From a virus: a stretch of 64,000 nucleotides of DNA. The notes under the pieces are model-generated. The model ran no database searches, had not been told where the DNA came from, and saw only the letters and a program-made list of their open reading frames with translations. Below, one piece after another: positions 1 to 64,000 of this stretch (positions are counted from its first letter, which is position 1; each line of letters starts with the position of its first letter). The position numbers and the translations under genes were made by a program. The stretch spans positions 1 through 64,000 of the IMG/VR virus record IMGVR_UViG_3300018044_000001. The stretch is one strand, 5' to 3'.

Positions 1-25
1 CTGAACTTTCTGCAAAGGAGGAGTA

Positions 26-688
26 GTGTCAACGTACTATAAGTGGCTCAATCCTGGCCGTATCACTACGTACCAATCGGTCAAGTGGCCGAAGCGGGTT
101 GGATCTTGGACGCCAGATACAAAGCCATTGCTTTGTCAATCGGGATGGCACCTCGCGACCCATCAGGGCATAGGCGAGCACGCCCGAGTCGGTGCCGTCC
201 TCTGGATTGCAGAGGGACGAGGGACGCAGGACGCTCAAGACGACAAGATCGCGTTTACCTCTGCACGGCTCGTGAGCCAGGTCGGGACACTAACGCAACC
301 CATTGCCGTCCAGTGGGCGGCTGAGTGTGCCAAGCGGGTGCTGAAGCACTACGAGGACAAGTATCCCGATGACAAGCGCCCACGCGAGGCGATCGACGCG
401 GCGATCAGGTGGGCGAAAGACCCGACGCAGGCAAATCGAGACGCCGCCTACGCCGCCGCCGACGCCGCCGCCCACGCCGCCTACGCCGCCGCCGCCGACG
501 CCGCCTACGCCGCCGCCTACGCCGCCGCCGCCGCCGCCGACGCCGCCTACGCCGCCGCCCACGCCGCCTACGCCGCCTACGCCGCCGCCGCCGCCGCCCA
601 CGCCGCCCTTTTACAAGCAAGAAACGCCGAACGTAAATGGCAGTCAGACCGTCTTTTGGCGCTGCTTGCAGCGGCGAAACAGGGATGA
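26..688 (+). CDS. phage protein with Imm5-like segment and low-complexity Ala/Tyr repeat
   Basis: AGGAGG RBS before GTG; WAAECAKRVL..DDKRPREAIDAA followed by (AAYAAA)n encoded by GCC/TAC repeats. Confidence 0.7.
   Translation: MSTYYKWLNPGRITTYQSVKWPKRVGSWTPDTKPLLCQSGWHLATHQGIGEHARVGAVLWIAEGRGTQDAQDDKIAFTSARLVSQVGTLTQPIAVQWAAECAKRVLKHYEDKYPDDKRPREAIDAAIRWAKDPTQANRDAAYAAADAAAHAAYAAAADAAYAAAYAAAAAADAAYAAAHAAYAAYAAAAAAHAALLQARNAERKWQSDRLLALLAAAKQG
440..608 (+). repeat. GCC-rich coding microsatellite (ACGCCGCC units)
   Basis: tandem gacgccgcctacgccgcc-type units in the sequence. Confidence 0.9.
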
Positions 689-980
689 CTGCCGTTGTCA
701 CAACCAAGTCAAGTGATCCCGCAACACCATCAGTCTGGCAGCGTGTGATCAAACGATTGCGGAAAGGATAGGACATGAAGTGGTCAGACGCACCTAGCGA
801 TCTACGTACAGGCGACGGGCAACCCATTTTGTGCAAGTCATACTGGTGGGATGACGCAACACGTGTGCGCACCGGTCCATGCAACAAACCAACTACACGC
901 GTTTATGGCAACGACGAGGGTGGCACCTTCTTCTGTCCTGAATGTGCGATATTCTGGGGCGACAGAGAAGGATCTACTTG

Positions 981-1406
981 ATGTCTGAAAGCAGCAACTT
1001 TCTCCCAGAACCCAAACCGCAGCCGATCATTAAGCGCGACACGGGCACGGTTGACACGCCCGCATTCGCCAGGCAGTATCTAGGTGGCAACAAAGCGTTG
1101 CTAGACGACATGTTCGGTGATGAACCAGGACAAGCGGAACGCAGGGCACGATTTGACGCAGCCATGAGACGGTCAACGGCTGACGGAAACAAGAACGCGG
1201 CAATCTTCTACGCCAAGAGACAGGCCAGAGCGTTATTGGAGGCATGCAGGTCTGGCGACAAGGCGGCGATGAATGACGCTTGGTCTACCGTCCGCGATAT
1301 GGATGGAGCGTTCAACGTGGTCTTGCAGTTAGTGGTGACGTTGGCCGAACTGACAGACGAGCATCATGACGAGCCAGAAGAACTGGACGCTTTGGAGGAA
1401 TCGTGA
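981..1406 (+). CDS. hypothetical protein (starts MSESSNFL across a GAAAG-N6-CTTTC site)
   Basis: TGATG coupling with upstream ORF; ORF track. Confidence 0.65.
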   Translation: MSESSNFLPEPKPQPIIKRDTGTVDTPAFARQYLGGNKALLDDMFGDEPGQAERRARFDAAMRRSTADGNKNAAIFYAKRQARALLEACRSGDKAAMNDAWSTVRDMDGAFNVVLQLVVTLAELTDEHHDEPEELDALEES

Positions 1407-1699
1407 ACGACGCTGAGCGCCTGGCACAGATCAAGAGCATCAACGAGGGCTACCGTACCAAGCCGTGTTGCAAGGGTGGCTACGAGTGTGTGGAGGCTAT
1501 TGACTACCTGTTGGCGCGCGTCGAGTGGCTGACTGATGAAAATGCAGGATTATGGTCAGGCGTTGTTGCCGAGGCGAACAGGCAGGCGCGGCTGATTGAA
1601 CTGTTGGAGCGTGTTGAGACCGTTGGCAACGACTGGCCCAGTTTTTTGTGCTCAGAATTGCACGCAGACATCCGTAACGAGTTAGAAGGAGAGACATGA
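1403..1699 (+). CDS. hypothetical protein
   Basis: GTGA/ATGA overlaps with both neighbours. Confidence 0.6.
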   Translation: MNDAERLAQIKSINEGYRTKPCCKGGYECVEAIDYLLARVEWLTDENAGLWSGVVAEANRQARLIELLERVETVGNDWPSFLCSELHADIRNELEGET

Positions 1700-2799
1700 A
1701 GTTTGCTGCCGAACGAGACACATTACTCAAGTCCATCGCCGCCGCAGGACGCGCAGCAGGTGGCGGCATCATGGGCGACACGCCCGCGCTACATCTCTCG
1801 CTGGTGGGTGACTGCCTGACGACGCGTGGTGCCGATCCGGACCTGACCATCAGGTCCGCGTGCGCAGTGGATGGTACCAAGGATGGCACTGTCGTAGTCC
1901 CGGCACGACTCACCATTGAGATTGTCAAGTCGTTCGGACCCGGCGCTGTTGTGCTGACGGTCGCAGACGACGTGGCTATCACATCGGGTCGTGCCGAGTT
2001 CCACGTACGTTCGCTTGACGGCGTGACATTACCCGAGCACGACGCACCAGAAGGCATGGTCGCTATTGATGCCGTGCCGTTTGTCGAGGGACTGCGGCAG
2101 GTGGTGCGTGCTGCACTCAAGGACGATTCCAGAGCACCGACGTTGACCGGCGTGCTGGCAGTACAGACAGACACAGGGTTACGCTTGGTTGCGACGGACT
2201 CGTATCGGCTGGCGGTGAAGGACATACCCGGCATTACTGCGGTGAGTGACGCGGCGGGTGTGATCCTTCCGTCACGTGCGTTGTCCGAGGTACAGCATCT
2301 GATCGGTAACGATTTGGACACTATAGCGTTCGGCAGTACGAAACTGGACGCGGTATTCGCAATAGACGGCACGACGCTGACGACGCGGCTGATCAACGGG
2401 CAGTACCCGGATTACCAGAGATTGCTGCCAGCGTCGTATCCGTACTCGTTCGTCGCTAACAGGATGGAACTACTGGAAGCGATCAAGCGTGTGCGCGTCA
2501 TCATACGTGACGCGAAGGACGCGACAACTCCTGTTCGTCTAGCGTTGACCGATGCCGGAATGATGATAGAGGTACAGATACCAGAGACAGGCAACGCGAC
2601 TGATATCGTCAACGGCAAGTTCGAGGGCGATGAAATCAACGTCGCGTTCAATCCGACGTACCTGATCGACGGGCTGGACGCGGTGGCAACGGATGACGTG
2701 GTGCTACAGGTCATCAATTCGGTCAAGCCTGCGACGCTCAAGGGCGTTGACGACGATAGCTACTTGTACCTGCTGATGCCGGTGAAGGTGTCGTCGTGA
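1696..2799 (+). CDS. dnaN: DNA polymerase III beta sliding clamp
   Basis: 367 aa; LVATDSYRLA, TRLINGQYPDYQRLLP, AFNPTYLIDGL and C-terminal YLLMPV motifs. Confidence 0.95.
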   Translation: MKFAAERDTLLKSIAAAGRAAGGGIMGDTPALHLSLVGDCLTTRGADPDLTIRSACAVDGTKDGTVVVPARLTIEIVKSFGPGAVVLTVADDVAITSGRAEFHVRSLDGVTLPEHDAPEGMVAIDAVPFVEGLRQVVRAALKDDSRAPTLTGVLAVQTDTGLRLVATDSYRLAVKDIPGITAVSDAAGVILPSRALSEVQHLIGNDLDTIAFGSTKLDAVFAIDGTTLTTRLINGQYPDYQRLLPASYPYSFVANRMELLEAIKRVRVIIRDAKDATTPVRLALTDAGMMIEVQIPETGNATDIVNGKFEGDEINVAFNPTYLIDGLDAVATDDVVLQVINSVKPATLKGVDDDSYLYLLMPVKVSS

Positions 2800-3451
2800 G
2801 AATCGTCGGCGGTCCCTTCAATGGCAAGTATGCTGATGACGAAGAGGTTGGCATGCAGTTGGACTTTCCTGGTCGCAGCAAGATAGACAGCACGTGGTAC
2901 GATGTGGATCATCTGTACGAGGTGCAAGAGGACGGGACCGCGGTGTACCAGTTCAGCCAGTTTGAGTGGAGGGAGGGGATCAAGTGATCGGCAATGCCGG
3001 ACCATTTGGTCACTGGCACTACGATGACCCGCACAATGAAATCGCCGTGCTTAAGTCTGAGGTTGACGATCTGCAGCGGAAGGTCGCGGAGCTTGAGCGG
3101 GAGAACGAGCAACTACTCGCACTGCTGGTAACCGAGTACCTTGCAGCTTTTGAGGAGTCGGACGAGCCATGACCATCCTCGCGTGGGTTTTCTGTGGTGC
3201 CATCGCCGGGGTAGTTGCATACGTCCTCTGCGAGTGGTATTATGAGCGGCACGGAAAGGAGTTGTGATGAGACTCGTCAGACGTGTTGCCGTGGCAGCCG
3301 CAGTTATAGTCGCTATACTCTATGCGATGACGTACGGGCCGAGACTGATCGCAGTCATACTCGGGTGCGCGTTCGTCGGCATTCTCGTGCTTGCCATCGT
3401 TGACAATCAGTTGCAGGGGCGGCGGCAGATGGTGAAGGGACGGTCAACGTG

Positions 3452-3622
3452 ATGGCAGGAAGTCAGCCCTTTCAACACCTAGGCGAAGTAGTGTGGGAAC
3501 TGGTCATAGCGGCTTACACCTTGGGTGCATCTTGGCGATGGCATTGGTTGGCAATCGTCGCTTGTGTTTGCATGATTCGAGCGGCATGGTTAATCCTGAT
3601 TCGAAGGGTGCGACTACCGTGA
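3452..3622 (+). CDS. small hydrophobic protein lying between two palindromic sites
   Basis: manual translation MAGSQPFQHLGEVVWELVIAAYTLGASWRWHWLAIVACVCMIRAAWLILIRRVRLP; coupled at both ends; too short for the ORF track. Confidence 0.5.
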   Translation: MAGSQPFQHLGEVVWELVIAAYTLGASWRWHWLAIVACVCMIRAAWLILIRRVRLP

Positions 3623-3924
3623 CCGAAAGCCGAAACTTTCACCATCTGTGGCACAACTGGTATTGGTACCGCACTCATGGTGCGGGCGCGGGTGAGTTCA
3701 TGTACGCCAAATGTACAGTCTGCTCTGCGGAAAAACCCGTGCGGTGGGTACGCAGTACGGACATGCATCGTGCACAGATTGCCGCTATGAACCGTTCCCG
3801 TCCGCCATCATCATCAGAACCACCAAAACGGCCCAGACCATCAAGCGTTGTGATACCACCGATTGATTTTGATACGCCTACGGGCGACCCGATGGTGATT
3901 CATCGCAGGACGTTCTACCCATGA
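3619..3924 (+). CDS. hypothetical protein (MTESRNF start; C-terminal PIDFDTPTGDP module)
   Basis: GTG start overlapping upstream stop. Confidence 0.55.
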   Translation: MTESRNFHHLWHNWYWYRTHGAGAGEFMYAKCTVCSAEKPVRWVRSTDMHRAQIAAMNRSRPPSSSEPPKRPRPSSVVIPPIDFDTPTGDPMVIHRRTFYP

Positions 3925-3946
3925 CCGAAAGCAAGCACTTTCTGCA

Positions 3947-4605
3947 ATGAAACCGTACTACCAGGATGGCCTCGTGACGCTTTATCATGGCGACAGTGCA
4001 GAGATCATCCCAACGCTGGATCGCGTAACGTTGACGATTACAGACCCGCCATATGCCAACAACACACCGTATGACACATACGATGACACGCCCGAAAATC
4101 TAGTGGCACTGATTGCGTCGGTGATCGTACCCGCAATTGCGTTAGCAAAGCGTGCGTTGATCACACCAGGGAACAGTAACGTTCATTTGTATCCTGTACC
4201 GACGTGGACCCTTGCATGGGTCGTCCCGTCCGGCGTGGGACGTAGCCCGTGGGGTTTTACGTGCTGGCAGCCCGTGCTCGCTTATGGGTCTGACCCATAC
4301 TTGGCGGCAGGACTTGGAGCGCGCCCCGACATTTTCACTGGATCGGAAGGAGCGCCGCACAACGGTCACCCGTGTCCTAAGCCCATCGAGATTTGGCAGC
4401 GGATCATTACGCGCGGTAGCGTGTCCACTGATGACGTTCTGTTTGATCCATTCGTGGGGGGGGTACAACCCTTGTGGCAGCTAAACAACTAGGCCGTCGA
4501 GCCATCGGCATCGAACTGTCTGAACGATACTGTGAGATCGCGGCAGGCCAGCTTGCACAAGGGTCGCTATTCGAGTTATCCGAAAGGAGGACCTTTCAAC
4601 AGTGA
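3947..4605 (+). pseudogene. N6A/N4C DNA methyltransferase, frameshifted at G8 tract (4456-4463)
   Basis: LYHGDS, TDPPY, HPCPKP, DPFVGG; one extra G restores [30 protein letters not shown] to TGA at 4603-4605. Confidence 0.85.
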
Positions 4606-5066
4606 ACATGGACGCGCTGGTCCGTGAGGTGTATGCTGCCAGAGATGCACGCAGGTGCGGTTGGTCACGTCACAAGACAAAGGGGAGAACCATGCAACCG
4701 AAGGTGCACCAGCGTCCTGTTGAACTACCCGATTACGCGCGGCACTGTTCACCAAGTACGCAGCCGCCCATCGTTCACGCACCGTGCGAGCGTGTACCGT
4801 TCGATCCTGATGCCGCACGTGCCCGTGCCGCGGAGTGGGCGTTGGACATCGTTGACATCCGTAGGCAGAAGGTGGTAAGGTACACCTATGACACCTGAAG
4901 AGGTTGACGAGCTGTACAGCAGGGTGCACGGGGTGCAGAATGACCTCGTGGCGTTGCTGAGCACGGAGGACCGGTACAAGGATCTGCTCATCGAGAACGC
5001 GCTGATGAACATTGGCAGGGCGATCGAACTGGCAGCGAAGTTACTGGGCGAGATGGAGGCGGAAGA

Positions 5067-5360
5067 GTGAAGACGCGGAGCATTGAGAAGACGATTGATG
5101 AGGCCGCTGACATCGCCGCTCCTGTGTTTGTCGCGCAGGACTGGCGGTACGGCGGGTGGTTCGATGAGCCAAGTCACGTGCCGACGAAGGCAGAGATTGT
5201 TGAGAAGGTGCAGCATCTCGTCAATAGCGTACAAGATCCACGGGTTGACAATACTGCAACGGGTCGGTTCGTGGTACAGAAGATACACGAAAACGAACGT
5301 GACCAGACTGACGGCATCTGTATCTTGCTGGATCTGGGCTCGTTCTATTTCTATCGGTAG
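5067..5360 (+). CDS. hypothetical protein
   Basis: ORF track; GTGA overlap. Confidence 0.55.
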   Translation: MKTRSIEKTIDEAADIAAPVFVAQDWRYGGWFDEPSHVPTKAEIVEKVQHLVNSVQDPRVDNTATGRFVVQKIHENERDQTDGICILLDLGSFYFYR

Positions 5361-5658
5361 ACGAAAGCAGACGACATGACGGTCAATGGGAAAAAAACGT
5401 TGGTCGCACAACCCGTAACGCTGGAGAGTCACGATCACACCGAGTTTGATGGCATTGTGATCGCATTCATGGCTGTCTTCCTGCTGTTGTTCGTGTTGTG
5501 CTTGGTGATGGTGGCACTGGGTGCGGTGGGATGGGGTGACGACGCCGGACTCAGACACTGTATTGCACTACACCCGCACGCTGTCACGCAGTGTCTGACG
5601 AAGGTTTACGGTCACTAACAGGTTGAAAGTCTAGGCTTTCGGCAGAAGGGCATCATTC

Positions 5659-6096
5659 ATGGACAGCGAAGAGTTGTTGGATCTCATATCACGAGAGGAC
5701 GGCATGGTCGTTTATAACCTGACAATGCCTCGTAGTGCATTTCCAGACGAGGAAACGTACCAGAAGGCACTTGCGTCACAGACGAGGGAGTATGCTGCTC
5801 CGACTGATGACATTGACATCACCGGTCTTGACAAGACGGACGTGCTAATAGCGCTCTACAGGCCCGCACGCAAAGTGGGCATGGGGTTTCTGTCTGGCGA
5901 CCTCACTGATGACGAGATTCGATCATTCGTCGCGAACTATCAGGGGGGCCGTGGTGAGTTCCCTTACATCGACTACCTCGGTGGCAAGCCGCTGAAGGTC
6001 GACCTTACGGGCGATACGTTCAACGGACGCTTGTATGACCGTGACCAGGGTGTTGGTGCAGCACGCCGTGCCGTGGATGGTTTGCGGCATCAGTGA
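5659..6096 (+). CDS. phage hypothetical protein
   Basis: IDITGLDKTDVLIALY..GMGFL..YIDYLGGKPLKVDL..RLYDRDQG pattern; flanked by two palindromic sites. Confidence 0.65.
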   Translation: MDSEELLDLISREDGMVVYNLTMPRSAFPDEETYQKALASQTREYAAPTDDIDITGLDKTDVLIALYRPARKVGMGFLSGDLTDDEIRSFVANYQGGRGEFPYIDYLGGKPLKVDLTGDTFNGRLYDRDQGVGAARRAVDGLRHQ

Positions 6097-6129
6097 TGAA
6101 AGTTACGCATTTCAACCAAGGGAGACAAC

Positions 6130-6474
6130 GTGGAATCTGATCTAGACGCAGTGATTCGGCGTGCAGACGCATGGCTAGACGGCAGCGTTGACGGACGTTA
6201 CAAGGACGAGCCACTAGGGCAGGATTGGGCGCGCGTTGCTAAGGTATGCGAGGAAGCGGGCGAGGCGATCAGTGCGCTGATCGGATACACAGGTCAAAAC
6301 CCACGCAAAGGCAATACGCACGTGCTGGACCAAGTGTTAGGTGAGCTGGCCGACGTGGTGTGTACCGGTACGCTTGCTATTCAACATTTCACCAAGAACA
6401 CAACCTGGACCGATCAAATCATCAAGGCGTCGTTCGATAAACTGCGGACTCGGATACCTGATGAGTACGTCTGA
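6130..6474 (+). CDS. MazG-like nucleotide pyrophosphohydrolase
   Basis: KVCEEAGE and ELADVV motifs, GQNPRKG. Confidence 0.85.
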   Translation: MESDLDAVIRRADAWLDGSVDGRYKDEPLGQDWARVAKVCEEAGEAISALIGYTGQNPRKGNTHVLDQVLGELADVVCTGTLAIQHFTKNTTWTDQIIKASFDKLRTRIPDEYV

Positions 6475-6492
6475 AAGCTTCGGCTTTCTACC

Positions 6493-7749
6493 GTGACAGC
6501 CGATCTCATCATCGCCGACGTGTTCGACGGCATCGCCTCGCTCCCCGACAACTCGGTGGACCTGGTGATGACCTCGCCGCCCTTCCTCGCTCTCCGCTCG
6601 TACCTACCAGCGGATCATCCCGACAAGGCGAAGGAGATCGGCTCCGAGGCCACGCCCGCGGACTTCCTCGACACCCTGCTCGACGTGGTGGAGGCCATCA
6701 CCCCGAAGCTCACGCGCACGGCGAGCGTCTGTTCCGAGTTGGGGGACACCTACTCAGGGAGCGGTGGCGCGGGCGGGGACTACGGCGAGGACGGGCTGCG
6801 TGAAGGCGCCCCGAAGTTCAACGGGTCGGCTCGCGCTGCCAAGAAGAACCCGCGCCGAGACAAGGGCGAGGACATCGCGCTCGGCATCGTTGGCACGACA
6901 AGTGGCGACAGAGCGAAGTCGAACCCCGACGCGTGGCCCCTCGACAAGTCCCTGTGTGGCATCCCCACCCTGTTCGCGTGGTCCCTCGCCTACGGCCGTA
7001 ACCTGCTCCGTCCCGAGCGCCTGACGCCTCACTGGCGCATCCGCAACGTCATCGTGTGGGCGCGGCCGAACCCGCCCGTGGGTGCGTTAGGGGACAAGTT
7101 CCGTCCCGCCACGAGCTACCTGACTGTCGCGTGCAAGGCGCGGGACCGGTGGTTCGACCAAGATGCCGTGCGAGTGCCTGCCGCTCGCGAAGGCTGGACC
7201 ACGATTGACCCGCGGATGCGCGGCGATGTGCCATTTGGTGAACCACACAGCACGGTACGTGTCGAAATTCCATCGTCGGCCCCCCTCCTTGACTACTGGG
7301 AGATACCGACGCAGCCCTACCGGGGCGCACACTACGCCACGTGGCCAGAACGTCTCGTCGTGCCTGTCGTATTGTCCATGTGCCCCGAGCGTGTGTGCCG
7401 GACGTGTGGGGAACCAAGCAATCGGATTGTGAACAATCCAAATGCAAACAGCGGCTACGACGAGGTGACCGACAAGGCAACAAGGCACGCTGCCTACGTT
7501 GAGACAGTGCACAATACCATTGGCTGGACTGACTGCGACTGCTCCGATGATCGCAACCCGTCCATGGGCCTGCTCGGCAAGTGGCGCCCCGGAGTAGTCC
7601 TCGATCCCTTCTGCGGCTCAGGAACGACCTTGCAGGTGGCGACGCGACTCGGGAGAGACGCTGTGGGCATTGACATTGACCCGCGGAACGAGAAGCTGAT
7701 TTGTGATAGGGTAGGGCTGTTCATGGGAGACGTGAGGAAGGTCGGATGA
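6493..7749 (+). CDS. N4C/N6A DNA methyltransferase (beta class)
   Basis: TSPPF catalytic motif, HYATWPERL, VLDPFCGSGTT SAM-binding motif. Confidence 0.9.
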   Translation: MTADLIIADVFDGIASLPDNSVDLVMTSPPFLALRSYLPADHPDKAKEIGSEATPADFLDTLLDVVEAITPKLTRTASVCSELGDTYSGSGGAGGDYGEDGLREGAPKFNGSARAAKKNPRRDKGEDIALGIVGTTSGDRAKSNPDAWPLDKSLCGIPTLFAWSLAYGRNLLRPERLTPHWRIRNVIVWARPNPPVGALGDKFRPATSYLTVACKARDRWFDQDAVRVPAAREGWTTIDPRMRGDVPFGEPHSTVRVEIPSSAPLLDYWEIPTQPYRGAHYATWPERLVVPVVLSMCPERVCRTCGEPSNRIVNNPNANSGYDEVTDKATRHAAYVETVHNTIGWTDCDCSDDRNPSMGLLGKWRPGVVLDPFCGSGTTLQVATRLGRDAVGIDIDPRNEKLICDRVGLFMGDVRKVG

Positions 7750-7773
7750 TGCAGAAAGTGTTGGCTTTCAACT

Positions 7774-8127
7774 ATGGGTAATCTGCGAGCAAAAGCCGAA
7801 GCGGCTCAGGCGGCGTGGGACACTTACGACTACGATGTTGAATGCGCTAAGGACCGCGCGAGGTACGACGATATGGTGAACAGGAGCGGTGACGCTGACG
7901 ATTCTGACTTTTCGCCGTGGTTTCCGCCTATACGAAAGTCAGGTCCGTCACTCACCTGTCTGTCGCCTCATCGTATCCTAGAACTATTGGACCTGATTGA
8001 TGGCTTGGCTGGACTGGTTCAGCGATCGATACCGATGGCGGGACCAGCCACCGAGTATGAAGCGTGGGATCGTTGGCACAAGGATCGCGAGGCACTGATT
8101 TTCAAGATGAGCGAGATGGAGTTGTGA
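7774..8127 (+). CDS. hypothetical protein
   Basis: ORF bounded by sites at 7754 and 8126. Confidence 0.55.
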   Translation: MGNLRAKAEAAQAAWDTYDYDVECAKDRARYDDMVNRSGDADDSDFSPWFPPIRKSGPSLTCLSPHRILELLDLIDGLAGLVQRSIPMAGPATEYEAWDRWHKDREALIFKMSEMEL

Positions 8128-8462
8128 AAGTGCCCACTTTCAGACGGAAGAAAAGGCCAACCGGTAAGTATCCGAAGCGACCATCTAAGTATCCGAAGCG
8201 ACCATCTAGTTACACGACGCCATGTAGCGAGTTCCTGACTGGACGCAATGGGCACGTAAGCGTGGCGTGCCTAGAGGGATGGCGGGCCTTGTTCGACTAC
8301 ATTGAAAGCAAGCAAGACATGATCGACGTTCGGAACGGACTAACCGCGATTTTAGAGGACGACGACGACCGCAGCGGCACGAAGGTGCATCTGTCCCCGA
8401 TAGACTTCGACACACCTACGGGCGACCCAGTGGTGATCCATCGGAGGGCATTTTACCCATGA
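8124..8462 (+). CDS. hypothetical protein with 21-bp tandem duplication and PIDFDTPTGDP C-terminus
   Basis: taagtatccgaagcgaccatc x2 at 8165-8206; coupled start and stop. Confidence 0.5.
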   Translation: MKVPTFRRKKRPTGKYPKRPSKYPKRPSSYTTPCSEFLTGRNGHVSVACLEGWRALFDYIESKQDMIDVRNGLTAILEDDDDRSGTKVHLSPIDFDTPTGDPVVIHRRAFYP

Positions 8463-8833
8463 CCGAAGGCGCTGACTTTCTACCGGAGGACGATGAACTC
8501 CTATCACGACTGAAGGCTGCGCTGGCGGAGCCTTGCGTTGCTGTGCGACTAGTTCACACCGCGCATGGTGGCTGTGCTGACTTTGATGTGTTGGACCTGT
8601 TGCGCCTCGTCGGGCGACTTGAGGAACTTGAAGCTCGCTGGCGGGGTGCTAAAGAGTTCTTTCAGAAGGAATGCACTCGCCTAGATTTAGAGATTCTGCG
8701 CGGTGAGATGTTCCGTCACTGGGTTGCGGACAACACGCCTATGCCTGGTGAAACATGGAATGGCGATGTGATCGACACCCTGCACCTGATTCACCAGCGT
8801 GCTGTCATCGGAACCGACGAGGCTCCGCTATGA
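8459..8833 (+). CDS. hypothetical protein (MTEGADFL start)
   Basis: ATGA overlaps at both ends. Confidence 0.6.
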   Translation: MTEGADFLPEDDELLSRLKAALAEPCVAVRLVHTAHGGCADFDVLDLLRLVGRLEELEARWRGAKEFFQKECTRLDLEILRGEMFRHWVADNTPMPGETWNGDVIDTLHLIHQRAVIGTDEAPL

Positions 8834-9252
8834 CCGAAAGTTCCTCCTTTCCGCATGCAATTAGTTTAACTGAATTGCTTGCAGACTTCGTTCCATCCCA
8901 CCCTCAACCCTGGACGTGGGATGATGAAGAACACGACATTCTTGGTCGTACGTGCATTTGTTGCGGCGAGGTTGGCCACTACATGTCGCAACTTGAATCT
9001 TATCTCCTAAAGCGCGGACTTACCGAAGGCGTCTGTCTTGATTTTAACGAGCATCGTGTCCGCGACGGTCATCACAGGATCGTTGCTGCACGACGATTAG
9101 GCATTGATCGCGTTCCTTGGGAGTCACCAGAGCAAGCAACAGAGCGATGGATTCGTGACGAGGGACACGTTGATTGGCATGACCGTCAACATGGTGATCG
9201 CTCAGCGTGGGAACACGAGTGGCGCAAACGGTGGCGGTCACCTAGTGTCTGA
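8830..9252 (+). CDS. ParB/Srx-like nuclease domain protein
   Basis: VRDGHHRIVAARRLGIDRVP motif. Confidence 0.7.
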   Translation: MTESSSFPHAISLTELLADFVPSHPQPWTWDDEEHDILGRTCICCGEVGHYMSQLESYLLKRGLTEGVCLDFNEHRVRDGHHRIVAARRLGIDRVPWESPEQATERWIRDEGHVDWHDRQHGDRSAWEHEWRKRWRSPSV

Positions 9253-9437
9253 AAGCTCCTGCTTTCAACATCCCGTGCGGTTATGCTGTATGCAGCGTCA
9301 TCTTGGTCCTATTTGCCCCGACGGCAAGGTAATGTGTCAGTTGTGCTACGATAGGTTTGATATGGCCGATCTGTACGTTGACGAGCACGGTGACCGATGG
9401 GATGTCTGTCGGGCATGTCAAGAGAATGACGCGCTCC

Positions 9438-10277
9438 ATGGGTGACAATAGCAAGATCGAATGGACTGACGCGACGTGGAACCCCGTCGTTGGCTGCAAA
9501 GCGGTCAGCCCTGGCTGCGACCACTGCTACGCGGCACGCTATGCATCGCGCAACCTGAGCGACACCTACCGCGGACTAGCAGAGGATGGCGTTTTCAACG
9601 GGACCGTGCGGTGCTTGCCTGAGCGCCTAGACCAGCCGTTGCGGTGGAAACGACCACGGCGTATCTTCGTGAACTCGATGAGCGACCTGTTCCATCCTGA
9701 CGTACCCTACGACTTTATCTGTCGCGTGTTTGCCGTGATGGGCGAGACGGAGGATCGGCACACGTATCAGATTCTCACCAAGCGGCCGCATCGGATGCGG
9801 TCAACGTTAATCCGTCCGTACTTGAGTTTCGAGGATCATCAAACCAACGTCATTGTTGACCTGCCGCTGTCCAACGTCTGGCTCGGCACGAGCATCGAAA
9901 GTGACGAGTACACGTTTCGCGCGAACCACCTGCGAGCTACACCCGCAGCTGTCCGCTTCCTGAGCCTCGAACCCCTGCTCGGGCCGCTACCGTCGCTTGA
10001 CCTGACCGGCATTGACTGGGTGATCGTTGGTGGCGAATCAGGACCGGGCGCGCGACCGATGCACGGTGCGTGGGTGCGAGACATCCGCGATCGGTGCATA
10101 GATGCCAAGATTCCCTTCTTGTTCAAACAGTGGGGCGAGTGGGCACCCGATCTGGCGTTTGACGCCTTCACTGGTGCCTACCTGGGAGAGTTTGACGATG
10201 AATCAATGACCCGCATCGGCAAGAAGGCGGCTGGCCGCGATCTTGATGGTCGGACCTGGGATGAGTACCCGACATGA
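9438..10277 (+). CDS. DUF5131 (phage Gp37/Gp68) family protein
   Basis: [50 protein letters not shown]. Confidence 0.93.
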
Positions 10278-10645
10278 GAATCCTCGTTTGCGGTGGCCGT
10301 GATTATGCAGATGAGGATGTCGTTGCTCGTGTCCTGACCGATGCCTTCACCTTCTGGATACGTTCGTCCGACGAGCCGTTCGTGATAGTCCACGGTGATG
10401 CCCGTGGTGCCGACCGTTTGGCAGGTGCATGGGCAGATGCGTATCCCGACATTCTTGTCAACGAGCCGCACCCTGCTGATTGGACACGCTACGGCAGACG
10501 TGCCGGACCGATCCGTAATCAAGAGATGTTGGACAGTGGCATTGATCTCGTGATCGCCTTCCCTGGTGGTCGTGGCACTGCTGACATGGTGCATCGTGCT
10601 CGCAAGGCTGGCGTGAAGGTGAAAGAGGTCGTCACCAAGTTGTAA
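10274..10645 (+). CDS. SLOG/YspA-like (DUF2493) protein
   Basis: [39 protein letters not shown]. Confidence 0.9.
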
Positions 10646-10666
10646 CACGGAATCTCGTCCACCTAG

Positions 10667-10694
10667 TTGACATCGGACGTGGAAGGTGTACGCT
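10667..10694 (+). promoter_or_regulatory. sigma70-type promoter, probably leaderless transcript
   Basis: TTGACA-16 bp-TACGCT with ATG 7 nt downstream at 10701. Confidence 0.55.
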
Positions 10695-10858
10695 GAAGGC
10701 ATGACAACAACACAGATGACCAACGGCGAATTGTTCATGGCACTGGCGGACGCCAAGTTCCGCAAGGACGCCGAACAGATCGCTACGCTTTCGGCAGAGT
10801 TCGATGAGCGGCAACCAGTGATGGTCCTGCTGCCTGACGGCATGTTCGGGTTTGAGTC

Positions 10859-11230
10859 ATGAGACAACGTGAAATCACCATCGGCAACGCGTACGAAGCT
10901 AGGGTCAGCGGCAAGGTGACCACCGTGCGCATCCTGCGGAAGGCGCACAGAAAGGGTTGGATCGCCAAGAATGAGGCGACTGGACGCGAGGTGCAGATAC
11001 TGACGGCACAGCGGTTGCGGCCATTGCCAGCGGAGCGACCCTCCGCTAGCAAGCGAGTTCAGGTTTACTACCAGCCAGTGACGAACGACGATCCGCGTCC
11101 GTGCCTGTATCTCGGTCCAGCTGAAGGATATAGCGAGGTTGACGGTCAGGTCATGATCCGTGACCAGTACGGCGAGTTTCGTACCAGCATCAACTACCTC
11201 TACCTGGGAGCGACATGCAATGGATTTTGA
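10859..11230 (+). CDS. hypothetical protein
   Basis: ORF track; ATGA coupling. Confidence 0.6.
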   Translation: MRQREITIGNAYEARVSGKVTTVRILRKAHRKGWIAKNEATGREVQILTAQRLRPLPAERPSASKRVQVYYQPVTNDDPRPCLYLGPAEGYSEVDGQVMIRDQYGEFRTSINYLYLGATCNGF

Positions 11231-11759
11231 AGCCGAACTAGACGCATTCTACGTGGCCAACTACAACGAAACCGACCGCGAGTATTGGGGTGTCTCGGAT
11301 CGCTGGGCAGAGGACAACGGCGATGAAGACTAGACCCCTGATGGTGTGCGGTCACGCAGCCAACGCAGTGAACGGCAACGGCGATCCGTCGTGTGCCATC
11401 TGTTGTACTAGCGAGATCGACGACCGCATGTTGTCTCGTGAGGGCAGGATGGCGAAGTGCTCGTACTCGCACATGCGAGACGGCACGGTGCATCCCGACT
11501 CGTTGCGACCGTCGTCTGATCCCGGACTGGCGTTCTTTGAGTACCGGGGACCGGGGTCAGCCTACGCTATGGGCACGTGCAAGCACTGCCACTACAACAT
11601 CGTCGCACACGACCCCACGGTGCCACATATGGCACGCATAGAAGGTGGGGGCAGGACGAGGTACGAGAACTTCATGAGGCAACACGGACAACACGAGTTC
11701 GAACCGATCGGTCCGGCAGAGTACGATCTGTACTACTGCGGCTGTTGGGGGTGGAACTG

Positions 11760-12119
11760 ATGACCGACATCAATCGCTACGTGAAGTGGGTCGACAGGAT
11801 CGGCTTTGTCGAGGACGAGGACAGAATCGACCAGTCGTTAGTCGTGGCATGGGTGTACCAACCGAACGACGACCCAGAGCCGCCACACGTGTGGACGACT
11901 TGGTTTCACTCGCGTGCTGGCAGTAACCTCATTGGTCCGTACATTGACGAGCTTGAGTTTCTGGACGAGAACGAGAGTGCTGTCAAGGCTCGGGTCTATG
12001 ACCAGATCGAACGGTACGGCGGCTACATGGATCACGAGTGGGAGCACAGTAACAGCGTGCTGGCGTTTGAGCAGGATGCATGGCTGGAAGGTGCGTACGA
12101 GGAGAGGTACGATGTCTGA
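11760..12119 (+). CDS. hypothetical protein
   Basis: TGATG coupling; acidic C-terminus. Confidence 0.55.
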   Translation: MTDINRYVKWVDRIGFVEDEDRIDQSLVVAWVYQPNDDPEPPHVWTTWFHSRAGSNLIGPYIDELEFLDENESAVKARVYDQIERYGGYMDHEWEHSNSVLAFEQDAWLEGAYEERYDV

Positions 12120-12241
12120 AAATTTTCGCTGCCCCGCATGCGGTAGTCAAGATTGTCGGTCGCGTGGCTATGACGAAGGATCACATGAACATTTAGTCGA
12201 GTGTCAAGCGTGTGGTCAGATGGGCGATCGGAGTGATTTTC

Positions 12242-12658
12242 GTGTCTGAAAGGATCAACTTTCAACACCCGTCACGCTACGGCGTTGGCGATGTGGTGTA
12301 CGGGCTGAGTATCAGCCCACACAAATATTGGCAGTTGTGTCATGTGTGCCACGGGACAAGCCGCGTGTACGTTGCTGGTCATCCTGAACTACATACTTAC
12401 TGTCCATTCAAAGGCTGCTCAGGCGGCAAAGTCTGGCTTGAGGACATGGGTTCATACTACGAGATCCGAGAACTCACGATTGGCCAGGTGCGCGTTGTGG
12501 TTGGCTACGGCGCTCAAGTGACATACATGTGCGAAGAGACGGGCGTCGGTAGCGGACAGGTGTGGCACGAGGAAAAATTGTATCCGTCGTACACGGAGGC
12601 AGAGGCGTCTGCTCGTGAACAGGGTGCTGTACTGCGAGAGGAGTTGTTGGTCCCATGA
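12242..12658 (+). CDS. CxxCxG zinc-finger protein, paralog of the 19482-20075 C-terminus
   Basis: CHVCHGT..CPFKGCSGGKV..YMCEETGVGSGQVW. Confidence 0.7.
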   Translation: MSERINFQHPSRYGVGDVVYGLSISPHKYWQLCHVCHGTSRVYVAGHPELHTYCPFKGCSGGKVWLEDMGSYYEIRELTIGQVRVVVGYGAQVTYMCEETGVGSGQVWHEEKLYPSYTEAEASAREQGAVLREELLVP

Positions 12659-12859
12659 CCGACTTTCTACCGACCACACCGAGACTGCGACTGAAGTATC
12701 GGTTTCGGTTGCCATATAAGCACACTCGCGCTGATTATGCGGGCCACTCTGGCAAGGCTCACCACAACAAGCTTAATCAGGCAGCAAAAGATCGACTACC
12801 ACCACAGCCACTCAAGGCAATGGTCTATTCCAATCGCAAGTATCGGATGGTGACGATCC

Positions 12860-13264
12860 ATGACTGAAAATCCAGACTTTCCACAACCCGAGCGATGTCG
12901 ACGCTGTAGCAAGTTAGGCATGCGCTGGCGTGCCGCCACGCACATTAGCAAGCAATGGGGTCCGCTCTGTCGCGAGTGCTACGCGTACAGCAAAACGCTT
13001 GCTGGCGCGTCAGAATACCTGCGGGTTGCCTTGGACGATTTCTGGATGGCGGTTAAAACGCAGCGGTGGGAACCGACCGGCACGCGTGTGTGGCAGTGGT
13101 TGGCCGTGTACTCACCTGCGTGGTGGGACGATGCATGGTATCATCTATTTGATTGGTGGGACCGAACCGTTTACGGGGAAGAGTTTTTACAGCGCATCTG
13201 TAGGCGTTGCGGCGAAAAACGCTACAACCACCAACACGGACGATTTGGAGAATGCAATGTCTGA
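12860..13264 (+). CDS. hypothetical Cys-rich protein (MTENPDF start)
   Basis: ORF between sites 12866 and 13263. Confidence 0.55.
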   Translation: MTENPDFPQPERCRRCSKLGMRWRAATHISKQWGPLCRECYAYSKTLAGASEYLRVALDDFWMAVKTQRWEPTGTRVWQWLAVYSPAWWDDAWYHLFDWWDRTVYGEEFLQRICRRCGEKRYNHQHGRFGECNV

Positions 13265-13648
13265 AAGCACGAGCTTTCTGCAACACGGCGAGGGAGATGG
13301 CACGATGGCCGATGCTGAATGGCGTGAGGTGGCCCAGATCTTAGATAAAGAACTGACCAAGGCGCTCGACATGCTAGAGGTAGAGCATCCATCACACCTT
13401 CCTTCGGCCTTTTGCGGGGTGTGCAATTTTCTACATAAGTCGGGAAGATAGACCGATGAAACCCGTCATACGATACGCTGTCTACAACGATGACACAAAG
13501 GCTGACGAACTTGTTTTAGAGGACGCGTTGACTCCTGACTCGTTTACTAACCTCAAGCAAGCGCGACGGGAGGCAGCTCAGCATTATCGAGATCACGGAG
13601 TTAAATGTCGAGTTTTCAAGTGTGTCGTGTCGATGGAGGTGACCCCAC

Positions 13649-13903
13649 TTGACTGAAAGGCTGAACTTTCTCGCTCGTGTTCTTGAGTGGGTGATCAAGA
13701 ACGACAACAGTAAAGCTACTGCAATCGTCTCGGTTACGACAGATGCCGAGGACTGGGCGGGCAGCACCGAGGGCGGGTTTTATAGCACGTTCGGTGTTGA
13801 GATTACCTATCTCGTGGGCGACGTTCAACGTCGTACGTCAGCTCGCGGCTATGACATGGAGTCGTTGTGGCACTGGGTTGTAGGGGGTGCGTACGGTGAG
13901 TAA
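13649..13903 (+). CDS. hypothetical protein (MTERLNF start)
   Basis: GGAGG RBS; coupled. Confidence 0.55.
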   Translation: MTERLNFLARVLEWVIKNDNSKATAIVSVTTDAEDWAGSTEGGFYSTFGVEITYLVGDVQRRTSARGYDMESLWHWVVGGAYGE

Positions 13904-14511
13904 CACGCTTTATTGGCGGCCACTAAATCCGCCCCCGCCAGATCATGCGCTAGATCAACTCAAATATGTCATCAGTCAGTCGTTGTGGGGACACGACGGA
14001 TCACTACGCGGTGACCCGCTTCCGCTTGATAGATCGTTCATTGCGTATTTGCGGGGCATTGCTGACGCAGGTAGTGCTACCGTGAAAGAAGAGGCCGAAG
14101 AGTTGATTGATGCGATCCGACAATACGGCGTCGTGGAGGTGTATCTGTGTGGTTGAAAGCCCAAACTTTCTGCGGCGTCGGTTCCACAGGCATCGTTGGG
14201 TTGGACCTCGTTGGCATGTTGCGCCAGGATCGGTAATCCCGATTTACGAATACTGGCAAACGTGTGAACGTTGTGGTTTACACCGAGAGCAGATCAACAG
14301 GATGGGTCCGTTCATCAGCGATCGAGACCGGTGGGTGGAATGGTAGAAAGGCTCGACTTTCAACAAACGCCAGAGGTCATCGCCGTTGGTATCGTGTCCA
14401 GCGAAGACTTCATGTGGCTCATGTGCGGCGGTGATGATCAGTGGATTGGTTCACATCTGCGCGCACTCAAGCCAGCGTGGGACGCGTACGTGGCTGCAGG
14501 AGGTAAGACAT

Positions 14512-14823
14512 ATGGACGATGACTACGAGGACGAACCACTAGAGTGCTTCGATCCCGAATCGCACTGTCCGCGGTGTAGCATCGACGGTTACACATGCGT
14601 CCATCACGGCGTTGGTAGCTGGTGCGACCGTGACCCTGAATACGTCGTGAACGTCATCGCTCAGTATTTCAAAGACCGACAGACGGATTACGTCGGTATC
14701 ATTTGGGAGGCGGTCGCCAATAACGTTATGCGGGCACTTGGTTGGCACAATGGCGAACGGGTCACGATTGACGAGATGGGCCGCGTTGTCCACAACTCAA
14801 AAGATTTTGGCGAAAACGGTTGA
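14512..14823 (+). CDS. hypothetical protein
   Basis: AGGAGGT RBS; ORF track. Confidence 0.55.
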   Translation: MDDDYEDEPLECFDPESHCPRCSIDGYTCVHHGVGSWCDRDPEYVVNVIAQYFKDRQTDYVGIIWEAVANNVMRALGWHNGERVTIDEMGRVVHNSKDFGENG

Positions 14824-14848
14824 CAACGGTTGGAGGTGGTGCTAAGGT
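14820..14848 (+). promoter_or_regulatory. sigma70-type promoter for the Y RNA/Ro60 operon
   Basis: TTGACA-17 bp-TAAGGT with extended -10 TG. Confidence 0.75.
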
Positions 14849-14855
14849 ACTAATC

Positions 14856-14925
14856 GTGCAGTAGTGATGGTGCGGTTACTTCTTTCCTTTTAAGAAAAAA
14901 ACACCGTGCCGAGTATGCTCTGCAC
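14856..14925 (+). ncRNA. Y-RNA-like small RNA 1 (minimal)
   Basis: GTGCAG/CTGCAC and GGTGCGGT/ACCGTGCC stems, TACTTC motif shared with RNAs 2 and 3; upstream of Ro60. Confidence 0.6.
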
Positions 14926-14933
14926 ACCGTTCG

Positions 14934-15025
14934 TGGAAGGGCAGTGAGAGTGACAGGTACTTCACATACAACCATTGCATGTATTGCCTTCGGGCAGTCT
15001 CCTGTCGCGATTGTTCTCCCTTCCA
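14934..15025 (+). ncRNA. Y-RNA-like small RNA 2
   Basis: TGGAAGGG/CCCTTCCA, GCAGTGAGAG..GATTGTTCT, GTGACAGG/CCTGTCGC stems, TACTTC, UUCG hairpin. Confidence 0.75.
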
Positions 15026-15031
15026 ACATCT

Positions 15032-15172
15032 TGAAGGGGCAGTGAGAGTAACGGCTACTTCCAATGCTAATGGAGAGGCATGGGTTCGAATCCCATCAGG
15101 CGTTGGCTTGCCAAGGCTTGTAGCTCAGCGGCAGAGCGCTAAAACTATCCGTTGCGATTGTTCTCCCCTTCA
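15032..15172 (+). ncRNA. YrlA-type Y RNA with permuted tRNA-like domain
   Basis: same Ro-binding scaffold as RNA 2; T-arm ATGGG-TTCGAAT-CCCAT precedes a loop-closed acceptor stem and D-arm GCTC-AGCGGCA-GAGC. Confidence 0.85.
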
Positions 15173-15190
15173 TCTATCGAAGGAGCAGCA

Positions 15191-16813
15191 ATGAGTAAGG
15201 TGAATCCAACAAAGCCAGCGGGTACCCCGGCCGATCACCTGAACTACATGGCTGGCCCTAGCTGGGATATCTCAGATCCCATCGCACGACTGCGCATGGT
15301 CGCGTCCTCGTGCTTCTTCGGCGAACCTCAGTATTACGTTGAGGCATCAAGCGAAGAGAAGAAGGGCCGTCGTCGTCCAACGATGTGGAACCGGCCTGAT
15401 GGCGAGTACCATCTGTCGCCCGCCATCATTAGGCACCTTGATGACATGCTCAACCGGATGGACCCACAGGAATGGCGTGGACTGGGTGCCAAGGAACGCA
15501 TGGAGGCAGCGATTGATGCTGCACTAGCCCATGACGTGGAGGCAACGCTACAAGTTGCCGTTGACTTGCGGCTGGCAGATCATATCCGCACCACGCCGCA
15601 AGTCATCTTGGTGCGTGCCGCCAACTATGAACCAGCCAAGGGTACGGGGCTGATCCGCAAGTACGCACCATCGATCATTCAGCGTACTGACGAACCTGCC
15701 GTACAGTTGGCGTATCAACTTGCGACCTACGGCAAGCCCCTGCCGAACTCACTTAAGAAGGCATGGCGTTCGTATCTGGCCGGTCAGTCGTCGTACTCGC
15801 TCGCCAAGTATCGCATGGAATCACGTGCGGTCAAGACAGTGGATGTTGTGAACCTGACCCACCCGGCAGGCAACTACATCAACCAACTAGTGCGCGGCGA
15901 GCTGGAAACGCCGAGCACGTGGGAGACCAAGGTGTCCGGCGCTGGGTCGACGCCCGAAGTATGGGCCGAGGCTTTTGACAGCATGGGGCACATGGCGCTG
16001 CTGCGTAACCTGCGCAACCTGATCAACAAGTCCTCTGTGGACCAGTACGACATCGCCACCAAGTTGTTCGCTGGTGCGGTGACGGGTCAGCAACTACCCT
16101 TCCGCTACTGGTCTGCGTACCAGGCAGTGAAGGGCGACAAGATCAAGCCGGTGCTGATGGAAAGCATCGAGGACAGCCTACGCAAATCGTGCGAGGCTCT
16201 GGCGTTTCCTGGTCGCGTGATGAGTTTGTGCGACAACTCAGGATCAGCGTGGGGTGCGTTGACCTCTGAATGGGGCACCGTGCATGTTGCCGAGATTGCC
16301 AACCTGACCGCTGTACTCACGGCATTCGCATCAGAGCACGGCGAGGTCGGCGTCTTCGGTGACACACTGTCTACGTTCACAGTGTCGCATCGTTCGTCCG
16401 TGTTTGACGCCGTAGAGAAAGCGAACAAGCTGGGACACGGCGTTGGCGGTGGTACCGAGCACGGTATCTGGCTGTTCTGGGACAAGGCGATCAAAGAGAA
16501 CATCCACTACGATGCGGTGTTCGTCTACTCAGACATGCAGGCTGGTCATGGTGGGCTGTACGGCAACTGCGGATATGACGCGTATGTCTGGCCTGGAGAT
16601 CCTAGATACCGTCGCTATATCGACGTGCCTAAGTTGATTAACACCTACCGCAGCAAGGTCAATCCCAACGTGGAGGTGTTTTTGGTGCAGGTCGCTGGTT
16701 ATCACGATACGATCGTGCCCGAGCACTACAATCACACGCACATTCTTGGCGGATGGTCTGAGGGCATTCTGCAGTACGCCCAGCGAGTCCTGAAACCGCT
16801 GCCACCTCAGTAG
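15191..16813 (+). CDS. Ro60/Rsr TROVE-domain RNA-binding protein with vWA domain
   Basis: YSLAKY, TWET, MALLRNLRNL, QLPFRYWSAY, DNSGS MIDAS-like motif, GGWSEGILQY; AGGAG RBS. Confidence 0.93.
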   Translation: MSKVNPTKPAGTPADHLNYMAGPSWDISDPIARLRMVASSCFFGEPQYYVEASSEEKKGRRRPTMWNRPDGEYHLSPAIIRHLDDMLNRMDPQEWRGLGAKERMEAAIDAALAHDVEATLQVAVDLRLADHIRTTPQVILVRAANYEPAKGTGLIRKYAPSIIQRTDEPAVQLAYQLATYGKPLPNSLKKAWRSYLAGQSSYSLAKYRMESRAVKTVDVVNLTHPAGNYINQLVRGELETPSTWETKVSGAGSTPEVWAEAFDSMGHMALLRNLRNLINKSSVDQYDIATKLFAGAVTGQQLPFRYWSAYQAVKGDKIKPVLMESIEDSLRKSCEALAFPGRVMSLCDNSGSAWGALTSEWGTVHVAEIANLTAVLTAFASEHGEVGVFGDTLSTFTVSHRSSVFDAVEKANKLGHGVGGGTEHGIWLFWDKAIKENIHYDAVFVYSDMQAGHGGLYGNCGYDAYVWPGDPRYRRYIDVPKLINTYRSKVNPNVEVFLVQVAGYHDTIVPEHYNHTHILGGWSEGILQYAQRVLKPLPPQ

Positions 16814-16819
16814 TAAATC

Positions 16820-17476
16820 ATGAAATGGCTGAGTGCAGACACCCATTTTTCCCACGCAAACATCATCGCCTATTGCGATCGTCCCTACGCGTCCGTATCC
16901 GAGATGGACAACGACCTCGTGCAACGATGGAACGAAGTCGTTGCGCCCGACGATGAGGTGTGGGTGCTCGGTGATGTCGCACTAGGCCGACTTGACGATT
17001 CACTCGCGTACGTCGCGTACCTGAATGGCGCCAAGCATCTCGTACCTGGCAACCATGATCGTATGTTCAAATGCAACGGAACCAAGTGGGCAAACGCAAC
17101 GCAGCGGTATGTCGACGCTGGGTTCGCTGACGTGCTGGACGATGAGATTGTGCTTGATTACTTTCTACCGCAACAGTACGTGACTGCCTGTCACTTCCCG
17201 TTCGCCGGTGAGGCACGCGACGGATGGGAGGATCGGTTTGTAGATCATCGTCCGATCAATAAGGGGCAGTGGCTCCTACACGGGCACACGCACGGCAAGT
17301 GGCGTCGCAACGGTCGCATGATCGATGTCGGTGTTGACGCGTGGGGTGGGTACCCCGTGAGCTTCGAGACGGTAGCGGCGCTGTTCGGTGCTGACGAGGA
17401 TCAGGTCGCGGCTGTGCCGTGGGTGCATGAGAGTCACAACCGTACCCAAAATGCCACGGTTTTGACACTCTCGTAG
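16820..17476 (+). CDS. calcineurin-like metallophosphoesterase
   Basis: ADTHFSH, LGD, GNHD, CHFP, LHGHTH, DVGVD motifs. Confidence 0.92.
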   Translation: MKWLSADTHFSHANIIAYCDRPYASVSEMDNDLVQRWNEVVAPDDEVWVLGDVALGRLDDSLAYVAYLNGAKHLVPGNHDRMFKCNGTKWANATQRYVDAGFADVLDDEIVLDYFLPQQYVTACHFPFAGEARDGWEDRFVDHRPINKGQWLLHGHTHGKWRRNGRMIDVGVDAWGGYPVSFETVAALFGADEDQVAAVPWVHESHNRTQNATVLTLS

Positions 17477-17609
17477 TTCACGATGTCCGCTTATTCATAC
17501 ACGTGGTGAATTATGCCCAATGTGTGAATAAACGGACATTGCGGAATGTGATGTTATCCTGACACACGAAGCGGTAGTCAAACGACACACAAAACGGTAG
17601 CGTAGAGAC

Positions 17610-17661
17610 AAAAATGCCTCCGCTCCCAACCCTCGTGCGAGTGAGGGTCAGGAACGGAGGC
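17610..17661 (-). terminator. probable intrinsic terminator
   Basis: GCCTCCG..CGGAGGC long hairpin followed by TTTT on the minus strand. Confidence 0.5.
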
Positions 17662-17756
17662 TGTGCAGGGGAGCGGCGAGGGAGTGCTACGACCCTGCAC
17701 TTAGCGTCTCGGGGAGGCGCGGAGCACGGACCGCGCAGATCGGACCCGAGACGGAT

Positions 17757-17993
17757 CTATTTCCTTTTCAGGATGCTGACCTTTGGTATGACAATCAAAC
17801 CGCCCACCTCGCCGTGGGATGAGCAGCTACTGGCGATCGAGATGTGTTCGTCGGACTCGCCAATGAGGTAGCCGCACGAGGTCACCCGTGTCGGTCGCAC
17901 CTTTTTGACTTCCTTGATATCGCGCCAAGCGTCCAGTGGTGCGCAACTGTCAATCCATGCGACGGTGACACGCCTGAGCTTGCGCTTGCTCAC
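17757..17993 (-). CDS. hypothetical protein
   Basis: VAWIDS..GYLI..IPK pattern; overlaps exonuclease stop. Confidence 0.6.
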   Translation of the reverse strand: MSKRKLRRVTVAWIDSCAPLDAWRDIKEVKKVRPTRVTSCGYLIGESDEHISIASSCSSHGEVGGLIVIPKVSILKRK

Positions 17994-18748
17994 ACGACCA
18001 CGCTCGTAATCTCAGCACCGTAGTCACGATGCGTTGACCGGCAGTATCGTCCACAGTCCATGCAACACCATTGCTGGTACTTGCTCAGTGCCGTGTATGC
18101 GTACCCCCTGCGCATGAGCTTGTCACTACCGCACGACGGGCAGACAGTGCGACCAAGGTAGGCGGCGTAGCTCGGGTGCGCAATGATCCACGGTTGGAGC
18201 AGGTGATATAGCTCAGCCAGCAGCGTCACGTCGCGCTTGTTGTACTTCTCCATTCGTTTCCACGCGTCAGGATCGCCAGCCAGACACTTGGTCCACAACG
18301 GGAATCCCTCGTGTTCAACCTTGCCCTTGAGTCCCAACGCCTCGCTGATGTGTGCCAGCTTGTTGCTAGGAAACCGAAATTGCTTTCTGGCCGTGACGAG
18401 TAAATCGATCTGACGGTACGGCGACGGCGGCGTGAATCCCTCTAGGAGCAGTTCCCGATTTATGTATGGCAGGTCGAAGGCAGCAGAGTTGTAGCCCATG
18501 ACGATATCGGCTTCATCTAGCAGCCGGTGTGCCTGCGACACCATCTCGTGCCGCTGGCTACCGTCCAGCCCGATCGAGTAGAACTGTGTCTTGCGCTTGC
18601 CACCCAACCACCTTGCGGCGAAACAGATCATGCGCGACGTGTCAACGATCTGGTTCGTTGCAACATTCTGCTTCCACAACCCCCACGTCCAGACTAGGTT
18701 CGGTGATGTCTCGATGTCGATCAGAAGTATCTTGGGTGCATCAGCCAT
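17990..18748 (-). CDS. DnaQ/RNase H-like 3'-5' exonuclease with C-terminal zinc ribbon
   Basis: IDIETSP, YNSAAFDLP, YNKRDV, CPSCGS..CMDCG. Confidence 0.88.
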   Translation of the reverse strand: MADAPKILLIDIETSPNLVWTWGLWKQNVATNQIVDTSRMICFAARWLGGKRKTQFYSIGLDGSQRHEMVSQAHRLLDEADIVMGYNSAAFDLPYINRELLLEGFTPPSPYRQIDLLVTARKQFRFPSNKLAHISEALGLKGKVEHEGFPLWTKCLAGDPDAWKRMEKYNKRDVTLLAELYHLLQPWIIAHPSYAAYLGRTVCPSCGSDKLMRRGYAYTALSKYQQWCCMDCGRYCRSTHRDYGAEITSVVV

Positions 18749-18856
18749 CTCTGCCAAGGCTCTCGGTATCCCTTCGTCGGCGGATGGGCACGCTAAACTA
18801 CGCACTTGTAACTCTACCGTGTTGTCGCTGCTCGTGTCAACCGCACAAGATGGGTG

Positions 18857-18885
18857 TTGACAACGGCAGCGGACGGGTGTAAGGT
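18857..18885 (+). promoter_or_regulatory. sigma70-type promoter, leaderless transcript
   Basis: TTGACA-17 bp-TAAGGT, ATG at 18892 without RBS. Confidence 0.7.
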
Positions 18886-18891
18886 TCAGGC

Positions 18892-19098
18892 ATGACAACC
18901 AACGTGAAGCACCCAGAGATTAAGGTCAAGCTTGTCGGCACGGACGGCAACGCGTTTGCCGTGCTCGGCAAGATCAGCGCAGCACTCAAGAAGGCTGGCG
19001 TTTCCAAAGAGGAGCGCGACGAGTTTTTCGGCGAGGCCATGAGCGGTGACTACAACCACCTGCTCGGCACGGCGATGCGGTGGGTGAACGTGTCATGA
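18892..19098 (+). CDS. small phage protein
   Basis: LVGTDGNAFAVLG..AMSGDYNHLL pattern. Confidence 0.75.
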   Translation: MTTNVKHPEIKVKLVGTDGNAFAVLGKISAALKKAGVSKEERDEFFGEAMSGDYNHLLGTAMRWVNVS

Positions 19099-19481
19099 CC
19101 ACCAACGAGATTGACCGCATTATCAATGACACCACGACCAGCATCTTGGCCCGTCGCCGCGAGTTCGGGCTGCCACTACCGTGCCCGAGCTTCGAGGAGT
19201 ACGAGAAGCGTCGCGCGGTCAACATGCAACACTTCGTAGTTCCCGTCGCGGTCGAAGTCGATGGGGTCTACCTGTGACCGGCATATTCCGTGATCGTCCT
19301 GCCGACGACGACCTTACCCTTCGCACGCTCGCTGCAATGTACGACTACTCGCTACCGTACAGGCAGGCGGTTGCGCGTGCGCAGGAGCGGCACGTCGACT
19401 ACTGCGATGACGAAGACTGTCAAGACGACAACCACGCCGCTGCGTTTGCACGGCTAGAGGATGATATCGCGGAAATGTACC

Positions 19482-20075
19482 ATGACTAACGCCGAGCCGT
19501 TCTACATGGAGTTTACCGAGTTCCCTGGTGGCCCAGAGGGACCATTCATCGACTCGATACCTCTGTCAGAAAGCAACAGGTGTACGTGGGAACTGAATCC
19601 GTACGGTGGCAACTGGGAAATCAACGGCGAGGGCTGGTGGCGTATCGGACCGTTCGCATGGGCAAACGACCACACGCACCCGTCACGCTACACCGTAGGC
19701 GACGTGGTGTACGGGCTGACCGTCCGACCACACAGGTATTGGAAGGTCTGCGACGTGTGCAACGGTACGGCCCGCGTCAAGATCGCCGATCATCCAGAGT
19801 TGAGTACCTACTGTCCTGTCAAGAACTGCACGGGCGGCAAGGTCTGGCTAGAGGACATGGGGTCATACTACGAGATTTCATACCTCACGGTCGGTCAGGT
19901 GCGCGTTGTGGTTGGCTACGGCGCTGAAGTGACGTACATGTGCGAAGAGACGGGCGTAGGTAGCGGGCAGGTCTGGCACGAGGGAAGACTGTACCCGTCA
20001 TACACGGCAGCAGAAGTGGCAGCACGCGAGCAGGGTGCCGTGCTACGAGAGGAACTGTTGGTTCCCAATGTCTGA
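19482..20075 (+). CDS. two-part protein; C-terminal half paralogous to 12242-12658
   Basis: HPSRYTVGDVVYGL..EELLVP nearly identical to the 12242 ORF. Confidence 0.7.
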   Translation: MTNAEPFYMEFTEFPGGPEGPFIDSIPLSESNRCTWELNPYGGNWEINGEGWWRIGPFAWANDHTHPSRYTVGDVVYGLTVRPHRYWKVCDVCNGTARVKIADHPELSTYCPVKNCTGGKVWLEDMGSYYEISYLTVGQVRVVVGYGAEVTYMCEETGVGSGQVWHEGRLYPSYTAAEVAAREQGAVLREELLVPNV

Positions 20076-20292
20076 AAGCGCGAACTTTCAACCAAAAGGA
20101 GCAAGTGATGACCAAGGGTGATACACCCGAACGCAAGGCGCAGTAGCGCAATCTGCGTGACCGTTCACGTCGGGCATACAAGAAGGACCGAGCGATTCGG
20201 AAGTTTCAGCGTCAGTTGGCAGCAACGGGAACCGTTCTCACACCTAGTGCCATTCAAAAGGAACTTCGGCGCATTGAGGATGAGATATCAGC

Positions 20293-20577
20293 ATGACCGA
20301 AAGCACACACTTTCGTCGCGTCCTAGACCTCGTAGACCAAGACGTTTCTGGCCGCGTCGCACAAGTCCGCACGCACTACAACTGGTCCGACTGGCAACCA
20401 ATGTGGCGCGTGCTCAAGTCCGTCGCGATCGGCAAGAACGACATGGTGTACCTGTGGTGGATACCCGAACATGACACGGGTAGTTTTGACTGCGGGTACA
20501 GTGGGCGCGGCATCGAACTCGCGAACGATTGGGAGATTGAGATGGAGGACACCAGTGGTCAAGTTCACGACGCCTAA
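20293..20577 (+). CDS. hypothetical protein (MTESTHF start)
   Basis: ORF track; start overlaps site 20299. Confidence 0.55.
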   Translation: MTESTHFRRVLDLVDQDVSGRVAQVRTHYNWSDWQPMWRVLKSVAIGKNDMVYLWWIPEHDTGSFDCGYSGRGIELANDWEIEMEDTSGQVHDA

Positions 20578-20830
20578 TGGCGAGGTTTGGCTGGACGTTC
20601 ATTCGCGGTCCGCCTGTCGCGGTCGTCACTGCGTGATCCACAATCCGAGCGATCACAACATGCGCGACTGGCCCATGCACCTGCGCGAGACGGGACTAGT
20701 GGAACGTATCTGCGAGCACGGCGTTGGTCATCCTGACCCAGACTCGGCAGCGTACTTCGATGAGTATGGTCCGATCGGATCACGCGGGGCGTGGGGCGTA
20801 CACGGGTGCGACGGGTGCTGTCATGTCTAG
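20555..20830 (+). CDS. His/Cys-rich phage hypothetical protein
   Basis: CVIHNPSDH..ERICEHGVGHPDPD..HGCDGCC. Confidence 0.7.
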   Translation: MVKFTTPNGEVWLDVHSRSACRGRHCVIHNPSDHNMRDWPMHLRETGLVERICEHGVGHPDPDSAAYFDEYGPIGSRGAWGVHGCDGCCHV

Positions 20831-21194
20831 CAAGGCCATACTAGTCGTGGACGACTGTCGCAACTTCCCAAAATCACCAACCGATATGGTGCGTACCGTG
20901 CGTACGTCGGCAGCAGCGTTACAGTTTCTTGGTTTCGACACGGGCGTGCGTCCCGAGATTGACGAACTGTGGCTCGACTTTGATTTGGGTGGTGTGTTTG
21001 GTCAGTTGGAACTGTATGACACGGCGATGCCCGTCGCCCTGTACCTAGCTGAGTGCGCGTACTACGGTGACCCATACCCAGTCAAAGAGATCATCATTCA
21101 TTCGTCTAATCCGGTTGGTTCCGAGGCGATGCTACAGACGCTGCTCCGTTTTGGCTATAACGTTAAGCGACAGGAGGCGCACTTTGGTGTCTGA
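20823..21194 (+). CDS. cyclic-phosphate-processing receiver domain protein
   Basis: ILVVDDCR, LWLDFDLG, IHSSNPVG motifs. Confidence 0.8.
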   Translation: MSSKAILVVDDCRNFPKSPTDMVRTVRTSAAALQFLGFDTGVRPEIDELWLDFDLGGVFGQLELYDTAMPVALYLAECAYYGDPYPVKEIIIHSSNPVGSEAMLQTLLRFGYNVKRQEAHFGV

Positions 21195-21296
21195 AAGCAA
21201 TGACTTTCAACAACCTATAGATTATAGTTATTTTCGTGCTGTATAACCAATAGGTTATACTTTCAGATGTTGTGCTGCAGGATAGTCGGACGTGGG

Positions 21297-21836
21297 TCAA
21301 GTCTTTGTCTTTGCCAGCATCGACGCATGAATGGCCCCAATCCGTGCTGTAGCCATCGCAGCGGCGACAGGATTGATCTCCACCGTTAGTTGGTTGTCCT
21401 GTAGCGACTCGCCACCCGTGGACCAGTTGGTCGATCCACTGAAGTGCACTACGCCGTCGATGACGCCTTCCTTAAGGTGCATGATGGCACCCTTCTCCGA
21501 ACGACCGATAGCAACAGAACTGATCGGGTAGTCCTCGCCTGTCAGTAGCGTGCGCTCGTGTACGCCGCCCGCCTGCGAACTGTCGAGCGTGAGTTGCACG
21601 TAGACGTTCTCCGCGACCAGCTTGTCCTTGATGATCTGCGCGAGTTCGTCATCATCAAAACCGTACATGGCAAGAACTACACTACGACACGCCGCAGAGA
21701 TGACGGCCTTGAGTGCGCCATGCACGTCGTCTATGGGCGAGTAGAACGTGCGGCGGTCGGTCGGGTACCCGGGTGGGAACGGTGCGCACGCGTACTGGTC
21801 AAGTACCGACAGGTCTGTAAGGGGATGGACTATCAT
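21297..21836 (-). CDS. phospholipase D-like (single HKD) protein
   Basis: MHLKEGVIDG..GSTNWS..QDN. Confidence 0.85.
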   Translation of the reverse strand: MIVHPLTDLSVLDQYACAPFPPGYPTDRRTFYSPIDDVHGALKAVISAACRSVVLAMYGFDDDELAQIIKDKLVAENVYVQLTLDSSQAGGVHERTLLTGEDYPISSVAIGRSEKGAIMHLKEGVIDGVVHFSGSTNWSTGGESLQDNQLTVEINPVAAAMATARIGAIHASMLAKTKT

Positions 21837-21985
21837 GTGTGTTGTCTTTCGAATACCACGACCAGCCGGTCATCGTTACCACCCGACCACGAATGCAGTT
21901 TCCACTCCGTGCCGAGCATCTTGTTGAGCAGGGCTTCCAGTTCCTTGGTGGACCTGACCTCAACCACCTTGATCCACTTCATGCG

Positions 21986-22141
21986 CTACGGGATCGGTAG
22001 GAATGATCCAGCGAACAAGCCAAGTCCGATGCCAAGGATGCACATCAGGTGATCAGCCGTGCTCCATGTCCCGCCTGTAATGGCAAGAATAGCGAGGATC
22101 AGAAAGGCAACGATAGAAAGGACGAGTAGGAATAACTTCAT
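21986..22141 (-). CDS. small membrane protein
   Basis: two hydrophobic segments; AGGAG RBS. Confidence 0.6.
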   Translation of the reverse strand: MKLFLLVLSIVAFLILAILAITGGTWSTADHLMCILGIGLGLFAGSFLPIP

Positions 22142-22149
22142 GGTGCTCC

Positions 22150-22461
22150 TTAAGTTGGTTGTGAGTTCCTGTTGGTGAGCCATTCTTCTGCCATATCGCC
22201 TAGAATGGTCCCGAGTATGGCGGCTAATGCGAGTGCGAGCAGGATTGACATTGACACGAGGCTGACGCCGTAGTGATAGATCGAGGCGCCACCCACGCCC
22301 ACCGCAAAAGCACTACCCACGTCGTGTCCTACTTCGGAGAGACTGGCGTATGTGCGGCGACGCCATGTACCGAACCTCTCGTTTGACAGGGCGTCGATCT
22401 TGATCGTCTCGCACACGTCCATGAATAGCATCGACACAAACACGATCAGGGCGATGAGCAT
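22150..22461 (-). CDS. membrane protein, holin candidate
   Basis: multiple hydrophobic helices in lysis region. Confidence 0.55.
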   Translation of the reverse strand: MLIALIVFVSMLFMDVCETIKIDALSNERFGTWRRRTYASLSEVGHDVGSAFAVGVGGASIYHYGVSLVSMSILLALALAAILGTILGDMAEEWLTNRNSQPT

Positions 22462-22629
22462 CGCTACCCCAGCATCCTCTTGGCCATGTCAATGAGGTCT
22501 TGTTCGTCCTCAATGACCTCAAGGCGACGTAGTTTGATTGCTTCAAACAGAGAGTCAATGAACACGTGGCTGTGGTCGATTTTGGAGATGAGTTTCTGCA
22601 TCTCTAACGGTAATTCCTGCGGTGTCATC

Positions 22630-23025
22630 TTACGCCCCCTCTTTTGCAATCCGCTCGCGCACCTGTACGCGCGTTTCCAGTTTATCGATGCGCTGGAATA
22701 CCTCGCGTTCAACGGCGTCCGTATGACCCTTCTGCGTAGCTACGGTCACGATCAGAGCGTCAACTTTGGCTTCGGTGCGTGCCGCTGTATCGCCCAAACT
22801 TAGGCTCCCGCCACCGTTGGGCTTAACTTCAGTAAGGAGTCGGTCTAGCTTATCTTCTCGTACAGCTCGTGCGGACAACCAACGGTTGATGCTGATACCA
22901 GCACCAATGATGATGCCGATACCGATGAGGATATAGATCCAGTTGTATTCCATCGTACCAGAACCGAGCGTGACCCTCGCTAGTACGGCATAGTAAGCGG
23001 CTACCCCGCTAGCCGTGGCGATCAT
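22630..23025 (-). CDS. membrane-anchored lysis-region protein
   Basis: TM helix then EVKPNGGGSLSL; ATGA overlap with endolysin. Confidence 0.6.
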   Translation of the reverse strand: MIATASGVAAYYAVLARVTLGSGTMEYNWIYILIGIGIIIGAGISINRWLSARAVREDKLDRLLTEVKPNGGGSLSLGDTAARTEAKVDALIVTVATQKGHTDAVEREVFQRIDKLETRVQVRERIAKEGA

Positions 23026-23693
23026 GCCATTAATGCCTTCCATGTCTGGTTGCCGACTATGCCGTCAACGGTGATTTCTTCTGCCATCTGAAAATACTCG
23101 ACCGCGAGCTTCGTGCGAGGACCAAAGATTCCGTCGACGCCACCAGGCTTCAACGCTTCACCCTGTCCGTGAGCGACAAGCCGTTGCTGACAGAGCTTGA
23201 CCGCTGAACTGTGCATGTACGGCGTGGCGAGATACAACGTCGGTTCGGATGGTGGCGGAACGACCTTACCCCACAGGGCGGGACGGATAGCCCCGTAGTA
23301 ACTGAGACCGTCGTGACCGTTGGTGACGGTCGGGATGAACGTGTTATATCGCACACCATATTGCTCGTCATAGGCGTCGATCATGGTGTACGCGCCGCTG
23401 ACGACGCCAGTGTAGATACCTGTGTGTCCCGGCCTCGGTGGTACTAGTTCCCCGCCGCGGAAGTAGACGAAATCACCAGGCTCTAGTGCCCCCTTGACGC
23501 GAGGTGCCTGCGGGACATTGAACTGCTCTGCCGATCCGTGTGCCATCTCGACGCCGATGGATTGCGCTGCCATCATCGTCAGACCTGAGCAGTCCCACGC
23601 GTTCGGTCCCGCGGCACCGTACACATAAGGCTTGCCTAGTTGCGCCTTAGCGAAGGCGACCAGTTGATTCTGGTACTGCGTGACGGTCGGCAT
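23022..23693 (-). CDS. endolysin: NlpC/P60 peptidase plus peptidoglycan-binding domain
   Basis: LGKPYVYGAAGPNAWDCSGL, GHTGIY, VDGIFGPRT..VDGIVGNQTW. Confidence 0.92.
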   Translation of the reverse strand: MPTVTQYQNQLVAFAKAQLGKPYVYGAAGPNAWDCSGLTMMAAQSIGVEMAHGSAEQFNVPQAPRVKGALEPGDFVYFRGGELVPPRPGHTGIYTGVVSGAYTMIDAYDEQYGVRYNTFIPTVTNGHDGLSYYGAIRPALWGKVVPPPSEPTLYLATPYMHSSAVKLCQQRLVAHGQGEALKPGGVDGIFGPRTKLAVEYFQMAEEITVDGIVGNQTWKALMA

Positions 23694-23719
23694 GACTAAC
23701 CTTTCTCGGCAGGGATTAC

Positions 23720-24655
23720 TTAAGCTGGCGTATAAACCGTGGCCCAGTCGACCTGCATGTTCACGACGGCCGGCGTGGAAGCGTTGACAGGGACGTTGTT
23801 GCTGCCCCAATCGAGGGTCTCGATCTGCATGAACAGCTTCATCGGCTGGACGAGACTGTTCGGGTCCGACGGGTTCGTGTCGGGATTCGGCTTCGTGTAC
23901 CAGACCACCCCGTCGACCAGGTAGCTGATGGTCGACGCGTTCCACTCGACGCCGTAGGTGTGCCACTGCGTCGCGTCAGTCGAGCTGTTCGTCTCATACT
24001 CCTGCTCGTTATCAGCACCCCAGTGTGTCGAAGCCTGAAAGAGAAGACGGGTGTTGTTCAGCCCCTTGCCGTCCTCGTAGAGGTCGAGCTCTGGCGGCCA
24101 GTTGTCCAGCCCGATCATGCCGAGGCACATCGTCACGCCGGTGCCGCCGTCACAGCGGGCACGCACGAGGGCAACGCCTGAGGTGTAGCCGACGCGGGTA
24201 CTCAACCCTGTCCCTGCGCGGTTGGTGCCACTCTTGGCGCCATCGGCAGCAGCGTCGACGTAGTTCGACAACGTGGCGATGCTGTTGGCGACCGAGCCGT
24301 GGCTGGACAGGAACGGGCCGAACTGCTGGTTGATGTCCTGGTAAAACCCGTTCCACGTTGTCTCGTTGAGTGAAGTTCCGAGAAAATCATCAGCAAGAAC
24401 CTGCGTGAAGCCTGGATAGGCGTTCGGTCCCGGCATGGTCGTGGTGGGCGGCGGTGGTGGAGGCGGTGGAGGTGCCACAGGATTGGCTGCCAGCCACGCC
24501 GTAGCGGCAGCACTTGCGGCGACAACCGTTGCGTGCGTTGCTAGAGCCAGGCGCTTGACTGCCCCGGTCGTGTCTGCTGCGATCTTCACGAAGGCCGTCG
24601 ATGCGGCATCCAATGCCGTGCGGTCAGACTGGACCTGTGCTTGTGGCGTCGTCAT
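23720..24655 (-). CDS. GH16 family glycoside hydrolase with Pro-rich linker
   Basis: WPPELDLYE (ExDxxE), WHTYGVEW, MQVDW. Confidence 0.85.
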   Translation of the reverse strand: MTTPQAQVQSDRTALDAASTAFVKIAADTTGAVKRLALATHATVVAASAAATAWLAANPVAPPPPPPPPPTTTMPGPNAYPGFTQVLADDFLGTSLNETTWNGFYQDINQQFGPFLSSHGSVANSIATLSNYVDAAADGAKSGTNRAGTGLSTRVGYTSGVALVRARCDGGTGVTMCLGMIGLDNWPPELDLYEDGKGLNNTRLLFQASTHWGADNEQEYETNSSTDATQWHTYGVEWNASTISYLVDGVVWYTKPNPDTNPSDPNSLVQPMKLFMQIETLDWGSNNVPVNASTPAVVNMQVDWATVYTPA

Positions 24656-25215
24656 AGTTCCTTGCTTTCGGGTGGAGTTGCATTGAGAATGCGAGCGAGA
24701 TCAGCGGGCATACAAATGACCGTCGCCACATCTGCTACCAAACCAACGGGTATCCATGCCTCGCACGCGTAGGCAGAACAAATCAAGTGATTCCCGTCAC
24801 CGAGTACGAGCCGCGTGTGAAAGATTGAGTTCAGTGTCTCCGCAAATATGGTCAGAAACCCATACTTGACGCCGAGCTTGGTTCGCACGTAGTTGAGCGT
24901 CACGGCGATTTGATCGCCCATCACGAGGGGAGATACGACCGCATACAGCAGGTGTTTGTAATCCGCGATGGCCGTCAACACGATCCCGTGCGGTCCGGCC
25001 TCGGCGATGGTTTCGTTGTCTACGAAGATGGCGGCATGGTTGGCCCACGCGTAGGCGCGGTCCGTCCTGCGCAACCACTCGCCGAAGCGAATGGCGCGCG
25101 GGATGAAGCCGCTTTTCTTGAGCAGCAACATGTCGCCGGGTTGCGCGTCGGTACACGCAACGTTCTCGGGGAACCAGCGTATCGTGTGCAGTGGTACGCA
25201 GACCAAACTAGTCAC
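24652..25215 (-). CDS. permuted papain-like NlpC/P60 (YiiX/YaeF-like) protein
   Basis: QPGDMLL, NHAAIF, LGVKY, LICSAY. Confidence 0.75.
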   Translation of the reverse strand: MTSLVCVPLHTIRWFPENVACTDAQPGDMLLLKKSGFIPRAIRFGEWLRRTDRAYAWANHAAIFVDNETIAEAGPHGIVLTAIADYKHLLYAVVSPLVMGDQIAVTLNYVRTKLGVKYGFLTIFAETLNSIFHTRLVLGDGNHLICSAYACEAWIPVGLVADVATVICMPADLARILNATPPESKEL

Positions 25216-26033
25216 AGTTGCTTGATGTCGGCTTCAAGTGCCGCAATCTTTAGACTGGTCGGTCCTTTGCCTGCCTTGATTGCTTGGTCGCTTACGCACG
25301 CGTAGGCTTCATCGAGGTAGTTCGATAGAAACTCTTCGGTCACGCCAATGAGTGCACCCCACGTAACTGCCCAGAACATCTTGGTTGGCGAGTCATACCC
25401 AGTAAGCAACACGTCATGTCCACCGAGAATCTGTGAACCCGGCACGTACGTCCACGTGTGCGGGAACTGGTCCTCAGCAGACTGTGGCAACTGGACGCCA
25501 ACGTTCGCAGATCCACACAGGTAGATGGCGTTCTTAACATCATCGAGATTGGTATAGTCGACAGGTGCATACGCGCCGAGCTTGATGCCGTTGAATGCCG
25601 TCTTCGTCCACGTTGTGAACGCGGTGCTGATCTCAAGGCCGGTGTCGTACTGGTCAGGGTTGGTGAACAGTTGCTCGGGCGTGCAACCGGCTAGTTTGCA
25701 GTACACCTCTACGTCTGTATTCGATGACCATGCTGCGTCTTGTGGACCATGCGAGCCGAAGTTATAGTTGTTGCTCAACGTGAAGTGGTCGAACCCGCCA
25801 CCTACGACGCAATCGCCACAGCCACCCCAACCAGGAGGCACACCAGGAAGCGTCACGGTCGGATCTGGACCGTTCGCGGCCATGCCCCAAGGAACCGTGA
25901 CCCTGGCGCCGTAGTGCGCGTGCGGCGGTGGCGCGGGTAGTGCCTCCTCAAAGTACGTCTTGAAATCTGGCAGGTCGGGTCGCTTTGCTGCGAGCTTGCC
26001 GAGCAAACCGTGGGCCGTGCTAGGTACAGTCAT
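25212..26033 (-). CDS. papain-like cysteine peptidase
   Basis: GDCV, GGHDVLLTGYD, VTWG. Confidence 0.75.
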   Translation of the reverse strand: MTVPSTAHGLLGKLAAKRPDLPDFKTYFEEALPAPPPHAHYGARVTVPWGMAANGPDPTVTLPGVPPGWGGCGDCVVGGGFDHFTLSNNYNFGSHGPQDAAWSSNTDVEVYCKLAGCTPEQLFTNPDQYDTGLEISTAFTTWTKTAFNGIKLGAYAPVDYTNLDDVKNAIYLCGSANVGVQLPQSAEDQFPHTWTYVPGSQILGGHDVLLTGYDSPTKMFWAVTWGALIGVTEEFLSNYLDEAYACVSDQAIKAGKGPTSLKIAALEADIKQL

Positions 26034-26076
26034 TTCTCTCCTTGGTTGTGTGAAAGTCCATGCTTTCTACTGCGGA

Positions 26077-27057
26077 TTAAATCGCTAGGCCAGCAACAGC
26101 AGCGGGAAACGTAATGGTGTAGTCAATCACGCCGGTTGACAGGTTGATGCGCTGTGCCGTTGATCCAATGCCGACCCATGCATGATCGCCGTCAGGGTCA
26201 AGACAAATACCGCCCGATAGTCCGCTGACGGGCCAATATGCACCAGCGACATTGCTCGTTGTCGTAGCTGCGATATACCCGTCGATAGTATCGCAATACC
26301 AGATCGTTCCGTTGTCGGCCGTGAGTGCTAGCCATGATGCGTTTATGGTGGAAAGATACTCGCTGATCGTGTAGGAATTGCTCTCTATCTGGGCCTGTGT
26401 CACGACATAGATGAAGCCAGTGCGAAGGTCTGATACGTAGACAGTATTGCCGCCACCCTTCACGACAAGGAGTCCACAGAAAGCCCCTGTGCCACCACCC
26501 GGAACCACAACGCTTCCAAAGGCTTCATATGCATACCCGACCATCACCGCGGACTTGTGGCTCGGGGCGTCTGTTACACCGCCCGTCCCGGCAGAGGAGT
26601 AGGAGTGAGGAAGTTCGTAGTCCCCCGTCGCCCAGTCGTATTGTCCCGCCTGGCCCCCGGCAGAAAAGCTCCAACCCCCGAACGAGTTGTAGTAGACGGT
26701 CCCATAAGGCCCTGGGTTCGGGCCACCGATGAAGCTGGGCCAACCCGTAAGGGATTCGCCCGAGACCCCGACCCAGACGACCCCCCACGAGACGATGTGC
26801 GGTCTCGTCTGGCCCTCGATGTAGGTCGCGTAGACGACGCAGGTCACGGCCACAATGTCGCCGCTGGGTGAAAGTTGCACGTTGGATGGCGTCGTGTTCG
26901 GTGCGTAAAAATCGAAGACAGGACTGAGTGTTGGCAAATAGTCACCAGGAGGAAACAGGTAGTCTTGAAGACTGATCGCAGTACCCGTCACAAGCGAACT
27001 CGTATTAGCGGGTTGAATCGTACCCAAACTCGGGATTGCAGCCCAAAGAATGCCCAT
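26077..27057 (-). CDS. putative tail/receptor-binding protein
   Basis: position after minor tail genes; beta-rich, propeller-like C-terminus. Confidence 0.5.
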   Translation of the reverse strand: MGILWAAIPSLGTIQPANTSSLVTGTAISLQDYLFPPGDYLPTLSPVFDFYAPNTTPSNVQLSPSGDIVAVTCVVYATYIEGQTRPHIVSWGVVWVGVSGESLTGWPSFIGGPNPGPYGTVYYNSFGGWSFSAGGQAGQYDWATGDYELPHSYSSAGTGGVTDAPSHKSAVMVGYAYEAFGSVVVPGGGTGAFCGLLVVKGGGNTVYVSDLRTGFIYVVTQAQIESNSYTISEYLSTINASWLALTADNGTIWYCDTIDGYIAATTTSNVAGAYWPVSGLSGGICLDPDGDHAWVGIGSTAQRINLSTGVIDYTITFPAAVAGLAI

Positions 27058-27509
27058 TAGAACGCGTGGATGAACCAGGTCAAGTTGGCTGCACTTGACC
27101 CACCGTACACGTCAACCGAAACCTGGAAGTAATCAGTCAATGTACCGGGAATGGTCCATGCCCCTGTGCCTGGACATTGCGCTAACGCTTGAGTCAACCC
27201 TGACGGAATCGTGATCGTTGTGAACTCCGTTCCGTTCAGCCAGAAACCAAGCGTCATGTCATTACTACTTGAATCTGCCGTACCAAGCACTCCAGATACG
27301 GCGTACACATACCCGCTGTAATTGCGGGGCAAATGATACGAGACGCCAGGACCGAGAAGAGCGACCGCGCCTGGATAACTGAAGCCCATGTACACGGCAA
27401 TAGGGCCAGGCGGGTTGTTAGTAATGTTGGTGAAGCCAGATGCCGTGCGCGGTCCAAGTGCACGCAGACTAGGCGGGTATGGTGGAGCGGGGTTTAGTTG
27501 GTCAGTCAT
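27057..27509 (-). CDS. putative minor tail protein
   Basis: synteny; coupled start and stop. Confidence 0.55.
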   Translation of the reverse strand: MTDQLNPAPPYPPSLRALGPRTASGFTNITNNPPGPIAVYMGFSYPGAVALLGPGVSYHLPRNYSGYVYAVSGVLGTADSSSNDMTLGFWLNGTEFTTITIPSGLTQALAQCPGTGAWTIPGTLTDYFQVSVDVYGGSSAANLTWFIHAF

Positions 27510-29467
27510 AATGAGTTCAGTAGTTCGTAGGGACTGAGCACGTAGTTCGTGACCCACTTATCTGGCATCGTGACGGTATGCCCAATAGCCTCAATGACGT
27601 TATCCTGTGCAAACACAGCGGTATGTGGCAGTCCCGTACCTGGTGCGTTAGCCCTGACGAAATGCACGACATCCCACAGTCCCAGGCCGAGCATGTACGG
27701 CAGGTTCGCTCCACCATTGGCTGTGGATGCAAGATCAACACTCATCACGCGGACCTGCGATGCTTTGTAGCGTTGCAGCAGCCACGCCGCCAAGTCGGCC
27801 GACGCCTGATCTGGATTGTCTCCCGCTGCTGTCGCGAACAGAAGACCGGTCAAACCACCCGTAGGACCGACACGTTGACCGAATTGTACAACACCGCCTG
27901 GATCAGCAGCAACCTGTGGATTGCCATTCTGTCTCGTCACGCTGATGATCGGCCACACGTCCTCATCATCGCGGACGATCTGTGGCTTGGGTTCATAGTT
28001 GCAGTTGATCACTCCGTCAACAGATGCGGCAGCCATATCAGTGAAGGCAACTACCGGACTAGGGTTGGATATGATGTAGTCACGATCGTAGAAGGTCACC
28101 CTGCCTGTCGGACTGACGAACAGCAACCCGTCTTCTGTTTGTTGGATGGATGTCATGTAACTGAACGCGCTGGTCCCAGTAACGGGGCTTGTCTCTGGTT
28201 GCAGGTCCACACAAGACACGGATGCAGGCAACGATGGGGGCAACAGTGACGGATCAGTGACACCAGCGACCGTCAGACAGTCCACGATGCGCGCGTACGA
28301 TGTCTCGATCTTGGAGAAATATGACCCGGCGTTGTAGTGACCCGTAATGTCGGGACGCACAGAATAGACGGCCATCTGACCAAGCAGGCCGGGATAGCTG
28401 GGCTGCCAATACGCAGACGCCGTAGTGTTGTTGTAGTAGCCACCGAAGACCACGCTGGCGGCAATCTCGGTGATGCCAGGCCCGACACTGGCCGCATCGC
28501 AATAGATACCGAACTCACCCGCGACAATGTGATGCCACTTGCCGTCATTGAACGTACACGGCGCACCCACGCTGGCGGTGACGACGCTGCCTGACATCGT
28601 TTGCCAGATCAGTTGTGGTGTTGCAAAGTCAGCGACCAACGCGGCCGAAGTATCCATCGCTTCGTAGATGTACGCGTGCTGATCGCGGTTCATACCGGTT
28701 GCCTTAGCAGGCACCTGCGTCCAGAACTCAAGCGCGTTATTTGTGCCACCTAAGTCGCACCAGAAATATCCCTGCGGGTTAGGCGAAGATGACCCGTCGC
28801 CAAGGGATACAGCGGTTGACGTGTCATAAAGGATCGGACCCTGATACCCGTAGCCAACGTTATCGGGCATACCAGGGGTCAGTCCGTAGTCATCGGCGAG
28901 CAGTGTGTGCTCGTTGCCAGAATAGTCCTTGGTCCACTCTGGCCCTAATATCCAGTACGCTGCCGGAGAGTCATAGAGCACGGCGTTTTCATACAGGCCG
29001 TTTGCCGTTGATTCGCCACCCAACGAGTTAGCGCATCCTGACGAGTTGAGCGATACCTGTGCCAACCATCCCAACAGGTCGGTAGCCTGTAGCGTCACAT
29101 CACTGTTAACAGCATCAGGATCAATCTCATTGACAGAGTTGATATATCCGTAGAAGATCGGGTATGTCACGCTGTGCCACGTCGCCGTGATCTTGATGGG
29201 CACCATCGGTACAAGCGGATACGGGAACGTCGCGTCCGTGATCGGAGAGGCGTTGTACGGTGTCCACGGCGCAAACGTCGCTGTGCGGTTGGTCAGTGTC
29301 ATCGTCAGTGTCGTCGCTTGGATCTGGTCCAACTCATGCTGACGACCAGCCTTGGTGTTGAACGACTGGACGTATTCCGAGATGTCGAGCCATTCGGCGA
29401 CATCATCGAACAGGAGCGTGTATGTTAGCGGTATTTCAACCGCAATGGTCGGCATCTGGAGACTCAT
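27506..29467 (-). CDS. minor tail protein with LamG-like insert
   Basis: follows tape measure; GRQHELD, PIFYGYI, NDGKWHHIVA. Confidence 0.75.
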   Translation of the reverse strand: MSLQMPTIAVEIPLTYTLLFDDVAEWLDISEYVQSFNTKAGRQHELDQIQATTLTMTLTNRTATFAPWTPYNASPITDATFPYPLVPMVPIKITATWHSVTYPIFYGYINSVNEIDPDAVNSDVTLQATDLLGWLAQVSLNSSGCANSLGGESTANGLYENAVLYDSPAAYWILGPEWTKDYSGNEHTLLADDYGLTPGMPDNVGYGYQGPILYDTSTAVSLGDGSSSPNPQGYFWCDLGGTNNALEFWTQVPAKATGMNRDQHAYIYEAMDTSAALVADFATPQLIWQTMSGSVVTASVGAPCTFNDGKWHHIVAGEFGIYCDAASVGPGITEIAASVVFGGYYNNTTASAYWQPSYPGLLGQMAVYSVRPDITGHYNAGSYFSKIETSYARIVDCLTVAGVTDPSLLPPSLPASVSCVDLQPETSPVTGTSAFSYMTSIQQTEDGLLFVSPTGRVTFYDRDYIISNPSPVVAFTDMAAASVDGVINCNYEPKPQIVRDDEDVWPIISVTRQNGNPQVAADPGGVVQFGQRVGPTGGLTGLLFATAAGDNPDQASADLAAWLLQRYKASQVRVMSVDLASTANGGANLPYMLGLGLWDVVHFVRANAPGTGLPHTAVFAQDNVIEAIGHTVTMPDKWVTNYVLSPYELLNSL

Positions 29468-29493
29468 GACACACCCCCTTTATTCACGGGTGA

Positions 29494-32400
29494 TTATGTC
29501 CAGCCACTAGCGAACTGACCCCACGCGTTGCCGCGGCTACGCATGAGCTGCAAGATGTCAGTCTGGACCATGAGAGCGATCTGGCGCGGGTCTTGGTTGC
29601 TGTTGATCTCAATGTGGATATCGCCAAAAGTGACGTTGCCGCCGCCAGTGCTTGTAGTGGCAGCGACAGATGGGATACCAGTCGTGATGTTGCCTCTGGC
29701 CATTGCCTGTTGTGTCTGCTGGGGATTCAGGACAAGTTCAGGACCAGACTCACCTATCAACGCGAAGGATGGACGAGTCACCAGACCACCACCAGCAACG
29801 TGCAAGAAATTTTCCAGCCCATGCACGACGCCGCCAGCAAGACCCGCCGCTCCAGCAATGGCACCGCCACCAGGAATGTGCGAGATGATCTCATGCCAAA
29901 TCTTGGAACCGATGTCGCCCAACGCGCTGATGATGCGACCAGGAAGTGCCTTAAAGAAGTTCACGATCGGGTCCAGTACGTGTGTCTCGATCCAGGTGCC
30001 TGAAGTCTCAAGTGCACCCCAAATCGTTGACACGATATTGCCCATGCCGCTGACGATGCGACCAGGGAGTGCAGTGAAGAAGTTGACGACCGGTGCGATT
30101 ACGTTGGTGTCAACCCATGTCGCAGATGTCTTGAGTCCACCCCAAATGATCGAAGCAATGTCACCCAAACCAGACAGGATGCGACCGGGTAGGCCGGTGA
30201 AGAACGAGACGACGGGGGTCAGGACGTTTGCATTGATCCATGAGGCCGAGGACTTCAGCGCGCCCCATATTGTCGATACGACGTTGCCAAATGCGGACGA
30301 GATACGACCAGGGAGTGCAGTGAAAAAGTCCACGATACCATCAACGACACGCTTGATATCGGGCAAGATATCACCAAAATGCGAGCTGACCCACTCTACG
30401 ATGTCTTCAAAGAAATGGATGATCTGCTTGTGGAACATGATAAACAGGGCCAAGGCTGGCGAAATAGGAGCTAGCAGAATCTCTGCAAGCAACTCCCAGT
30501 GCTTCTTGATCCAACCGACTACGGCGTCAAAGGCGCGCTCGATTGGCTGGATAAAGTCGTTGTCTATGGCGTGCCAAGCGTCTTCGAATGGCGCGGCGAT
30601 ATCATGACCTATCCTCTTGAAGAAGTCTTCAATGGCCGACCAATGCTTGATGATCAGTGTTGCCCCGGCAGCGAGTGCCAACACTGCCGTTGTCACAGGG
30701 AAGAACGCCGCAGCGATGGCAACCAGTGCGGCGATCAACAGCGGTTTGTGATCGACCAGAAATGTGAAGACCTTGCTGATGCCTTTCCATAATAGGTCAA
30801 GCGCTGGTTCGACATCTTTCCATACCGACTTTATGGCAGCAGAAATCTGAGGCCAGTCTTTGATGAACCCTTGAACCACCTTCTCGACTACGCCCAAGAG
30901 CTTCCCTAGAACAGGGATCAACTTCTCGCCAAGTGATGTCAGTAGGTCATCGGCCGTCGCCTTCATTGTCTTGAACTCGACAGAGAGTGTCTGACTCTGA
31001 ATCGCCGCGCCGCGCTGCGCCGATCCCATCTTGGTGACCGATGCAACAGCCTTGTCGTAAGCACCAGCACCGCTCTGTATGGTGGTAACAAGCTTGCCTG
31101 CTCCCGAACCAAGGCCACGTGCTGTCAACTCCGCGGTAGCCTGCGCAGTGGACATGCCCGCAATCTTGTCGTGCAATTGCCCAATGATGGAGGACGTGCC
31201 GATGAACTGGCCCTTGCTGTTCAACACTGTGATGCCAAGTTTCTGGTATGCCTCGTTGGATACTTTGGCGGCATCGGCAGAACTCTTGAACTTGCCCCAC
31301 AACACTGTGTTCTCTACGCTCAGACCCTTGGTAGCATCGGTCACTGCCGTGGTGCTCATCGTGCCCTTTTGATATTCGGCGGCAAGCGCACGGAGGCTCG
31401 GCGGCAAGTTCTGCAACGTGACATTCATTGCGATCTGAGTCTTTTGTGCCTCAGATGCAGGCTTTAACAGGGCCGTAAAGGTCGTCGTCAGTGCACTCAT
31501 GGCTTGACGACCCGACTCACCGTGGTTTGTCAAGTCGACCATCAAACCGGCAAGATCGCCAATCGGCGGTGCCATGGCACCAATGCGAGTCTTGGCGCGT
31601 ATCATGGCCGAACTGAGCGAGTCAACGCCTTGTCCTGTCGCGTTGGACGCGTTGAACAGGATGTTCGAAACACCAGCGGCGTCCTTTGCACCCATGCTGA
31701 ATGCCTGCAAAGTCTTGGCGACCGTTGACGTTGCATCACTCAAGCTGATCTGCTTGGCCGTGGCGAGATCGGCAGCGGCGTTCATCACCTGCGTGGCCTG
31801 TGCCGTCGTCAGCACGCTGCCCTGTACGGACTCCAACTGGCCAGCAACACCAGCATATGCTTGGGCCATTTCCTTGCCGCTGAACTCAGACTTGCCAGCA
31901 GTGTCGAGAAAAGCGTTGCCGATAGCAGTGGCATTCTTGATGGACTCACCAGCGGCTACGGCAATCGCAGCGTTGGCGGATTGCATCTGGTCGCCAAAGT
32001 GGAGGGCAAGTGCACCAGTGCCAACTATGCCCGCGCCGAGTGCACCCCACCCACCGAGCAGCGCGTTGGGTACGCCCATGTTGCCGAGCATCTTCTTGAT
32101 GCCACCACTGCTCTTTTCGGCACTACTGCCGACCTTCTCGGCCTTGGTGCCAATCTTCTCTACGTCAGCACCCGTCTTCTCTGCTACGGTACTGACACCA
32201 CCGAGAGATCCGCCAATGCCCGCCGCAGCCACCGCAACATCATCACGGGCACCAGTAGCGGCAATGCCGACGCCACCAATAGCGCCGCCAATGTCTGATG
32301 CTGCACCTGCAACGGTGTCACTGGCCGTGCTGGCAGCGATACCAATGCCACCAACGGATTCAGCGGCGATACCCGCCGCGCCTGCAACGTCATCGCTGGC

Positions 32401-32625
32401 ACTACGTGCGGCGACACCAACGCCACCGACTGCGCCAGCAGCGTCCGCAGCGTCAGACTTGATACCGCTCAGTCCCGTGCTAGCACCCATCGCGTCAAGT
32501 TCGCCAGTGGATGTCTCGGCAGACGCGCCAAGCTCGGCCATTTGTGCCTTGGCTTCGTCCATCTTGGCCGTGAACTCATCGGTGTTGGCGATCAGCGTTG
32601 CAATAACGGGATCAAGTACTGGCAT
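29494..32625 (-). CDS. tape measure protein
   Basis: 1043 aa Ala/Gly-rich with Trp/Phe repeats, GGLVTRPSFALIGESGPELV; follows tail chaperone. Confidence 0.93.
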   Translation of the reverse strand: MPVLDPVIATLIANTDEFTAKMDEAKAQMAELGASAETSTGELDAMGASTGLSGIKSDAADAAGAVGGVGVAARSASDDVAGAAGIAAESVGGIGIAASTASDTVAGAASDIGGAIGGVGIAATGARDDVAVAAAGIGGSLGGVSTVAEKTGADVEKIGTKAEKVGSSAEKSSGGIKKMLGNMGVPNALLGGWGALGAGIVGTGALALHFGDQMQSANAAIAVAAGESIKNATAIGNAFLDTAGKSEFSGKEMAQAYAGVAGQLESVQGSVLTTAQATQVMNAAADLATAKQISLSDATSTVAKTLQAFSMGAKDAAGVSNILFNASNATGQGVDSLSSAMIRAKTRIGAMAPPIGDLAGLMVDLTNHGESGRQAMSALTTTFTALLKPASEAQKTQIAMNVTLQNLPPSLRALAAEYQKGTMSTTAVTDATKGLSVENTVLWGKFKSSADAAKVSNEAYQKLGITVLNSKGQFIGTSSIIGQLHDKIAGMSTAQATAELTARGLGSGAGKLVTTIQSGAGAYDKAVASVTKMGSAQRGAAIQSQTLSVEFKTMKATADDLLTSLGEKLIPVLGKLLGVVEKVVQGFIKDWPQISAAIKSVWKDVEPALDLLWKGISKVFTFLVDHKPLLIAALVAIAAAFFPVTTAVLALAAGATLIIKHWSAIEDFFKRIGHDIAAPFEDAWHAIDNDFIQPIERAFDAVVGWIKKHWELLAEILLAPISPALALFIMFHKQIIHFFEDIVEWVSSHFGDILPDIKRVVDGIVDFFTALPGRISSAFGNVVSTIWGALKSSASWINANVLTPVVSFFTGLPGRILSGLGDIASIIWGGLKTSATWVDTNVIAPVVNFFTALPGRIVSGMGNIVSTIWGALETSGTWIETHVLDPIVNFFKALPGRIISALGDIGSKIWHEIISHIPGGGAIAGAAGLAGGVVHGLENFLHVAGGGLVTRPSFALIGESGPELVLNPQQTQQAMARGNITTGIPSVAATTSTGGGNVTFGDIHIEINSNQDPRQIALMVQTDILQLMRSRGNAWGQFASGWT

Positions 32626-32633
32626 TGTCTCCC

Positions 32634-33265
32634 CTAAATCAACAGGGTCTTGTTGTCTGCTGCTAGTTCGGCGGCGACTTCGTTGTACACGCCGTGTATC
32701 TTGAGCAACAACGTCACTTCGTCATAGGGACGCGCGTCGTACTCGGCAGGGGTAGCGCCAAACAACTTACAAAATCGGTACATGCGGAATGCCTCTGCTG
32801 TCTCTGGTGACAGGGGCGTCAGGAGCGTCTTGCCGGTGAGTGCTAGCTTGAGTCGGTGGAGTTCGCGATAGGGGCTTTTGGGTCAGGACTGACCTCAAAC
32901 TCATCCTCGCCAAACTTGATACCAGCAACGGCAGCGACAGTCAGTGGCGTGTAAATGGACATCGGGAGGTTGTCCACGTCGTCTGCACTCTGAGGCAATG
33001 GGCGATCAATCGTCCACGAGACTAGCCTCAGGTGCACGCAGGTGCGCTGGAATAGGTCGATGGTATCCATGTCGTCGGCAGTGAGATGCGCGGCCTGTGT
33101 CCACGTATCGGGGTCGGCAGGATCGAATCCGAATTCCTTGAGGTGCAGCGCGGTGCCAGCAGCGGTCAGTTGCGACTTGGATAGCAGCTTCATTTCCCTG
33201 TTGGTCAGTTCGGACTTTTCCTTCAGGACTGCGGTGCCACCAGGGATGGTGATTTCGGTTGTCAT
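32634..33265 (-). CDS. tail assembly chaperone (G form 33265-32843; GT form via -1 frameshift to 32634)
   Basis: slippery C CCA AAA at 32876-32882; -1 frame reads SPYRELHRLKL..FCKLFGATPAEYD..TLLI-stop just before the tape measure RBS. Confidence 0.8.
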
Positions 33266-33594
33266 TGCGCTCTTGTCTCCTTGCGCTTGTCGTATTGGTA
33301 TGCTGCTGTATCGACCGCGGCGACGGCTATAAGCCAGTCCACCGCGTCGGGGTCGTTCTTGTCTGTCTCTAGGAACTGCTCGTGAGTGCAACCAGTGAAG
33401 ATCTTCCTATACGCGAACTCCCTGAGATACTTGACGGCGGTCTCACAATCGTCCAGTTCCTCGGGTCCGATGTAGTTGTCGCGTCGTAACGCGGAAAGTC
33501 GGCGCAGTTCGGTGTCGGGTGAGCCAGGCGTCTTATCAGGCGCGAAGCTCACCTTTCGACCACTGCGCCGACTAAGGATCTGATAGGTTTCCAT
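33262..33594 (-). CDS. tail-chaperone-region protein
   Basis: between tail tube and chaperone; RKIFTGCTHEQF resembles the GT extension. Confidence 0.55.
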   Translation of the reverse strand: METYQILSRRSGRKVSFAPDKTPGSPDTELRRLSALRRDNYIGPEELDDCETAVKYLREFAYRKIFTGCTHEQFLETDKNDPDAVDWLIAVAAVDTAAYQYDKRKETRAQ

Positions 33595-33627
33595 GTGTCC
33601 CCTCTTTTGTTTGTGGGATGGTGTAGT

Positions 33628-34593
33628 TTAGTACTGGGCCGAAATGCCGTTGATCGTGACGGTCTGGATCGGCGAGTAACCGCCGTTTACAGCATCCGTG
33701 GTATTCGAGACGGCAACTAGGTCAGCGCTCATGCTGATCCAGTGACGACTTTGATCGATAATCGGGTTCTCAAGTTGGCACGCGCTCATGGTGAACGTGA
33801 TGCTGTAGTTCGTGAACGGATCAGTGAACTGGAACGACACCGACTGTTCATTGCGTGTCAATGCTTGGTTGAAGTACGGGTTGTTTGCCTCCACAACAAA
33901 GGAGAACTTGCCGGTCACGTCAATCGGACCAGCCCAGTTACGGTACGGACCTGCTGTTCCAAGTGTCCAGATAGGACCAGCCGTGCGCTTGATATCCAGC
34001 TGTCCTGTTTCCACTGCCGTTACCGACGCACCACCAATGGATGCCGCGCAGTTCCATGCGGGAATAATGTGCTGTACTGTTTCGTTCGGGAAGTTCGTAA
34101 TGGACGCTATGCTCGCCGAAGGATTGCCCATGAACATGAACGTCGTCTCAACAGCAGCGTCAGCCGCGAACGAGATGGACAGGTTGTCACACTGTGCCGC
34201 AACCATACGGTACGTGTTGTCAACACTGTCGTTAACGATCGTATAGGACGGTGGCTGTGAACCAGTGGACGCGCTGTTAATCAGTCCAATGGTGTGCGAC
34301 CACGTACTTGCACCTGCACTGGCTACCGTGTCTGTGCTACCAAGCACTGCGCGTAGCAACTGTGGAAACACGTCCGTGTACAGGAACGTCTTGGCGCTAT
34401 ACTCGTCGTAACGAACACCTTGTACCTGGTCGTACTGGGCAACAGGCGACCCACGGAAGTTAGGGTCGGGAAGCCAGATTTGCTTAGGTTCAATTTTTGG
34501 TGTCGTAACTGGGGTGTATGTAGAGACGGAGGCGGCGGTACCGCGAGTAGCCTCAACCGCCCAACCCGCATAGCTGTTCGCGGTCATAAACAT
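33628..34593 (-). CDS. major tail tube protein
   Basis: GWAVEATRGTA, FRGSPV, QPPSYT; position upstream of chaperones and tape measure. Confidence 0.85.
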   Translation of the reverse strand: MFMTANSYAGWAVEATRGTAASVSTYTPVTTPKIEPKQIWLPDPNFRGSPVAQYDQVQGVRYDEYSAKTFLYTDVFPQLLRAVLGSTDTVASAGASTWSHTIGLINSASTGSQPPSYTIVNDSVDNTYRMVAAQCDNLSISFAADAAVETTFMFMGNPSASIASITNFPNETVQHIIPAWNCAASIGGASVTAVETGQLDIKRTAGPIWTLGTAGPYRNWAGPIDVTGKFSFVVEANNPYFNQALTRNEQSVSFQFTDPFTNYSITFTMSACQLENPIIDQSRHWISMSADLVAVSNTTDAVNGGYSPIQTVTINGISAQY

Positions 34594-34854
34594 CAGGAAT
34601 CACTCCTTGTAGTGTCCGAGGCTTCTTCAGCCGCCGACTCGTCTTCTGGTTCTTGTACTACTGTCTTAACGTCGCCCACCTTTGTTTCAGGCACTTCATC
34701 TACGACCAACTCCAACAACGGATGACCGATAGGTACTGGCCAGTCAATCGTGTCGCCTTTGTTGGGAGCGAATGTATGACCGTCCTTGACTAGCGAGATA
34801 AAGACGGTGGGAAGATCCCCGAGATATCTGTAGGTGGGCATTATGCTCCTAAAA

Positions 34855-35370
34855 CTAGGTGTTCAACGTCTCGCATGCAGTCGTATGCAACACGCCTTGG
34901 TAGATCGTGACACCGCCATCAAGCGTGCGCGGGATGGTGTAATCGAACCTGATGTCAGGTCCGCCCAACTCCGTACCCTCGCCCCATTGGAAGATGTCCG
35001 ACCACGGTATGTTCGGCACACGGTTGGCCTCGATGAACGTCGTCAACGCGTCGCAGAAGTGATCGAACTCAATCTGTCCGTCCTCTGTCTGCGGCAGGTC
35101 CGACTTGAACACGACCAGCATGCCGGTGTCGTAAGTACGGAACTTGCGGCCGCTGTGCTCGCCACCGAGTGCGATACGTCTCTCCACTTGCGATGTCACA
35201 AAGAGGTAGATGCACGCACCCAGACCGAGGTTGGGATACGAGTTGCTAAACAGCTGACTCTCGTCGCTAACCTTCGGGAGCGCTCGATACACGACACCCA
35301 AGTTGGGAATGTTCGAGTTGTCCGGCTGCATGTACTCGTAAATGCCCTTGGTGACACTTGACTTGCTCAC
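34855..35370 (-). CDS. putative tail terminator / head-tail protein
   Basis: synteny upstream of tail tube; size. Confidence 0.6.
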   Translation of the reverse strand: MSKSSVTKGIYEYMQPDNSNIPNLGVVYRALPKVSDESQLFSNSYPNLGLGACIYLFVTSQVERRIALGGEHSGRKFRTYDTGMLVVFKSDLPQTEDGQIEFDHFCDALTTFIEANRVPNIPWSDIFQWGEGTELGGPDIRFDYTIPRTLDGGVTIYQGVLHTTACETLNT

Positions 35371-36212
35371 TGTGTGCCCCCAATGTGTAGACCAAAGACA
35401 ACACCAGCCGCTTGTGACTGGTCAGCCGCGGCATAGATGGCGGTCGTTTGCGGACTGCTGTGTCCCATCAGTTCTTGCGTCAGTCGCAGATCGCGGCAGG
35501 CTTGGTATGTCGCTGATGCAAAGTAGTGACGTAGCGTGTGCGCGGTACTGGCAATATGTATCGAATGCAGATACGTATTGATGGTTCGTGACACGCTGGC
35601 AGGTGTCTCATCCCAGAGTCGTCCACTTGACGGCATTGGCAAAGCCTGTAGTGCAGCGAACACGTCGGGGTGCAACGGCACCCATCTCTCTTTCTCGCCT
35701 TTGCCGTGAATAATGTGCAGGCGGGGAGGGTTGGCGGTGTCATCCAAATCGTCACGCTCTATCAGAGCGATTTCCTGACAGCGGCATCCCGACAGCGCAC
35801 CCAGTAACAACCAGCACCGCATGATCGGAGTGGCGTTAGCGAGTGCGCGTTGCAACTCTGCGATTGGCATCGGACGCGGGTGGCGTGCGTGTAGTCGTGG
35901 CTTGACAATGCCGAACGTAGGTGGCTTATTCTCTGGTTCACCTTCGCGCCATGCAGGGAACTTCAGGTGTCCGTTGTTGATCGCCCAGTTGAAGAATACG
36001 GTCAACGTTGATAGCCATGACGAGCGTGTCTTGTTGCTCATGGGCCTAGATAGCCACTGTTGCGTTGCTTCACGAGTGGCTGTAGCGAAGCCAACCTCTC
36101 TTTGGTACTTGCGGAGCCACCGGTCGCGGACGGCTAACGTGCCTGGGAGGCAGCCGCACATACGTTCGTACTCGGTATAGGCCGCGAGAAGTTCCAGGTC
36201 TGTCATTGTCAC
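35367..36212 (-). CDS. XerC/D-like tyrosine recombinase
   Basis: GCRCQEI (R), HGKGEKER (K), HTLRH, LMGHSSPQTTAIY (H, Y); no arm-binding domain. Confidence 0.93.
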   Translation of the reverse strand: MTMTDLELLAAYTEYERMCGCLPGTLAVRDRWLRKYQREVGFATATREATQQWLSRPMSNKTRSSWLSTLTVFFNWAINNGHLKFPAWREGEPENKPPTFGIVKPRLHARHPRPMPIAELQRALANATPIMRCWLLLGALSGCRCQEIALIERDDLDDTANPPRLHIIHGKGEKERWVPLHPDVFAALQALPMPSSGRLWDETPASVSRTINTYLHSIHIASTAHTLRHYFASATYQACRDLRLTQELMGHSSPQTTAIYAAADQSQAAGVVFGLHIGGTQ

Positions 36213-36240
36213 CCTTGTTTCTGTAGTGACGAGGTGTTGT

Positions 36241-37164
36241 CTAGTAGCCCACGTACGTTTGTTTGAAGGTCTGGAGGATGTCCTTCGCTTCCGCCCAGTC
36301 GCTACCCGCGTTTTGTGAGAACCCAGTTTGCTGTTTAGTCACAGCACCCATGTCGGCTACAACGAGTGCTCCAGATCCGCGCTGCTTGATGAATGCAGTC
36401 GTCACAAGAATGGCGGCTTGCTTGACAGCGGGCGGCAGGTTGGACACCATGACGCCTGACGCGTGTGCGTATTGCGTAGTCCCCACAAGCGGCACCGGTG
36501 TCGTGTGCGGCACATACGATGACGCTACTTGCACTTGTTCGTCGTTGGGCAGATCGTAGAGTGTGAGCGTGATGCCGGGGTAGATACCTTCAGTGCTGAT
36601 CGGTGCAATGGACGCTGCACCAGCAGCGACAGATGCCGACAGAGTAGATGTCGGCCATCCGTTGACATATTGAAATTGGCAGGTGTACTCGACGCCGCGC
36701 ACGATGCCAGCAGGTGCACCTAATCCCCACCCGACAACACCAGACAGAGATACCTCAAACTGTTGAGGGTAAATGACAATGTTGCCTGCAGGTGTGATGG
36801 ATGCGGTGTTATTGTTAGCCAACCCTGCGGGTAGCGTAGAGTACTCGAATGATTGTACCTCAACCACTGGCCAATACTTACAGCGCACGAGCAGCGTGTT
36901 GCGGTACGATCCCCAGATGCGGGCATTCTCGATATTGCTTGTTGCGCAAAGTGTCCCTGCGACACCCATGCAGTGTTGGTCAATCCAAGACGATGCACGA
37001 CCAATGGTTTCCACAAGTGACTCTAGATTGGCCTGTGCGCTGCCACCAGGGATGAGGTTCGAGCAGTCCATCGCAGTAGGTGAGCTTTGATATTCTTGGG
37101 CGCTCAGATAATTGGTTCTCTGAAAAAGTATCTGCTCCCATGGTGCGTAGGCGCTAGTCGTCAT
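36241..37164 (-). CDS. head-to-tail adaptor-like protein
   Basis: RASSWIDQHC, YVNGWP, LPPAVKQAAIL. Confidence 0.7.
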   Translation of the reverse strand: MTTSAYAPWEQILFQRTNYLSAQEYQSSPTAMDCSNLIPGGSAQANLESLVETIGRASSWIDQHCMGVAGTLCATSNIENARIWGSYRNTLLVRCKYWPVVEVQSFEYSTLPAGLANNNTASITPAGNIVIYPQQFEVSLSGVVGWGLGAPAGIVRGVEYTCQFQYVNGWPTSTLSASVAAGAASIAPISTEGIYPGITLTLYDLPNDEQVQVASSYVPHTTPVPLVGTTQYAHASGVMVSNLPPAVKQAAILVTTAFIKQRGSGALVVADMGAVTKQQTGFSQNAGSDWAEAKDILQTFKQTYVGY

Positions 37165-37183
37165 AGTTCAGTTCGCCGTCCCA

Positions 37184-37510
37184 TCAAGTTACTACGAGTG
37201 GTCCCGACCAAAGGACCGGCCGTTCCGGGGCATCTGTGATCCGGACCCAGACTTGATAACTACCCACGGTCAGTGTTATTTGTCCTGCATCTGGACCAAC
37301 CAACAGGCGACAGGTGTAAGGCGTACCAGCATCCCACGTACCCTGTGTCCAGACTGTTTCGGGTGTAGGTGGAGCATCGCCCGCTTGTGGCGTGGTACCA
37401 AAAGGACCAATGAATGCAAACTCCACCTTGTCACTCGTCGGGTCGATCCCCTCCGTGTTGTACACTGGCACCTGTACATAGATCGTGCTTTGTGACGAGA
37501 TTGCTAGCAT
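37184..37510 (-). CDS. virion-region hypothetical protein
   Basis: LLVGP..LTVGSYQVWVRITDAPERPV. Confidence 0.65.
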   Translation of the reverse strand: MLAISSQSTIYVQVPVYNTEGIDPTSDKVEFAFIGPFGTTPQAGDAPPTPETVWTQGTWDAGTPYTCRLLVGPDAGQITLTVGSYQVWVRITDAPERPVLWSGPLVVT

Positions 37511-37700
37511 GCGTACCCTTTCAAAGCATCAACCTAATGGTTCTGTTGCTGACCATGTAGTTACACCGTGATATGCCGCCCATGTCATCGCGGGTTCGCC
37601 AACAGTGAAGTTGACGACGCGTGGGACAGGTGTCGCGCTCGGCAGCGGTGCCCCTGGCACCAGCAGGCCAGCAGTCGGTGATCCTGGAACGCCAGAGAAG

Positions 37701-38504
37701 CTAGTCATTCCAGCCGCAGGATTCCCAGAGTGTCACCACGTAGACCAGACCGGCCGCGCTGGTCAGGGAGCCGGTGGACGAGTCATATGTCAGATCGGTG
37801 CCCGATGCGAACTCCGTGGTCAAGCCTGTGGTGGTGAGAGGAGAGTTGGGGACATCACCAGAGACAACAGCCGTTGTGACGCCGTGGAATACATTGGCCC
37901 CGGTCAGATCGGACGCGTAAACATCCAGGGTTTGTTCGATGCCGAGCGTGCTGGGTGGCAAACCATCTATAGCACACCCTGTGGCGGGGACGACAAACAG
38001 GTCTCCGCCGACGCCCGGAGAGCACAAACCCGTGATGACGGCATCAGTCCCTGATGGGGGAACAAGTGTTGTCGGATCCCAAAGCTCCGTGTCGGTGACG
38101 GTGAAGCCGAAGGAAGATGCGCCGTGGCCTATCGTCGCGTACAAGGTGACCTGTGTAACCGTCGAGGGTTCGGCGCCGCCCCCGAGCGACAACAGGAACG
38201 CCGCGCTCGCCACAGGTGTGATCGTCGCTCCTATGTCGAAGTCAAAAGCTTCTTGCGTGCCATTATTTGTCGGCTCGACGGCACGATCCATGTTCAGCGT
38301 AGACGTACCGAACCCGCCATTGACCAACACGATCTCGTAGTTGTTACCATCGGTCAAGACACCACGGAAGTTCGCGGTTACGCTTGCTCCATTGCTATCC
38401 CCTGGCCAACCTGTAGTTGTGCTTGTACGTGTGAACGACGTGTCAACACTAGAAACAGACGCAGCCAGCACGGCAGGAGCTTGATTAACGAGAGTCTCTG
38501 TCAC
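37701..38504 (-). CDS. virion-region hypothetical protein
   Basis: ORF track; Thr/Gly-rich. Confidence 0.6.
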   Translation of the reverse strand: MTETLVNQAPAVLAASVSSVDTSFTRTSTTTGWPGDSNGASVTANFRGVLTDGNNYEIVLVNGGFGTSTLNMDRAVEPTNNGTQEAFDFDIGATITPVASAAFLLSLGGGAEPSTVTQVTLYATIGHGASSFGFTVTDTELWDPTTLVPPSGTDAVITGLCSPGVGGDLFVVPATGCAIDGLPPSTLGIEQTLDVYASDLTGANVFHGVTTAVVSGDVPNSPLTTTGLTTEFASGTDLTYDSSTGSLTSAAGLVYVVTLWESCGWND

Positions 38505-41500
38505 GAATCACTCCTCGGGGTGTTACCCGTCCATGTTTTGCTTGGTTCGCCTGCGACCCAGATCACAATGGGATGCTTGGCCAGCCACTCGTTGATCTCA
38601 GGCAATGACGCATTCCACGGCACGACAGGATGGTAGGCATTCCACGGGACGCCAGGTTCGCCAGCCTTGAATATCGGGACGACAGTACCTGATACCCATG
38701 CCTCGTATGCCGCGATGAGCACAGAAGCAGTACCCGCGTCAACGGCAACATCCGCTGCTGCCTGTAGTGCCGCGGCGACGACCTGAGCAAGTCCAGGGTT
38801 GACGTTTATGCCAGATGTCGCACCGTAGGCACTGACGGCAGTGTCAGCAACGCCAGCAGAGATGGCTGCGTGTGCTGTGGCGTTACCTGCCGATGCGATG
38901 ACGTTCGCAAGGATCGCACGCGCAGACAACGCGGGCGTTGGTGCGTTGGCCATTACGCCAACATTGGCCGCGCCTGTCATGAGTCCCATGCCGGGCTTCT
39001 GCGCTGTAACTGTCACAGACGCCAGACCAGACGATACCGACGCAGCACTAGTGACGTTGAAGCCGACAATCACAACCGTAGCGGCACTAGGTGTAACACC
39101 TATTTGTGCTTGTGGTGGGTATGCGACTACGGCGACACTTGCTACACCCGCGTGTGCGAAGTACGCTGCCGTGCCTGTAGCGTTGTACGCGGTGACGACA
39201 ACAGCGGCGCTGGTCGGTAGTGCGGTAACCCCAAATGTTGGAGCGTACGCAGCGGCTGCGATATTTGCCAGACCAGCAAAGGTAGTCAGCGAGGCACGTG
39301 GGTTGTACGCGGTGGCGGTAACAGCAGCAACGCCAGGATAGACCGTTACGCCAGAAGTGATGATGGACGCTGTAGCGCTGTATGCGTCAACGATGACATC
39401 AGCGACGCCAGGTAGCGGGCTGACAGAGATGATCGGTACGTAGTATGTGAACGGTGCGCCGAGGTTTAACAGCGACGAGGTGGGTGCACCAGGAATACCA
39501 GTGAAACCGCCACTTTGTGCTCCTGAACGAGTGACGACCTTGACGTTGGCGACACCTGCGTTGACCGCGGTAACGACAACAGCATCGTTGGCCGTGGCAA
39601 CAACGTTGGCAAGACCAGCGTTGACAGCCCACGATGTTACGGTGTCGTATGCAATGACACTGGTATTGGCAAGACCTGCGTTGATCGCTATGCCTGGAGT
39701 GGCGTTGTACGTGGCAACAGCGACATTAGCGGCACTAGGTGTCGCACCTACCGCAATCACGGCGTCGTAGGCCGCTACAGCAACGTTCGGTGTCCCTGTA
39801 CCGAGGGCAATGCCGGGTTGATATGCGCTGGCAGTGACGTTGGCCAGTCCAGCGTTGACAACAATGGCCGGTGTGGGATTGTAGGCAGCGACAGCAACGG
39901 TAGCAGCACCGGGAGTGGCAGCAAGAGCGGCCGTGGCGTTGTTGGCAGCGATGGCAACGGTAGCGACACCAGGTGTCGTGCTAACAGTTGCAACAGAGTT
40001 GTACGCGGCGGCAGTTACGGCTGCAGCACCAGCACCTACACCAATGCCAGGATCGTAGGATGCACAAGTAACAGATGCTAGACCCGCGTTGACAACTACA
40101 GATGGCGTCGGATTGTACGCAGCGACAGCAGCAATAGCTTCGCCTGCGAGTACAGCAATCGTGGGTGTTGGACCGTAGGCGGCGGCAGCAACATTAGCGA
40201 CACCTGCGTCAACAGTGACCGCAAGTGCTGGGTTGTACGCAGCGACAGCAGCCGCCGCAGTACCAGCAAGGGCAGCAATGGCGGCCGTGGCATCGTTTGC
40301 TGCGACGGTGACGGTAGCGACACCGGTAGTAGCGGTAACGGCAGCAACAGGGTTGTACGCGGCTACAGCGGTGTCTGGTGTGGTTGTACCGAGAGCGATG
40401 CCTGGACCGTACGCAGCGGCAGTAGCAGCGGCAGTACCAGTGCCTAGACCAATGCCGGGTTGATACGCACCTGCGGTGACTGCACTTAGACCAACTGCAG
40501 TGGATACAGCGGCAGTAGGACCGTAGGCAGCGATGGCAACAGGAGCACCGGTTGGATCAGTTACTTGAACGCTAGTGGTAGCGGTGTAAGCGGCAACGGT
40601 GACAGCCGCGCCAGTAGGGTCAACTGCTTGGACAGCAGCAACCGGGTTGTAACCAGCGACGGTGACGGCGGAGACGGACGCGTTGACACTTGCGGAGGTG
40701 GTAGATGGCTGGATCGCCGCAGGGTACATGACCGTTCCTGCGCAGCTCCAGTAGCCGAACTTGGCAGTCCCCGCTACCTTGCCGAGGGTGCGGGTGAAAG
40801 CAACGTAGCCGTTGCGGAGCCAGTAGCCGAAGCCGTTGGTGCCGCCACCGACTGAGGGTTGAGTGCCGCTTGACGTGTAGGTGATCTGGACCTGACCGGC
40901 GTAGCCTCCGCCGCCCGCCGCGATCTTGCCGTTGCCTCCGCCGCCGCCGCCCGGACCAGAAGCCGGGGCGTTCCCAGGGTTGCTATTGCCGCTTCCACCA
41001 TTACCGCCAGGACCGCCCCCTGTAACGGCTGACGCGCCCGTTACTGATGTCGCTGTGTTCCCGGTGGAACTCGAACCGCCCGAACCGCCGCCCCCACCAC
41101 CAGGATTTCCTGTGGTGACCACATAACCGTCACCGCCGTTGTAGTGGGTCGTGTTGCTACTGCCGCTTCCGCCGCCGCCGCCTGCCGAGTCAGTGCCGCC
41201 AGATCCATAGTGTGCGGTCACCGTGACAGAGTTGCCAGCGAAAGTGCTATTGCCGCCGTGGTTGCTAAGGTCGGAGCCAGCCGCAGTTGCAGCCCCAGCG
41301 GCCCCAACGACATAGCTGTAGTTGCCCCCAGTCGTAACGGCCAGCGAGGGTTCGGCGGCGTATTCGCCGCCGCCACCGCCGCTACCACCGCTGGCGCTGT
41401 TACTGACCCCGCTACCACCTCCGCCCCAACACTCGACCAGCGCCGAAGTAACACCAGAAGGGCAGAGCCAGCCAGTGCCACCCGAGTAGGAACCGGGATT

Positions 41501-41521
41501 GGTGTAGGTGACGGTGGTCAT
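38501..41521 (-). CDS. large Gly-rich plus Ala/Val repeat structural protein
   Basis: N-terminal VECWGGGGSG glycine-rich domain; about 21-aa AGxAxVxxxAYNP repeats. Confidence 0.75.
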   Translation of the reverse strand: MTTVTYTNPGSYSGGTGWLCPSGVTSALVECWGGGGSGVSNSASGGSGGGGGEYAAEPSLAVTTGGNYSYVVGAAGAATAAGSDLSNHGGNSTFAGNSVTVTAHYGSGGTDSAGGGGGSGSSNTTHYNGGDGYVVTTGNPGGGGGGSGGSSSTGNTATSVTGASAVTGGGPGGNGGSGNSNPGNAPASGPGGGGGGNGKIAAGGGGYAGQVQITYTSSGTQPSVGGGTNGFGYWLRNGYVAFTRTLGKVAGTAKFGYWSCAGTVMYPAAIQPSTTSASVNASVSAVTVAGYNPVAAVQAVDPTGAAVTVAAYTATTSVQVTDPTGAPVAIAAYGPTAAVSTAVGLSAVTAGAYQPGIGLGTGTAAATAAAYGPGIALGTTTPDTAVAAYNPVAAVTATTGVATVTVAANDATAAIAALAGTAAAAVAAYNPALAVTVDAGVANVAAAAYGPTPTIAVLAGEAIAAVAAYNPTPSVVVNAGLASVTCASYDPGIGVGAGAAAVTAAAYNSVATVSTTPGVATVAIAANNATAALAATPGAATVAVAAYNPTPAIVVNAGLANVTASAYQPGIALGTGTPNVAVAAYDAVIAVGATPSAANVAVATYNATPGIAINAGLANTSVIAYDTVTSWAVNAGLANVVATANDAVVVTAVNAGVANVKVVTRSGAQSGGFTGIPGAPTSSLLNLGAPFTYYVPIISVSPLPGVADVIVDAYSATASIITSGVTVYPGVAAVTATAYNPRASLTTFAGLANIAAAAYAPTFGVTALPTSAAVVVTAYNATGTAAYFAHAGVASVAVVAYPPQAQIGVTPSAATVVIVGFNVTSAASVSSGLASVTVTAQKPGMGLMTGAANVGVMANAPTPALSARAILANVIASAGNATAHAAISAGVADTAVSAYGATSGINVNPGLAQVVAAALQAAADVAVDAGTASVLIAAYEAWVSGTVVPIFKAGEPGVPWNAYHPVVPWNASLPEINEWLAKHPIVIWVAGEPSKTWTGNTPRSDS

Positions 41522-41861
41522 CCAAGCACCACCCTCGCCGACTCAGTGGCAACGTACCAGTTCCAAGGATTACCGAGACGCTCGATCTGTCTCGGTGCCC
41601 AACTTTCGCTTTTCTTGCGAGCGTCTGAACTACGCCAAGGTTGGCATTTCTCCGGCTCAAGAACTACGAAACGCCACGCCGCCCGATAGCGGTCGGTCCC
41701 GACCCCCGAGCATCTGGAAAGCAAACCGGTTCTCAGCGGGTCGGGATGAGGTCCGGACCTAAACCACGCCAGAGTGCCGAGGCCGCGAAGAAAACGGGGC
41801 TCAACGACTCCACTCGCTTCGATACCCGGTCGCCCGTGGTTGCACGTCCAGTGGTAGAGCT

Positions 41862-42131
41862 TCATAGCATCCCGTGTTCGACAAAGATGCGACAGAGCTT
41901 CTTGAGGCCCCGGGGATCGGGGCCACCGAGGACGAGGTTCGGGTCACGGCGGTCGCCGCTGAAACCCTTGACTGCGTGGTTGGCGATCGTCCAACGGACA
42001 ACCCGCAACCAGTCGTCGGTGGCACGCAGGTCGGGGAAGATGTGGTCCTCGATCCAGCCATCGCCGTAGTCCACCACGAGGTACAGATAGCCCTCGCTCG
42101 TCGTGTCCGCCGCAACGACCTTGTAGGCCAT
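41862..42131 (-). CDS. hypothetical protein
   Basis: ORF coupled to neighbours. Confidence 0.5.
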   Translation of the reverse strand: MAYKVVAADTTSEGYLYLVVDYGDGWIEDHIFPDLRATDDWLRVVRWTIANHAVKGFSGDRRDPNLVLGGPDPRGLKKLCRIFVEHGML

Positions 42132-42132
42132 C

Positions 42133-44286
42133 TCACGCCACAGCGAGGGTGTCGAAGTGGACGCTGCCCTTGCCCCCCGTGTCATAGCTCACCACCTGGA
42201 GCGTTACCCAACCAGCCTTGGATGGCACGACCGCAGAGAACATCAACTGTTGCCACGTCCCGCTGGAACTGGAGCACGTCTGAGTCTGCGCCGCCACCCC
42301 GAGTTCCCCGTTCGCCAACAGATTCACGCACGGGTAGTTCGTCCCGCCGTAGGAGTCGAAGCGCACGTAGATCGAGATGGTGGACGACACGCCATCCACT
42401 GGGACTTGGATGAACTGGTCCCCTGGCCCAACAAGCTCTCCCGATGCAGGCGAGTCGTTGTAGACGACGGTGTCCTCGATGGCGTAGTCGTGGAACTCAA
42501 ACGCGCCGATCGAAGCGTTAGGAGACTGTCCCCCGCTCGGCCTTGGCCTGTTCGCCCAGTCCACCGTCGGGTAGTTGCCCGTGAACGTGCTCGACCCCGC
42601 ACCGAGCAGCGGACTCGACGTGTCTGGCGCCAGGAACTGTCGCAGCACCCCGGCCCACTTGTAGCTCTGCCCGAGTTCGAGCAGCGGGGCGAGGAAAGTG
42701 TTGGTCCCTCCCGATGAGTTCGAGACATCGCCAGTGCCATAGGAGTAGTTGCTCTCGGGAGTGGCGGCGTAGATGGAGTTGTAAGACCCGGTTAGCTGTC
42801 CGGAGGTCGCGACGTTGAATCCAGTACCCGAAGCGATGACCAGGGAGTTGTGAATCTCACACGGGACGGACGTCGAAAGGTACGTGGCTGTGCCTAGAGT
42901 CACACCGGTTGCCGCCAGGATCGTGCTGTCGTAAATCCTGACCCCACCACCGTGTCGGGCGGCCGAACCCGTGGCGATGATGTAGACACCTATCGTAGGG
43001 CTGCCGTCGATTTTGCAGTTGCGGATGATGCACTGGGCATCCCAGTCCAGGGACCCGCTGGCTGTCGCTAGGCTGAACTCAACAGCCCGATACGTGCTTG
43101 CAATCTCGCAGCGATCCAGGGTCACGTTCAGCGCCGTGGCATTCGTGGGCGAGATGAAGTAGAGGTTGGGGAGAGCGGAAGTCAAGTACAGAGCATTGAA
43201 CACGCAGTCGGTGAAAGTGTAGTCGTGACCGGCCGCCGTGCAGTAGACGGAGTAGCTACTGCCACCAACGAAAGTGAAAAGTGAGAAGGACAGGTAGGTG
43301 GTCGTTGTCAATGCCAACAACGTTGTCGAACTCGGCGCGCTCGTGTTCCCCGACGTGTAAGCGCTAAGAATCACCTGTCCGGCGTCGCCCGTCTGTGCCC
43401 CGTCCACATCCCCGATGATGGCGATCTTGCCGACGATCCACGAGCAGGAGGAGAATGCAGTGGCGGGGAAACCTGTTGCTGTAGCAGGAGCGATGGTGAC
43501 GACGGATGCTGACGTATACGCACTGATCTTGCAAACGTACGTACTACCGCCTGCAGTGATCTCAATGTTCCGACCAGCCATTGCGCTCGTGAATGCCGCC
43601 GCAGTGTTGTCAGTGAATACAGTGCCAGCGCTACTGGTGACACCGTTGGTCCCTGTTGCAGTAGAGGCACCGCTGATTCCAACCGCCGTTGTTTCTCCGT
43701 ACGTGCCTGCACCTATATACGCGAGGTCGCCAGCGGCCATGCAATTAATGGCACCAGATGCAGTAACGAGCAAACGGTTGACGGTCAAGAGCGCGCCACC
43801 GACATTCCACGTTTGTCCTGAGCCTGTCGTGAAGTTCGTTGTACCCGTGGTCGTAAGAAGTGCACCGAGAGTGGCCGATCCGGAGCCATAACCTGCTCCT
43901 GCTGCAGCCGAGATGGTAACGACAGAGGCGCTGTTCAAGACGGTGATACATGCTCCTGCGGCGATACCGGGACCGCTGATGGCACACCCGACCATCGATG
44001 ACGCAAACAGGCCAGCAGACGAGACGGACGCGGAACCATTCGCGGTCGTGACAGAAGCGAGGGTCTGCTGCACTCGCACCGCGGAGATGAGACGGGTGAT
44101 GGTGCCACCACTGGCGTAGATGGCGTGACCGACGTCGGCAGAGGACCACGTTGCGGAGATGGATGAGAACTTCGTCAGTCCTGCCGTGGTATTGCTAACA
44201 CCGTCGGTGCCAGTGGAACGTACGGTCGCGGATGTGCCCCCGTTGGTGTTCGCTCCCGATGTACGCACCATCCACGTCGTAGCCAT
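42133..44286 (-). CDS. putative beta-helix virion protein
   Basis: Ser/Thr/Gly-rich, AGDLAYIGAGTYGE, IIRNCKI/IYDSTI repeats, SIGAFEF. Confidence 0.65.
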   Translation of the reverse strand: MATTWMVRTSGANTNGGTSATVRSTGTDGVSNTTAGLTKFSSISATWSSADVGHAIYASGGTITRLISAVRVQQTLASVTTANGSASVSSAGLFASSMVGCAISGPGIAAGACITVLNSASVVTISAAAGAGYGSGSATLGALLTTTGTTNFTTGSGQTWNVGGALLTVNRLLVTASGAINCMAAGDLAYIGAGTYGETTAVGISGASTATGTNGVTSSAGTVFTDNTAAAFTSAMAGRNIEITAGGSTYVCKISAYTSASVVTIAPATATGFPATAFSSCSWIVGKIAIIGDVDGAQTGDAGQVILSAYTSGNTSAPSSTTLLALTTTTYLSFSLFTFVGGSSYSVYCTAAGHDYTFTDCVFNALYLTSALPNLYFISPTNATALNVTLDRCEIASTYRAVEFSLATASGSLDWDAQCIIRNCKIDGSPTIGVYIIATGSAARHGGGVRIYDSTILAATGVTLGTATYLSTSVPCEIHNSLVIASGTGFNVATSGQLTGSYNSIYAATPESNYSYGTGDVSNSSGGTNTFLAPLLELGQSYKWAGVLRQFLAPDTSSPLLGAGSSTFTGNYPTVDWANRPRPSGGQSPNASIGAFEFHDYAIEDTVVYNDSPASGELVGPGDQFIQVPVDGVSSTISIYVRFDSYGGTNYPCVNLLANGELGVAAQTQTCSSSSGTWQQLMFSAVVPSKAGWVTLQVVSYDTGGKGSVHFDTLAVA

Positions 44287-44480
44287 TTACAGTCCAGTTT
44301 TCACTTGAATCAAGAATCTCGCGATCATCTGCATGAGTTGGTCTCGCTGGTCGGCGGTCGGGCCGACCTGGATGGCCCTGCCTGTTGTGACTACCGCGTG
44401 GTTCCAAAGGTCAGGCATGTTACTCCTGGTGGGATTCTAGGTAGTCGGCGGCGGCGCGAAGAGGCACTACAATCATTTCC

Positions 44481-44936
44481 CTAGCTCGTCAGCGTTAATA
44501 TCCCCGAGGAATTAAACACGACGCTCAGGTTGGCGGCAGCCACCGATTGTGTTCCTCCGAACCAGTTATACGAGAATCCTTGATTACTCACACTTGAATC
44601 GTACAGAAGCGCGCCAGCCGTCGAAAATGTGACTCCAGTCCAAGACGGGCTCCCGCTCGCCTTGAGTGCGATCACATTAGACGCTTGTGTCACCGTCACG
44701 CCACTAACCGATGCACCACCAGCAATGTAGCCACTGCTCGATACTTCATTAGCGAGCACCCATTGACTACCGGCACCATTGTAGGACGACAACGCAGCGG
44801 TAGTCACTGTGTTATCAGGCGTGATTGTCGCCACGTATAGAGCGCAATAGAGCGAATCGGTCGCCATATCAATGCTCTTTGCGTCACACAGCTGAAGAAC
44901 CGTGTAGGCGAATACTTTACTGTTGGACCAGGCCAT
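44481..44936 (-). CDS. virion-region protein
   Basis: NEVSSSGYIAGG, FGGTQSV pattern; AGGAG RBS. Confidence 0.7.
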   Translation of the reverse strand: MAWSNSKVFAYTVLQLCDAKSIDMATDSLYCALYVATITPDNTVTTAALSSYNGAGSQWVLANEVSSSGYIAGGASVSGVTVTQASNVIALKASGSPSWTGVTFSTAGALLYDSSVSNQGFSYNWFGGTQSVAAANLSVVFNSSGILTLTS

Positions 44937-44949
44937 TAGATCGGCTCCT

Positions 44950-45267
44950 CTAGTTTGGGTTGTGTGCTGCTACGTGCGCGGTTGGCGCGTAAATGGTACA
45001 ATCGCTAGACCCGTCACCATGGTCGGTATTCACCGACATGATCGGTCCGGCATCCTCGTCGCCAATGTAATCTTCTCTGTAGTTGATGCGATGGCGCGCA
45101 TCGGGTATATCGTCAGGATGTGCCACCTGTACCATTGGGACGGTCATGCCAGACATGCCAGGACACGGGTGCAGGCGCGCGTGAGGTCGTGTCTCTAGTG
45201 TCTGGTCGCGGACAAGACAGGATGGACAGGCCCAGTAGGTTGTGATGGGTTGCAACTCGACAATCAT
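44950..45267 (-). CDS. hypothetical protein
   Basis: WACPSC..HPCPGM..REDYIG..DCTIYAP. Confidence 0.65.
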   Translation of the reverse strand: MIVELQPITTYWACPSCLVRDQTLETRPHARLHPCPGMSGMTVPMVQVAHPDDIPDARHRINYREDYIGDEDAGPIMSVNTDHGDGSSDCTIYAPTAHVAAHNPN

Positions 45268-45274
45268 GCTTTCT

Positions 45275-45898
45275 TTATTCTCCCCACATATGTCTCCTGC
45301 GCATAAAGACCTCACGGTCGTGCGCCCCTGCGGCATTGCCCATCACATAAATGGGATCACTTGGTGCTTTGCCCGCACCAGGATGCAAATGTTCTACAAC
45401 TGCCTCTTTAGCGAACGCCCATCGATTGCGATACTGTGCAACATGTCTAAGCTCGTCGTCACAATACTGATGAGAAAATTCCTCACATAGCACAACGCCG
45501 GGTGTTCCGTCGCCAGTGCCGCCACATTCGTTGATGTAATACCGGCTGACCAGGAAGTGGACGCCAGCCATGTTGTGCAGGTCGTTGATGCCTACCACGC
45601 CGTTGACTTCGTTCATCTTGATCATGGCCGACTCGAACCAACCTGCTCTGAAGGACAGGTCGTCGGCACCGAGGAACACGTACGGTTCCGTGCACGCGTG
45701 AAATGCCTTGTTGATCCTGACGGGGTACGTGCCGCCATCGTCTTCGATCAGCGTGACGGGTAGCGACCGTGCTGCGTCTGCGCACTCACCAGTGGCAACG
45801 ACCACGATGCTGTAGCTCTGCGTGCTGTCCACGATGCTCTGCACGACAAGTGCGATGCGGTGCGGACGCATGAGCGGGATGAGGATCGCTACGCTCAC
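45275..45898 (-). CDS. GT2-like glycosyltransferase
   Basis: VAILIP, FLGADDL (DxD-like), YCDDEL, VEHLHP. Confidence 0.8.
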   Translation of the reverse strand: MSVAILIPLMRPHRIALVVQSIVDSTQSYSIVVVATGECADAARSLPVTLIEDDGGTYPVRINKAFHACTEPYVFLGADDLSFRAGWFESAMIKMNEVNGVVGINDLHNMAGVHFLVSRYYINECGGTGDGTPGVVLCEEFSHQYCDDELRHVAQYRNRWAFAKEAVVEHLHPGAGKAPSDPIYVMGNAAGAHDREVFMRRRHMWGE

Positions 45899-45927
45899 TT
45901 GACAACCTCCGCGTGGGCGACTACACT
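45899..45927 (+). promoter_or_regulatory. sigma70-type promoter antisense to the late operon
   Basis: TTGACA-17 bp-TACACT. Confidence 0.7.
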
Positions 45928-46072
45928 ACGTGATGTCAACATGGCATCACCAGATGGGAGATGCGGCAAGCGGTGACGCCCCGAGTCCGTTGGATCAAAC
46001 CGTTAGGGCGACGGCCAGCGGTTGGGTACATCTCCCATTTGTTGAAAGCCATAACTTTCGGAAGGGACTGAC

Positions 46073-46447
46073 GTGAATCGCATTTTCAGGGCCGAGGACG
46101 GGGCCGAACTAAGGGAAGAGGACGTGCGGGCGCTGGCCGATGCAGCTAAGTACGCCATCACGATCGAAGAAACCCGAGCAGCGGTCAAGGCACGGGATCG
46201 CATGCTGATGGCGCTCGCCCCTAAGCCCGCGCCGACGTGCGAGGCGACACTCGTGGTCCATGTCTGGTCCCCAAACCCCCTGGAGGACCGCTATGTCACG
46301 TTGCCCTGCGTCCTGCCGCCAGGGCATCATCCGTGCCCCGCCTTCTTGGACGAGCACGACTGCTGTCGCCAGTGTGGCAAGGGACCGGCTCACGAAAACC
46401 ACGCGCCCTGCCACATGACCGCATCCGAGACATGGCGCGAACCTTGA
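46073..46447 (+). CDS. hypothetical Cys/His-rich protein
   Basis: ORF downstream of promoter and site 46044. Confidence 0.5.
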   Translation: MNRIFRAEDGAELREEDVRALADAAKYAITIEETRAAVKARDRMLMALAPKPAPTCEATLVVHVWSPNPLEDRYVTLPCVLPPGHHPCPAFLDEHDCCRQCGKGPAHENHAPCHMTASETWREP

Positions 46448-46592
46448 TTTACATCGCACCAGGCACACCCGTACACGAAGTCATCGCACTCATGTGGTGG
46501 CTGATCTGGCCGTACCTGCTGGCGCTACTGATCGTGCTGGTGGTGCGTGAGTGTGCTGTGCGATATTTCAAGCGGTGGGACAAGGAGCAGAC

Positions 46593-46955
46593 GTGAACGA
46601 CATCAGCACACATGCCAGGAGTGCCGTCTTTGACGGCGCGCTGACAGTTGCGGAGATCAATGAGCGGTACAAGGAGGCGTTCAGGAAGAACGGGTGCGAC
46701 AGGGATGATGTCGCGTACTGGTCGTTGAGTGAGGCGCATCGGAGAGCGTTGAGCGCGCATACGGTTACGGTCGCGGCTGAGAGGACTAACAGGGTCCAGA
46801 GTGATCCAAATCGTGTGATGCCTAAGCAGATTCGCAAGTGGGCAGCGGAGCAGAAGATACCGCTGGGTAAGGGTGGGCGAGTGACGCCGCAGGTTGATCA
46901 GGCGTATCGGGAGGCACATGGGTTGGAGGTGCGGGAGTCAAGACGTCGGACGTAA
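46593..46955 (+). CDS. Lsr2 DNA-binding-domain protein
   Basis: PKQIRKWAAEQKIPLGKGGRVTPQVDQAYREAH; AAGGAG RBS. Confidence 0.8.
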   Translation: MNDISTHARSAVFDGALTVAEINERYKEAFRKNGCDRDDVAYWSLSEAHRRALSAHTVTVAAERTNRVQSDPNRVMPKQIRKWAAEQKIPLGKGGRVTPQVDQAYREAHGLEVRESRRRT

Positions 46956-47568
46956 GGTGTGGGCAGATGCCGCCGTTGCTCTCTCTGCCACAGTTGCAGT
47001 TCCAGCACTGTAGGCAATACCTGTCTTGCGGATATCCCTGATCACGCAACCATCGGTAAAAGGTAATACCGCCATAAATGCCAATCTCTCGCCTGTGTGC
47101 AGCGCCATCGTTGTTGACGTGTCCGATTGTCAGGAATGCTGGCTCGGATTCTCCGCAGCATTCACAGGCACCGCCGTAGGTCGCGAACGTTTCGCTGCGC
47201 AACTTCTCTAGTCCAACTTTGTTGGACGCCAATCGGGCAGCGCGATTTTGTGGATCGGCATGATACCATTCACGTCTGCGTCCAGACTGACAGGTGTGGC
47301 AGTAATGCGACCCGGCTATTCTAGGTTCGGTACCACATTGGCGACACCACGGATCGCAGTCCTCGCAACGATCACGTTTCTTGAGTCGGGGCTTGATGCC
47401 ACACAACTCACATGGCGGACGCGACAAAGACCACCAATCTTCGCTACCAGCACCGTTTGTGCGCGCCGTTTGATATCGTTCACGTCGGTTGCTGTCGTAG
47501 CACGATTTGCAGAGTCGGGACCGACCACGACGGTTATCGTGCGTCCCGCATTGATCACATGACCACAT
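46822..47568 (-). CDS. free-standing HNH-type endonuclease with CxxC repeats
   Basis: YGGACECCGE, LTIGHVNNDG, LQCWNCN, CPH. Confidence 0.75.
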   Translation of the reverse strand: MWSCDQCGTHDNRRGRSRLCKSCYDSNRRERYQTARTNGAGSEDWWSLSRPPCELCGIKPRLKKRDRCEDCDPWCRQCGTEPRIAGSHYCHTCQSGRRREWYHADPQNRAARLASNKVGLEKLRSETFATYGGACECCGESEPAFLTIGHVNNDGAAHRREIGIYGGITFYRWLRDQGYPQDRYCLQCWNCNCGRESNGGICPHLTSDVLTPAPPTHVPPDTPDQPAASLAHPYPAVSSAPLPTCESA

Positions 47569-47653
47569 AGTTTGCCCTCCTGCTAGAAAGGGTGTTGACT
47601 GCGGTGCAGCATAGGCCGCTAGCAGACGACCTACGCTGCACCAACAGATACTA

Positions 47654-47673
47654 ACACGCCATTACGGCGTGTG
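47654..47673 (-). terminator. hairpin after capsid stop codon
   Basis: ACACGCC-attac-GGCGTGT inverted repeat; weak U-tract. Confidence 0.35.
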
Positions 47674-47685
47674 TCGAATACTTAC

Positions 47686-50600
47686 CTACGCATCCGAATA
47701 GGAAGGAGGAGTCGTACCAATGCCGACTCCAGTGATTCCCTGGATTAAGCCATTCCATGCCGATGTTGTTACTCACCGCATTCGGTGGGTCGCTTCATTT
47801 CTGAGCGGCTCTTGTCATCTCTGACAAGTCCAGATCATATCATCGTCCGTTTAGGACGCCCAGTACATGATCGTTGAACCTTCACCATCTTACAGGTGCT
47901 TGGCTGCTGATTGTCCCTACCGTTCGCTTCTCAAACCGTCACGCTTGCGTTTTCACGCTACGTTGTGGTGCGAACGTCTAGCAGGACGTTCCAGCAATTC
48001 TCTGAGTTTGCATCCATCCATTACTGGATGGTGGCCCCCAATCGAGGCGCATAGTGGCAGAACGTTCCGATCTCAACTTTGTTGTTACCGTTTACACGGG
48101 CCAGGTCATTTCTGCCTGACTCCCACCATCTCTGATGGGAACGGATCATATCTTCACCCGTTTGCACGGGGCACCGTACATGATCTCTGAAGCTTCCCCA
48201 GTGAAGGGGCTCGCCTGCTGATTGTCCATAGCCATTGCTTTTCAAGCCTTCACGCTCGCCCTTTCGAGCCACGTTGTAGCGCAATGGATTGGCTGGACGT
48301 TCCAGCAATTCTCGGTGTTGATTTTCATGCCTATTGCTAGGCAGCGACCCTGAAAATCCAGGTCGACGCGTCGTAGGTAAATTGAACTACTGGCCATTGC
48401 ACAGCTCGCTCTTGTTGCCGCTTGCGCGGGACACATTTGGTGTGTCTCTTCATGTCTCCATGAAGGCCGGACTATATCTTCACCCACTTGGGATGCTCAG
48501 TACATAGTCTCTGAACCTTCCCCTGTTTGGGGGCTCGGCTGCTGATTGTCCGTATCACCTGCTTCTCAAACCATCGCGCTCGCCCTTTCGGGCCACGCTG
48601 TGGTGCAGGTGCTTAGCCGGAGTTCCCAGCAATTCTCTGAGTTGCAACTGCGTATCGCTACGCAGCGACGCTCGCGTGAACGTAGTCTTGTGGCAGTACC
48701 ATAACCGATGTTTCAGCAACGTTGGAATCCGGTATCGGCAGGTTCTTCTGCCTGATCAGCGCATTACCCTGTGGAATCCACGGGTGCACAGTGATCGGAA
48801 CACTCGAACCAGTCACTTCGTTCATCAATGTCGAGACAACGACGCCAGCGTGGACGCCGCCCATCTCTGACTGATTCACGAAGATACGATACGCGCTGCT
48901 CTGAGGGTTGTTCAGGATCGCGTTGGAAAGCTGCAAACGGTCGAAGCCGTTCATCCAGACTTCCTCCGGGTCACTCTTCACAGCCTCATACAAGGAACCG
49001 AACGCATACTGGAACTCAACGCCAGGGTTGGTGGTGCTGAACGCCGCGTTCAACCTTGTCACATAGCCACCGGATGCGGCTACGTTGGTGAGCAATCCAT
49101 CGTAGTTAGTTGCGACCGCAGATGCGTCAAGACCGTTCGATGGAGTAACGGCAGGACCGCTCTGTGGGAAGGATGTCACATATCCGACGTTGTACCCGGT
49201 ACGACCTGCGTAGTAGGCCGATGCCGAAGACGACACCGAGGATACGAACAGGTTGTAGCCAAGTGCTCCAGTGGAGTCTGTGCCAATTGTTACCTGGACG
49301 GCCTGACCGGCGGTCACGGAAACAGATGCAGCCGCAGTAGTTGCGGACTGGTGCATCGTAGATCCGTTGACACCGAGCAGGTCACCAGCGTCGGCGGCCG
49401 CCGTCACCCACAACGTTGTCGTTGGGATGGTGGACTTGCCACCGGGAGCTAGGGATGCGCTGACTGCGGCTAGGGTCAATGCCCCTGGTGCAGCAAGAGC
49501 GCCCGCGTAGCCTGACTGGCTGCCGCGTCCGTAAAGCATGAGCCTTTCATCAATCAACATCGTGGAGTAGAGAAGGGCGGTGTTGCTCAAAGAACGTACG
49601 TCTTCGAAGCCCTGTCCCTGATACTCCCGTACTTGTGACCGTCCTCCAAAGGACGGGTCGCATCATTTCTGTGCGACTCTTCACGTTACCGTGAAGCGCG
49701 GACTATATCTTAATCTGCAAGGAGTCTCTTGCGACTCCAGTGTCCTGGCGATGCGCGCCATGCTAAGATGGCGGTTTGCAACTGGTCCCTTCGTCTTTGC
49801 TTCAGCCATGGCCACATGGCAACGGCTAGTGCATACGCATCGGCACCATGAGCACGATAGTCCCATAATGGCCGATGTTTCATGCTAGGCGATTGGCGCG
49901 GGCCGTTACACGTGCCCACTCCTGCCAGTTCGTGAAAGGTGCGGATTACGTCTTCGTCAATCATGCTGATAGCACAACGAAAACCCACCGTTGTAAAGGG
50001 ACGTCCATCGGCCCGCACATACGAGCGTGGTCGACCCTGTACATACCCTTCACCTTCAAACACTCCAGCCATCCAGGCTAGATTCTCGCGTGTCCAGTTT
50101 TTTGATCTGTTTGCAGATTCCATGCGCTTAGTCTCTGAGCCTTCCTCGTAGCTTGCGCCTTAGAGGCTTTGGTTGCTGATTACCCTATACTAGCACTTCT
50201 CAAACCGTCGCGCTCACGTTTTCACGTCACGCTGTGGTGTGCTTCGCTTCAGGGCGTCCCAGCAGTTTTCATGGTTGTCATCTGCCTATCGCTAGGCAGC
50301 GGACCCTAGTTGAGCCTGCCACGATACTGAGTCCGATAGCGACGTTGTGACGTATGGAAGCGTCACGCTGTAACCATCGTAGTTGATGTAAGGTCCACGA
50401 ATGTAGCTTAACCCGCCAGGACCAGAGGAGTTCAGGTAGGATTCCGTGATACCCGGCTGCACCGTAGTGGCACCGCCTGTTGATGTACCCGTGAACCCGC
50501 TGATCACCTTGAACTGTCGGTTAGCGCCTTGACCCTTGACTCTTGGAATCGAATTTCGCAAGGGTGTCGGACGAGGCGTCAAAAGTTTGGCCGGAGCCTC

Positions 50601-51984
50601 ACTAAAATGTTACTAAACTTGTCAGGTTTAGATCACGTCATTTCTGCGTGATTCTACGCGTCTCCGCGCAGTTCGGACTATATCTTAATCTGTGTGCTGT
50701 CCACATGAACATGGTTTGCCACGGTTGATATTCCATCGTTGGCATTGTGCCTTGGCTGGATACCAACCTTTGAGTGATGCGCTGATCTTGGCTTTCTCTT
50801 CTGGTGTGTGTAAGACACCTTTTTGAGATTCGCTTCTCTTGGCCCGAGATGCGGGCGACCAAACGTGACCGGGTTTGAATGTACCGGCGTTCGGGTGTCC
50901 TTTGTGAATCTCACTCAGTTTGGCGCGCGTTTCGGGTGTAGCGGTAGTCCCCGTACGCGCATTGCTAATCTTGCTGCGCGTAACAGAAGAATGCGAACGA
51001 CCGTAAAATGGATTCCCATCACCAGTCATGGCGGCACTCCTGAGTGCCCTCACCTCTGGCGTAAAAACTGGACCATCCTCGCCGCCCGCAGTACCGTTGG
51101 TGAGTCGACACCCGATCGACCGATAGTAGCCTATCCAATAATTTTCAGCTACCTGCCAGTCCGACGACGGCACTTCCTGTACTAACGTGATCTGTGGATC
51201 ATATCCACATCGCAGCAGTTTGGCTATCCAACGAGATCGCCAGTCGCCTTGGCCAATGCGTGCCTGACTGCGGTGACAGGATAGTCTGTCGGAAAGGCGT
51301 TGTATTGTCTTGCCTACGTATCGAATCTCATTGTCGCGTGGATCAATGAGCACGTAGATTTTTGTCATGCGTGACAACTTACAGATTCCACGTACATAGT
51401 CTCTGAACCTTCCTCGTGCCCTGGACGGGTGTAGAGGCTCGGCTGCTGATTGCCCTATACTAGCACTTTTCAAACCGTCGCGTCAAGTCTTTCGACTCCC
51501 GCTGTGGTGTGCTTCGCTTCAGGGTATTCCAGCAATTCTCGTGGTTATTGCCTGCGTATCGCTACGCAGCGATCCCGAGGGGGAGATCGTAGGGGACCAA
51601 ACCTGTGGTCACAGGCGTGGTCAATGTCCATTCTTTCTCCATCTCTTGCCAGTCAACAGCGCCCGCACTCTTTGCCATCTCGTAAGCATCAACAGCCTTA
51701 CGTACGACACCAGCGCGGTCACTCCTCTTGGCAATTGGAGCTACAGGCCCATGCCCCGGGATAAAACCAGTTGCGATCGTATCCGGGGGTGCCTGCACAA
51801 AGCCGACATCGCCGTTCAAACCGGCAATCGTGGCCTTGGTCATTTCTGATAGGAACTCTTGACGATCCTCTGTTACCTCACGATCAGACTTTGCACTGAA
51901 GCGCAATGCGCCACCGTGTGCAGCCTGAGCACCAGGATCACGAGAACCGTCGAACAACTCCCTTGCATTTGGAAGGGACGGCAT
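47686..51984 (-). CDS. major capsid protein, 6 exons (51984-51584, 50601-50313, 49626-48680, 48406-48360, 48076-48045, 47760-47686), 596 aa spliced
   Basis: exons sum to 1791 nt and join in frame: PYDL/EAPAKLL, WQA/EYQGQGFED, QDYV/AVQWP, AST/FEIGT, YAP/AWNGLIQG; follows protease and scaffold. Confidence 0.88.
47761..48044 (-). ncRNA. group I intron 5 (284 nt, no ORF)
   Basis: P1 GCCU.GGGC, AATTGCTGGAA, AATCAGCAG, P7 GATCA/TGATC, terminal G. Confidence 0.88.
48077..48359 (-). ncRNA. group I intron 4 (283 nt, no ORF)
   Basis: P1 GACCU.GGGUC, AATTGCTGGAA, AATCAGCAGG, TCAGAGATCA and AAGATATGATCC, terminal G. Confidence 0.9.
48407..48679 (-). ncRNA. group I intron 3 (273 nt, no ORF)
   Basis: P1 ACGU.GCGU, AATTGCTGGGAA, AATCAGCAG, TTCAGAGACTA, AAGATATAGTCC, terminal G. 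Confidence 0.9.
49627..50312 (-). mobile_element. group I intron 2 (686 nt) carrying LAGLIDADG ORF in P8
   Basis: AACTGCTGGGA, AATCAGCA, TCAGAGACTA, AAGATATAGTCC; U.G splice site after GCT; terminal G. Confidence 0.9.
49710..50123 (-). CDS. single-motif LAGLIDADG homing endonuclease
   Basis: LAWMAGVFEGEGYV; stop codon overlaps intron S element. Confidence 0.85.
   Translation of the reverse strand: MESANRSKNWTRENLAWMAGVFEGEGYVQGRPRSYVRADGRPFTTVGFRCAISMIDEDVIRTFHELAGVGTCNGPRQSPSMKHRPLWDYRAHGADAYALAVAMWPWLKQRRRDQLQTAILAWRASPGHWSRKRLLAD
50602..51583 (-). mobile_element. group I intron 1 (982 nt) carrying GIY-YIG ORF in P8
   Basis: P1 GAUCU.GGAUC, AATTGCTGGAA, AATCAGCAGCC, TTCAGAGACTA, AAGATATAGTCC, terminal G. 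Confidence 0.92.
50685..51368 (-). CDS. GIY-YIG homing endonuclease with NUMOD3 repeats
   Basis: IYVLIDPRDNEIRYVGKT, LTNGTAGGE, GNPFYGRSHS, HTPEEKAKIS. Confidence 0.88.
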   Translation of the reverse strand: MTKIYVLIDPRDNEIRYVGKTIQRLSDRLSCHRSQARIGQGDWRSRWIAKLLRCGYDPQITLVQEVPSSDWQVAENYWIGYYRSIGCRLTNGTAGGEDGPVFTPEVRALRSAAMTGDGNPFYGRSHSSVTRSKISNARTGTTATPETRAKLSEIHKGHPNAGTFKPGHVWSPASRAKRSESQKGVLHTPEEKAKISASLKGWYPAKAQCQRWNINRGKPCSCGQHTD

Positions 51985-52005
51985 GTGTTACTTCACTTTC
52001 CGACC

Positions 52006-54054
52006 TTAACTCGCCAACTGCGCGCGCAACTCCTTGATCAACTCACGGTTGCCATCGCGGACGGTCAGGTCTGGGGTATCGCGAGCTTCGCGCTCAAGAG
52101 CTGCTATGCGCAGTTCCGTCATGTCGCGGCTCGCGGTTTTCATGGTCATTTCTGGTGTGCGGGTCTTTACCGGCCCACCAGGAGCTGCCATTTTCTTGAC
52201 CCCATCCAACTCACTCTTCAACGTCTCGACTGTCGCCTGCAGACTCTGATTCTGCTCAACGACCTTTGCGAGATGCTCTTCAATTTGCTTGGTTAGTGCC
52301 GCGTTTTCAGCAGCTTGTTTCTCTGCCTCTTCGGCCTTGCGCAGCTCCTTCTTGGCAGCCTTGCGCGCCGCTTTGGCTTCGATCTGTTCAGGCGTCAGTT
52401 CCTCTTCGTCTGCAGCCTTGGCCGCACCAGTCGCCTGGTTCGTACCGCTGGCGCTTTCGTTGTCTCCGTGATCTGCCTCGTCCTCAAGGTCGTCATTTTC
52501 GTCCTTGGGGGCCTTTTGCTTGTTCTTCTTGTCGGCACCCTTCGCGTTGGAAATGGCGTCTGCCTCATCCATCGCGGGCTTGCCCTTCAGTGCCTCACCA
52601 ATGAGCTTGACGAGCTTTTCATCGCGCCCGTCGAGCACCTGTAGAAGCTCGTCGCCTGTCATATCATCAATCTCCTTGGCGAGTATCGCCTTAGTGGTTT
52701 CGTCGTCATCGTCATCATCATCGTCATCCGAGTCAGAATCGGAATCATCGTCCCCGTCGTCGTCATCGTCAGAATCCGACTCGGGGTCATCCACGCCCAA
52801 CAGTCCACTGATCACAGCACGGGCAGCCACGAGGGCGCTAATCGAGTCTCCCGATAGTCTTGCACCTGATTTTTCTGCGGTGTCGTCCAACGCTTTCTCT
52901 GCTTGCGAAGCAACGGCCTCATGGAAGGCAAGCGTCGCCATCTGCCCGATTGCCGCAGACAAGATGTCCAGCACGCACTCGGCACTGAACGTGTCGAACA
53001 CGTCATTGCCCTCGCCAGCAGCCACCTCAATGGCCTCACGGTCACGGAACTGCCGCGTCAGTTCATATGCCTGCAGGATCAGATTGGCCGCGTCTGAAGC
53101 GATCACAGCGTCCGCTGCTTCCCATTCTGGCGAACCAGGCATAGCAGCAGCGTCGTCTGCAGCAGGTGCGGCAGGTGGTGCACCAGTTACGGAGCCACCA
53201 AGGAATGGGTTGTCACCGCTAACGACGCCATCCTTCTCAACAAGCTCGACACTCTTGGTAGCCAACGACCCGTCCGAGTTCCAGTTGTCTGGAATCTTGG
53301 ACGACAAGTTCAGCGCCTTCGCGCGTGCGATGATGTGCTTACGAATGGCATCGTGGTCAGCACCGCCGCGACCGACAGCATGGATCGCGTTGTCAAGGTC
53401 TTCGGCATCGGCAACAGGGTAGGCACCGTCAGACATGGCCTGACCACTGCTGGCCATCTTGTCGCGGTCAGCCTGCTTGTACTTGGCCTTGACTAGTTCC
53501 TCATATGCAGCAAGTGCTTTGTCGATCGTGGTGCGACCGTTGCCATCGTCGGACGATCCTGCGAACCCAGGCTGCGCGTTCAACTTGTCAGCGGGCGGCA
53601 TCTGTCCATCGCTGCCAGTACCGTTGCAGTCTGTACATGTCTTGCCGTCAAGTAGCGTGCCGCTGCCATGACATGTCGGGCAGTCCTTGGCGGTTGGTAC
53701 GGGCACACCACTTGCAGCCGTTGCCTTGGCAGCCTCAAGCAGTTCCTTCTCTGTCTGTCCGACCTTGGGAGCGTTGCCGGTGCCGAGACACTTCGGGCAC
53801 TTGCGGTGGCCTTCCATGATCTTGCCCGTGCCCTTGCATTTAGGACAGTCCTGGCTGTCGTCACCGTCGTCTGTCTCGTCGTCGGCCTTGACAATCTCCA
53901 TGTCAAGATTCTCCGCGACCTGTTCTAGGACTGCGCGAACCTCTTCGCTGGCAGACTTGGCAAGTAACGCTTTGAAACCGTTAGCACCTTTGCCCACGAG
54001 ATGGAGTTCATCGGGATCGATCTCCTCGAACTCCGTGATAGCTACGTCTGTCAT
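52006..54054 (-). CDS. scaffold-like protein with DnaJ-type zinc fingers
   Basis: four CxxCxGxG motifs, AMSDGAYPV..IPDNW domain, acidic tract, coiled-coil C-terminus; directly upstream of capsid. Confidence 0.7.
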   Translation of the reverse strand: MTDVAITEFEEIDPDELHLVGKGANGFKALLAKSASEEVRAVLEQVAENLDMEIVKADDETDDGDDSQDCPKCKGTGKIMEGHRKCPKCLGTGNAPKVGQTEKELLEAAKATAASGVPVPTAKDCPTCHGSGTLLDGKTCTDCNGTGSDGQMPPADKLNAQPGFAGSSDDGNGRTTIDKALAAYEELVKAKYKQADRDKMASSGQAMSDGAYPVADAEDLDNAIHAVGRGGADHDAIRKHIIARAKALNLSSKIPDNWNSDGSLATKSVELVEKDGVVSGDNPFLGGSVTGAPPAAPAADDAAAMPGSPEWEAADAVIASDAANLILQAYELTRQFRDREAIEVAAGEGNDVFDTFSAECVLDILSAAIGQMATLAFHEAVASQAEKALDDTAEKSGARLSGDSISALVAARAVISGLLGVDDPESDSDDDDDGDDDSDSDSDDDDDDDDDETTKAILAKEIDDMTGDELLQVLDGRDEKLVKLIGEALKGKPAMDEADAISNAKGADKKNKQKAPKDENDDLEDEADHGDNESASGTNQATGAAKAADEEELTPEQIEAKAARKAAKKELRKAEEAEKQAAENAALTKQIEEHLAKVVEQNQSLQATVETLKSELDGVKKMAAPGGPVKTRTPEMTMKTASRDMTELRIAALEREARDTPDLTVRDGNRELIKELRAQLAS

Positions 54055-54056
54055 GA

Positions 54057-54566
54057 TCAGCTCCTCAAGTGAGCGAGTGTGTCGGGATCGGGCGTGCGCC
54101 TTCTGGCTCTACCTTGCGGGGACGCCCCGCCGATAACGCCCTGTTTGTACAGCTGCCATGCTTCTGGCGTGAGGATCATTCCACATAGCCAGTCGCCGGG
54201 TTCAACTACCTGTTCGGTCGTGCCATCCGCAGACTTTTCAACCCATGTCGGTCCACGATATATGTAGTTCTCTACGACCTCGCCGGGGTTGTGTCCAGGT
54301 TCATGGAACATGCCGAGCTTGCAACCTTTGCGCATGAAATTGAAACAGGCCAGTTCTATAACTGGGGCCGGGCCGTAATCCCGATGTCCGTCCTGGGCCG
54401 TGCTCACATCGGCCTTCATACACGGATATGCAACCATCAACACATACCGCTGCTCTTCGTTGGACTTAATGACGGCACAGTCGGTAATCGCACGCGCAGG
54501 CGGGGACGGGTCAGGTGTTTCTTCTGGTGTGATGTTCACCGTCAACTTAAAAACGGCTTCGGTCAT
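54057..54566 (-). CDS. XkdF-like prohead serine protease
   Basis: DGHRD, GMFH, VVENYIYRGP, GDWL, GASPQG. Confidence 0.85.
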   Translation of the reverse strand: MTEAVFKLTVNITPEETPDPSPPARAITDCAVIKSNEEQRYVLMVAYPCMKADVSTAQDGHRDYGPAPVIELACFNFMRKGCKLGMFHEPGHNPGEVVENYIYRGPTWVEKSADGTTEQVVEPGDWLCGMILTPEAWQLYKQGVIGGASPQGRARRRTPDPDTLAHLRS

Positions 54567-54961
54567 TTCTGTCCCTTCTGAGGGGTGCGAGTCGCCCACG
54601 GAACCAGGACGAGTGCCACGCCTGCCTGAATCATGGCCTGCGCGTTGTTCTTGTCGTTATCTATCGCCACGTCGATCCCGTGTTGCTGGCACCACAGCGC
54701 CTTCTGTGCTGGAATATCGCCGGACACAACAACCAACTGGTCCCAGCACTGCGTCACGCCGACCTTGTTGAGATACGCTGCCTTGTCTGCCCACGTGGGA
54801 CCGCTTGGCGAATCTGGACTGCTACCGCTTACGACGTAGACGCGGTTGCCATCGGCTTTGAGCGCGCACATCAGGTCACAGAATGCTGGCGGATCGCTGG
54901 AGATGGAGCCGTCGATGTCAATAAGAAAACTGAGCTGCTTAGGATTCAGCATGGGCGACAC
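54563..54961 (-). CDS. HAD-like phosphatase-fold protein
   Basis: IDIDGSI, VVSG, K, IDND motifs. Confidence 0.7.
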   Translation of the reverse strand: MSPMLNPKQLSFLIDIDGSISSDPPAFCDLMCALKADGNRVYVVSGSSPDSPSGPTWADKAAYLNKVGVTQCWDQLVVVSGDIPAQKALWCQQHGIDVAIDNDKNNAQAMIQAGVALVLVPWATRTPQKGQK

Positions 54962-54973
54962 TTTCTGTAAACC

Positions 54974-55423
54974 TTAGATTCCTAACGCAGCACCCCACGC
55001 GTCACGAAAGATGCGAGGTATGACAGGTAGCGCCTTGTCGACGCCTGGCTGCAGGTAGGCGTACGGGGGCTGGTTGAAGTGTCTGCCCAAACTGTCCGTA
55101 CCCGTGAAACCCAGCTCGATGCGACGACCATAGATCATTGTCGGTGCGACAGATATGGTGTATTTGCCAGGTCCGAGCATGATCGGCTCTGGTGGGATGA
55201 GCATGATGGACCGACGCAACGAACCTGTCACTACGTTCGGACGGTTGCCACCTACGTGCGGTTGTCCCTTCGGATGGTTGCCCTCGAACTCACGCCTGGC
55301 GTTGTCCCTAATGAGCAGAGCACCTGTAGCCGTACCCGCTTTGGTTGCCTCGTTGATTCGCTTGATCAACGCGTCCATGGAATCGTTGAAACCCTTGGCG
55401 TCGATTTTGAAGCCACCAGGCAT
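54974..55423 (-). CDS. HK97 gp10-like head-tail protein
   Basis: PNVVTGSLRRSI, YGRRIELG, PYAYLQPG; TAATG overlap with portal stop. Confidence 0.8.
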   Translation of the reverse strand: MPGGFKIDAKGFNDSMDALIKRINEATKAGTATGALLIRDNARREFEGNHPKGQPHVGGNRPNVVTGSLRRSIMLIPPEPIMLGPGKYTISVAPTMIYGRRIELGFTGTDSLGRHFNQPPYAYLQPGVDKALPVIPRIFRDAWGAALGI

Positions 55424-58400
55424 TACTCGTACCCCGTCACTGCTGTGCTTGCACAACGACACAGAGGATGCTCGGGAATGGACGGATCATCGGTGCCAAC
55501 GTCATACGGGCCATTGTCGGCATTCTCTAGGCAATCCTCGCACGCGTTGTCTTCGGCAATCCACCCCCACTGCGAGATACCGTTGACTTCGTATGTATCC
55601 TGCGATGCTGTCTCCGCTGCCCGACAACATTCTGTGTCCGCTATCATGTACGCATTGGCCGTCACGGCATCACTTAGTGACGTGGCAATCGTGTCTACAC
55701 TGTCGCCCCTCGCAATCCCATCCGCGAGCACATTGCCAACACGGTCAATCCCGTTGTCAATCGCAGACTTGATAGTGATGCCAGCCTGCTCAAGTAGTTG
55801 CTGCAGTCCACCATTGGCAACGAGGTCGGATGCTTGGATACTGCCAGGAGTCCAGTCGTCCCATGACAACGCAGTACCGATAGCCATCTGTGCATCAGGT
55901 GATATCTGTTGTGCCGCTGCGTGCGAGCCGACCATGTAACTCTCGGCAATAAGATCACGCAGGATTTGCGCGGCTGATGACTGTGCTACGGTGACGTTCA
56001 TTGCAGCAGCAGATTGGGCAATGCCCTGGTCGTCTGCACCACCACCAGCATCAGCGACTGCCTTCGCAGCAGTCTTACGCTGTGCCTCATCTATCGCCTG
56101 GTGCAACCCCTTGGTGCTGTGCTTCAGTGCTGCCGTGAGTAATGGGGCGTAGTGGGCGACGATGGCGTCGCGGAGGGCGTCGATGGGGTGTGTTGCTTTT
56201 GCTAACCACGGAGGTAGTGTCCATGATCCCACAGACTTTGCAGCAGATGGTGTCTGCACCGTGAACTGAATCGTGCCGTCCTTCTTGATACCTGTCACTA
56301 CGTAGTCAGATCCACGAGGCAGGATCACCTCGCCTTGTCCTGTCCACGTCATCAGTGCGTGCGAACCGGCAGGTATGTTGATCTCTACGTTGTGGCCAGG
56401 ACGGAAGTCGCCGTATTGATTGGCCATTTCACGCAGCATCGTCGTGGACTCATAACCAGGATCGTGATAGGTGTCGCCTACTTTCAATCCTTCAAGCGGT
56501 GCAGCATTCGTAAAGCCACGGTAGACCGTCGTGTCTGCTGTTACTGTCCTGCTTGCGATGGCACTGTCAAGACCCTTGACCTGACCAGCGAAGCCACGAG
56601 TAGAACCGCTTTCGCGTAGTCCGATGTTAACATCAGCACCGCCTGCGGGCCTCGTGTAATCCGATACCGCTCGTGCCTCAGATGCAGTCAGCGGACGCTC
56701 TTCCTTGAACGTTCCCGCGTCGTGAATGGCTGCCAATTGTCGCTCTGCCGCTGTTGGCTTCATGCCTTCAAACGGCGGCGAGTAAACGCAGGGATTGCTC
56801 TCGCCGCTCGACGCTGCGGCACGACCGCCACCACCACTTATGTGTGCAGTGCGTGCACCATCCTCGTTGTGACTACCACCAGTGACGTCAGGCGGGCGAC
56901 TAGCACTAGGGGATGAAGTTCTGCCGCCGCCACGGCCATACAGATCCTCGTAAGATGTGACGTGTCCGCCACCGCTGCCAAACTCGCCCTGCGCGTTACG
57001 CTCCTGAGTCTCCCACGAGTCGCCCCATTTGGCTAGTTGCTCAGGGGTAGTTAGCCCACGAGAGTGGGCGGGATCTTTTGGGTCTGCTTTGACCGCATTG
57101 TTAGCTTTGTCGCCACCCAAAGCAAATCGCACTACTTCATCGCCACGATGTACCGACAGGTAATCAAACGTCAGCGGTGTCAGTGGTAGTGGCTTAGGTA
57201 GCGGATCATCAGGGTCTAGATAAGCAAGCGTGATGTGGGGCATGAAGTCATGTTCACTAGCACTCAGGTCTTCCAGTGCTTCGCGCAAGTCAGTAATGCC
57301 AGCAATGTTGGGCACAACATACACTGGTTTCAGTCCGTCGCTACTTGCCGATGGAGCAAACGACGCAATGCCGCTGATGGTACCAGTCAAAGGTCCGGGC
57401 GCGTCCTTCGCTGCCTTACGGGCTGCATCGCATGCTTCAGCAAATGACTTATCGTCAACGTCTGGACCGAGATAAACGACCGTCAGGTGAAAATCTGTGA
57501 TTCCACCAGATAGCGGAGTAATCACACCGTCAGGCACGTCAAGAGATATCATGCCAGAACGTGGATTCAGGTCGTACGCCTGTGCACTCTTTACCGCGCC
57601 GAGCAGGCTCCAATCTGAACTTTGGCATTCCACTCTGACAGCACTATTCCCAACAACGTCACTAGGCTCCCACCATGCAGCAGCAGCAATCTCGCCGGTG
57701 TCGCGATCAGTCACGTCACCGAGGTCGATGGCAGACTCGTGCTTGATTTGCAGAACGAACGCTTGGTACGTACCGTCAGGTGTGAGCCATGAGCCGGTGA
57801 TGTCACCTTGAGGAAGTGGCAGGCCAACTTCGGCTTGCCATTCCCTGGTAGCACCAGAGAACGCGTCCTCGCCTTTGTGACACTGGCCGCCGGGCCATTC
57901 CCATGTGCCCGGTGCTAGATGGTCGTCGTTCACGCGCTGCACCATGAGAACACGGCCGGTATCGGCGGCGAGGACGATTATGCCAGCAGCGTCGGGTTGG
58001 GCGTTGACGACGGACTTGATAGCATCGAGATCACCAGCACGTCCGAGGTCGTTTAGATGTCTGCCCTGTACGCTGGCCACTGCGGAGAACGAAAAGTCGC
58101 GCCAGCTTCCGCGGTCGATGCGTGCCTTGGCGAACTTGACGAATGACTTGAGTTCCTTCTCTGCGTCCGTGTCGGATTCGCTCTTGGAATCGCTGGCAGA
58201 ACTGTCCTTGCTTGGACTTGATCCTGTAAGCTCAGTATTTCCGTCAGAGTCTGTCGAAGTTCCTCCAGCTGCGCTACCAGTTGGCTTGCGTCCGCTGTTA
58301 TCGTCAGGTGTACTTCCGTTGGCATTAGCGTCTGTGCCTCCATTGTTTGCGGCAGGTGGTGGAACTGGTGAACCGTCAGGTGCGGTCGGAAGGGGCTTGC

Positions 58401-60090
58401 CGTCAGGACCGACAAATACTTGCTTGGGGGGTTCTGGTGGATTGAGGGTGGCTTCGGTGTTCGCGTCTTGGACGGCGAGAGTGCCCTTGAGGAACACTGG
58501 ACCTTGTGCTCCGGCAATGAACGGTTCGTCGGCTTCCGGCATGGAGTACAGGGGCAGCCCGTTCTTTGCGCGCCAGTCGTTCAACGTGATACGACCGTTG
58601 TTGACGGTCTGTGTGTCGGCGTTGGCCTGTTGCAGAATGTCCTGCTCAGAACCGCCAGTGTCTTGACAAGTAGCGGTAATCTCACGACCGATACCAAGGT
58701 AGCGACGAGCTAGGTCGTTTTGTACGTCAATCAGGAAGTTGACAAACGCTTCAGTGACGAAGTGTTCGGTCTGGTCTTCCTCGCCCTCCATCTGGCGACC
58801 GCCAGACAGTCCAGCCTTTGCCTGCACACCTAACTGTGTCGCGGGAACGCCAAACTTGGACCCCATCTGAATGATGAGAAAATTGTCGTAGTCCGACTTG
58901 TAGTGCTCTTCAATTTGCGGTGGCCACTCGGGCTTCATGCCGGGAGGCAACAGGAACGCTTGCTGACGACGGTTGATCTGACCGCTCAAACGGTCATTCA
59001 TGGTCTGTTCATATCCGAATTGTTGTTCAGGCGTCCACCCTGTCGGATTGTCCTTGTCCATCGTGTAGTACGTTTTGGGGGACATTCCGTAAACGTATTC
59101 AGACCTCATCCACGCCTGACGCTGCAGATACGTCGTAGCGACTGTCATGACCTCTTCGGTCGGAGGATAGCCATAGACAGATTCGGGACGGGGACGACGG
59201 ATGTAATACGCCAACTGGTCGCTGGCAAACTCACCCTCGACGGGGCCATCGCCAGCTTGGAATTCCCCGCGTGGAAAGCCGTATAAGATTTGCTGGAAGG
59301 CAGGGGCGGGAGGCTCGGGAGGAAAGCCCTGATTGTCGAGCAGTATCTTAATCGTGCTCGTGTCAATCGGTGCCAGCGCAAAGAGATCGCCGCCAAGGGT
59401 CCGCTGTGGGTATATGCAGATACCGTCATATACCAGGGACTGCCAGATGATCTCCGCGAGCCACTGTGAGGGCGAGTGCTTGCTGCGCTGGTCGGGACGC
59501 TCGAAGAACGACTTAACGCGATCAAGCTCGGTGCCGTATTTGTCGGCGGCGAGGGCCATGGCGCGGGCGTGGTTCGCTTCGCCCGTGTCTCGCATAATCT
59601 GTTCAATAATTGAGTCGCTATACCCCCACGACCAATCGCGACCACAGATGCCGTCTTGTACCAACTGGATGCACCTATTGACCACATCACATTCTTCTGC
59701 AATCCACTTCAGCGCGGTCCACGGGAGTGCTCTGTCCGCGAGTTGTAAATTTATGGCTACCAGGTACTGTGCACGACGCGGTAGGGCACGACCGCCAGGA
59801 CCAAGCGCGTCTATCGCGTCAGGGAAGAGTGGTACGCCCGGACCAAAGCCAGAGTTGAAATCACCCAGAGGACGAGGCAACGGCACATATCCCGGCACTT
59901 GTCCTGCCGTCTGTGCAAACGGTGACGACGGGTTGGGAATGTACGTAGCACCGCTAACAGCGCGGCCCTGCGAGTTGGCAGCGGCCGCGACAATATCGCG
60001 ACTCATCGCCTTCTCGACGCCCGCCTCAACCGCTGCACTGAGTGCAGCCTGTTTGCGTTCTGTACGGCGCGACAGGATGGGGATGGCCAA
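55423..60090 (-). CDS. portal protein fused to Nudix, 2H phosphoesterase, ADP-ribosyltransferase and MuF domains
   Basis: portal (AFQQILYGFP, SVYGYPPTE, FGVPATQLG); Nudix WEWPGG..REWQAEVG; 2H HLTV/HITL; ART VYRG..ESTT..QGEVILPRG; MuF CEDC..HPLCRC. Confidence 0.88.
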   Translation of the reverse strand: MAIPILSRRTERKQAALSAAVEAGVEKAMSRDIVAAAANSQGRAVSGATYIPNPSSPFAQTAGQVPGYVPLPRPLGDFNSGFGPGVPLFPDAIDALGPGGRALPRRAQYLVAINLQLADRALPWTALKWIAEECDVVNRCIQLVQDGICGRDWSWGYSDSIIEQIMRDTGEANHARAMALAADKYGTELDRVKSFFERPDQRSKHSPSQWLAEIIWQSLVYDGICIYPQRTLGGDLFALAPIDTSTIKILLDNQGFPPEPPAPAFQQILYGFPRGEFQAGDGPVEGEFASDQLAYYIRRPRPESVYGYPPTEEVMTVATTYLQRQAWMRSEYVYGMSPKTYYTMDKDNPTGWTPEQQFGYEQTMNDRLSGQINRRQQAFLLPPGMKPEWPPQIEEHYKSDYDNFLIIQMGSKFGVPATQLGVQAKAGLSGGRQMEGEEDQTEHFVTEAFVNFLIDVQNDLARRYLGIGREITATCQDTGGSEQDILQQANADTQTVNNGRITLNDWRAKNGLPLYSMPEADEPFIAGAQGPVFLKGTLAVQDANTEATLNPPEPPKQVFVGPDGKPLPTAPDGSPVPPPAANNGGTDANANGSTPDDNSGRKPTGSAAGGTSTDSDGNTELTGSSPSKDSSASDSKSESDTDAEKELKSFVKFAKARIDRGSWRDFSFSAVASVQGRHLNDLGRAGDLDAIKSVVNAQPDAAGIIVLAADTGRVLMVQRVNDDHLAPGTWEWPGGQCHKGEDAFSGATREWQAEVGLPLPQGDITGSWLTPDGTYQAFVLQIKHESAIDLGDVTDRDTGEIAAAAWWEPSDVVGNSAVRVECQSSDWSLLGAVKSAQAYDLNPRSGMISLDVPDGVITPLSGGITDFHLTVVYLGPDVDDKSFAEACDAARKAAKDAPGPLTGTISGIASFAPSASSDGLKPVYVVPNIAGITDLREALEDLSASEHDFMPHITLAYLDPDDPLPKPLPLTPLTFDYLSVHRGDEVVRFALGGDKANNAVKADPKDPAHSRGLTTPEQLAKWGDSWETQERNAQGEFGSGGGHVTSYEDLYGRGGGRTSSPSASRPPDVTGGSHNEDGARTAHISGGGGRAAASSGESNPCVYSPPFEGMKPTAAERQLAAIHDAGTFKEERPLTASEARAVSDYTRPAGGADVNIGLRESGSTRGFAGQVKGLDSAIASRTVTADTTVYRGFTNAAPLEGLKVGDTYHDPGYESTTMLREMANQYGDFRPGHNVEINIPAGSHALMTWTGQGEVILPRGSDYVVTGIKKDGTIQFTVQTPSAAKSVGSWTLPPWLAKATHPIDALRDAIVAHYAPLLTAALKHSTKGLHQAIDEAQRKTAAKAVADAGGGADDQGIAQSAAAMNVTVAQSSAAQILRDLIAESYMVGSHAAAQQISPDAQMAIGTALSWDDWTPGSIQASDLVANGGLQQLLEQAGITIKSAIDNGIDRVGNVLADGIARGDSVDTIATSLSDAVTANAYMIADTECCRAAETASQDTYEVNGISQWGWIAEDNACEDCLENADNGPYDVGTDDPSIPEHPLCRCASTAVTGYE

Positions 60091-60147
60091 AGTTGTCCCC
60101 TCCTTAAAGGGTACGGAAACTTACCCTATGGGTAAGCTAAGTGGCTC

Positions 60148-60657
60148 TTAAACCTCTTGCAGTAGAAAGGGAGTCCACTCGGGTGATACGGCATACAGCA
60201 ATAGTCTCGCGTGCGCGCCGCGAGGGCGCGTGGGCTTGTGCAGGAGCGGCATCTTGGCCTGCTCCGGCGTGCGATTGCCCTTGTGGTGATTGCATTTCCT
60301 GCACGACGCGACGACGTTCTCCCACGTGTGCGTACCACCCTGAGCACGTGGCACCAGATGGTCCATGGTGTCTGCAGGATCGCCACAGAATGCGCACGAT
60401 CCGCCGTCACGAGCGATGACGGTCCGTGTCGTGAGGGGAATGCTCCGACCCCTCGGCACATTGACAAACCGTCTCAGACGCACCACGCTGGGCAACGTGA
60501 AGTTCACATATTGACTGTGCACAACGGTATCGCTGTCGAGCACGACATCCGCTGTCTGATCTAACACCAGCAGCAACGCACGCCGCGCATCACAAACATG
60601 CAACGGTTCTCCGCTGGCGTTGAGTAGTAACGATCTGACCTGTCTACCAGGTGGCAT
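60148..60657 (-). CDS. HNH endonuclease
   Basis: LLLNASGEPL, RDGGSCAFCG, TMDHLVPRAQGG, WENVVASCRKCNHHKG. Confidence 0.9.
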   Translation of the reverse strand: MPPGRQVRSLLLNASGEPLHVCDARRALLLVLDQTADVVLDSDTVVHSQYVNFTLPSVVRLRRFVNVPRGRSIPLTTRTVIARDGGSCAFCGDPADTMDHLVPRAQGGTHTWENVVASCRKCNHHKGNRTPEQAKMPLLHKPTRPRGAHARLLLYAVSPEWTPFLLQEV

Positions 60658-60675
60658 GCTCCAGTCCTCTTTTCG

Positions 60676-60749
60676 TCCTGGTGGAGGGATTCGAACCCTC
60701 AACGCGTGGTCCTTGAAGCCACCGCCTCTGCCGGTTGGGCTACACCAGG
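60676..60749 (-). tRNA. tRNA-Leu(CAA), short variable loop
   Basis: CCTGGTG/CACCAGG acceptor, loop TTCAAGG, TTCGAAT; C31.A39 mismatch. Confidence 0.7.
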
Positions 60750-60773
60750 TAGCGTTATGACATCGTAGTCCAG

Positions 60774-60845
60774 AGCCAACGACGTGAGTCGAACACGCAA
60801 CAACGAAGGTACGAGCTTCGCTTCCATCCGTAGGAACTCGCTGGC
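60774..60845 (-). tRNA. tRNA-Thr(CGT), atypical D-arm
   Basis: GCCAGCG/CGTTGGC; CGAAG-CTCGTAC-CTTCG. Confidence 0.75.
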
Positions 60846-60891
60846 AAGCGGCCGTTCTTGTTAAACCGGGAACATGCCCTAAAGCCGGTCG

Positions 60892-60974
60892 TGCGGATGG
60901 TGGGACTTGAACCCACATGCCTAACGGCAGTCGCTTTTAAGGCGACCGTGTATACCAATTCCAACCACATCCGC
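60892..60974 (-). tRNA. tRNA-Leu(TAA)
   Basis: GTCGC-CTTAAAA-GCGAC, long variable arm. Confidence 0.92.
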
Positions 60975-60978
60975 GTAG

Positions 60979-61052
60979 CACCCCTGGCGGGACTCGAACC
61001 CGCATCATACCATTACGGTTACTTGCTTAGAAGACAAGACCGATACAGGGGC
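60979..61052 (-). tRNA. non-canonical tRNA-Arg(TCT)-like, no 5' D-arm
   Basis: GCCCCTG-TA-TCGGT-CTTGT-CTTCTAA-GCAAG-TA-ACCG-TAATGG..T-arm. Confidence 0.7.
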
Positions 61053-61053
61053 G

Positions 61054-61129
61054 TGACGGGGGCGGGATTTGAACCACGCGACCTCTAGGTTATGGGCCTA
61101 GCGAGCTGACCAAACTGCTCTACCCCGCG
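61054..61129 (-). tRNA. initiator-like tRNA-Met(CAT)
   Basis: CGCGGGG start with 1:72 mismatch; CTAGG-CCCATAA-CCTAG. Confidence 0.8.
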
Positions 61130-61201
61130 TGGCAGATGTTGGTATCGAGCCAACCAGACACGATCCTTATGAGAGATCGCCGCTTACCCTGAGCAACTGC
61201 C
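61130..61201 (-). tRNA. atypical tRNA-Met/Ile2(CAT)
   Basis: CGATCT-CTCATAA-GGATCG; shortened connector and D-arm, T-loop CTCGATA. Confidence 0.6.
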
Positions 61202-61203
61202 GG

Positions 61204-61276
61204 GGTGACGGGGGGAACTCGAATCCCCTTGCACTAGGGCCACAACCTAGCCGCGTACCACGATGCGTCCCGTCAC
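61204..61276 (-). tRNA. tRNA-His(GTG)
   Basis: CTAGG-TTGTGGC-CCTAG; C discriminator. Confidence 0.8.
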
Positions 61277-61278
61277 AG

Positions 61279-61349
61279 TACCAGTGGAAGGTGTCGAACC
61301 TCCGTCCCAACTTTGTAAGAGTTGTCGTCTCCCGTTGACATACACTGGC
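61279..61349 (-). tRNA. tRNA-Val(TAC)
   Basis: CAACT-CTTACAA-AGTTG. Confidence 0.8.
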
Positions 61350-61353
61350 GTAG

Positions 61354-61425
61354 TGCTCCTACCCGGACTCGAACCGAGAATGCCTGCTTAAAGGGCAGAA
61401 CCGTTTCCATTACGATCATAGGAGC
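61354..61425 (-). tRNA. tRNA-Lys(TTT)
   Basis: CTGC-CCTTTAA-GCAG (C33). Confidence 0.75.
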
Positions 61426-61427
61426 AA

Positions 61428-61502
61428 TGGTAGGCGACCAGGGAATCGAACCCTGTATCAGACCATATCAGAGTCTGCGATTAGCCGTCTTCTTCGTCGC
61501 CC
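61428..61502 (-). tRNA. tRNA-Ile(GAT), CCA encoded
   Basis: CAGACT-CTGATAT-GGTCTG; weak D-arm. Confidence 0.75.
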
Positions 61503-61503
61503 G

Positions 61504-61578
61504 TGGTGGTCCCTGTCGGACTCGAACCGACCTCTCTGCGTCTTCAGCGCGGCGCTAATCCGTCTCAGCTAAAGGACC
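61504..61578 (-). tRNA. tRNA-Phe(GAA), CCA encoded
   Basis: GCG-CTGAAGA-CGC; canonical T-arm. Confidence 0.8.
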
Positions 61579-61582
61579 GTAG

Positions 61583-61659
61583 TGCGGGCCGCGGGACTCG
61601 AACCCGCATGGACCGTATTACCCTTTCAACATTTCATAAGAATGAGGGGATACGCCCGC
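61583..61659 (-). tRNA. non-canonical tRNA-Ile(TAT)-like, no 5' D-arm
   Basis: GCGGGCG-TA-TCCCC-TCATT-CTTATGA-AATG..AGGG-TAATACGG..T-arm. Confidence 0.62.
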
Positions 61660-61661
61660 AA

Positions 61662-61735
61662 TGGAGCCGATGGCAGGAGTTGAACCCGCGTCTGGTGAGT
61701 ACAAAACACCTGTACTTCCGTTGTACGACACCGGC
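61662..61735 (-). tRNA. tRNA-Thr(TGT), CCA encoded
   Basis: GGTGT-TTTGTAC-TCACC. Confidence 0.85.
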
Positions 61736-61738
61736 AAA

Positions 61739-61886
61739 TGTCGCCCCTAGTCGCGTCGAAATCCTTGGGTAGCTAATCCCAACCTGCTGCGGTTACCAAG
61801 CGCAGCCACGACCAATGGAACCCTCCGCGTACGAGTAACGCGGCACCAGTCACGGACTATTAACCGTTGTCAGGGGTGGGGCGACA
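61739..61886 (-). ncRNA. unassigned structured RNA within the tRNA array
   Basis: 9-bp closing stem TGTCGCCCC/GGGGCGACA enclosing four hairpins. Confidence 0.6.
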
Positions 61887-61887
61887 G

Positions 61888-61960
61888 CTCCGAGGGTAGG
61901 AATCGAACCCACGCGCACTGGGTCCAAGGCCCAGCTACGAAACCAACATCGTACCTCGGA
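61888..61960 (-). tRNA. tRNA-Gln(TTG)
   Basis: CTGGG-CCTTGGA-CCCAG (C33). Confidence 0.8.
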
Positions 61961-61961
61961 A

Positions 61962-62035
61962 TGGAACGGCTGACCCGACTCGAACGGGCGTATTCAGGGT
62001 GGAAACCTGACGCTCTGCCTCTGAGCTACAACCGC
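61962..62035 (-). tRNA. tRNA-Gly(TCC), CCA encoded
   Basis: TCAGG-TTTCCAC-CCTGA. Confidence 0.9.
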
Positions 62036-62036
62036 A

Positions 62037-62111
62037 TGGAGCGACTAGCGGGAGTCGAACCCGCACTTGCACCATGGCGAGGTGCCGTCATAGCCACTAG
62101 ACCATAATCGC
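62037..62111 (-). tRNA. tRNA-Gly(GCC), CCA encoded
   Basis: GCACC-TCGCCAT-GGTGC (C33). Confidence 0.87.
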
Positions 62112-62113
62112 AT

Positions 62114-62188
62114 TGGAGCGCAGGGTCGGAATCGAACCGACGAAAATGCGGGTTGCAGCCGCACGCCTTCCCATTCAGCCACCTACGC
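62114..62188 (-). tRNA. tRNA-Cys(GCA), CCA encoded
   Basis: TGCGG-CTGCAAC-CCGCA; U discriminator. Confidence 0.9.
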
Positions 62189-62192
62189 ACAG

Positions 62193-62266
62193 CTCCGGCG
62201 GGAAGAGTCGAACTTCCATGATGAGCACCTTAACGGGATGCTGGCTTGCCATTAGCCCACACCGGA
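62193..62266 (-). tRNA. tRNA-Asn(GTT)
   Basis: GCATC-CCGTTAA-GGTGC (C33). Confidence 0.83.
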
Positions 62267-62270
62267 ATAG

Positions 62271-62342
62271 TGATCCGTACCAGAATCGAACTGGTGTCTC
62301 AGGCTTGAGGGGCCTGCGTACGTACCTCTGTACCAACGGATC
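62271..62342 (-). tRNA. tRNA-Glu(CTC)
   Basis: CAGGC-CCCTCAA-GCCTG (C33). Confidence 0.83.
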
Positions 62343-62358
62343 TTTGTACTAATAGACT

Positions 62359-62434
62359 TGGTACTCCCAGTCGGAATCGAACCGGCGTTTCGACCTTGAA
62401 AGAGTCGCGTCCTCTGCCGCTAGACGATGGGAGC
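62359..62434 (-). tRNA. tRNA-Glu(TTC), CCA encoded
   Basis: CGACT-CTTTCAA-GGTCG. Confidence 0.92.
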
Positions 62435-62439
62435 CTTCG

Positions 62440-62622
62440 TTACATCCACACCAACTGTTCCACCATCGCATTGATCGACAACCCGACGAACGACAGCAAC
62501 AGAATCAGACCCATGAACACCAACGACACTACGTCAAGTTGTACCGTCAAGAATAGCGGGATCGCAAGTAGCCACGCGGTGCGATAGATCCACGACTCGA
62601 TGCGTTGCAGGCGGTCAATCAT
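62440..62622 (-). CDS. small membrane protein inside the tRNA array
   Basis: AAGGAG RBS; two hydrophobic segments. Confidence 0.6.
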   Translation of the reverse strand: MIDRLQRIESWIYRTAWLLAIPLFLTVQLDVVSLVFMGLILLLSFVGLSINAMVEQLVWM

Positions 62623-62641
62623 GTGGCTCCTTTTGTTGCAG

Positions 62642-62725
62642 CGGAAAGTCGGCGAGTCGGACGCCATGGCTTGCACCACCAACGCGCTTCCAACGCGTGC
62701 CCATCACCGTCAGGGTTGACTTTCC
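62642..62725 (-). tRNA. tRNA-Ser(GGA), 8/4 type
   Basis: GGAAAGTC/GACTTTCC acceptor, 4-bp T-stem, ACGCG-TTGGAAG-CGCGT. Confidence 0.8.
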
Positions 62726-62788
62726 ATGGCGCAACGCCTACACGCGCAGTGCACAGCGCCACCTCCACCCACTTCCTCGGCGTTGCAG

Positions 62789-62872
62789 CGGATGACGGGC
62801 CATTCGAAGACCAAGCCGTGAAGCTCACACCGCTTTCGAGGCGGGTCTGGTTCCCTGTCCAGTTCATCATCC
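62789..62872 (-). tRNA. tRNA-Ser(CGA), 8/4 type
   Basis: GGATGATG/CGTCATCC, GGTC-TTCGAAT-GGCC, CCGC-CTCGAAA-GCGG. Confidence 0.8.
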
Positions 62873-62876
62873 AGAG

Positions 62877-62961
62877 CGGTAGGGTGAGAGCACGATTCCC
62901 AGGCCAAGAGGCCCCAGACGGGTTCAAGCCGTCGCCGCTAACCCTGAACGGTTACCCTACC
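62877..62961 (-). tRNA. tRNA-Ser(TGA), 8/4 type
   Basis: GGTAGGGT/ACCCTACC, GACGG-CTTGAAC-CCGTC, T-loop ATCGTGC. Confidence 0.78.
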
Positions 62962-62962
62962 G

Positions 62963-63046
62963 CGGAAGACGGGATACTCGAAAACCACACCTTGCAGTGC
63001 GCACTCGTTAGCAGCGAGGCCCGGCACCCTGTCCGGTTCGTCTTCC
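62963..63046 (-). tRNA. tRNA-Ser(GCT), 8/4 type
   Basis: GGAAGACG/CGTCTTCC, CTCG-CTGCTAA-CGAG. Confidence 0.8.
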
Positions 63047-63050
63047 TTAG

Positions 63051-63123
63051 CGTCGCCGGTGGGACTCGAACCCACATCTCCCATTACGGCTACCGACTTA
63101 GGAGGTCGGGCCGGTACGACGAC
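63051..63123 (-). tRNA. non-canonical tRNA-Arg(CCT)-like, no 5' D-arm
   Basis: GTCGTCG-TA-CCGGC-CCGAC-CTCCTAA-GTCGG-TA-GCCG-TAATGG..T-arm. Confidence 0.72.
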
Positions 63124-63124
63124 A

Positions 63125-63198
63125 TGGAGCCTACGCACAGAGTTGAACTGTGATCTCTGGTGTACCACGCCAGGACTCTTCCGCTGAGCTACGCAGGC
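63125..63198 (-). tRNA. tRNA-Thr(GGT), CCA encoded
   Basis: CTGGC-GTGGTAC-ACCAG; GCC acceptor start. Confidence 0.8.
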
Positions 63199-63308
63199 AA
63201 TAGGTAGAGCTTCCCACACTCCCGAGTGCGTACATTCACCCGGCTACGTCGTAAACGACGGGTGTACCAGATGGCGTTGGCTGTCATGGCTGGTGGTAAA
63301 ACGGCTCG

Positions 63309-63382
63309 TACCCCCGGCACGATTCGAACGCGCGTCTCCTGATCCGTAGTCAGGTGCTACAAATCCACTCAGCTACGGGGGC
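63309..63382 (-). tRNA. tRNA-Arg(ACG)
   Basis: CCTGA-CTACGGA-TCAGG. Confidence 0.9.
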
Positions 63383-63383
63383 A

Positions 63384-63461
63384 TGGCGGAAATGACGGGA
63401 TTCGAACCCGCGGTCTGGACCTTGACGGGGTCCCGAGGACGGCCAACTCCTCTACATCTCC
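63384..63461 (-). tRNA. tRNA-Asp(GTC), CCA encoded
   Basis: GGACC-CCGTCAA-GGTCC (C33). Confidence 0.9.
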
Positions 63462-63465
63462 ATCG

Positions 63466-63538
63466 CTCCGAGGGGAGGATTCGGACCCCCGACATCAAGG
63501 TTCAGAGCCTTGCGTTCTGCCCACTGAACTACCTCGGA
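63466..63538 (-). tRNA. tRNA-Gln(CTG)
   Basis: CAAGG-CTCTGAA-CCTTG. Confidence 0.87.
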
Positions 63539-63543
63539 ATGAG

Positions 63544-63617
63544 TCTGGGTGGCAGGATTTGAACCTGCGCTCTCCTGGTCCCAGGCCAGGCGCGTTTCCA
63601 AGCTTCGCTACACCCAG
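63544..63617 (-). tRNA. tRNA-Pro(TGG)
   Basis: CCTGG-CCTGGGA-CCAGG (C33). Confidence 0.88.
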
Positions 63618-63620
63618 TTG

Positions 63621-63692
63621 TCCACCTGAAGGGAATCGAACCCCCACGAACTCGTTAAGAGCGAGTCACGCTAGCCATTACGTCACAGGTGG
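63621..63692 (-). tRNA. tRNA-Lys(CTT)
   Basis: ACTCG-CTCTTAA-CGAGT. Confidence 0.85.
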
Positions 63693-63990
63693 TCAATCGT
63701 GCAATATGTTTACGGATGGCATTATCCGACACGCCTAGCTTGCGACCCAGTTGTAGGTAGTTGCTGTCTTGCAACATGGCAAGTAGTTCGTCCAGGGGTG
63801 GCCATGCGATCTTTGTCTTATGCGGCACCTTGTAACGGCGCTGTACTTTGACTTTGGGTGGCTTCTCTGGATTGGTGACCTGAGCATGACAGTTCGGACA
63901 CAGAAACCGCAAGTTCTCTTTGCGGTCGTCCTCCCAATCGTTGTTAATATGGTCAACCTCTAGCACCAGTGAGTGGCCCTGCCACTTTCC
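63655..63990 (-). CDS. HNH endonuclease with C-terminal HTH, 5' end outside window
   Basis: LEVDHINNDWEDDRKENLRFLCPNCH, LGRKLGVSDNAIRKH. Confidence 0.8.
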   Translation of the reverse strand, partial: GKWQGHSLVLEVDHINNDWEDDRKENLRFLCPNCHAQVTNPEKPPKVKVQRRYKVPHKTKIAWPPLDELLAMLQDSNYLQLGRKLGVSDNAIRKHIARLTTCDVMASVTRS

Positions 63991-64000
63991 AGTGTTGTCG

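Follow-up and report, generated by a model that had tools for sequence, protein, structure and literature searches.

A recurrent 16-bp palindrome at gene junctions in the early arms of an uncultivated peat phage

What does a short inverted repeat do at one gene junction after another of a phage genome? The question is raised by the palindrome GAAAG-N6-CTTTC in genome G000 (IMG/VR record IMGVR_UViG_3300018044_000001, 88,572 bases), of which positions 1-64,000 are the stretch of DNA that was analysed, hereafter the window. The last 123 bases of the record recur as its first 123. G000 is an uncultivated phage of about 88.4 kb from peat; by its sequence it is a novel siphovirus, and its host is actinobacterial as judged from WhiB and Lsr2-like proteins. 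DNA-related matches among its scanned proteins include WhiB, the Lsr2-like domain, a recombinase, methyltransferases, nucleases and a DnaB helicase. It was compared with two relatives, G001 and G002, which are 99.9% identical to each other, and with peat-sample contigs from other runs (X2, X3, X4 and X6). The best explanation is that the palindrome is a lineage-specific junction element of two early accessory-gene arms.

Number, spacing and sequence of the copies

Twenty perfect copies lie in the window, where 0.04 are expected (no more than one in any of 100 shuffles), and 24 copies when one mismatch is allowed, against 1.01 expected. The initial annotation had counted 20 perfect and 4 single-mismatch copies with fewer than 0.1 expected, and these numbers were reproduced with the same coordinates, as was their distribution: 22 copies at 987-21208 (18 perfect, four with one mismatch), one at 26052 and one at 46044. 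The whole record includes 27 perfect copies, of which the seven beyond the window continue the same two early arms across the record ends. A half site reported before at nt 6-10 is present as sequence, but because the first 123 bases of the record repeat the last 123, it belongs to copy 88444 as its right half and is no separate object. The spacing is strict, as a scan of the whole record found 27 copies with N6 and none with any of N0-5 or N7-14.

Both five-base arms are invariant, and in the alignment of the 27 copies only 5-6 bp per arm are. As claimed earlier, all spacers differ (27 of 27 distinct, minimum Hamming distance 1 in either orientation). They are free except for a symmetric pyrimidine/purine (Y/R) preference beside the arms, at positions +5 and +10, and this preference is kept without pairing: about 10 of the 27 copies have C opposite A (tallied by eye from the alignment).

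Table 1. Copies and relics of the palindrome in G000, and the candidate recombinase. Offsets are relative to the first base of the site.
Feature	Position	Strand	Context
Right part of site 88444 (spacer end and right arm)	1..10	.	terminal repeat
Perfect site	987..1002	+	ATG at -6 (981), 141-aa ORF
One-mismatch site, left arm A>G	3458..3473	+	ATG at -6
Perfect site	3625..3640	+	GTG at -6, 101-aa ORF; upstream stop at -5
Perfect site	3927..3942	+	ATG at -6 opens ORF of <40 codons (about 9 by eye); real start at +20 (3947), DNA methyltransferase
Perfect site	4582..4597	+	start GTG at +20 (4602); GGAGG ribosome-binding core in spacer
Relic: left arm and spacer without right arm	5363..5373	+	place matching G001 site 3209
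Perfect site, intergenic	5625..5640	+	stop at -9, start at +34
One-mismatch site (right arm), intergenic	6098..6113	+	X2 contig match ends at 6113
Perfect site	6473..6488	+	TGA stop at -1; GTG at +20 of 418-aa methyltransferase; spacer identical to G001 site 3467
Perfect site	7754..7769	+	methyltransferase stop at -7; next start at +20; G001 homology stops at +17
Perfect site	8126..8141	+	upstream TGA at -1; GTG at -2, 112-aa ORF
One-mismatch site, left arm A>G	8465..8480	+	ATG at -6; partner G001 site 6794
Perfect site	8836..8851	+	ATG at -6, 140-aa ORF
Perfect site	9251..9266	+	GTG at -6; upstream TGA at -1
Relic: start codon, 3 nt, first two left-arm bases, then unrelated	11760..11767	+	left edge of 484-bp segment missing from G001 and from X3 and X4 contigs
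Perfect site	12248..12263	+	GTG at -6; right edge of 484-bp indel
Relic: site with 9-nt internal deletion	12655..12671	+	at next gene's start
One-mismatch site, innermost left-arm base	12866..12881	+	ATG at -6
Perfect site	13263..13278	+	ATG at -6; upstream TGA at -1
Perfect site	13655..13670	+	TTG at -6; upstream TGA at -1
Perfect site	14155..14170	+	GTG at -6; spacer identical to G001 site 9498, both flanks unrelated
Perfect site	14346..14361	+	ATG at -6
Perfect site	20074..20089	+	ATG at -6, <40-codon ORF only; next long ORF at +44; spacer identical to G001 site 15155, both flanks unrelated
Perfect site	20299..20314	+	ATG at -6, 94-aa ORF
Perfect site, end of rightward arm	21193..21208	+	beside convergent PLD-like gene; partner G001 site 16639
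Perfect site, intergenic gap, leftward late operon	26052..26067	-	coding-strand stop at -12, start at +34
Arm-less tyrosine recombinase, Phage_integrase family	35367..36206	-	candidate enzyme of the initial annotation
Perfect site	46044..46059	+	29 nt before GTG of rightward three-gene insert, which ends in Lsr2-like gene
Seven perfect sites beyond the window	80827, 81484, 82065, 82289, 83133, 88124, 88444

Placement at gene junctions

The element begins directly after the upstream stop and within about 35 nt (up to +44) of the next start. At 22 of the 27 copies, an ORF of 50 or more codons has its stop at -12 to -1; for random arm positions the figure is 6.3%. The initial annotation had placed every copy on a stop/start junction, which nearly holds. 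Five copies depart from it: 4582 stands in a gap of 110 nt, 20 nt ahead of a start, 46044 belongs to an untranslated leader, 81484 and 82065 both fall within the 3' end of the upstream gene, and the fifth is 20299. Of the 21 plus-strand copies, 15 have a start codon at exactly -6. In this commonest form, which leaves 3 nt between start codon and site (15 perfect and three one-mismatch copies), unrelated proteins therefore begin with the same eight-residue pattern, and the 11 N-terminal peptides listed earlier all translate as stated. Eight copies end 4 nt before the start (start at +19/+20), and overall the register varies among -6, -2, +19/+20 and +29 to +44. An ATG is found at -6 of copies 3927, 20074 and 88444 although the real start lies elsewhere, and at -6 of 82065 on the non-coding strand. 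From the site-to-start distances we estimate, rather than count, that nearly all copies fall within the footprint of an initiating ribosome.

This placement would suit an element that acts at the RNA level, as a hairpin of the transcript (5-bp stem, 6-nt loop) that overlaps or adjoins the downstream gene's ribosome-binding region and could be the operator of a translational repressor or processing enzyme or could enforce translational coupling of early genes. Sites 3 nt past the start, 4 nt before it or directly before the ribosome-binding sequence are consistent with such a role. So is the distribution relative to promoters: the divergent early promoter region 87151-87450 has no copy with two or fewer mismatches, and copy 46044, in its leader, lies downstream of a promoter-like hexamer pair, off the hexamers and directly before the ribosome-binding site (by eye). 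The five one-mismatch variants (four in G000, one in G001) likewise keep a G-U wobble pair or lose only the innermost, loop-closing pair. The authors who described the start-associated sequence of Cluster K mycobacteriophages also suspect a role in translation, in the part of their report drawn on here (PMC3203893).

Against folding, compensatory change is absent from 36 perfect copies, and compensating double mismatches were found at no G000 or G001 junction. The predicted stems have little stability (-3.0 to -7.8 kcal/mol), and their contexts do not favour folding, with a mean stem probability of 0.62 in real flanks vs 0.55 in shuffled ones (higher at 16 of 26 sites, P = 0.33), and no Rfam family overlaps any site. 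The stem is invariant in sequence and the loop is free, and RNA-protein recognition usually shows the reverse. The +5/+10 preference without pairing and the varying start register also argue against a hairpin, and we regard an RNA-level role as unlikely.

Exchange of genes at the sites

Among all loci fetched, the motif was found only in G000, G001 and G002. Eight of the ten G001 sites have a counterpart in the window; their order is unchanged, and the paired spacers differ by one nucleotide at most, four being identical. Of nine G000/G001 site pairs tested, seven lack homology in both flanks and two have it in one flank only; the proteins downstream of paired sites have in common only the eight residues that the site encodes. 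Comparison of these related phages shows elements of constant order and almost constant spacer sequence, with replaced genes to either side. The pairs support the earlier reading of the sites as joints at which genes are swapped, and of their left side as donating a start and first codons to unrelated ORFs.

In near-identical peat contigs, eight of 64 piece ends lie within 6 nt of a site (1.9 expected, P = 0.0006). An X2 contig matches 6469-7770, from site to site around the methyltransferase, and then diverges. In contigs of X3 and X4, position 11762 is followed by 12247, and an X4 contig begins to match only at the right arm of 12248. The same site is the left edge of an internal duplication (12266-12654 / 19677-20065), which begins 2 nt past it. 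The relics at 5363, 11760 and 12655 are cut asymmetrically. Gene 88118-88438 is flanked by two copies that differ only at one spacer base over about 28 nt of flanks and arms (by eye).

A check of breakpoints in relatives, proposed earlier, did find them at sites, but equally sharp ones occur at site-less gene starts: G001 and G002 differ by one replaced segment, both ends of which lie at such starts. Breakpoints between G000 and G001 are not demonstrably commoner at sites than at site-less junctions, because nearly every arm junction is a breakpoint.

The initial annotation had tentatively attributed the exchange to the encoded tyrosine recombinase. Of the solved structures, the one nearest to this enzyme is Gp33 (5vfz, E = 6e-16), which we take to be the Brujita integrase, an enzyme presumably with a 6-base overlap. 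In the part of the report drawn on here, the Brujita integrase is a simple, Xer-related recombinase (PMC8138268). In a refined form of that model, the copies would be sites of an arm-less recombinase that performs natural cassette exchange, and since the 27 6-bp overlaps differ, each site could recombine with nothing but its counterpart in a co-infecting relative. A 6-bp centre between inverted arms is typical of simple tyrosine recombinase core sites (Xer/dif, pdif, heterospecific lox/FRT, Brujita integrase), and G000 resembles these systems in this geometry and in encoding a simple recombinase. Also in keeping with the model, spacers are distinct within the genome yet 0-1 nt apart at matching G001 places, one gene lies between two copies with a single-nucleotide spacer difference, and an 89% identical recombinase is found on a contig from the sample of G001.

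However, a complete 101.8-kb relative that encodes a 55% identical enzyme, and has matches for 36 of 149 G000 proteins, contains no motif copy and no palindrome with more than three copies. In a provirus-classed record (a fragment), a 61% identical enzyme is encoded in the same tail-operon setting, and there is no site, even at the place matching 46044; this suggests that the recombinase is an ordinary integrase. The mere 5-6 bp conserved per arm also set these copies apart from simple-recombinase core sites. Differing centres make such core sites mutually incompatible, so that strand exchange between the sites of G000, all distinct in spacer, would be blocked. The same gene is found on different spacers (the site attached to gene 26-688 in G000 vs G001; the X4 contig at 12248), and the site-less breakpoints and asymmetrically cut relics point the same way. 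The geometry is not specific to tyrosine recombinases, as five-base half-sites 11 bp apart centre to centre suit any symmetric dimer. Of the earlier interpretation, the exchangeable joints thus find partial support, and mobilisation by the recombinase is not supported; we consider recombinase-mediated exchange improbable.

The copies might also be a functionless start-codon junction module, spread and kept uniform solely by recurrent recombination and by hitch-hiking with incoming genes. The fixed register and the hybrid sites look inherited, the ATG at -6 persists where the real start is elsewhere or, at 82065, on the non-coding strand, and the lineage range is narrow. Against this, there are 27 perfect copies and 4 with one mismatch, a ratio that implies either purifying selection of some strength or homogenisation at a very high rate. 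Copy 3458, mutated in G000, reads as a perfect site in the contigs of three other samples (X3, X4 and X6; 3459 G>A), and the non-coding copies 5625, 26052 and 46044 are as perfect as the coding ones. A functionless module seems improbable too.

A dimeric DNA-binding protein as candidate reader

We tentatively prefer, at somewhat less than even probability, a junction element that is read by a dimeric DNA-binding protein and doubles as homology for module exchange. A dimeric DNA-binding protein is the favoured candidate binder: what is conserved appears to be sequence beyond mere pairing, and the halves look like independent mirror-image half-sites one helical turn apart, which together would most likely mean that double-stranded DNA is read by a symmetric dimer, of phage or host. 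The predicted protein would probably work within the early operons, where it would block or modulate read-through at the boundaries of modules, and promoters are probably not its place of action. The sites may double as short homology for module swaps between co-infecting relatives, since about half of the junctions share the same 10-20 bases. The start-codon register would then be inherited through exchanges and dispensable for function.

On the side of this preferred reading we count the non-randomness and invariance of the copies (27 perfect, N6 only, just four with one mismatch) and their placement (22 of 27 after a stop vs 6.3%, 15 of 21 with a start at -6). Sequence over structure is indicated by the non-pairing +5/+10 positions, the missing compensating variants, the folding result (P = 0.33) and the Rfam search. 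Conserved joints are indicated by the ordered G001 spacers, unrelated flanks and site-coded residues, and short-homology exchange by the three relics, gene 88118-88438 and the duplication beside 12248. The population variants of X2, X3 and X4 and the piece ends near sites count here too. On the other side, no repressor-type or helix-turn-helix family was found among the G000 proteins scanned (67 against Pfam, 20 against PHROGs). A transcription factor is expected at promoters, and no copy lies at the early ones, nor does 46044 lie on its hexamers. The placement near ribosomes fits an RNA-level role equally well, and all five one-mismatch variants are such as a hairpin would tolerate. There is no breakpoint enrichment over site-less junctions, and the G001/G002 segment ends at site-less starts.

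Several phage repeats are comparable. The SAS/ESAS of Cluster K mycobacteriophages, whose function was unknown to their authors, are described in the relevant part of the report as lineage-specific short repeats in the non-structural part of an actinobacteriophage genome, tied to the starts of unrelated families and often including the upstream stop, as in G000; unlike its sites, SAS is asymmetric and in one orientation, includes the ribosome-binding core and precedes the start by 3-7 bp (PMC3203893). In G000 the palindrome is perfect, mostly follows the start by 3 nt, and has a ribosome-binding core only in 4582. Cluster O mycobacteriophages carry 17-bp dyad-symmetric repeats for which the authors predict a dimeric DNA-binding protein; as far as the part drawn on here goes, these resemble our sites in number (more than 30), invariant inverted arms, variable centre, very few one-mismatch copies, a mostly off-promoter position and unknown function, and differ in having 7-bp arms, a 3-bp centre, a genome-wide distribution with about a third inside genes, no link to starts, and few if any copies at indels or rearrangements (PMC4351075). 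In G000, 5-bp arms surround 6 bp, and the copies are nearly all at early-arm junctions and coincide with breakpoints.

Cluster A stoperators lack symmetry and point in the direction of transcription, and one of them serves the early promoter as its operator. The sites of G000 are symmetric, with none at the early promoters and no repressor found in the scanned proteins. The resemblance, in the part of the source drawn on here, lies in two to three dozen copies that occupy short intra-operon gene gaps off promoters (PMC4351075). Module swapping at the G000 sites can be likened to that of the T4-type promoter/stem-loop cassettes (PeSL). The G000 element overlaps coding sequence, and no listed promoter-like or terminator-like pattern falls on it, whereas PeSL, in the part of the report drawn on here, consist of a promoter and a terminator stem-loop; there too, non-essential genes of hyperplastic regions are bordered by short repeats, and modules are shuffled by recombination between these (PMC2839356).

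Copy number and anatomy of the palindrome

The palindrome GAAAG-N6-CTTTC occurs in the 64-kb window in 20 perfect copies against 0.04 expected, and with at most one mismatch in 24 copies against 1.01 expected, which bears out the counts and coordinates of the initial annotation. The whole 88,572-base record (G000) holds 27 perfect sites, named here by their first nucleotide, and the spacing is N6 in all of them, with no copy at any other spacing from N0 to N14. That the spacer differs in every complete copy also holds for the whole record (27/27 distinct); neighbouring spacers are no more similar than others (P = 0.17). Seven sites lie beyond the window (80827-83133, 88124 and 88444), in the same gene arms continued across the record ends. 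Bases 1-123 of G000 are repeated at 88450-88572, which leaves a unique length of 88,449 bases and marks the assembly as circular or circularly permuted. For the same reason the half site reported at nt 6-10, present in the sequence as described, is not a separate object and forms the right half of copy 88444.

Transcription diverges at ~87.3 kb of the record. The rightward arm, which runs across the record end to ~21.2 kb, carries 20 perfect and four one-mismatch copies, and the leftward arm carries five, all surrounding three methyltransferase genes. The two early arms hold 25 of the 27 copies, at junctions, and the remaining two are in gaps at 26052 and 46044. G000 encodes five DNA methyltransferases (N6_N4, MT-A70 and a PHROG methyltransferase family), and each of the five genes is bracketed by two palindromes and starts 20 nt after the upstream copy.

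In the extended consensus a start codon and three further bases precede the left arm, the spacer runs from a pyrimidine through four free bases to a purine, and the right arm is followed by a weaker four-base flank. Invariance is confined to five bases in each arm, and the sixth shows a pyrimidine/purine preference; conservation farther left is that of the start codon and has no mirror image on the right side. In 22 of the 27 copies, compared with 6.3% of random arm positions, an upstream ORF of 50 codons or more ends 1-12 nt before the site; its stop is often a TGA made up of a T and the first two bases of the left arm. The statement that every copy sits on a stop/start junction is nearly correct. 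Of the 21 plus-strand copies 15 have a start codon at -6, as do three of the four one-mismatch copies; in copies 3927, 20074, 21193 and 88444 the -6 codon opens only an ORF of fewer than 40 codons, the real start being downstream. Eight copies have a start at +19/+20, five of which head the methyltransferase genes, four have one at +29 to +34 after a ribosome-binding sequence, and one has it at -2. The ribosome-binding core GGAGG is present in copy 4582 only. The eleven N-terminal peptides attributed to the site translate as listed, and proteins that are otherwise unrelated in this way receive a common start codon and common first residues from the palindrome. About half of the early-arm junctions carry this palindrome, which is sequence-specific and under strong selection, and we regard it as very improbable that it has no function of its own.

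The palindrome is retained while neighbouring genes are replaced

Relatives were searched for with IMG/VR pattern scans and protein-seeded scans (clamp, 0 loci; phosphoesterase-like gene, 4; PLD-like gene, 10; DnaB, 2; recombinase, 10). In all scans the motif was found, besides G000, only in G001 and G002, two overlapping IMG/VR fragments of related phage that are 99.9% identical over their aligned part. G001 (19.6 kb) includes nine perfect copies and one one-mismatch copy, and G002 includes four copies. De novo palindrome scans of distant relatives revealed neither this motif nor another multi-copy palindrome, and the portal fusion as a tblastn query was matched in its portal part only at <30% identity. 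A megablast search of a phage collection, in which G000 has no near relative, gave no match to 1-22000, and no relevant account of the motif was found in the literature. Two candidates were rejected. Metagenome loci L036 (3694 and 8509) and L037 (3146), from a scan of 22 loci and only distantly related, hold two copies and one copy respectively, in a ~45-nt duplicated element with identical spacer and flanks, which is a different system. The two-site pattern matched 101 stretches of genome contigs, and those with at least four copies are tandem repeats.

G001 is a mosaic of G000: blocks that are 67-94% identical stand in a different order, and each of the two has many genes that the other lacks. 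Eight of the ten G001 spacers best match a G000 site at 0-1 nt difference, in the same order in both genomes, and four of the ten are identical at matching sites. Since for a random spacer the chance of a G000 spacer differing by no more than 1 nt is 0.32, the weight rests on the shared order and the four exact matches. When 80 nt per side were compared, seven of nine paired sites had no detectable homology on either side and two had it on one side only, and the proteins that follow paired sites have only eight site-coded residues in common. The palindrome keeps its place, its order and nearly its spacer while the neighbouring genes are replaced.

Several borders coincide closely with the site. 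At site 7754 the homology between G000 and G001 stops 1-2 nt past the right arm, and an extra 484 bp in the window relative to G001 is bordered on both sides by a start codon with the next three bases and the first two bases of an arm. Relic half-sites are found at 5363, 11760 and 12655, a 389-bp internal duplication starts 2 nt after site 12248, and a 27-residue tail common to two otherwise unrelated ORFs runs into a site. One gene was found, by reading, between two copies that over ~28 nt, flanks and arms included, are alike apart from one spacer base. The two members of the duplication (12266-12654 and 19677-20065) are 80% identical and rich in paired cysteines and histidines; one makes up an entire 138-aa gene, and the other supplies the C-terminal two thirds of a 197-aa gene.

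Contigs, rather than raw reads, of four other peat runs were compared with 900-20899. A contig of run X2 matches 6469-7158 (2 differences) and 7279-7770 (17 differences), from site to site around a methyltransferase, and then diverges, and contigs of runs X3 and X4 join 11762 to 12247. Of 64 ends of contig pieces, 8 are no more than 6 nt away from a site against 1.9 expected (P = 0.0006), a count that covers the 32 listed pieces, with 287 more pieces and 182 loose ends outside it, and that refers to piece ends and not to breakpoints because the side of the unmatched remainder is unstated for minus-strand pieces. The segment 7158-7279, inside the 418-aa methyltransferase, is unmatched in the X2 and X3 contigs, with matched flanks; it seems to be swapped between strains and is perhaps the target-recognition part of the enzyme. 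In the peat runs other organisms contribute a very high summed contig depth and many joints at the DUF5131 gene (9450-10150), which makes coverage there uninformative on the phage.

Exchange also takes place without the site, which weighs against a special role of the palindrome in it. A single replaced segment distinguishes G001 from G002; one of its ends directly follows a start codon, the other falls a little way into the next gene, and neither has a palindrome. A site-less break directly after a start codon is seen again at 18899 and in G001. Since nearly every arm junction is a G000/G001 breakpoint, site enrichment among breakpoints is not demonstrable in that comparison. The prediction that breakpoints among relatives fall at the sites holds in part: some exchanges end at the palindromes, and site-less breakpoints occur too. 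The small gene 18892-19098 has a homologue in G002 (reverse strand, ~430-640) in another place, within the segment that differs between G001 and G002; it resembles a mobile module of one gene that lacks palindromes.

Phage mosaicism is known, and the means by which genes are exchanged so neatly at their borders are still debated. In the most plastic region of G000 a short invariant element is present at about half of the gene borders, and it offers a specific example, open to testing, of a "linker" for module exchange.

Recognition of the site and the role of the recombinase

The arms are without variation in the 27 G000 and nine G001 perfect copies. The pyrimidine/purine preference at +5/+10 is mirror-symmetric and non-pairing, with C opposite A in ~10 of 27 copies by manual tally of the alignment. 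No covariation was found at +5/+10 and no compensatory double-change variants at junctions. Together these features indicate that two half-sites, mirror images of each other with centres 11 bp apart, behave independently; such a palindrome fits a symmetric dimer that would recognise duplex DNA, rather than a structure-only RNA element, in which pairing is kept by compensatory change. An RNA-level operator would accord with the five one-mismatch variants, which keep a G-U pair or affect the innermost pair alone, and with the estimate that nearly all copies lie within reach of the initiating ribosome. However, pairing is not maintained by compensation, no Rfam family falls on any site, and natural flanks do not favour folding (stem probability 0.62 vs 0.55 for shuffled flanks, P = 0.33); we consider such an operator unlikely. 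Our tentative explanation, which we hold to be possible though somewhat short of an even chance, has two parts taken jointly: a dimeric protein would recognise the palindrome on DNA and act within operons, and the repeated arms and flanks would serve as short homology for module exchange.

The initial annotation had assigned the palindromes the geometry of tyrosine-recombinase sites and suggested that the Xer-like recombinase may mobilise the genes between them. This ORF (35367-36206, minus strand) encodes an arm-less tyrosine recombinase whose closest solved structure is Gp33 (5vfz, E = 6e-16), which we take to be the Brujita integrase. A published account classes the Brujita integrase among the simple, Xer-related recombinases (PMC8138268). 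Two relatives (loci L088 and L090) encode homologues, 89% and 61% identical, that likewise lie within the tail operon, and the record with the 61% homologue, classed as a provirus, is without the site, including at the place matching 46044. The complete 101.8-kb relative G010, in which 36 of 149 G000 proteins have a match, encodes a 55% homologue among its early genes and includes no palindrome array. The motif was absent from all five records scanned, of ten homologue loci, the complete genome included, and inverted repeats around the recombinase gene revealed nothing telling. Homologues in array-less genomes imply that the enzyme has an array-independent role, which would most simply be integration. 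With a location in the tail operon in G000 and two relatives and among early genes in G010, the recombinase gene itself has evidently moved.

The recombinase geometry stands in its centre, which in 27/27 copies is 6 bp (expected range 6-8 bp) between inverted arms, and fails in the arms: tyrosine-recombinase binding arms are ~11-13 bp, and only five bases per arm are invariant here. With the array also missing from the five homologue records scanned, mobilisation by this recombinase is not borne out, and it is distinctly improbable that the palindromes are its dedicated sites. No two of the 27 spacers within G000 are identical, and partner identity was seen only with G001 (4/10). In a natural recombinase-mediated cassette exchange, the 27 palindromes would act as lox-like sites whose individual 6-bp overlaps make them incompatible with one another, and an arm-less recombinase of Cre type would cross each over only with the matching site of a co-infecting relative; we give this little credence. 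If true, single genes, including the five methyltransferase genes, could be swapped in frame with the genome unscrambled, as could the whole tail module between 26052 and 46044.

Known junction repeats and the genomic setting

The site is closest to Cluster K start-associated sequences, Cluster O palindromes, Cluster A stoperators and T4-type PeSLs, none of which it matches in full. It combines the start-linkage of Cluster K, the invariant dyad of Cluster O and the shuffling role of PeSLs. The Cluster K sequences likewise head unrelated gene families in the non-structural genome part, but lie 3-7 bp upstream of the start and include a ribosome-binding core, whereas G000 sites mostly have the start at -6 and, copy 4582 excepted, no such core. 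PeSL-type cassettes share module exchange that ends at repeats; a PeSL comprises a promoter and a terminator stem-loop, whereas G000 sites show neither, and G000 also has site-less breakpoints. By coordinate comparison in 1-20000, no promoter- or terminator-like pattern was seen on the sites (15 promoter-like hits vs 9.1 expected; seven terminator-like vs 14.3). Xer/dif, pdif and lox-like core sites share inverted arms and a 6-bp centre, but the G000 arms are shorter.

A stoperator array also has many copies between genes inside early operons, as do 25 of the 27 G000 copies, but stoperators are asymmetric and oriented with transcription, whereas the G000 sites are perfect inverted repeats. Such an array further includes a copy at the early lytic promoter and an encoded repressor. 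Neither was found in G000: the early divergent promoter region (87151-87450) has no copy with at most two mismatches, and Pfam gave no repressor-like domain among 67 G000 proteins. PHROG scans likewise yielded no binding protein, and an ESM Atlas lookup of the 124-aa protein after site 46044 was uninformative in this respect. The palindrome joins the Cluster K sequences and Cluster O palindromes as the third type of actinobacteriophage junction repeat that occurs in many copies and lacks an explanation, and identifying its binder could explain all three.

G000 encodes a tape-measure protein, a sliding-clamp homologue and a portal fused to further domains. It also has genes for WhiB and for an Lsr2-like domain; both suggest that the host is an actinobacterium. 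The metagenome runs containing the stretch are from peat and pond, none listed as RNA.

Coordinates of methyltransferase genes and other annotated features of G000
Feature	Coordinates	Strand	Basis
DNA methyltransferase genes, window	3947-4492, 6493-7749		
DNA methyltransferase genes, record	80850-81479, 81476-82060, 82303-83124		
RNA-binding family gene	15191-16813		
RNase H-fold protein gene	17990-18757	opposite	
Cyclic-phosphate receiver domain gene	20760-21194		
Group I introns, three	47811-50339	minus	Rfam
Portal fused to Nudix-like, RNA-ligase-like and MuF-like parts, 1555 aa	55423-60090		PHROG matches
tRNA genes, block of 18	60676-63692	minus	Rfam

Three products of the accessory arm, a member of an RNA-binding family (Ro60 in the initial annotation), the RNase H-fold protein and the cyclic-phosphate receiver domain, lend this arm an RNA-repair flavour.

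Follow-up and report, generated by a model that had tools for sequence, protein, structure and literature searches.

How does a tailed phage build its head when its putative major capsid gene is cut into six pieces? The question is raised by the minus strand of a 64,000-nt window (the whole stretch of DNA analysed here, from IMG/VR record IMGVR_UViG_3300018044_000001), which belongs to the complete 88,572-bp genome of a tailed phage from peat or wetland soil. A first-pass annotation had described a major capsid gene interrupted here by five group I introns. The reading that we favour, and consider highly probable, is that of a single major capsid gene with five related self-splicing group I introns, spliced to encode a 596-aa protein, in which the introns spread through homing. 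It would mean that the structural protein a phage needs most can hinge on five ribozyme reactions, two flanking exons of 47 and 32 nt.

Exon structure and colinearity with homologues

The gene is divided as follows (all features on the minus strand, in the order of transcription):

Exon 1, 51584..51984, minus strand: 401 nt, amino acids 1-134 with the last codon split, open frame from the ATG at 51984
Intron 1, 50602..51583, minus strand: 982 nt, group I, with a putative GIY-YIG/NUMOD3 endonuclease gene inside
Exon 2, 50313..50601, minus strand: 289 nt, colinear with homologues
Intron 2, 49627..50312, minus strand: 686 nt, group I, with an HNH-type ORF inside
Exon 3, 48680..49626, minus strand: 947 nt, matches phrog_13692
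Intron 3, 48407..48679, minus strand: 273 nt, without ORF
Exon 4 (micro-exon), 48360..48406, minus strand: 47 nt, RNA-contig joints on both sides
Intron 4, 48077..48359, minus strand: 283 nt, without ORF
Exon 5 (micro-exon), 48045..48076, minus strand: 32 nt, RNA-contig joints on both sides
Intron 5, 47761..48044, minus strand: 284 nt, without ORF
Exon 6, 47686..47760, minus strand: 75 nt, stop codon included

Joining the exons (401+289+947+47+32+75) yields 1791 nt, which translate into 596 amino acids and a stop codon with 0 internal stops, in agreement with the uninterrupted product that had been predicted. Colinearity with intronless homologues had been named beforehand as a refuting test, and the homologues proved colinear: the joined frame aligns without gaps at all five junctions with an intronless protein of 580 aa (P0002) and with 9 other full-length homologues. 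The junction peptides QDYV/AVQWP and AST/FEIGT (slashes mark the joints) are exactly as predicted. At the ends of the gene, tblastn alignments of exon 1 to relatives begin at aa 3-4, and exon 6 encodes a C-terminal tail like those of P0003, L012 and L157. Exon 5 is colinear with homologues of the FEIGTFCHYAP type, and for the 47-nt and 32-nt micro-exons the homologue alignment agrees with the RNA joints described below. Among 17 IMG/VR relatives, 14 carry one uninterrupted frame to aa 581 or further, and the frame of L017 is uninterrupted up to the end of its contig.

An exhaustive search with exon 3 recovered 327 homologues, its closest database relatives being truncated ORFs of 343-382 aa. 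Gene callers fragment such genes, and capsid-based phage classification will consequently miss or mis-size them.

Ribozyme cores and splicing in environmental RNA

A cmscan of positions 47300-52300 returned five matches to the group I intron model RF00028 on the minus strand, at the coordinates that had been claimed for the introns. All are full-length (model positions 1-253), with E values from 2.8e-18 to 7.2e-10. The gathering score of 50 is passed by three of them, also in a scan of the whole window: intron 3 (74.9 bits, 48448-48689), intron 5 (54.8 bits, 47811-48054) and intron 2 (54.4 bits, 49679-50339). Intron 1 lies just under it (49.9 bits, E 8.7e-11, 50654-51593), as does intron 4 (46.8 bits, E 7.2e-10, 48122-48369). 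No further group I intron was found elsewhere in the complete 88,572-bp genome. The U.G wobble at the 5′ splice site and the terminal G noted in the first-pass annotation are present throughout: U is the last base of each of the five 5′ exons and G that of each of the five introns, and a guide G to pair with the splice-site U is found among the intron's first 17 nt in every case. The P1 pairing is 6/6 in introns 1 and 4 and comprises 4 contiguous pairs in introns 2, 3 and 5.

Covariation was assessed in six ORF-less introns of this lineage, three of them from the window. Paired cells amount to 95.2%, and 40 of 74 pairs are changed on both sides, including two in P7; shuffles gave 18.1 double-changed pairs (0/500 reach 40) and slid controls gave 3-7, although deriving the structure from the same alignment favours it somewhat. 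We infer that all five introns are autocatalytic and that their reactions are started by external guanosine. In the mechanism that we propose, the capsid gene would be transcribed as one precursor in which each intron folds into a ribozyme and excises itself by two transesterifications. The P1 helix with its U.G pair would guide the 5′ splice site and the terminal G would mark the end of the intron, so that the six exons, the 47- and 32-nt ones included, would be joined into a 1791-nt message for the 596-aa capsid protein.

The joints that this mechanism predicts were looked for in contigs of three metatranscriptome runs (X5, X6 and X8) and compared with those of a DNA run (X2). These are assembled contigs and not raw reads, and hence give no splicing efficiency; the wetland libraries X5 and X8 both date from 2017 and may share one campaign. 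All five joints are found in the RNA contigs, exact to the base, which answers the call of the first-pass annotation for a spliced product. That of intron 1 (50601 to 51584) occurs in X5, X6 and X8, with 0 mismatches over 614 nt in the X6 contig, and that of intron 2 (49626 to 50313) occurs in X5 and X6, with 0 mismatches in an X6 contig of 281 nt. The joints of introns 3 (48406 to 48680), 4 (48076 to 48360) and 5 (47760 to 48045) occur in X5 and X8, in each case together on one contig. No X2 DNA contig contains any of the five joints, and X2 contigs cross three of the introns unspliced, with 0-1 differences (record 8 for intron 1, record 7 for intron 2 and record 1 for intron 5). The environmental RNA is therefore consistent with all five introns being spliced.

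At 13/483 positions of exon 3, the contig with exons 3-4-5-6 joined departs from the window sequence. It hence comes from a variant strain, which might simply lack introns 3-5. This opens the alternative that the RNA contigs with joints, or at any rate those covering introns 3-5, derive from related phages with intron-less DNA, be it as transcripts or as DNA carry-over. The same variant letters are present in record 4 of the DNA run, so that the variant strain exists as DNA, and intron presence does vary among near-identical relatives, as seen between L012 and L157. We nevertheless consider this origin very improbable. Besides the absence of joints from X2 DNA, the joined RNA contigs of introns 1 and 2 are identical to the window, and identical DNA retains the introns. 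Introns 3-5 have intact cores, P1 helices and a terminal G and covary with relatives, and the nearest intron-less relatives fetched share 56-76% protein identity. Moreover, without splicing the phage would be left without a capsid gene.

A different doubt concerns how well splicing proceeds. At least one intron might be inefficient or helper-dependent and might mis-splice or skip an exon, in which case splicing would throttle or time capsid output; the candidates are intron 2, whose P1 is weak and which has a decoy upstream, and the tandem trio around the micro-exons. The sequence that could mislead intron 2 is:

Hexamer CGGACU, 50330..50335, minus strand: upstream of intron 2, pairs 6/6 with the guide GGUCCG; the Rfam-aligned P1 lies here

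Lying 17 nt upstream, this hexamer might act as a decoy 5′ splice site: the guide forms 6/6 pairs with it, against 4 contiguous ones at the authentic site. As an alternative splice site it is rejected by homologues and RNA contigs alike, and the site proposed earlier for intron 2 thus stands. Such guide matches are not rare either, since six hexamers in the coding sequence pair fully with the guide of intron 2. One X8 RNA contig in which exons 3-6 are joined extends 171 nt into intron 2, which would suit this reading but may be an ordinary precursor or variant DNA. Exon skipping, which the first-pass annotation had raised as a possibility, is documented for the 23-nt exon of Twort orf142 (as cited in PMC10136302) and for SIOphi TerL (PMC11878797). 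In the window it finds no support: among the contigs of the three RNA runs, from which rare forms could escape, none uses the decoy site or joins non-adjacent exons, and any skip shifts the frame because the lengths of exons 4 and 5 each leave a remainder of 2 when divided by 3. Inefficient or regulated splicing is, in our judgement, unlikely, albeit a more serious contender than intron-less DNA.

Identity of the interrupted gene

That the joined protein is the major capsid protein was examined with a profile of its family, built from 66 sequences. Aligned with hhalign, this profile matches the 'major head protein' of MMB025 (probability 100%, E 2.6e-42) and the 'major capsid protein' Sonali gp7 (probability 99.8%, E 4.8e-28), both names being database annotations, and the homology spans 423-425 columns. 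In Polewnik, THSA-485A, MMB025 and Sonali, the capsid-family gene follows a portal gene and a protease or scaffold gene and precedes an adaptor gene. In the window, a 682-aa ORF with a weak match to head-maturation proteases lies upstream.

Across the genome, the capsid profile matches these exons alone, in order, and no second capsid gene was found there. Exon 1 corresponds to profile positions 15-114, exon 2 to 115-210 and exon 4 to 518-536. Against phrog_13692, exon 2 covers positions 45-87 and exon 3 positions 124-453 (E 1.5e-56). The alignment to annotated capsid proteins, the gene order and the lack of a second copy together uphold the identification made in the first-pass annotation, and the joined protein probably adopts an HK97-type capsid fold.

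The gene could instead encode another large head protein. Among the capsid models of Pfam and NCBIfam none matches the joined protein, phrog_13692 has no assigned function, and a profile search of the PDB yielded no match (best E 0.32). The connection to PF17236 (SU10_MCP) is weak, being detected in 2/66 family members (best E 0.0011), and in one Atlas cluster this model is carried by 22% of members. The homology to annotated major capsid and head proteins and the slot between a protease or scaffold gene and a head-tail adaptor in four annotated phages speak against this option, which we regard as improbable.

Intron load, endonucleases and the spread of the introns

The first-pass annotation had called this intron load exceptional, which is overstated: split capsid genes of this sort were already known from phages, and the five-intron gene is a genuine, heavily loaded example. 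In a Zeta-group crAss-like phage (cMAG OLRF01000054), according to Yutin et al. 2021 (PMC7886860), the major capsid protein (MCP) gene is in five fragments. Three of its four interruptions were recognised through intron-typical protein domains, and the genome, from a group of gut Bacteroidetes phages, holds up to 14 introns plus inteins across many genes. Both are uncultured phages with a major capsid gene split many times by group I introns. As far as that account goes, the window differs in that the gene is interrupted five times, a covariance model recognises a ribozyme core in every intron, all introns of the genome lie in this one gene, only two have an ORF, and the joints are seen in RNA contigs.

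The micro-exons also have a precedent, in orf142 of Staphylococcus phage Twort, which contains three introns and a 23-nt exon and for which exon skipping was shown (Landthaler and Shub 1999, as cited in PMC10136302). Both genes contain several related group I introns and a very short internal exon between two similar ones; unlike the Twort gene as cited there, ours has five introns, and no skipped form is seen among the contigs. Capsid introns have been described in mycobacteriophage LittleE, whose capsid gene holds a single intron, tentatively group I, as opposed to five in the window (Pope et al. 2013, PMC3706429), and in lactococcal phage Tuc2009, cited in the same source. The LittleE authors remark there that splicing must be highly efficient given the abundance of capsid protein. 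Bastillevirinae likewise have core genes cut by several group I introns, most with a loop endonuclease, and small exons were recognised through cDNA sequencing (PMC11878797); the word 'capsid' is absent from that text.

Among 44 related loci that we fetched, relatives of the capsid gene carry up to four introns and about 12 insertion sites are seen, the genome of the window having the most introns. At the site of intron 4, L012 also contains an intron while L157 offers one natural empty-site allele. The capsid family, which occurs in phages of peat, lake and soil, is hence an intron hotspot. It provides a natural system for studying how introns spread within one gene, whether those without an ORF depend on nearby nucleases and whether selection acts on intron load.

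Three putative endonuclease genes accompany the introns of the window:

Intron-1 endonuclease ORF, 50685..51368, minus strand: 227 aa from ATG, NUMOD3, phrog_314
Intron-2 ORF, 49710..50123, minus strand: 137 aa, phrog_5046 'HNH endonuclease', E 3.8e-21
Free-standing HNH-type endonuclease gene, 46822..47568, minus strand: directly downstream of the capsid gene, phrog_2255 'HNH endonuclease', E 2.1e-8

The intron-1 ORF matches Pfam NUMOD3 in four stretches (65.7 bits, cut-off 20.4), falls short of the GIY-YIG cut-off of 22.6 with 21.1 bits, and matches phrog_314 'homing endonuclease' (E 2e-17). GIY-YIG homing endonucleases with DNA-binding modules are of the I-TevI type. Homologues of this ORF (59-67% identity) are present in L019 and L159, within introns that occupy this insertion site or one close to it. 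For the intron-2 ORF and the downstream gene no Pfam match was found at E up to 0.1. The former has homologues (~66%) in, or just upstream of, the same-position intron site of L145, L146, L165 and L167, and one of 51% inside the aa-252 intron of L012/L157. Homologues of the downstream gene lie within capsid-gene introns of L153 and L163 and, in L144, L145 and L146, just 3′ of the capsid gene, which suggests that this gene is linked to the capsid introns. Endonuclease families are thus common to different insertion sites, and we infer that the intron ORFs encode active endonucleases.

Homing is the probable route by which the introns arrived. The endonuclease genes of introns 1 and 2, which would sit in a peripheral loop, most likely act by cutting intron-less capsid alleles of co-infecting relatives, repair then copying the intron in. 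Introns 3-5, which have no endonuclease gene, would have to spread by co-conversion, by reverse splicing or with a nuclease acting in trans. The five introns would represent an old, diversified lineage, and the conserved stretches of the capsid family would have been colonised many times. The five insertion sites lie in conserved segments (percentiles 99, 77, 100, 82 and 88), and their mean conservation was matched by random sets of five sites in 1/20,000 draws. For gp210, an intron endonuclease of the jumbo phage PhiPA3, a model has been put forward in which such nucleases harm co-infecting relatives without the intron, a role shown there by experiment for one intron (Birkholz et al. 2024, PMC11620839). 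In both cases an essential phage gene houses a homing endonuclease carried by an intron, that of the window being a predicted one.

More tentatively, the pile-up of introns could be the trace of an arms race over the capsid gene among co-infecting relatives and not mere parasitism, a proposal that we rate as doubtful. The endonucleases of introns 1 and 2 and the downstream HNH gene would cut the intron-less capsid alleles of competitors, and each ORF-less intron would interrupt a nuclease target and thereby shield the genome that carries it (collaborative homing). If this were true, an allele of the capsid gene protected in five places would spread and at the same time interfere with its rivals.

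Group I introns in the capsid gene and their removal from RNA

We scanned the whole window with Rfam covariance models. Three matches to RF00028 exceeded its gathering score of 50, all on the minus strand and inside 47686-51984, and a more permissive scan returned five matches in 47300-52300 (E 2.8e-18 to 7.2e-10), of which the two long ones contain large insertions with open reading frames. The first-pass annotation had described this stretch as a capsid gene cut into six exons by five group I introns. Its exon model stands: the exons total 1791 nt and encode 596 residues with no internal stop.

Exons of the capsid gene and RF00028 matches
51984-51584, minus strand, exon 1
50601-50313, minus strand, exon 2
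49626-48680, minus strand, exon 3
48406-48360, minus strand, exon 4
48076-48045, minus strand, exon 5
47760-47686, minus strand, exon 6
50654-51593, minus strand, RF00028 match, 49.9 bits
49679-50339, minus strand, RF00028 match, 54.4 bits
48448-48689, minus strand, RF00028 match, 74.9 bits
48122-48369, minus strand, RF00028 match, 46.8 bits
47811-48054, minus strand, RF00028 match, 54.8 bits

Introns 1 to 5 measure 982, 686, 273, 283 and 284 nt. Each is preceded by a U and ends in G, and in all five the splice-site U can pair with a guide G near the intron 5′ end. Guide pairing is complete (6/6) in introns 1 and 4 and comprises 4 contiguous pairs in introns 2, 3 and 5. No other group I intron turned up in permissive scans covering the window (E up to 0.001) and the other 24.6 kb of the genome (E up to 0.01), and all five introns of the genome are located in the capsid gene.

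Parts of the stretch occur in 24 public runs, including eight metatranscriptomes from wetland or unnamed metagenomes. Contigs from three RNA runs (X5, X6 and X8, from three studies, two of which share year and habitat) and from one DNA run (X2, not the likely source sample) were placed on 47600-52020. The RNA contigs contain joints that coincide exactly with all five predicted introns, so that spliced products are present.

Exon joints in RNA contigs
50601->51584, 982 nt skipped, in X5, X6 and X8
49626->50313, 686 nt skipped, in X5 and X6
48406->48680, 273 nt skipped, in X5 and X8
48076->48360, 283 nt skipped, in X5 and X8
47760->48045, 284 nt skipped, in X5 and X8

None of the five joints was found in the contigs of DNA run X2, which pass uninterrupted across introns 1, 2 and 5 and a portion of intron 4, differing at 0-1 positions. 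Across introns 1 and 2, the X6 contigs match the window without a difference over 614 and 281 nt. Both the original observation and its structural interpretation were correct, and transcript-level support is now added. Exon skipping, which had been raised as a possibility, was not seen: contigs of X5, X6 and X8, which drop rare forms, have no joint between non-adjacent exons.

With 13 differences from the window in 483 exon-3 positions, the contig joining exons 3-4-5-6 comes from a variant strain. In X8 this contig extends a further 171 nt, into an intron located at the intron-2 site, and represents either a precursor with splicing incomplete or variant DNA without introns 3-5. Some RNA contigs of X5 are identical to the window and lie wholly inside introns 3, 4 and 5. 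Contigs of X5 and X6 join across intron 2 and leave its interior (49672-50263) uncovered; contig depths cannot be ranked, and cover is given no quantitative reading here. Further joints in the RNA contigs (48008->48328, 48484->48562 and 51455->51522) fall between or inside paralogous introns, another is 50534->51583, and some contigs have loose ends running into unrelated sequence. These extra joints are probably assembly mis-joins among paralogous introns, or else reflect kindred introns from other phages present in those samples.

The junctions were also compared with uninterrupted homologues, with which the joined protein had been expected to be colinear. An exhaustive protein search with exon 3 (E up to 0.001) returned 327 homologues, many being 540-600 aa long; the family as a whole exceeds 2,850 homologues. 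Aligned with ten full-length uninterrupted homologues, of which P0002 (580 aa) is the closest, at 64% identity to exon 3, the joined protein shows 0 gaps at the five junctions, for example (slash at the junction) YDL/EAPAKLLTPRPTPLRN, SDSVSWQA/EYQGQGF, QDYV/A.., TYDAST/.EIGTF and HYAP/.W.G.IQGI. Among 17 related loci in IMG/VR, 14 encode the whole protein in a single frame (33-74% identity, to aa 581 or beyond); one of the remaining three is cut by the contig end and two are interrupted.

The Rfam alignment sets the P1 helix of intron 2 at a point 17 nt upstream of the true 5′ site, at the hexamer CGGACU (50330-50335), which pairs 6/6 with the guide GGUCCG. A splice model built on this decoy (5′ site 50330, 3′ site 49631) has the better P1 and leaves an open frame of 592 aa. 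It nevertheless deletes the conserved SVSWQA segment of the homologues, which for this reason favour the originally proposed site, and it is also ruled out by the RNA contigs joining 49626 to 50313. Use of the decoy hexamer would shift the frame, and the RNA contigs of X5, X6 and X8 have no joint there.

Identity of the interrupted gene

Searches of Pfam and NCBIfam gave no match to any exon or to any full-length homologue, and exons 2 and 3 match, colinearly, phrog_13692, a family with no assigned function. The capsid assignment comes from profile comparison and gene order. A profile of 66 full-length homologues aligned with gp7 of Arthrobacter phage Sonali, annotated as major capsid protein (hhalign 99.8%, E 4.8e-28, 423 columns), and with the major head protein of Alicyclobacillus phage MMB025 (hhalign 100%, E 2.6e-42). 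In both phages the homologue comes after the portal and protease/scaffold genes and before a head-tail adaptor, an order shared by Brevundimonas phage Polewnik and Thermoanaerobacterium phage THSA-485A. The link to PF17236 (SU10 major capsid protein) is weak, with 2 of the 66 members (best E 0.0011) and one Atlas cluster (22% of members), and a profile search of the PDB gave nothing useful. An HK97 capsid fold is inferred.

The IMG/VR record of the genome spans 88,572 bp, has direct terminal repeats and is rated complete. The genome contains no intact spare capsid copy, as a capsid-profile search of it matched nothing but exons 1-4, in their order along the gene. Compared by megablast with 50,697 phage records, the region gave 0 matches, and tblastn of exon 3 gave four distant records.

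Directly upstream of the capsid gene lies another open reading frame.

52006-54054, minus strand, 682-aa ORF

Its features are a DnaJ-type CXXCXGXG zinc-finger region (34.8 bits against a cut-off of 32.7), an extended tract of acidic low-complexity sequence and, at the C-terminus, a weak match to phrog_80 'head maturation protease'. The ORF is conserved at this position in 15 of the 17 IMG/VR relatives (33-42% identity). A zinc-finger scaffold or protease is unusual.

Kinship of the introns and their endonuclease genes

The five intron cores have a common architecture, including peripheral hairpins after P9. To assess whether this structure is under selection for pairing, we built an alignment of the window's three ORF-less introns and three more without ORFs, taken from the capsid genes in loci L012 and L019. 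The 74 consensus pairs are formed in 95.2% of cells and 40 of them have changed on both sides, among them two compensatory pairs in the P7 helix. Shuffled alignments gave a mean of 18.1 such pairs (0 of 500 reached 40) and sliding the partners by 1-3 columns gave 3-7; because the consensus structure comes from the alignment itself, these figures are slightly flattered.

A recent burst of copies within the gene was considered and rejected, as pairwise identity among the five cores is 58-71% and introns at shared sites in other phages show a similar distance (68-71%). The intron tree is poorly resolved apart from the grouping of introns 1 and 2 (support 0.93). We also considered that intron 2 derives from the introns at aa 252 in L012 and L019, with which it shares the guide GGGUCCG and a 51% identical ORF. 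This was not borne out, since its core is closest to that of intron 1 and closer relatives of its ORF (~66%) occupy intron 2's own site elsewhere.

Introns 1 and 2 contain ORFs and introns 3-5 have none. In the ORF of intron 1 (227 aa), NUMOD3 motifs occur four times (65.7 bits), and a GIY-YIG match of 21.1 bits falls just short of the Pfam cut-off of 22.6; homologues of this ORF (59-67% identity) in L019 and L159 are likewise intron-borne, at this site or close to it. The ORF of intron 2 (137 aa) matches phrog_5046 'HNH endonuclease', and its homologues (~66% identity) are located in, or just upstream of, the same-site intron in L145, L146, L165 and L167, with the 51% identical one in the aa 252/253 intron of L012 and L157. 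In the Rfam alignment both ORFs fall between the 3′ strands of P3 and P7 and end in the conserved GAUUAAGAUAUAGUC. We take the hairpin bearing them to be P8 by the usual numbering. The mechanism would be ordinary group I self-splicing plus endonuclease-driven homing.

A further putative endonuclease gene directly follows the capsid gene.

46822-47568, minus strand, 248-aa ORF matching phrog_2255 'HNH endonuclease'

Members of this family are found inside capsid-gene introns in L153 (497-874) and L163 (243-614), and as free-standing genes just after the capsid gene in the window, L144 (7819-8304), L145 and L146. After merging near-identical loci, with 22 usable and 10 dropped because the gene was cut or was followed by fewer than 800 nt, the downstream HNH gene accompanies 3 of 5 genes with 3′-end introns and 1 of 17 genes without (Fisher p 0.024, relatedness not controlled). 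Because relatedness is uncontrolled and numbers are small, the association is a lead only.

Intron load across the capsid family

A scan of metagenomes for the family recovered 27 loci, eleven of them with interruptions by tblastn, or with a cut gene and an intron motif beside it. An Rfam scan of those eleven found group I matches at E up to 0.001 in ten and none in L164. Fourteen of the other sixteen loci encode one continuous frame; L169 was added later.

Introns in related capsid loci
L144: four, complete gene, near aa 121, 171, 558 and 572
L153: four, gene cut at aa 179, near aa 213, 234, 549 and 567
L145: at least three, on a 101.7-kb contig
L012: three
L155, L157, L165 and L168: two each
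L019: two, gene cut
L156, L159 and L167: one each

The five introns of the window are the most in this sample, yet they are the top of a continuous range. Insertion positions in these loci form about 12 clusters at tblastn resolution, of which the window fills five. The interest of the locus is its load, five introns and two micro-exons in one essential late gene, and further that all introns of the genome are in that gene, in a family-wide hotspot. In a core-motif scan of viral contigs, which found at least 118 stretches, two matches were present in 2 among the 80 listed, counts that yield no frequency.

The five sites lie in conserved protein segments (percentiles 99, 77, 100, 82 and 88), and their mean conservation was matched by 1 in 20,000 random five-site draws. 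Insertion into conserved segments is a known habit of mobile introns.

Two closely related loci differ in occupancy of the intron-4 site. L012 (3301-6620) and L157 (4301-7330) are 99.4% identical over 2,914 nt, until about 8 nt before this site, which is occupied in L012 and empty in L157 (ACCT/TTGAG); the next ~270 nt are 79% identical. L157 is hence a natural intron-minus allele with a diverged flank, and the drop in identity looks like a recombination or co-conversion boundary at the intron site.

At the aa 252/253 site, the window differs from its intron-bearing relatives.

49555-49569, minus strand, aa 252/253 site in exon 3

The window reads TCCACG, against TCGACT before the intron in L012, L157 and L019. 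The encoded residues do not differ, but the window lacks a U at the position where splicing would occur and no longer matches the guide GGGUCCG, changes that could make the site refractory to that intron.

Split capsid genes and heavy intron loads have precedents. The accessible text of Yutin et al. 2021 (PMC7886860) describes a crAss-like Zeta-group MCP gene in five fragments, with intron-typical domains encoded by 3 of its 4 spacers and up to 14 introns per genome. In the available passages of Pope et al. 2013 (PMC3706429), a capsid-gene intron is spliced in mycobacteriophage LittleE and one in lactococcal phage Tuc2009 is cited. Passages of three other papers describe Twort orf142 with three introns, a 23-nt exon and exon skipping (PMC10136302), Jug phages with 18.5 group I introns per genome, 37 of 76 supported by metatranscriptomes (PMC12880540), and an intron endonuclease that can harm a co-infecting phage (PMC11620839). 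The open-access text that could be searched contained no published phage gene in which covariance models support five group I introns, and the supplements of PMC7886860 and PMC12880540 may list heavier cases. Phrase matches for four to seven group I introns concerned, by title and among the matches listed, almost exclusively organelle or rRNA genes, and one dealt with a Staphylococcus phage.

The phage or near-identical strains occur in peat (DNA run X2) and in RNA samples from wetland or unnamed metagenomes. Across 185,579 species genomes, the capsid homologue was found in one only, uninterrupted and 58% identical (L169, 3080-5098). That genome is an uncultured Acidimicrobiaceae MAG, in which the homologue lies on a contig of 2.19 Mb, presumably within a prophage. 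This gives a weak hint that the host may be actinobacterial.

The window also contains 18 Rfam tRNA matches, in a dense array.

60676-63692, minus strand, tRNA array

Two more tRNA matches lie just past the window end (L140 400-557, genome 64400-64557).

What the first reader, a model, noticed from the sequence alone, without database searches (positions are those of the whole stretch)
60979..63123. Three re-wired tRNAs (UCU, UAU, CCU) with the D-loop moved 3' of the anticodon arm
At 60979-61052, 61583-61659 and 63051-63123 the acceptor strand and U8A9 lead through only 5 nt into the anticodon arm. After the arm comes a strand complementary to that linker (covarying CGGT/ACCG, CGGC/GCCG, CCCT/AGGG), then a D-loop-like TAAT(AC)GG, then a canonical T-arm. 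This is what results if the two D-stem strands are reconnected so the L-shape and G18G19-T-loop contact are kept. The anticodons read AGA, AGG and AUA, typically rare codons in GC-rich hosts. Standard tRNA finders would probably miss these or call them pseudogenes. I do not know of a description of this topology but cannot exclude one.
Basis: partly seen in the sequence, partly recalled or inferred. Interest (0 to 1): 0.86.

Follow-up and report, generated by a model that had tools for sequence, protein, structure and literature searches.

The report
Three rewired phage tRNAs (Arg, Arg, Ile)
Three genes in this peat phage's tRNA cluster belong to a large, virus-borne and apparently undescribed family of arginine and isoleucine tRNAs whose core pieces are strung in a different order from the universal cloverleaf, though they keep the marks of working tRNAs.

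Summary
On the minus strand, 60979-61052 (anticodon UCU), 61583-61659 (UAU) and 63051-63123 (CCU) each have:
- a 7-bp acceptor stem, then U8-A9;
- exactly 5 nt leading into a normal anticodon arm;
- a bulge, then a strand that pairs back with that 5-nt segment (helix H1);
- a D-loop-like U-A-A-U-(AC)-G-G stretch;
- a canonical T-arm.

ARAGORN and the Rfam tRNA model miss all three.

They are members of a large family, not oddities.
- I collected 115 distinct members, nearly all from viral contigs; ARAGORN at default of 115.
- H1 covaries: two pairs form in 69 of 69 aligned members, with 23 and 34 double changes.
- A covariance model built without this phage scores the three genes 58-80 bits. 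Every ordinary tRNA in the window scores 28 bits or less.
- The base after GG is A in 93 of 96 Arg members and U in 16 of 16 Ile members. Discriminators are A, G or U for Arg and always A for Ile. Both match published bacterial identity rules.
- A Levitt-type 15:48 covariation is kept.

With four other uncalled Ser genes, the three complete a 20-amino-acid tRNA set. Charging and decoding are inferred, not shown. Seven literature searches found no description. The scan has noted this family many times on other DNA.

The parts
60979..61052 (-). c1: rewired tRNA-Arg(UCU), 74 nt, discriminator G, no encoded CCA
   Evidence: fold. R1 scores it 81.9 bits and the leave-out model R2 scores it 80.3 bits. 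It fills a tRNA-sized slot, 0 nt after tRNA-Met and 4 nt before tRNA-Leu.
61039..61042 (-). c1 H1 5' strand (CGGU, RNA positions 11-14)
   Evidence: Pairs with 61016-61019. The family pairs 11-47, 12-46 and 13-45 covary.
61016..61019 (-). c1 H1 3' strand (ACCG), after the 2-nt bulge UA
61004..61015 (-). c1 junction strand UAAUGGUAUGAU (D-loop-like part plus A-U before the T-stem)
   Evidence: U follows GG here, one of 3 exceptions among 96 Arg-class members.
61029..61031 (-). c1 anticodon UCU in loop CUUCUAA
61583..61659 (-). c2: rewired tRNA-Ile(UAU), 77 nt, discriminator A, no encoded CCA
   Evidence: R1 scores it 64.3 bits and R2 scores it 58.2 bits. Unannotated homologues lie in Rhodococcus phage Peregrin and bajarodcaudo virus 1.
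61646..61649 (-). c2 H1 5' strand (CCCC; the first three pair in the family register)
   Evidence: The MFE fold uses a register shifted by one base.
61621..61624 (-). c2 H1 3' strand (AGGG), after the bulge UGAA
61608..61620 (-). c2 junction strand UAAUACGGUCCAU; U follows GG, as in all Ile-class members
61636..61638 (-). c2 anticodon UAU in loop CUUAUGA (G at position 37)
   Evidence: position 37 is G in 2 of 16 Ile-class members.
63051..63123 (-). c3: rewired tRNA-Arg(CCU), 73 nt, discriminator G, no encoded CCA
   Evidence: R1 scores it 74.7 bits and R2 scores it 72.8 bits. It lies 1 nt after tRNA-Thr(GGU) and 4 nt before tRNA-Ser(GCU).
63110..63113 (-). c3 H1 5' strand (CGGC)
63087..63090 (-). 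c3 H1 3' strand (GCCG), after the bulge UA
63076..63086 (-). c3 junction strand UAAUGGGAGAU
   Evidence: The base after the first GG is G; read as GGG-A, an A follows instead.
63100..63102 (-). c3 anticodon CCU in loop CUCCUAA

Best explanation
The three genes are working elongator tRNAs: Arg-UCU for AGA/AGG, Arg-CCU for AGG, and Ile-UAU for AUA. They belong to a virus-borne family in which the segment that corresponds to canonical positions 10-45 is circularly permuted.

Proposed mapping:
- After U8-A9 the chain enters the strand that stands in for canonical 22-26. This segment is always 5 nt.
- It then runs through the anticodon arm.
- It returns, through a purine-rich bulge, as the strand that stands in for 10-13.
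- It continues into a D-loop (A14, R15, G18, G19, position 20, A21).
- It joins the T-stem through Y48.

The stack of H1 on the anticodon stem has the same number of layers as the D-stem on the anticodon stem. The elbow contacts (G18/G19 with the T-loop, U8-A14, R15-Y48) can therefore form, and the molecule can be L-shaped.

The phage has no synthetase or CCA-adding enzyme of its own. The tRNAs would be cut out of the array transcript, given CCA, and charged by host ArgRS and IleRS. These would read the anticodon, the discriminator and the base at 'position 20' of the transposed D-loop.

Shown: the architecture, its covariation, the conservation pattern, the identity-base correlation and the genomic setting. 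Inferred: processing, charging, decoding and the 3D fold.
For: 1. H1 covaries. Pairs 11-47 and 12-46 are standard pairs in 69 of 69 sequences, with 23 and 34 double-sided changes; 13-45 pairs in 50 of 69. The whole structure is 92.3% paired, against 37-47% when the partners are slid. RNAalifold finds the same helices de novo.

2. A leave-out model built from 66 sequences of other contigs scores c1 80.3, c3 72.8 and c2 58.2 bits. The best ordinary tRNA in the window scores 28.0.

3. In a scan that fixed only the 5' half, 34 sequences passed acceptor and anticodon-stem criteria. Of these, 32 have a perfect T-arm with a UUCRA loop and 31 have U-A-R-(N0-2)-GG directly after H1.

4. In 36 members found without constraint on the junction strand:
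- it starts U-A-R in 36 of 36;
- its second-to-last base is A in 36 of 36;
- R15 with the last base is A:U in 31, G:C in 3, A:C in 1 and G:G in 1 (Fisher p = 6e-4).

5. Identity bases across 115 distinct members:
- Arg class: A after GG in 93 of 96; discriminator A 38, G 33, U 25, C 0.
- Ile class: U after GG in 16 of 16; discriminator A in 16 of 16.
- These match Table 1 of PMC9976931 (bacterial Arg: A20, C35, U/G36, A/G/U73; bacterial Ile: A73, U20; passages read).

6. Anticodons seen are only Arg (UCU, CCU, UCG, ACG, GCG, CCG), Ile (UAU, GAU), one CAU and one UAC.

7. Genomic setting:
- Each gene sits in a tRNA-sized slot with 0-4 nt spacers.
- The 27 ARAGORN-called tRNAs lack any AGR or AUA decoder and any Ser.
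- With c1-c3 and four uncalled Ser genes, the set covers all 20 amino acids.
- The phage uses AGA 87, AGG 129 and AUA 129 times in 21,908 sampled codons.

8. The phage has no ArgRS, no class Ia Ile/Val/Leu synthetase and no CCA-adding enzyme domain; the control genomes were positive.

9. [quoted passage not shown]

10. An RNA-library contig matches 60927-61077 exactly and spans c1 with parts of both neighbouring tRNAs. This is weak evidence.
Against: - There is no direct evidence of processing, CCA addition, charging or decoding. The RNA-library contig could come from DNA carry-over, and contigs cannot show ends.
- c1 has U and c3 has G where 93 of 96 Arg-class members have A. The canonical tRNA-Arg(ACG) of the same array has A after its GG (sequence read).
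- c2 has G37 where 14 of 16 Ile-class members have A. It also has a G.G at acceptor pair 7-66 and a U.U at 27-43, and it scores lowest of the three.
- H1 is short: 3 bp in the consensus, and only 2 bp in one subfamily (13-45 is unpaired in 19 of 69). The fourth pair forms in only 8 of 69.
- Single-sequence z-scores are modest.
- The covariation and Fisher tests are not corrected for relatedness.
- The 3D mapping rests on recalled knowledge of canonical tRNA tertiary pairs, not on a model or on probing.
Confidence: 0.75

Rival explanations
1. They are working tRNAs, but of the mitochondrial D-armless kind. H1 merely lengthens the anticodon stem, the strand before the T-arm is a flexible linker, and there is no tertiary core or fixed L-shape.
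For: - The secondary structure is a three-way junction with an extended anticodon helix. [quoted passage not shown]
- Bacterial translation tolerates a D-armless tRNA (PMC11551756).
- H1 is only 2-4 bp.
Against: - mt-tRNA-Ser(GCU) has lost the TΨC motif, C56 and the G19:C56 pair, and lacks any tertiary core.
- Here the T-loop is UUCRA in 32 of 34 unbiased hits.
- The linker always carries U-A-R...GG and a second-to-last A (36 of 36).
- R15 covaries with the base before the T-stem.
- The base after GG tracks amino-acid identity.
- The 5' segment is always exactly 5 nt. A passive linker would not be expected to keep these features.
Confidence: 0.12
2. They are tRNA-like RNAs that are not used in decoding. 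For example, they could be decoys or sponges for host tRNA-targeting defence nucleases or modification enzymes, or regulators of host synthetases.
For: - Phage tRNAs are reported to counter tRNA-cleaving defences (PMC10264068 and PMC11555353, abstracts in the search listings only).
- No charging or decoding data exist.
- c1 lacks the A20-type base, and c2 has G37.
Against: - The anticodons are restricted to sense anticodons of Arg and Ile (plus one CAU and one UAC), with the matching discriminator and position-20 base. This is what charging requires and what a decoy does not need.
- They fill exactly the decoding gaps of an otherwise complete tRNA set.
- The anticodon loops are standard 7-nt loops with U33 and a purine at 37.
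Confidence: 0.08
3. They are decayed tRNA pseudogenes, or chance tRNA-like spacers in the array.
For: Standard finders reject them. The z-scores of c2 and c3 are unremarkable.
Against: - 115 distinct homologues share one architecture with compensatory changes.
- The leave-out model gives E-values of 1e-14 to 1e-20.
- A close relative carries all three at the same bit scores.
- No listed change falls within c2 or c3 in a divergent strain whose adjacent tRNA-Phe differs at many places.
Confidence: 0.02

Closest known systems
Canonical class I bacterial and phage tRNA (Rfam RF00005), for example the tRNA-Arg(ACG) at 63308-63382 and the tRNA-Ile(GAU) at 61428-61502 of the same array
   Same: A 7-bp acceptor stem, U8-A9, a 5-bp anticodon stem with a 7-nt loop and U33, a 5-bp T-stem with a UUCRA loop, and a D-loop-type A-R...GG motif. 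R15:Y48 covaries. The identity bases (position 20, 35, 36, 73) follow the bacterial Arg and Ile rules (PMC9976931).
   Different: There is no D hairpin between position 9 and the anticodon stem. The two D-stem-like strands flank the anticodon arm, and the D-loop lies directly before the T-arm. There is no separate variable loop. The secondary structure is a three-way junction, not a four-way one. RF00005 and ARAGORN do not recognise it.
D-armless metazoan mitochondrial tRNA-Ser(GCU/AGY) (human structure: PMC9427863)
   Same: It has no D hairpin, and the bases that replace it extend the anticodon stem. It reads an AGN box, as c1 and c3 do.
   Different: The mitochondrial tRNA has lost TΨC, C56, G19:C56 and the whole tertiary core. 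It is flexible, and a co-evolved SerRS recognises it by its odd T-arm. The phage family keeps a canonical T-loop, GG, A14, R15:Y48 and a position-20 identity base, and it must use ordinary host synthetases.
Engineered D-armless 'mini HisT' in E. coli (PMC11551756)
   Same: It shows that a bacterial synthetase, EF-Tu and the ribosome can use a tRNA without a D hairpin.
   Different: It is an artificial deletion with no D-loop retained, and it needed a host RNase mutation to accumulate. The authors state that no natural non-cloverleaf tRNA is known in bacterial translation.
Permuted tRNA genes of the red alga Cyanidioschyzon merolae (recalled from my own knowledge; no call)
   Same: They involve circular permutation of tRNA sequence order.
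   Different: As I recall, the gene is permuted there but processing through a circular intermediate restores an ordinary cloverleaf tRNA. Here the permutation would persist in the mature molecule and affects only the inner segment 10-45.
The 'rewired phage tRNA-Arg/Ile' family recorded by earlier agents of this scan on other genomes
   Same: The layout, the anticodon classes and the failure of gene finders are the same. My tests here reproduce these points independently.
   Different: Those are unchecked AI notes on other DNA. This window has three members in one array (two Arg and one Ile). Two of the three depart from the family's A-after-GG rule.

Membership tests
Canonical cloverleaf tRNA (RF00005 / ARAGORN definition) | A D-arm hairpin (3-4 bp stem plus loop) between position 9 and position 26 | tested here: not met
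   Only 5 nt lie between A9 and the anticodon stem in c1, c2 and c3. RF00005 gives no match at E <= 10. ARAGORN default of 3.
Canonical cloverleaf tRNA (RF00005 / ARAGORN definition) | A 7-bp acceptor stem, a 5-bp anticodon stem with a 7-nt loop, and a 5-bp T-stem with a TΨC-type loop | tested here: met
   c2 has one non-standard pair in the acceptor stem (7-66) and one in the anticodon stem (27-43).
Canonical cloverleaf tRNA (RF00005 / ARAGORN definition) | Processed, given CCA, aminoacylated and used on the ribosome | not testable with these tools
   The only evidence is an RNA-library contig spanning c1. Contigs cannot show ends or charging.
Rewired (permuted-core) phage tRNA family, as defined operationally here from A1/A2 | Acceptor, then UA, then exactly 5 nt, then the anticodon arm; the 3-4 nt before U-A-R pair with positions 11-14 | tested here: met
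   c1 and c3 form all 4 pairs; c2 forms 3 in the family register.
Rewired (permuted-core) phage tRNA family, as defined operationally here from A1/A2 | The junction strand is U-A-R-(N1-3)-GG-N...A-Y, directly before a canonical T-arm | tested here: met
   c1 has UAAUGG...AU, c2 has UAAUACGG...AU, and c3 has UAAUGG...AU.
Rewired (permuted-core) phage tRNA family, as defined operationally here from A1/A2 | Scores well above ordinary tRNAs with a model that did not see the sequence | tested here: met
   R2 gives 80.3, 72.8 and 58.2 bits, against 28.0 or less for the other tRNAs of the window.
D-armless mitochondrial tRNA-Ser(GCU) | No D hairpin; the replacement bases extend the anticodon stem | tested here: met
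   compared with PMC9427863.
D-armless mitochondrial tRNA-Ser(GCU) | Loss of the T-loop/D-loop tertiary core (no TΨC, no C56, no G19:C56) | tested here: not met
   The T-loop is UUCGAGU in all three genes, and GG and A-R are retained. These genes are therefore not members of this kind.
Bacterial tRNA-Arg identity set (PMC9976931, Table 1) | C35, U/G36, and discriminator A, G or U | tested here: met
   c1 has UCU with G73, and c3 has CCU with G73.
Bacterial tRNA-Arg identity set (PMC9976931, Table 1) | A20 in the D-loop | tested here: inconclusive
   The family has A after GG in 93 of 96. c1 has U, so the feature is not met if that base is position 20. c3 has G, or A if the loop is read GGG-A.
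Bacterial tRNA-Ile identity set (PMC9976931, Table 1) | A73, A35, U36, A38, U20 | tested here: met
   c2 has discriminator A, anticodon UAU, A38, and U after GG.
Bacterial tRNA-Ile identity set (PMC9976931, Table 1) | A37 (the t6A site) | tested here: not met
   c2 has G37. Of 16 Ile-class members, 14 have A37.

The most novel reading that the evidence does not exclude
These are the first natural tRNAs with a circularly permuted core that work in bacterial translation. They would be L-shaped and charged by ordinary host class Ia synthetases through an identity base in a transposed D-loop. The rewiring would have spread through phages because it lets their Arg and Ile tRNAs escape host enzymes (defence nucleases or others) that need a contiguous D-arm. 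The layout may have arisen by tandem duplication of segment 10-45 followed by loss of the outer halves.
Probability: 0.25. Interest if true: 0.95.

Novelty: new variant of a known kind. Interest (0 to 1): 0.85.

Why it matters
The cloverleaf is treated as universal outside organelles. A 2024 paper states that no tRNA departing from it is known in bacterial translation (PMC11551756).

A large natural family that keeps the tertiary core but reconnects it differently would matter in several ways:
- It would show that the order of tRNA segments is not fixed by function.
- It would give a natural test bed for what synthetases, RNase P, EF-Tu and the ribosome really read.
- It could supply orthogonal scaffolds for genetic-code engineering.

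There are practical consequences too.
- Phage tRNA inventories are systematically incomplete. Here 3 rewired genes, 4 Ser genes and 1 CAU-like gene are missed out of about 35, and two public phage records carry unannotated members.
- Codon-usage and 'why do phages carry tRNAs' analyses therefore miss AGR and AUA decoders in particular.

Tried and rejected
- blastn of the whole array against cultured phages found only short hits to ordinary tRNAs. blastn of c1 alone found nothing.
- Host inference from the portal protein failed: the best cultured relatives share 29% identity or less.
- The first 8 kb around the Brucella cytisi copy were uninformative. A further 19 kb showed prophage genes.
- The phage carries no ArgRS, no class Ia synthetase and no CCA-adding enzyme, so a dedicated phage synthetase is rejected.
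- RNA runs: no RNA-library contig covers c2 in full. The only RNA pieces on c3 are 18-22-nt matches from longer foreign contigs. This says nothing either way. With only one read-laying run I could not lay a silent control stretch, so the c1-spanning contig is not proof of transcription.
- Folding-energy z-scores are too weak to carry the case.
- I looked for a pseudoknotted D-arm, with the 5' linker pairing downstream of GG. c1 has no complementary stretch there (read).
- My first Levitt count wrongly included members found with a pattern that fixed those positions. One search gives the corrected count.
- Of 83 parsed candidates, 14 were dropped before alignment. Twelve were ordinary tRNAs whose D-arm my parser took for the anticodon arm. 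L218 and L142 are probable members with parsing problems; L142 scores 68.8 bits.
- The look-up of earlier findings by sequence found nothing.
- Supplementary files of papers were not consulted and may hold tRNA lists that bear on the novelty claim.
- tRNAscan-SE was not available.

Full report
WHERE THE WINDOW COMES FROM. The window is the first 64 kb of an 88,572-bp IMG/VR virus genome with direct terminal repeats, rated 100% complete, with 57% G+C. PHROG matches to a tape measure, a portal fusion and a minor tail protein mark it as a tailed phage. It comes from a peat metagenome and recurs in other peat, pond and wetland data sets. Its portal shares 29% identity or less with any cultured phage, so the host is unknown.

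THE tRNA ARRAY. The minus strand from 60675 to 64855 carries a dense tRNA array. ARAGORN genes in the whole genome, and Rfam confirms most of them. The called set has no tRNA-Ser, no decoder for AGA or AGG, and none for AUA.

THE OBSERVATION. They sit 0-2 nt from the upstream gene and 4 nt from the downstream gene. Read on the minus strand, c1 (60979-61052) and c3 (63051-63123) have:
- a 7-bp acceptor stem, then U-A and one linker base;
- a 4-nt strand, then a 5-bp anticodon stem with a 7-nt loop (anticodons UCU and CCU);
- a 2-nt bulge, then a 4-nt strand complementary to the first;
- U-A-A-U-G-G plus 5-6 bases;
- a T-arm with loop UUCGAGU, the acceptor 3' strand and discriminator G.

The minimum-energy and centroid folds show exactly this.

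c2 (61583-61659, anticodon UAU, discriminator A) has the same plan, with four differences. It has a longer bulge, two extra bases in the D-loop-like motif, a U.U at the top of the anticodon stem and a G.G at the seventh acceptor pair.

None of the three is called by ARAGORN or reaches the Rfam tRNA model even at E <= 10. The only Rfam hits are tRNA-Sec at 25 and 17 bits, far below its cut-off of 47. Shuffle z-scores are modest at -2.7, -1.8 and -1.6. The single sequences alone would therefore not be convincing.

A LARGE FAMILY. I scanned IMG/VR for the hallmark of a D-loop-like TAATGG a few bases before a T-arm. Parsing the hits gave 83 distinct candidates. I dropped 14 of them: 12 ordinary tRNAs that my parser mis-read and 2 probable members with parsing problems. 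The remaining 69 were aligned.

On this MAFFT alignment the proposed structure is 92.3% paired, against 37-47% when the partners are slid by 1-3 columns. For the new helix H1:
- pairs 11-47 and 12-46 are standard pairs in 69 of 69 sequences, with 23 and 34 double-sided changes;
- 13-45 pairs in 50 of 69;
- the fourth pair, 14-44, forms in only 8 of 69, c1 and c3 among them.

RNAalifold, given no structure, predicts the same four helices with a 3-bp H1.

A covariance model (R1) separates the three genes (81.9, 74.7 and 64.3 bits) from all other tRNAs of the genome (28.7 bits or less). R1 had seen the three genes, so I rebuilt the model from the 66 sequences of other contigs. This model, R2, gives 80.3, 72.8 and 58.2 bits, against 28.0 or less for the rest of the window.

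REMOVING THE CIRCULARITY ABOUT THE D-LOOP. The first scans fixed the D-loop-like motif, so its conservation in that sample proves nothing. I therefore scanned with the 5' half only: the acceptor end, UA, CGG and the UCU loop. That gave 108 distinct 90-mers, many of them chance hits in coding DNA. Of these, 34 passed criteria that look only at the acceptor and the anticodon stem.
- 32 of the 34 have a perfect 5-bp T-stem with a UUCRA loop.
- 31 of the 34 have U-A-R-(N0-2)-G-G directly after the H1 3' strand.
- A follows GG in 29 of those 31.

I then took the 36 members found either by this scan or by the model alone. In all 36 the junction strand begins U-A-R, and its second-to-last base is A. 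Its last base is U in 31, C in 4 and G in 1.

The second purine and the last base covary as the canonical Levitt pair does. The counts are A:U 31, G:C 3, A:C 1 and G:G 1 (Fisher p = 6e-4, not corrected for relatedness). An earlier count was wrong and is superseded.

IDENTITY MARKS. Pooling all sources gave 115 distinct members.
- Anticodons are Arg (UCU, CCU, UCG, ACG, GCG, CCG), Ile (UAU, GAU), one CAU and one UAC.
- The Arg class has A after GG in 93 of 96. Its discriminators are A 38, G 33, U 25 and C 0.
- The Ile class has U after GG in 16 of 16, and discriminator A in 16 of 16. The CAU and UAC members also have U and A.

These are the bacterial identity sets in Table 1 of the review PMC9976931. 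That table lists A20, C35, U/G36 and A/G/U73 for Arg, and A73, U20 and others for Ile (passages read).

This is the strongest indirect evidence that the transposed loop works as a D-loop and that host synthetases charge these RNAs. All four amino acids belong to subclass Ia synthetases. The review places Arg in that subclass; the other assignments are from my own knowledge.

The window's own genes are partly exceptional. c1 has U after GG. c3 has G, or A if the loop is read GGG-A. c2 has G37 where 14 of 16 Ile members have A37.

PROPOSED MECHANISM (INFERENCE). The always-5-nt segment after A9 has the length of canonical positions 22-26, and it runs straight into position 27. The strand before U-A-R stands in for positions 10-13, and it runs straight into A14.

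Counting layers gives ten: a top non-Watson-Crick pair (N10 with the U before A14), three Watson-Crick pairs, one mismatch or pair next to the anticodon stem, and five anticodon-stem pairs. This equals the D-stem, the 26.44 pair and the anticodon stem of a normal tRNA.

The order [22-26][27-43][44-45][10-13][14-21] is a circular permutation of [10-45]. The three new junctions are 9 to 22, 45 to 10, and 21 to 48. As I recall the yeast tRNA-Phe structure, these join residues that already lie next to each other in canonical tRNA. The relevant contacts are the 45.10-25 and 9.12-23 triples and the stacking of A21 with U8-A14 under 15-48. No call tested this.

The molecule could thus keep the L-shape and the elbow.

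The phage has no ArgRS, no class Ia Ile/Val/Leu synthetase and no CCA-adding enzyme domain (positive controls ringing). None of the three genes encodes CCA. Host enzymes would therefore have to process and charge them. Work on an engineered D-armless tRNA shows that E. coli HisRS, EF-Tu and the ribosome tolerate loss of the D hairpin (PMC11551756).

ROLE IN THIS PHAGE. The phage uses AGA 87, AGG 129 and AUA 129 times in 21,908 codons of 77 long ORFs. ARAGORN at a lowered threshold finds four tRNA-Ser genes (GCU, UGA, CGA, GGA) in the 'empty' stretch 62641-63046. With these and c1-c3, the array decodes all 20 amino acids. Without them it lacks Ser, AGR and AUA.

A 29-kb contig of a close relative shares about half of the sampled 30-mers. 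It carries the same three genes at the same bit scores. In a more divergent strain, no listed change falls in c2 or c3, while the adjacent tRNA-Phe differs at many places.

One wetland metatranscriptome holds a 151-nt contig identical to 60927-61077. It spans c1 and parts of both neighbouring tRNAs. This fits a precursor transcript, but it could be DNA carry-over.

WHERE THE FAMILY LIVES. Model searches of the fetched viral loci found 8 and 72 hits in two sets of 100 loci. Several contigs carry two or three members.

Two public phage records carry unannotated Ile-UAU members. They are Rhodococcus phage Peregrin (49.9 bits, in an intergenic gap) and bajarodcaudo virus 1 (64.3 bits).

In one genome for each of 185,579 prokaryote species, the stricter motif matched only 32 stretches, and 11 loci hold a hit of 60 bits or more. 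Two of these are obvious phage tRNA arrays binned into MAGs, with 27 and 8 tRNAs.

The only isolate among the 11 is Brucella cytisi ESC1. Its copy lies next to a chromosomal tRNA-Thr at the edge of a prophage with an endolysin, an 841-bit tail-fibre match and a tail protein. In its bacterial order, 3 of 151 sampled genomes have a hit. The family is thus essentially virus-borne in what I searched.

COMPARISON WITH WHAT IS KNOWN. The closest natural analogue is the D-armless mitochondrial tRNA-Ser(GCU). Its replacement bases also extend the anticodon stem. That tRNA, however, has lost TΨC, C56, G19:C56 and all tertiary core, and it depends on a co-evolved synthetase (PMC9427863). The phage family keeps all of these marks, so it works more like a canonical tRNA with different wiring.

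Seven full-text searches found no description of such tRNAs. PMC11551756 says that none is known in bacterial translation. Subscription journals and supplementary files were not searchable.

Earlier agents of this scan have recorded the same family many times on other genomes: 112 notes in at least 93 genomes, for both Arg and Ile-UAU forms. Those notes are unchecked. I used them as leads only, and I reproduced their core claims here with independent data.

VERDICT.
- About 0.75: the three genes are functional tRNAs of a permuted-core family.
- About 0.12: they are functional but lack a canonical core.
- About 0.08: they are tRNA-like RNAs that do not decode.
- About 0.02: they are pseudogenes or chance.

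The remaining uncertainty is experimental: processing, charging, decoding and the 3D fold.

Noticed in passing
window 62641-62725, 62788-62872, 62876-62961, 62962-63046 (minus strand): Four tRNA-Ser genes (GGA, CGA, UGA, GCU) that ARAGORN at default and Rfam miss; ARAGORN finds them at an 80% threshold. Each can form an eighth acceptor pair with a 4-bp T-stem, has 'AA' before the D-stem, and has a long variable arm. Two of them have non-TΨC T-loops. They are the phage's only Ser tRNAs. As I recall, the 8/4 layout resembles allo-tRNA and tRNA-Sec; I did not test this.
   Followed up: partly
window 61130-61201 (minus strand): A 72-nt tRNA-like gene with anticodon CAU fills the slot between tRNA-His and tRNA-Met. 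It has a 7-bp anticodon stem and T-loop CUCGAUA, and one mismatch in the acceptor stem. Neither ARAGORN nor Rfam calls it. It could be a second AUA decoder (lysidine type) or a Met tRNA.
   Followed up: no
window 61736-61886 (minus strand): A 151-nt spacer inside the tRNA array folds strongly (-60.5 kcal/mol) and has no Rfam family. RNA-library contigs of two wetland metatranscriptomes match it exactly (61690-61896 and 61672-61943).
   Followed up: partly
window 47811-48054, 48448-48689, 49679-50339 (minus strand): Three group I intron matches lie within 2.5 kb (54.8, 74.9 and 54.4 bits). They presumably interrupt one or more phage genes.
   Followed up: no
window 15152-16813 (plus strand): A 553-aa protein matches phrog_850, 'RNA-binding protein' (E = 1e-34). 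It may be Ro-like (my guess). Weak YrlA (Y RNA-like) Rfam hits lie in the tRNA array.
   Followed up: no
window 55423-60090 (minus strand): A 1555-aa ORF joins a portal, a NUDIX hydrolase, an RNA-ligase-like stretch and a MuF-like minor head domain.
   Followed up: no
L179:3407-3493 and L154:944-1017: Two family variants. One is an 87-nt Arg-UCG member with an extra hairpin inserted in the junction strand. The other is an Arg-CCU member with a non-canonical T-loop.
   Followed up: no
L383:5552-5642 and L387:6340-6429: Tool-annotated as a Bacteroidales MAG and Prevotella pectinovora, these contigs hold 90-nt tRNA-like genes that score 47-48 bits with R1. They have a long nested helix and no standard 7-nt anticodon loop. 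They may be another odd class.
   Followed up: no
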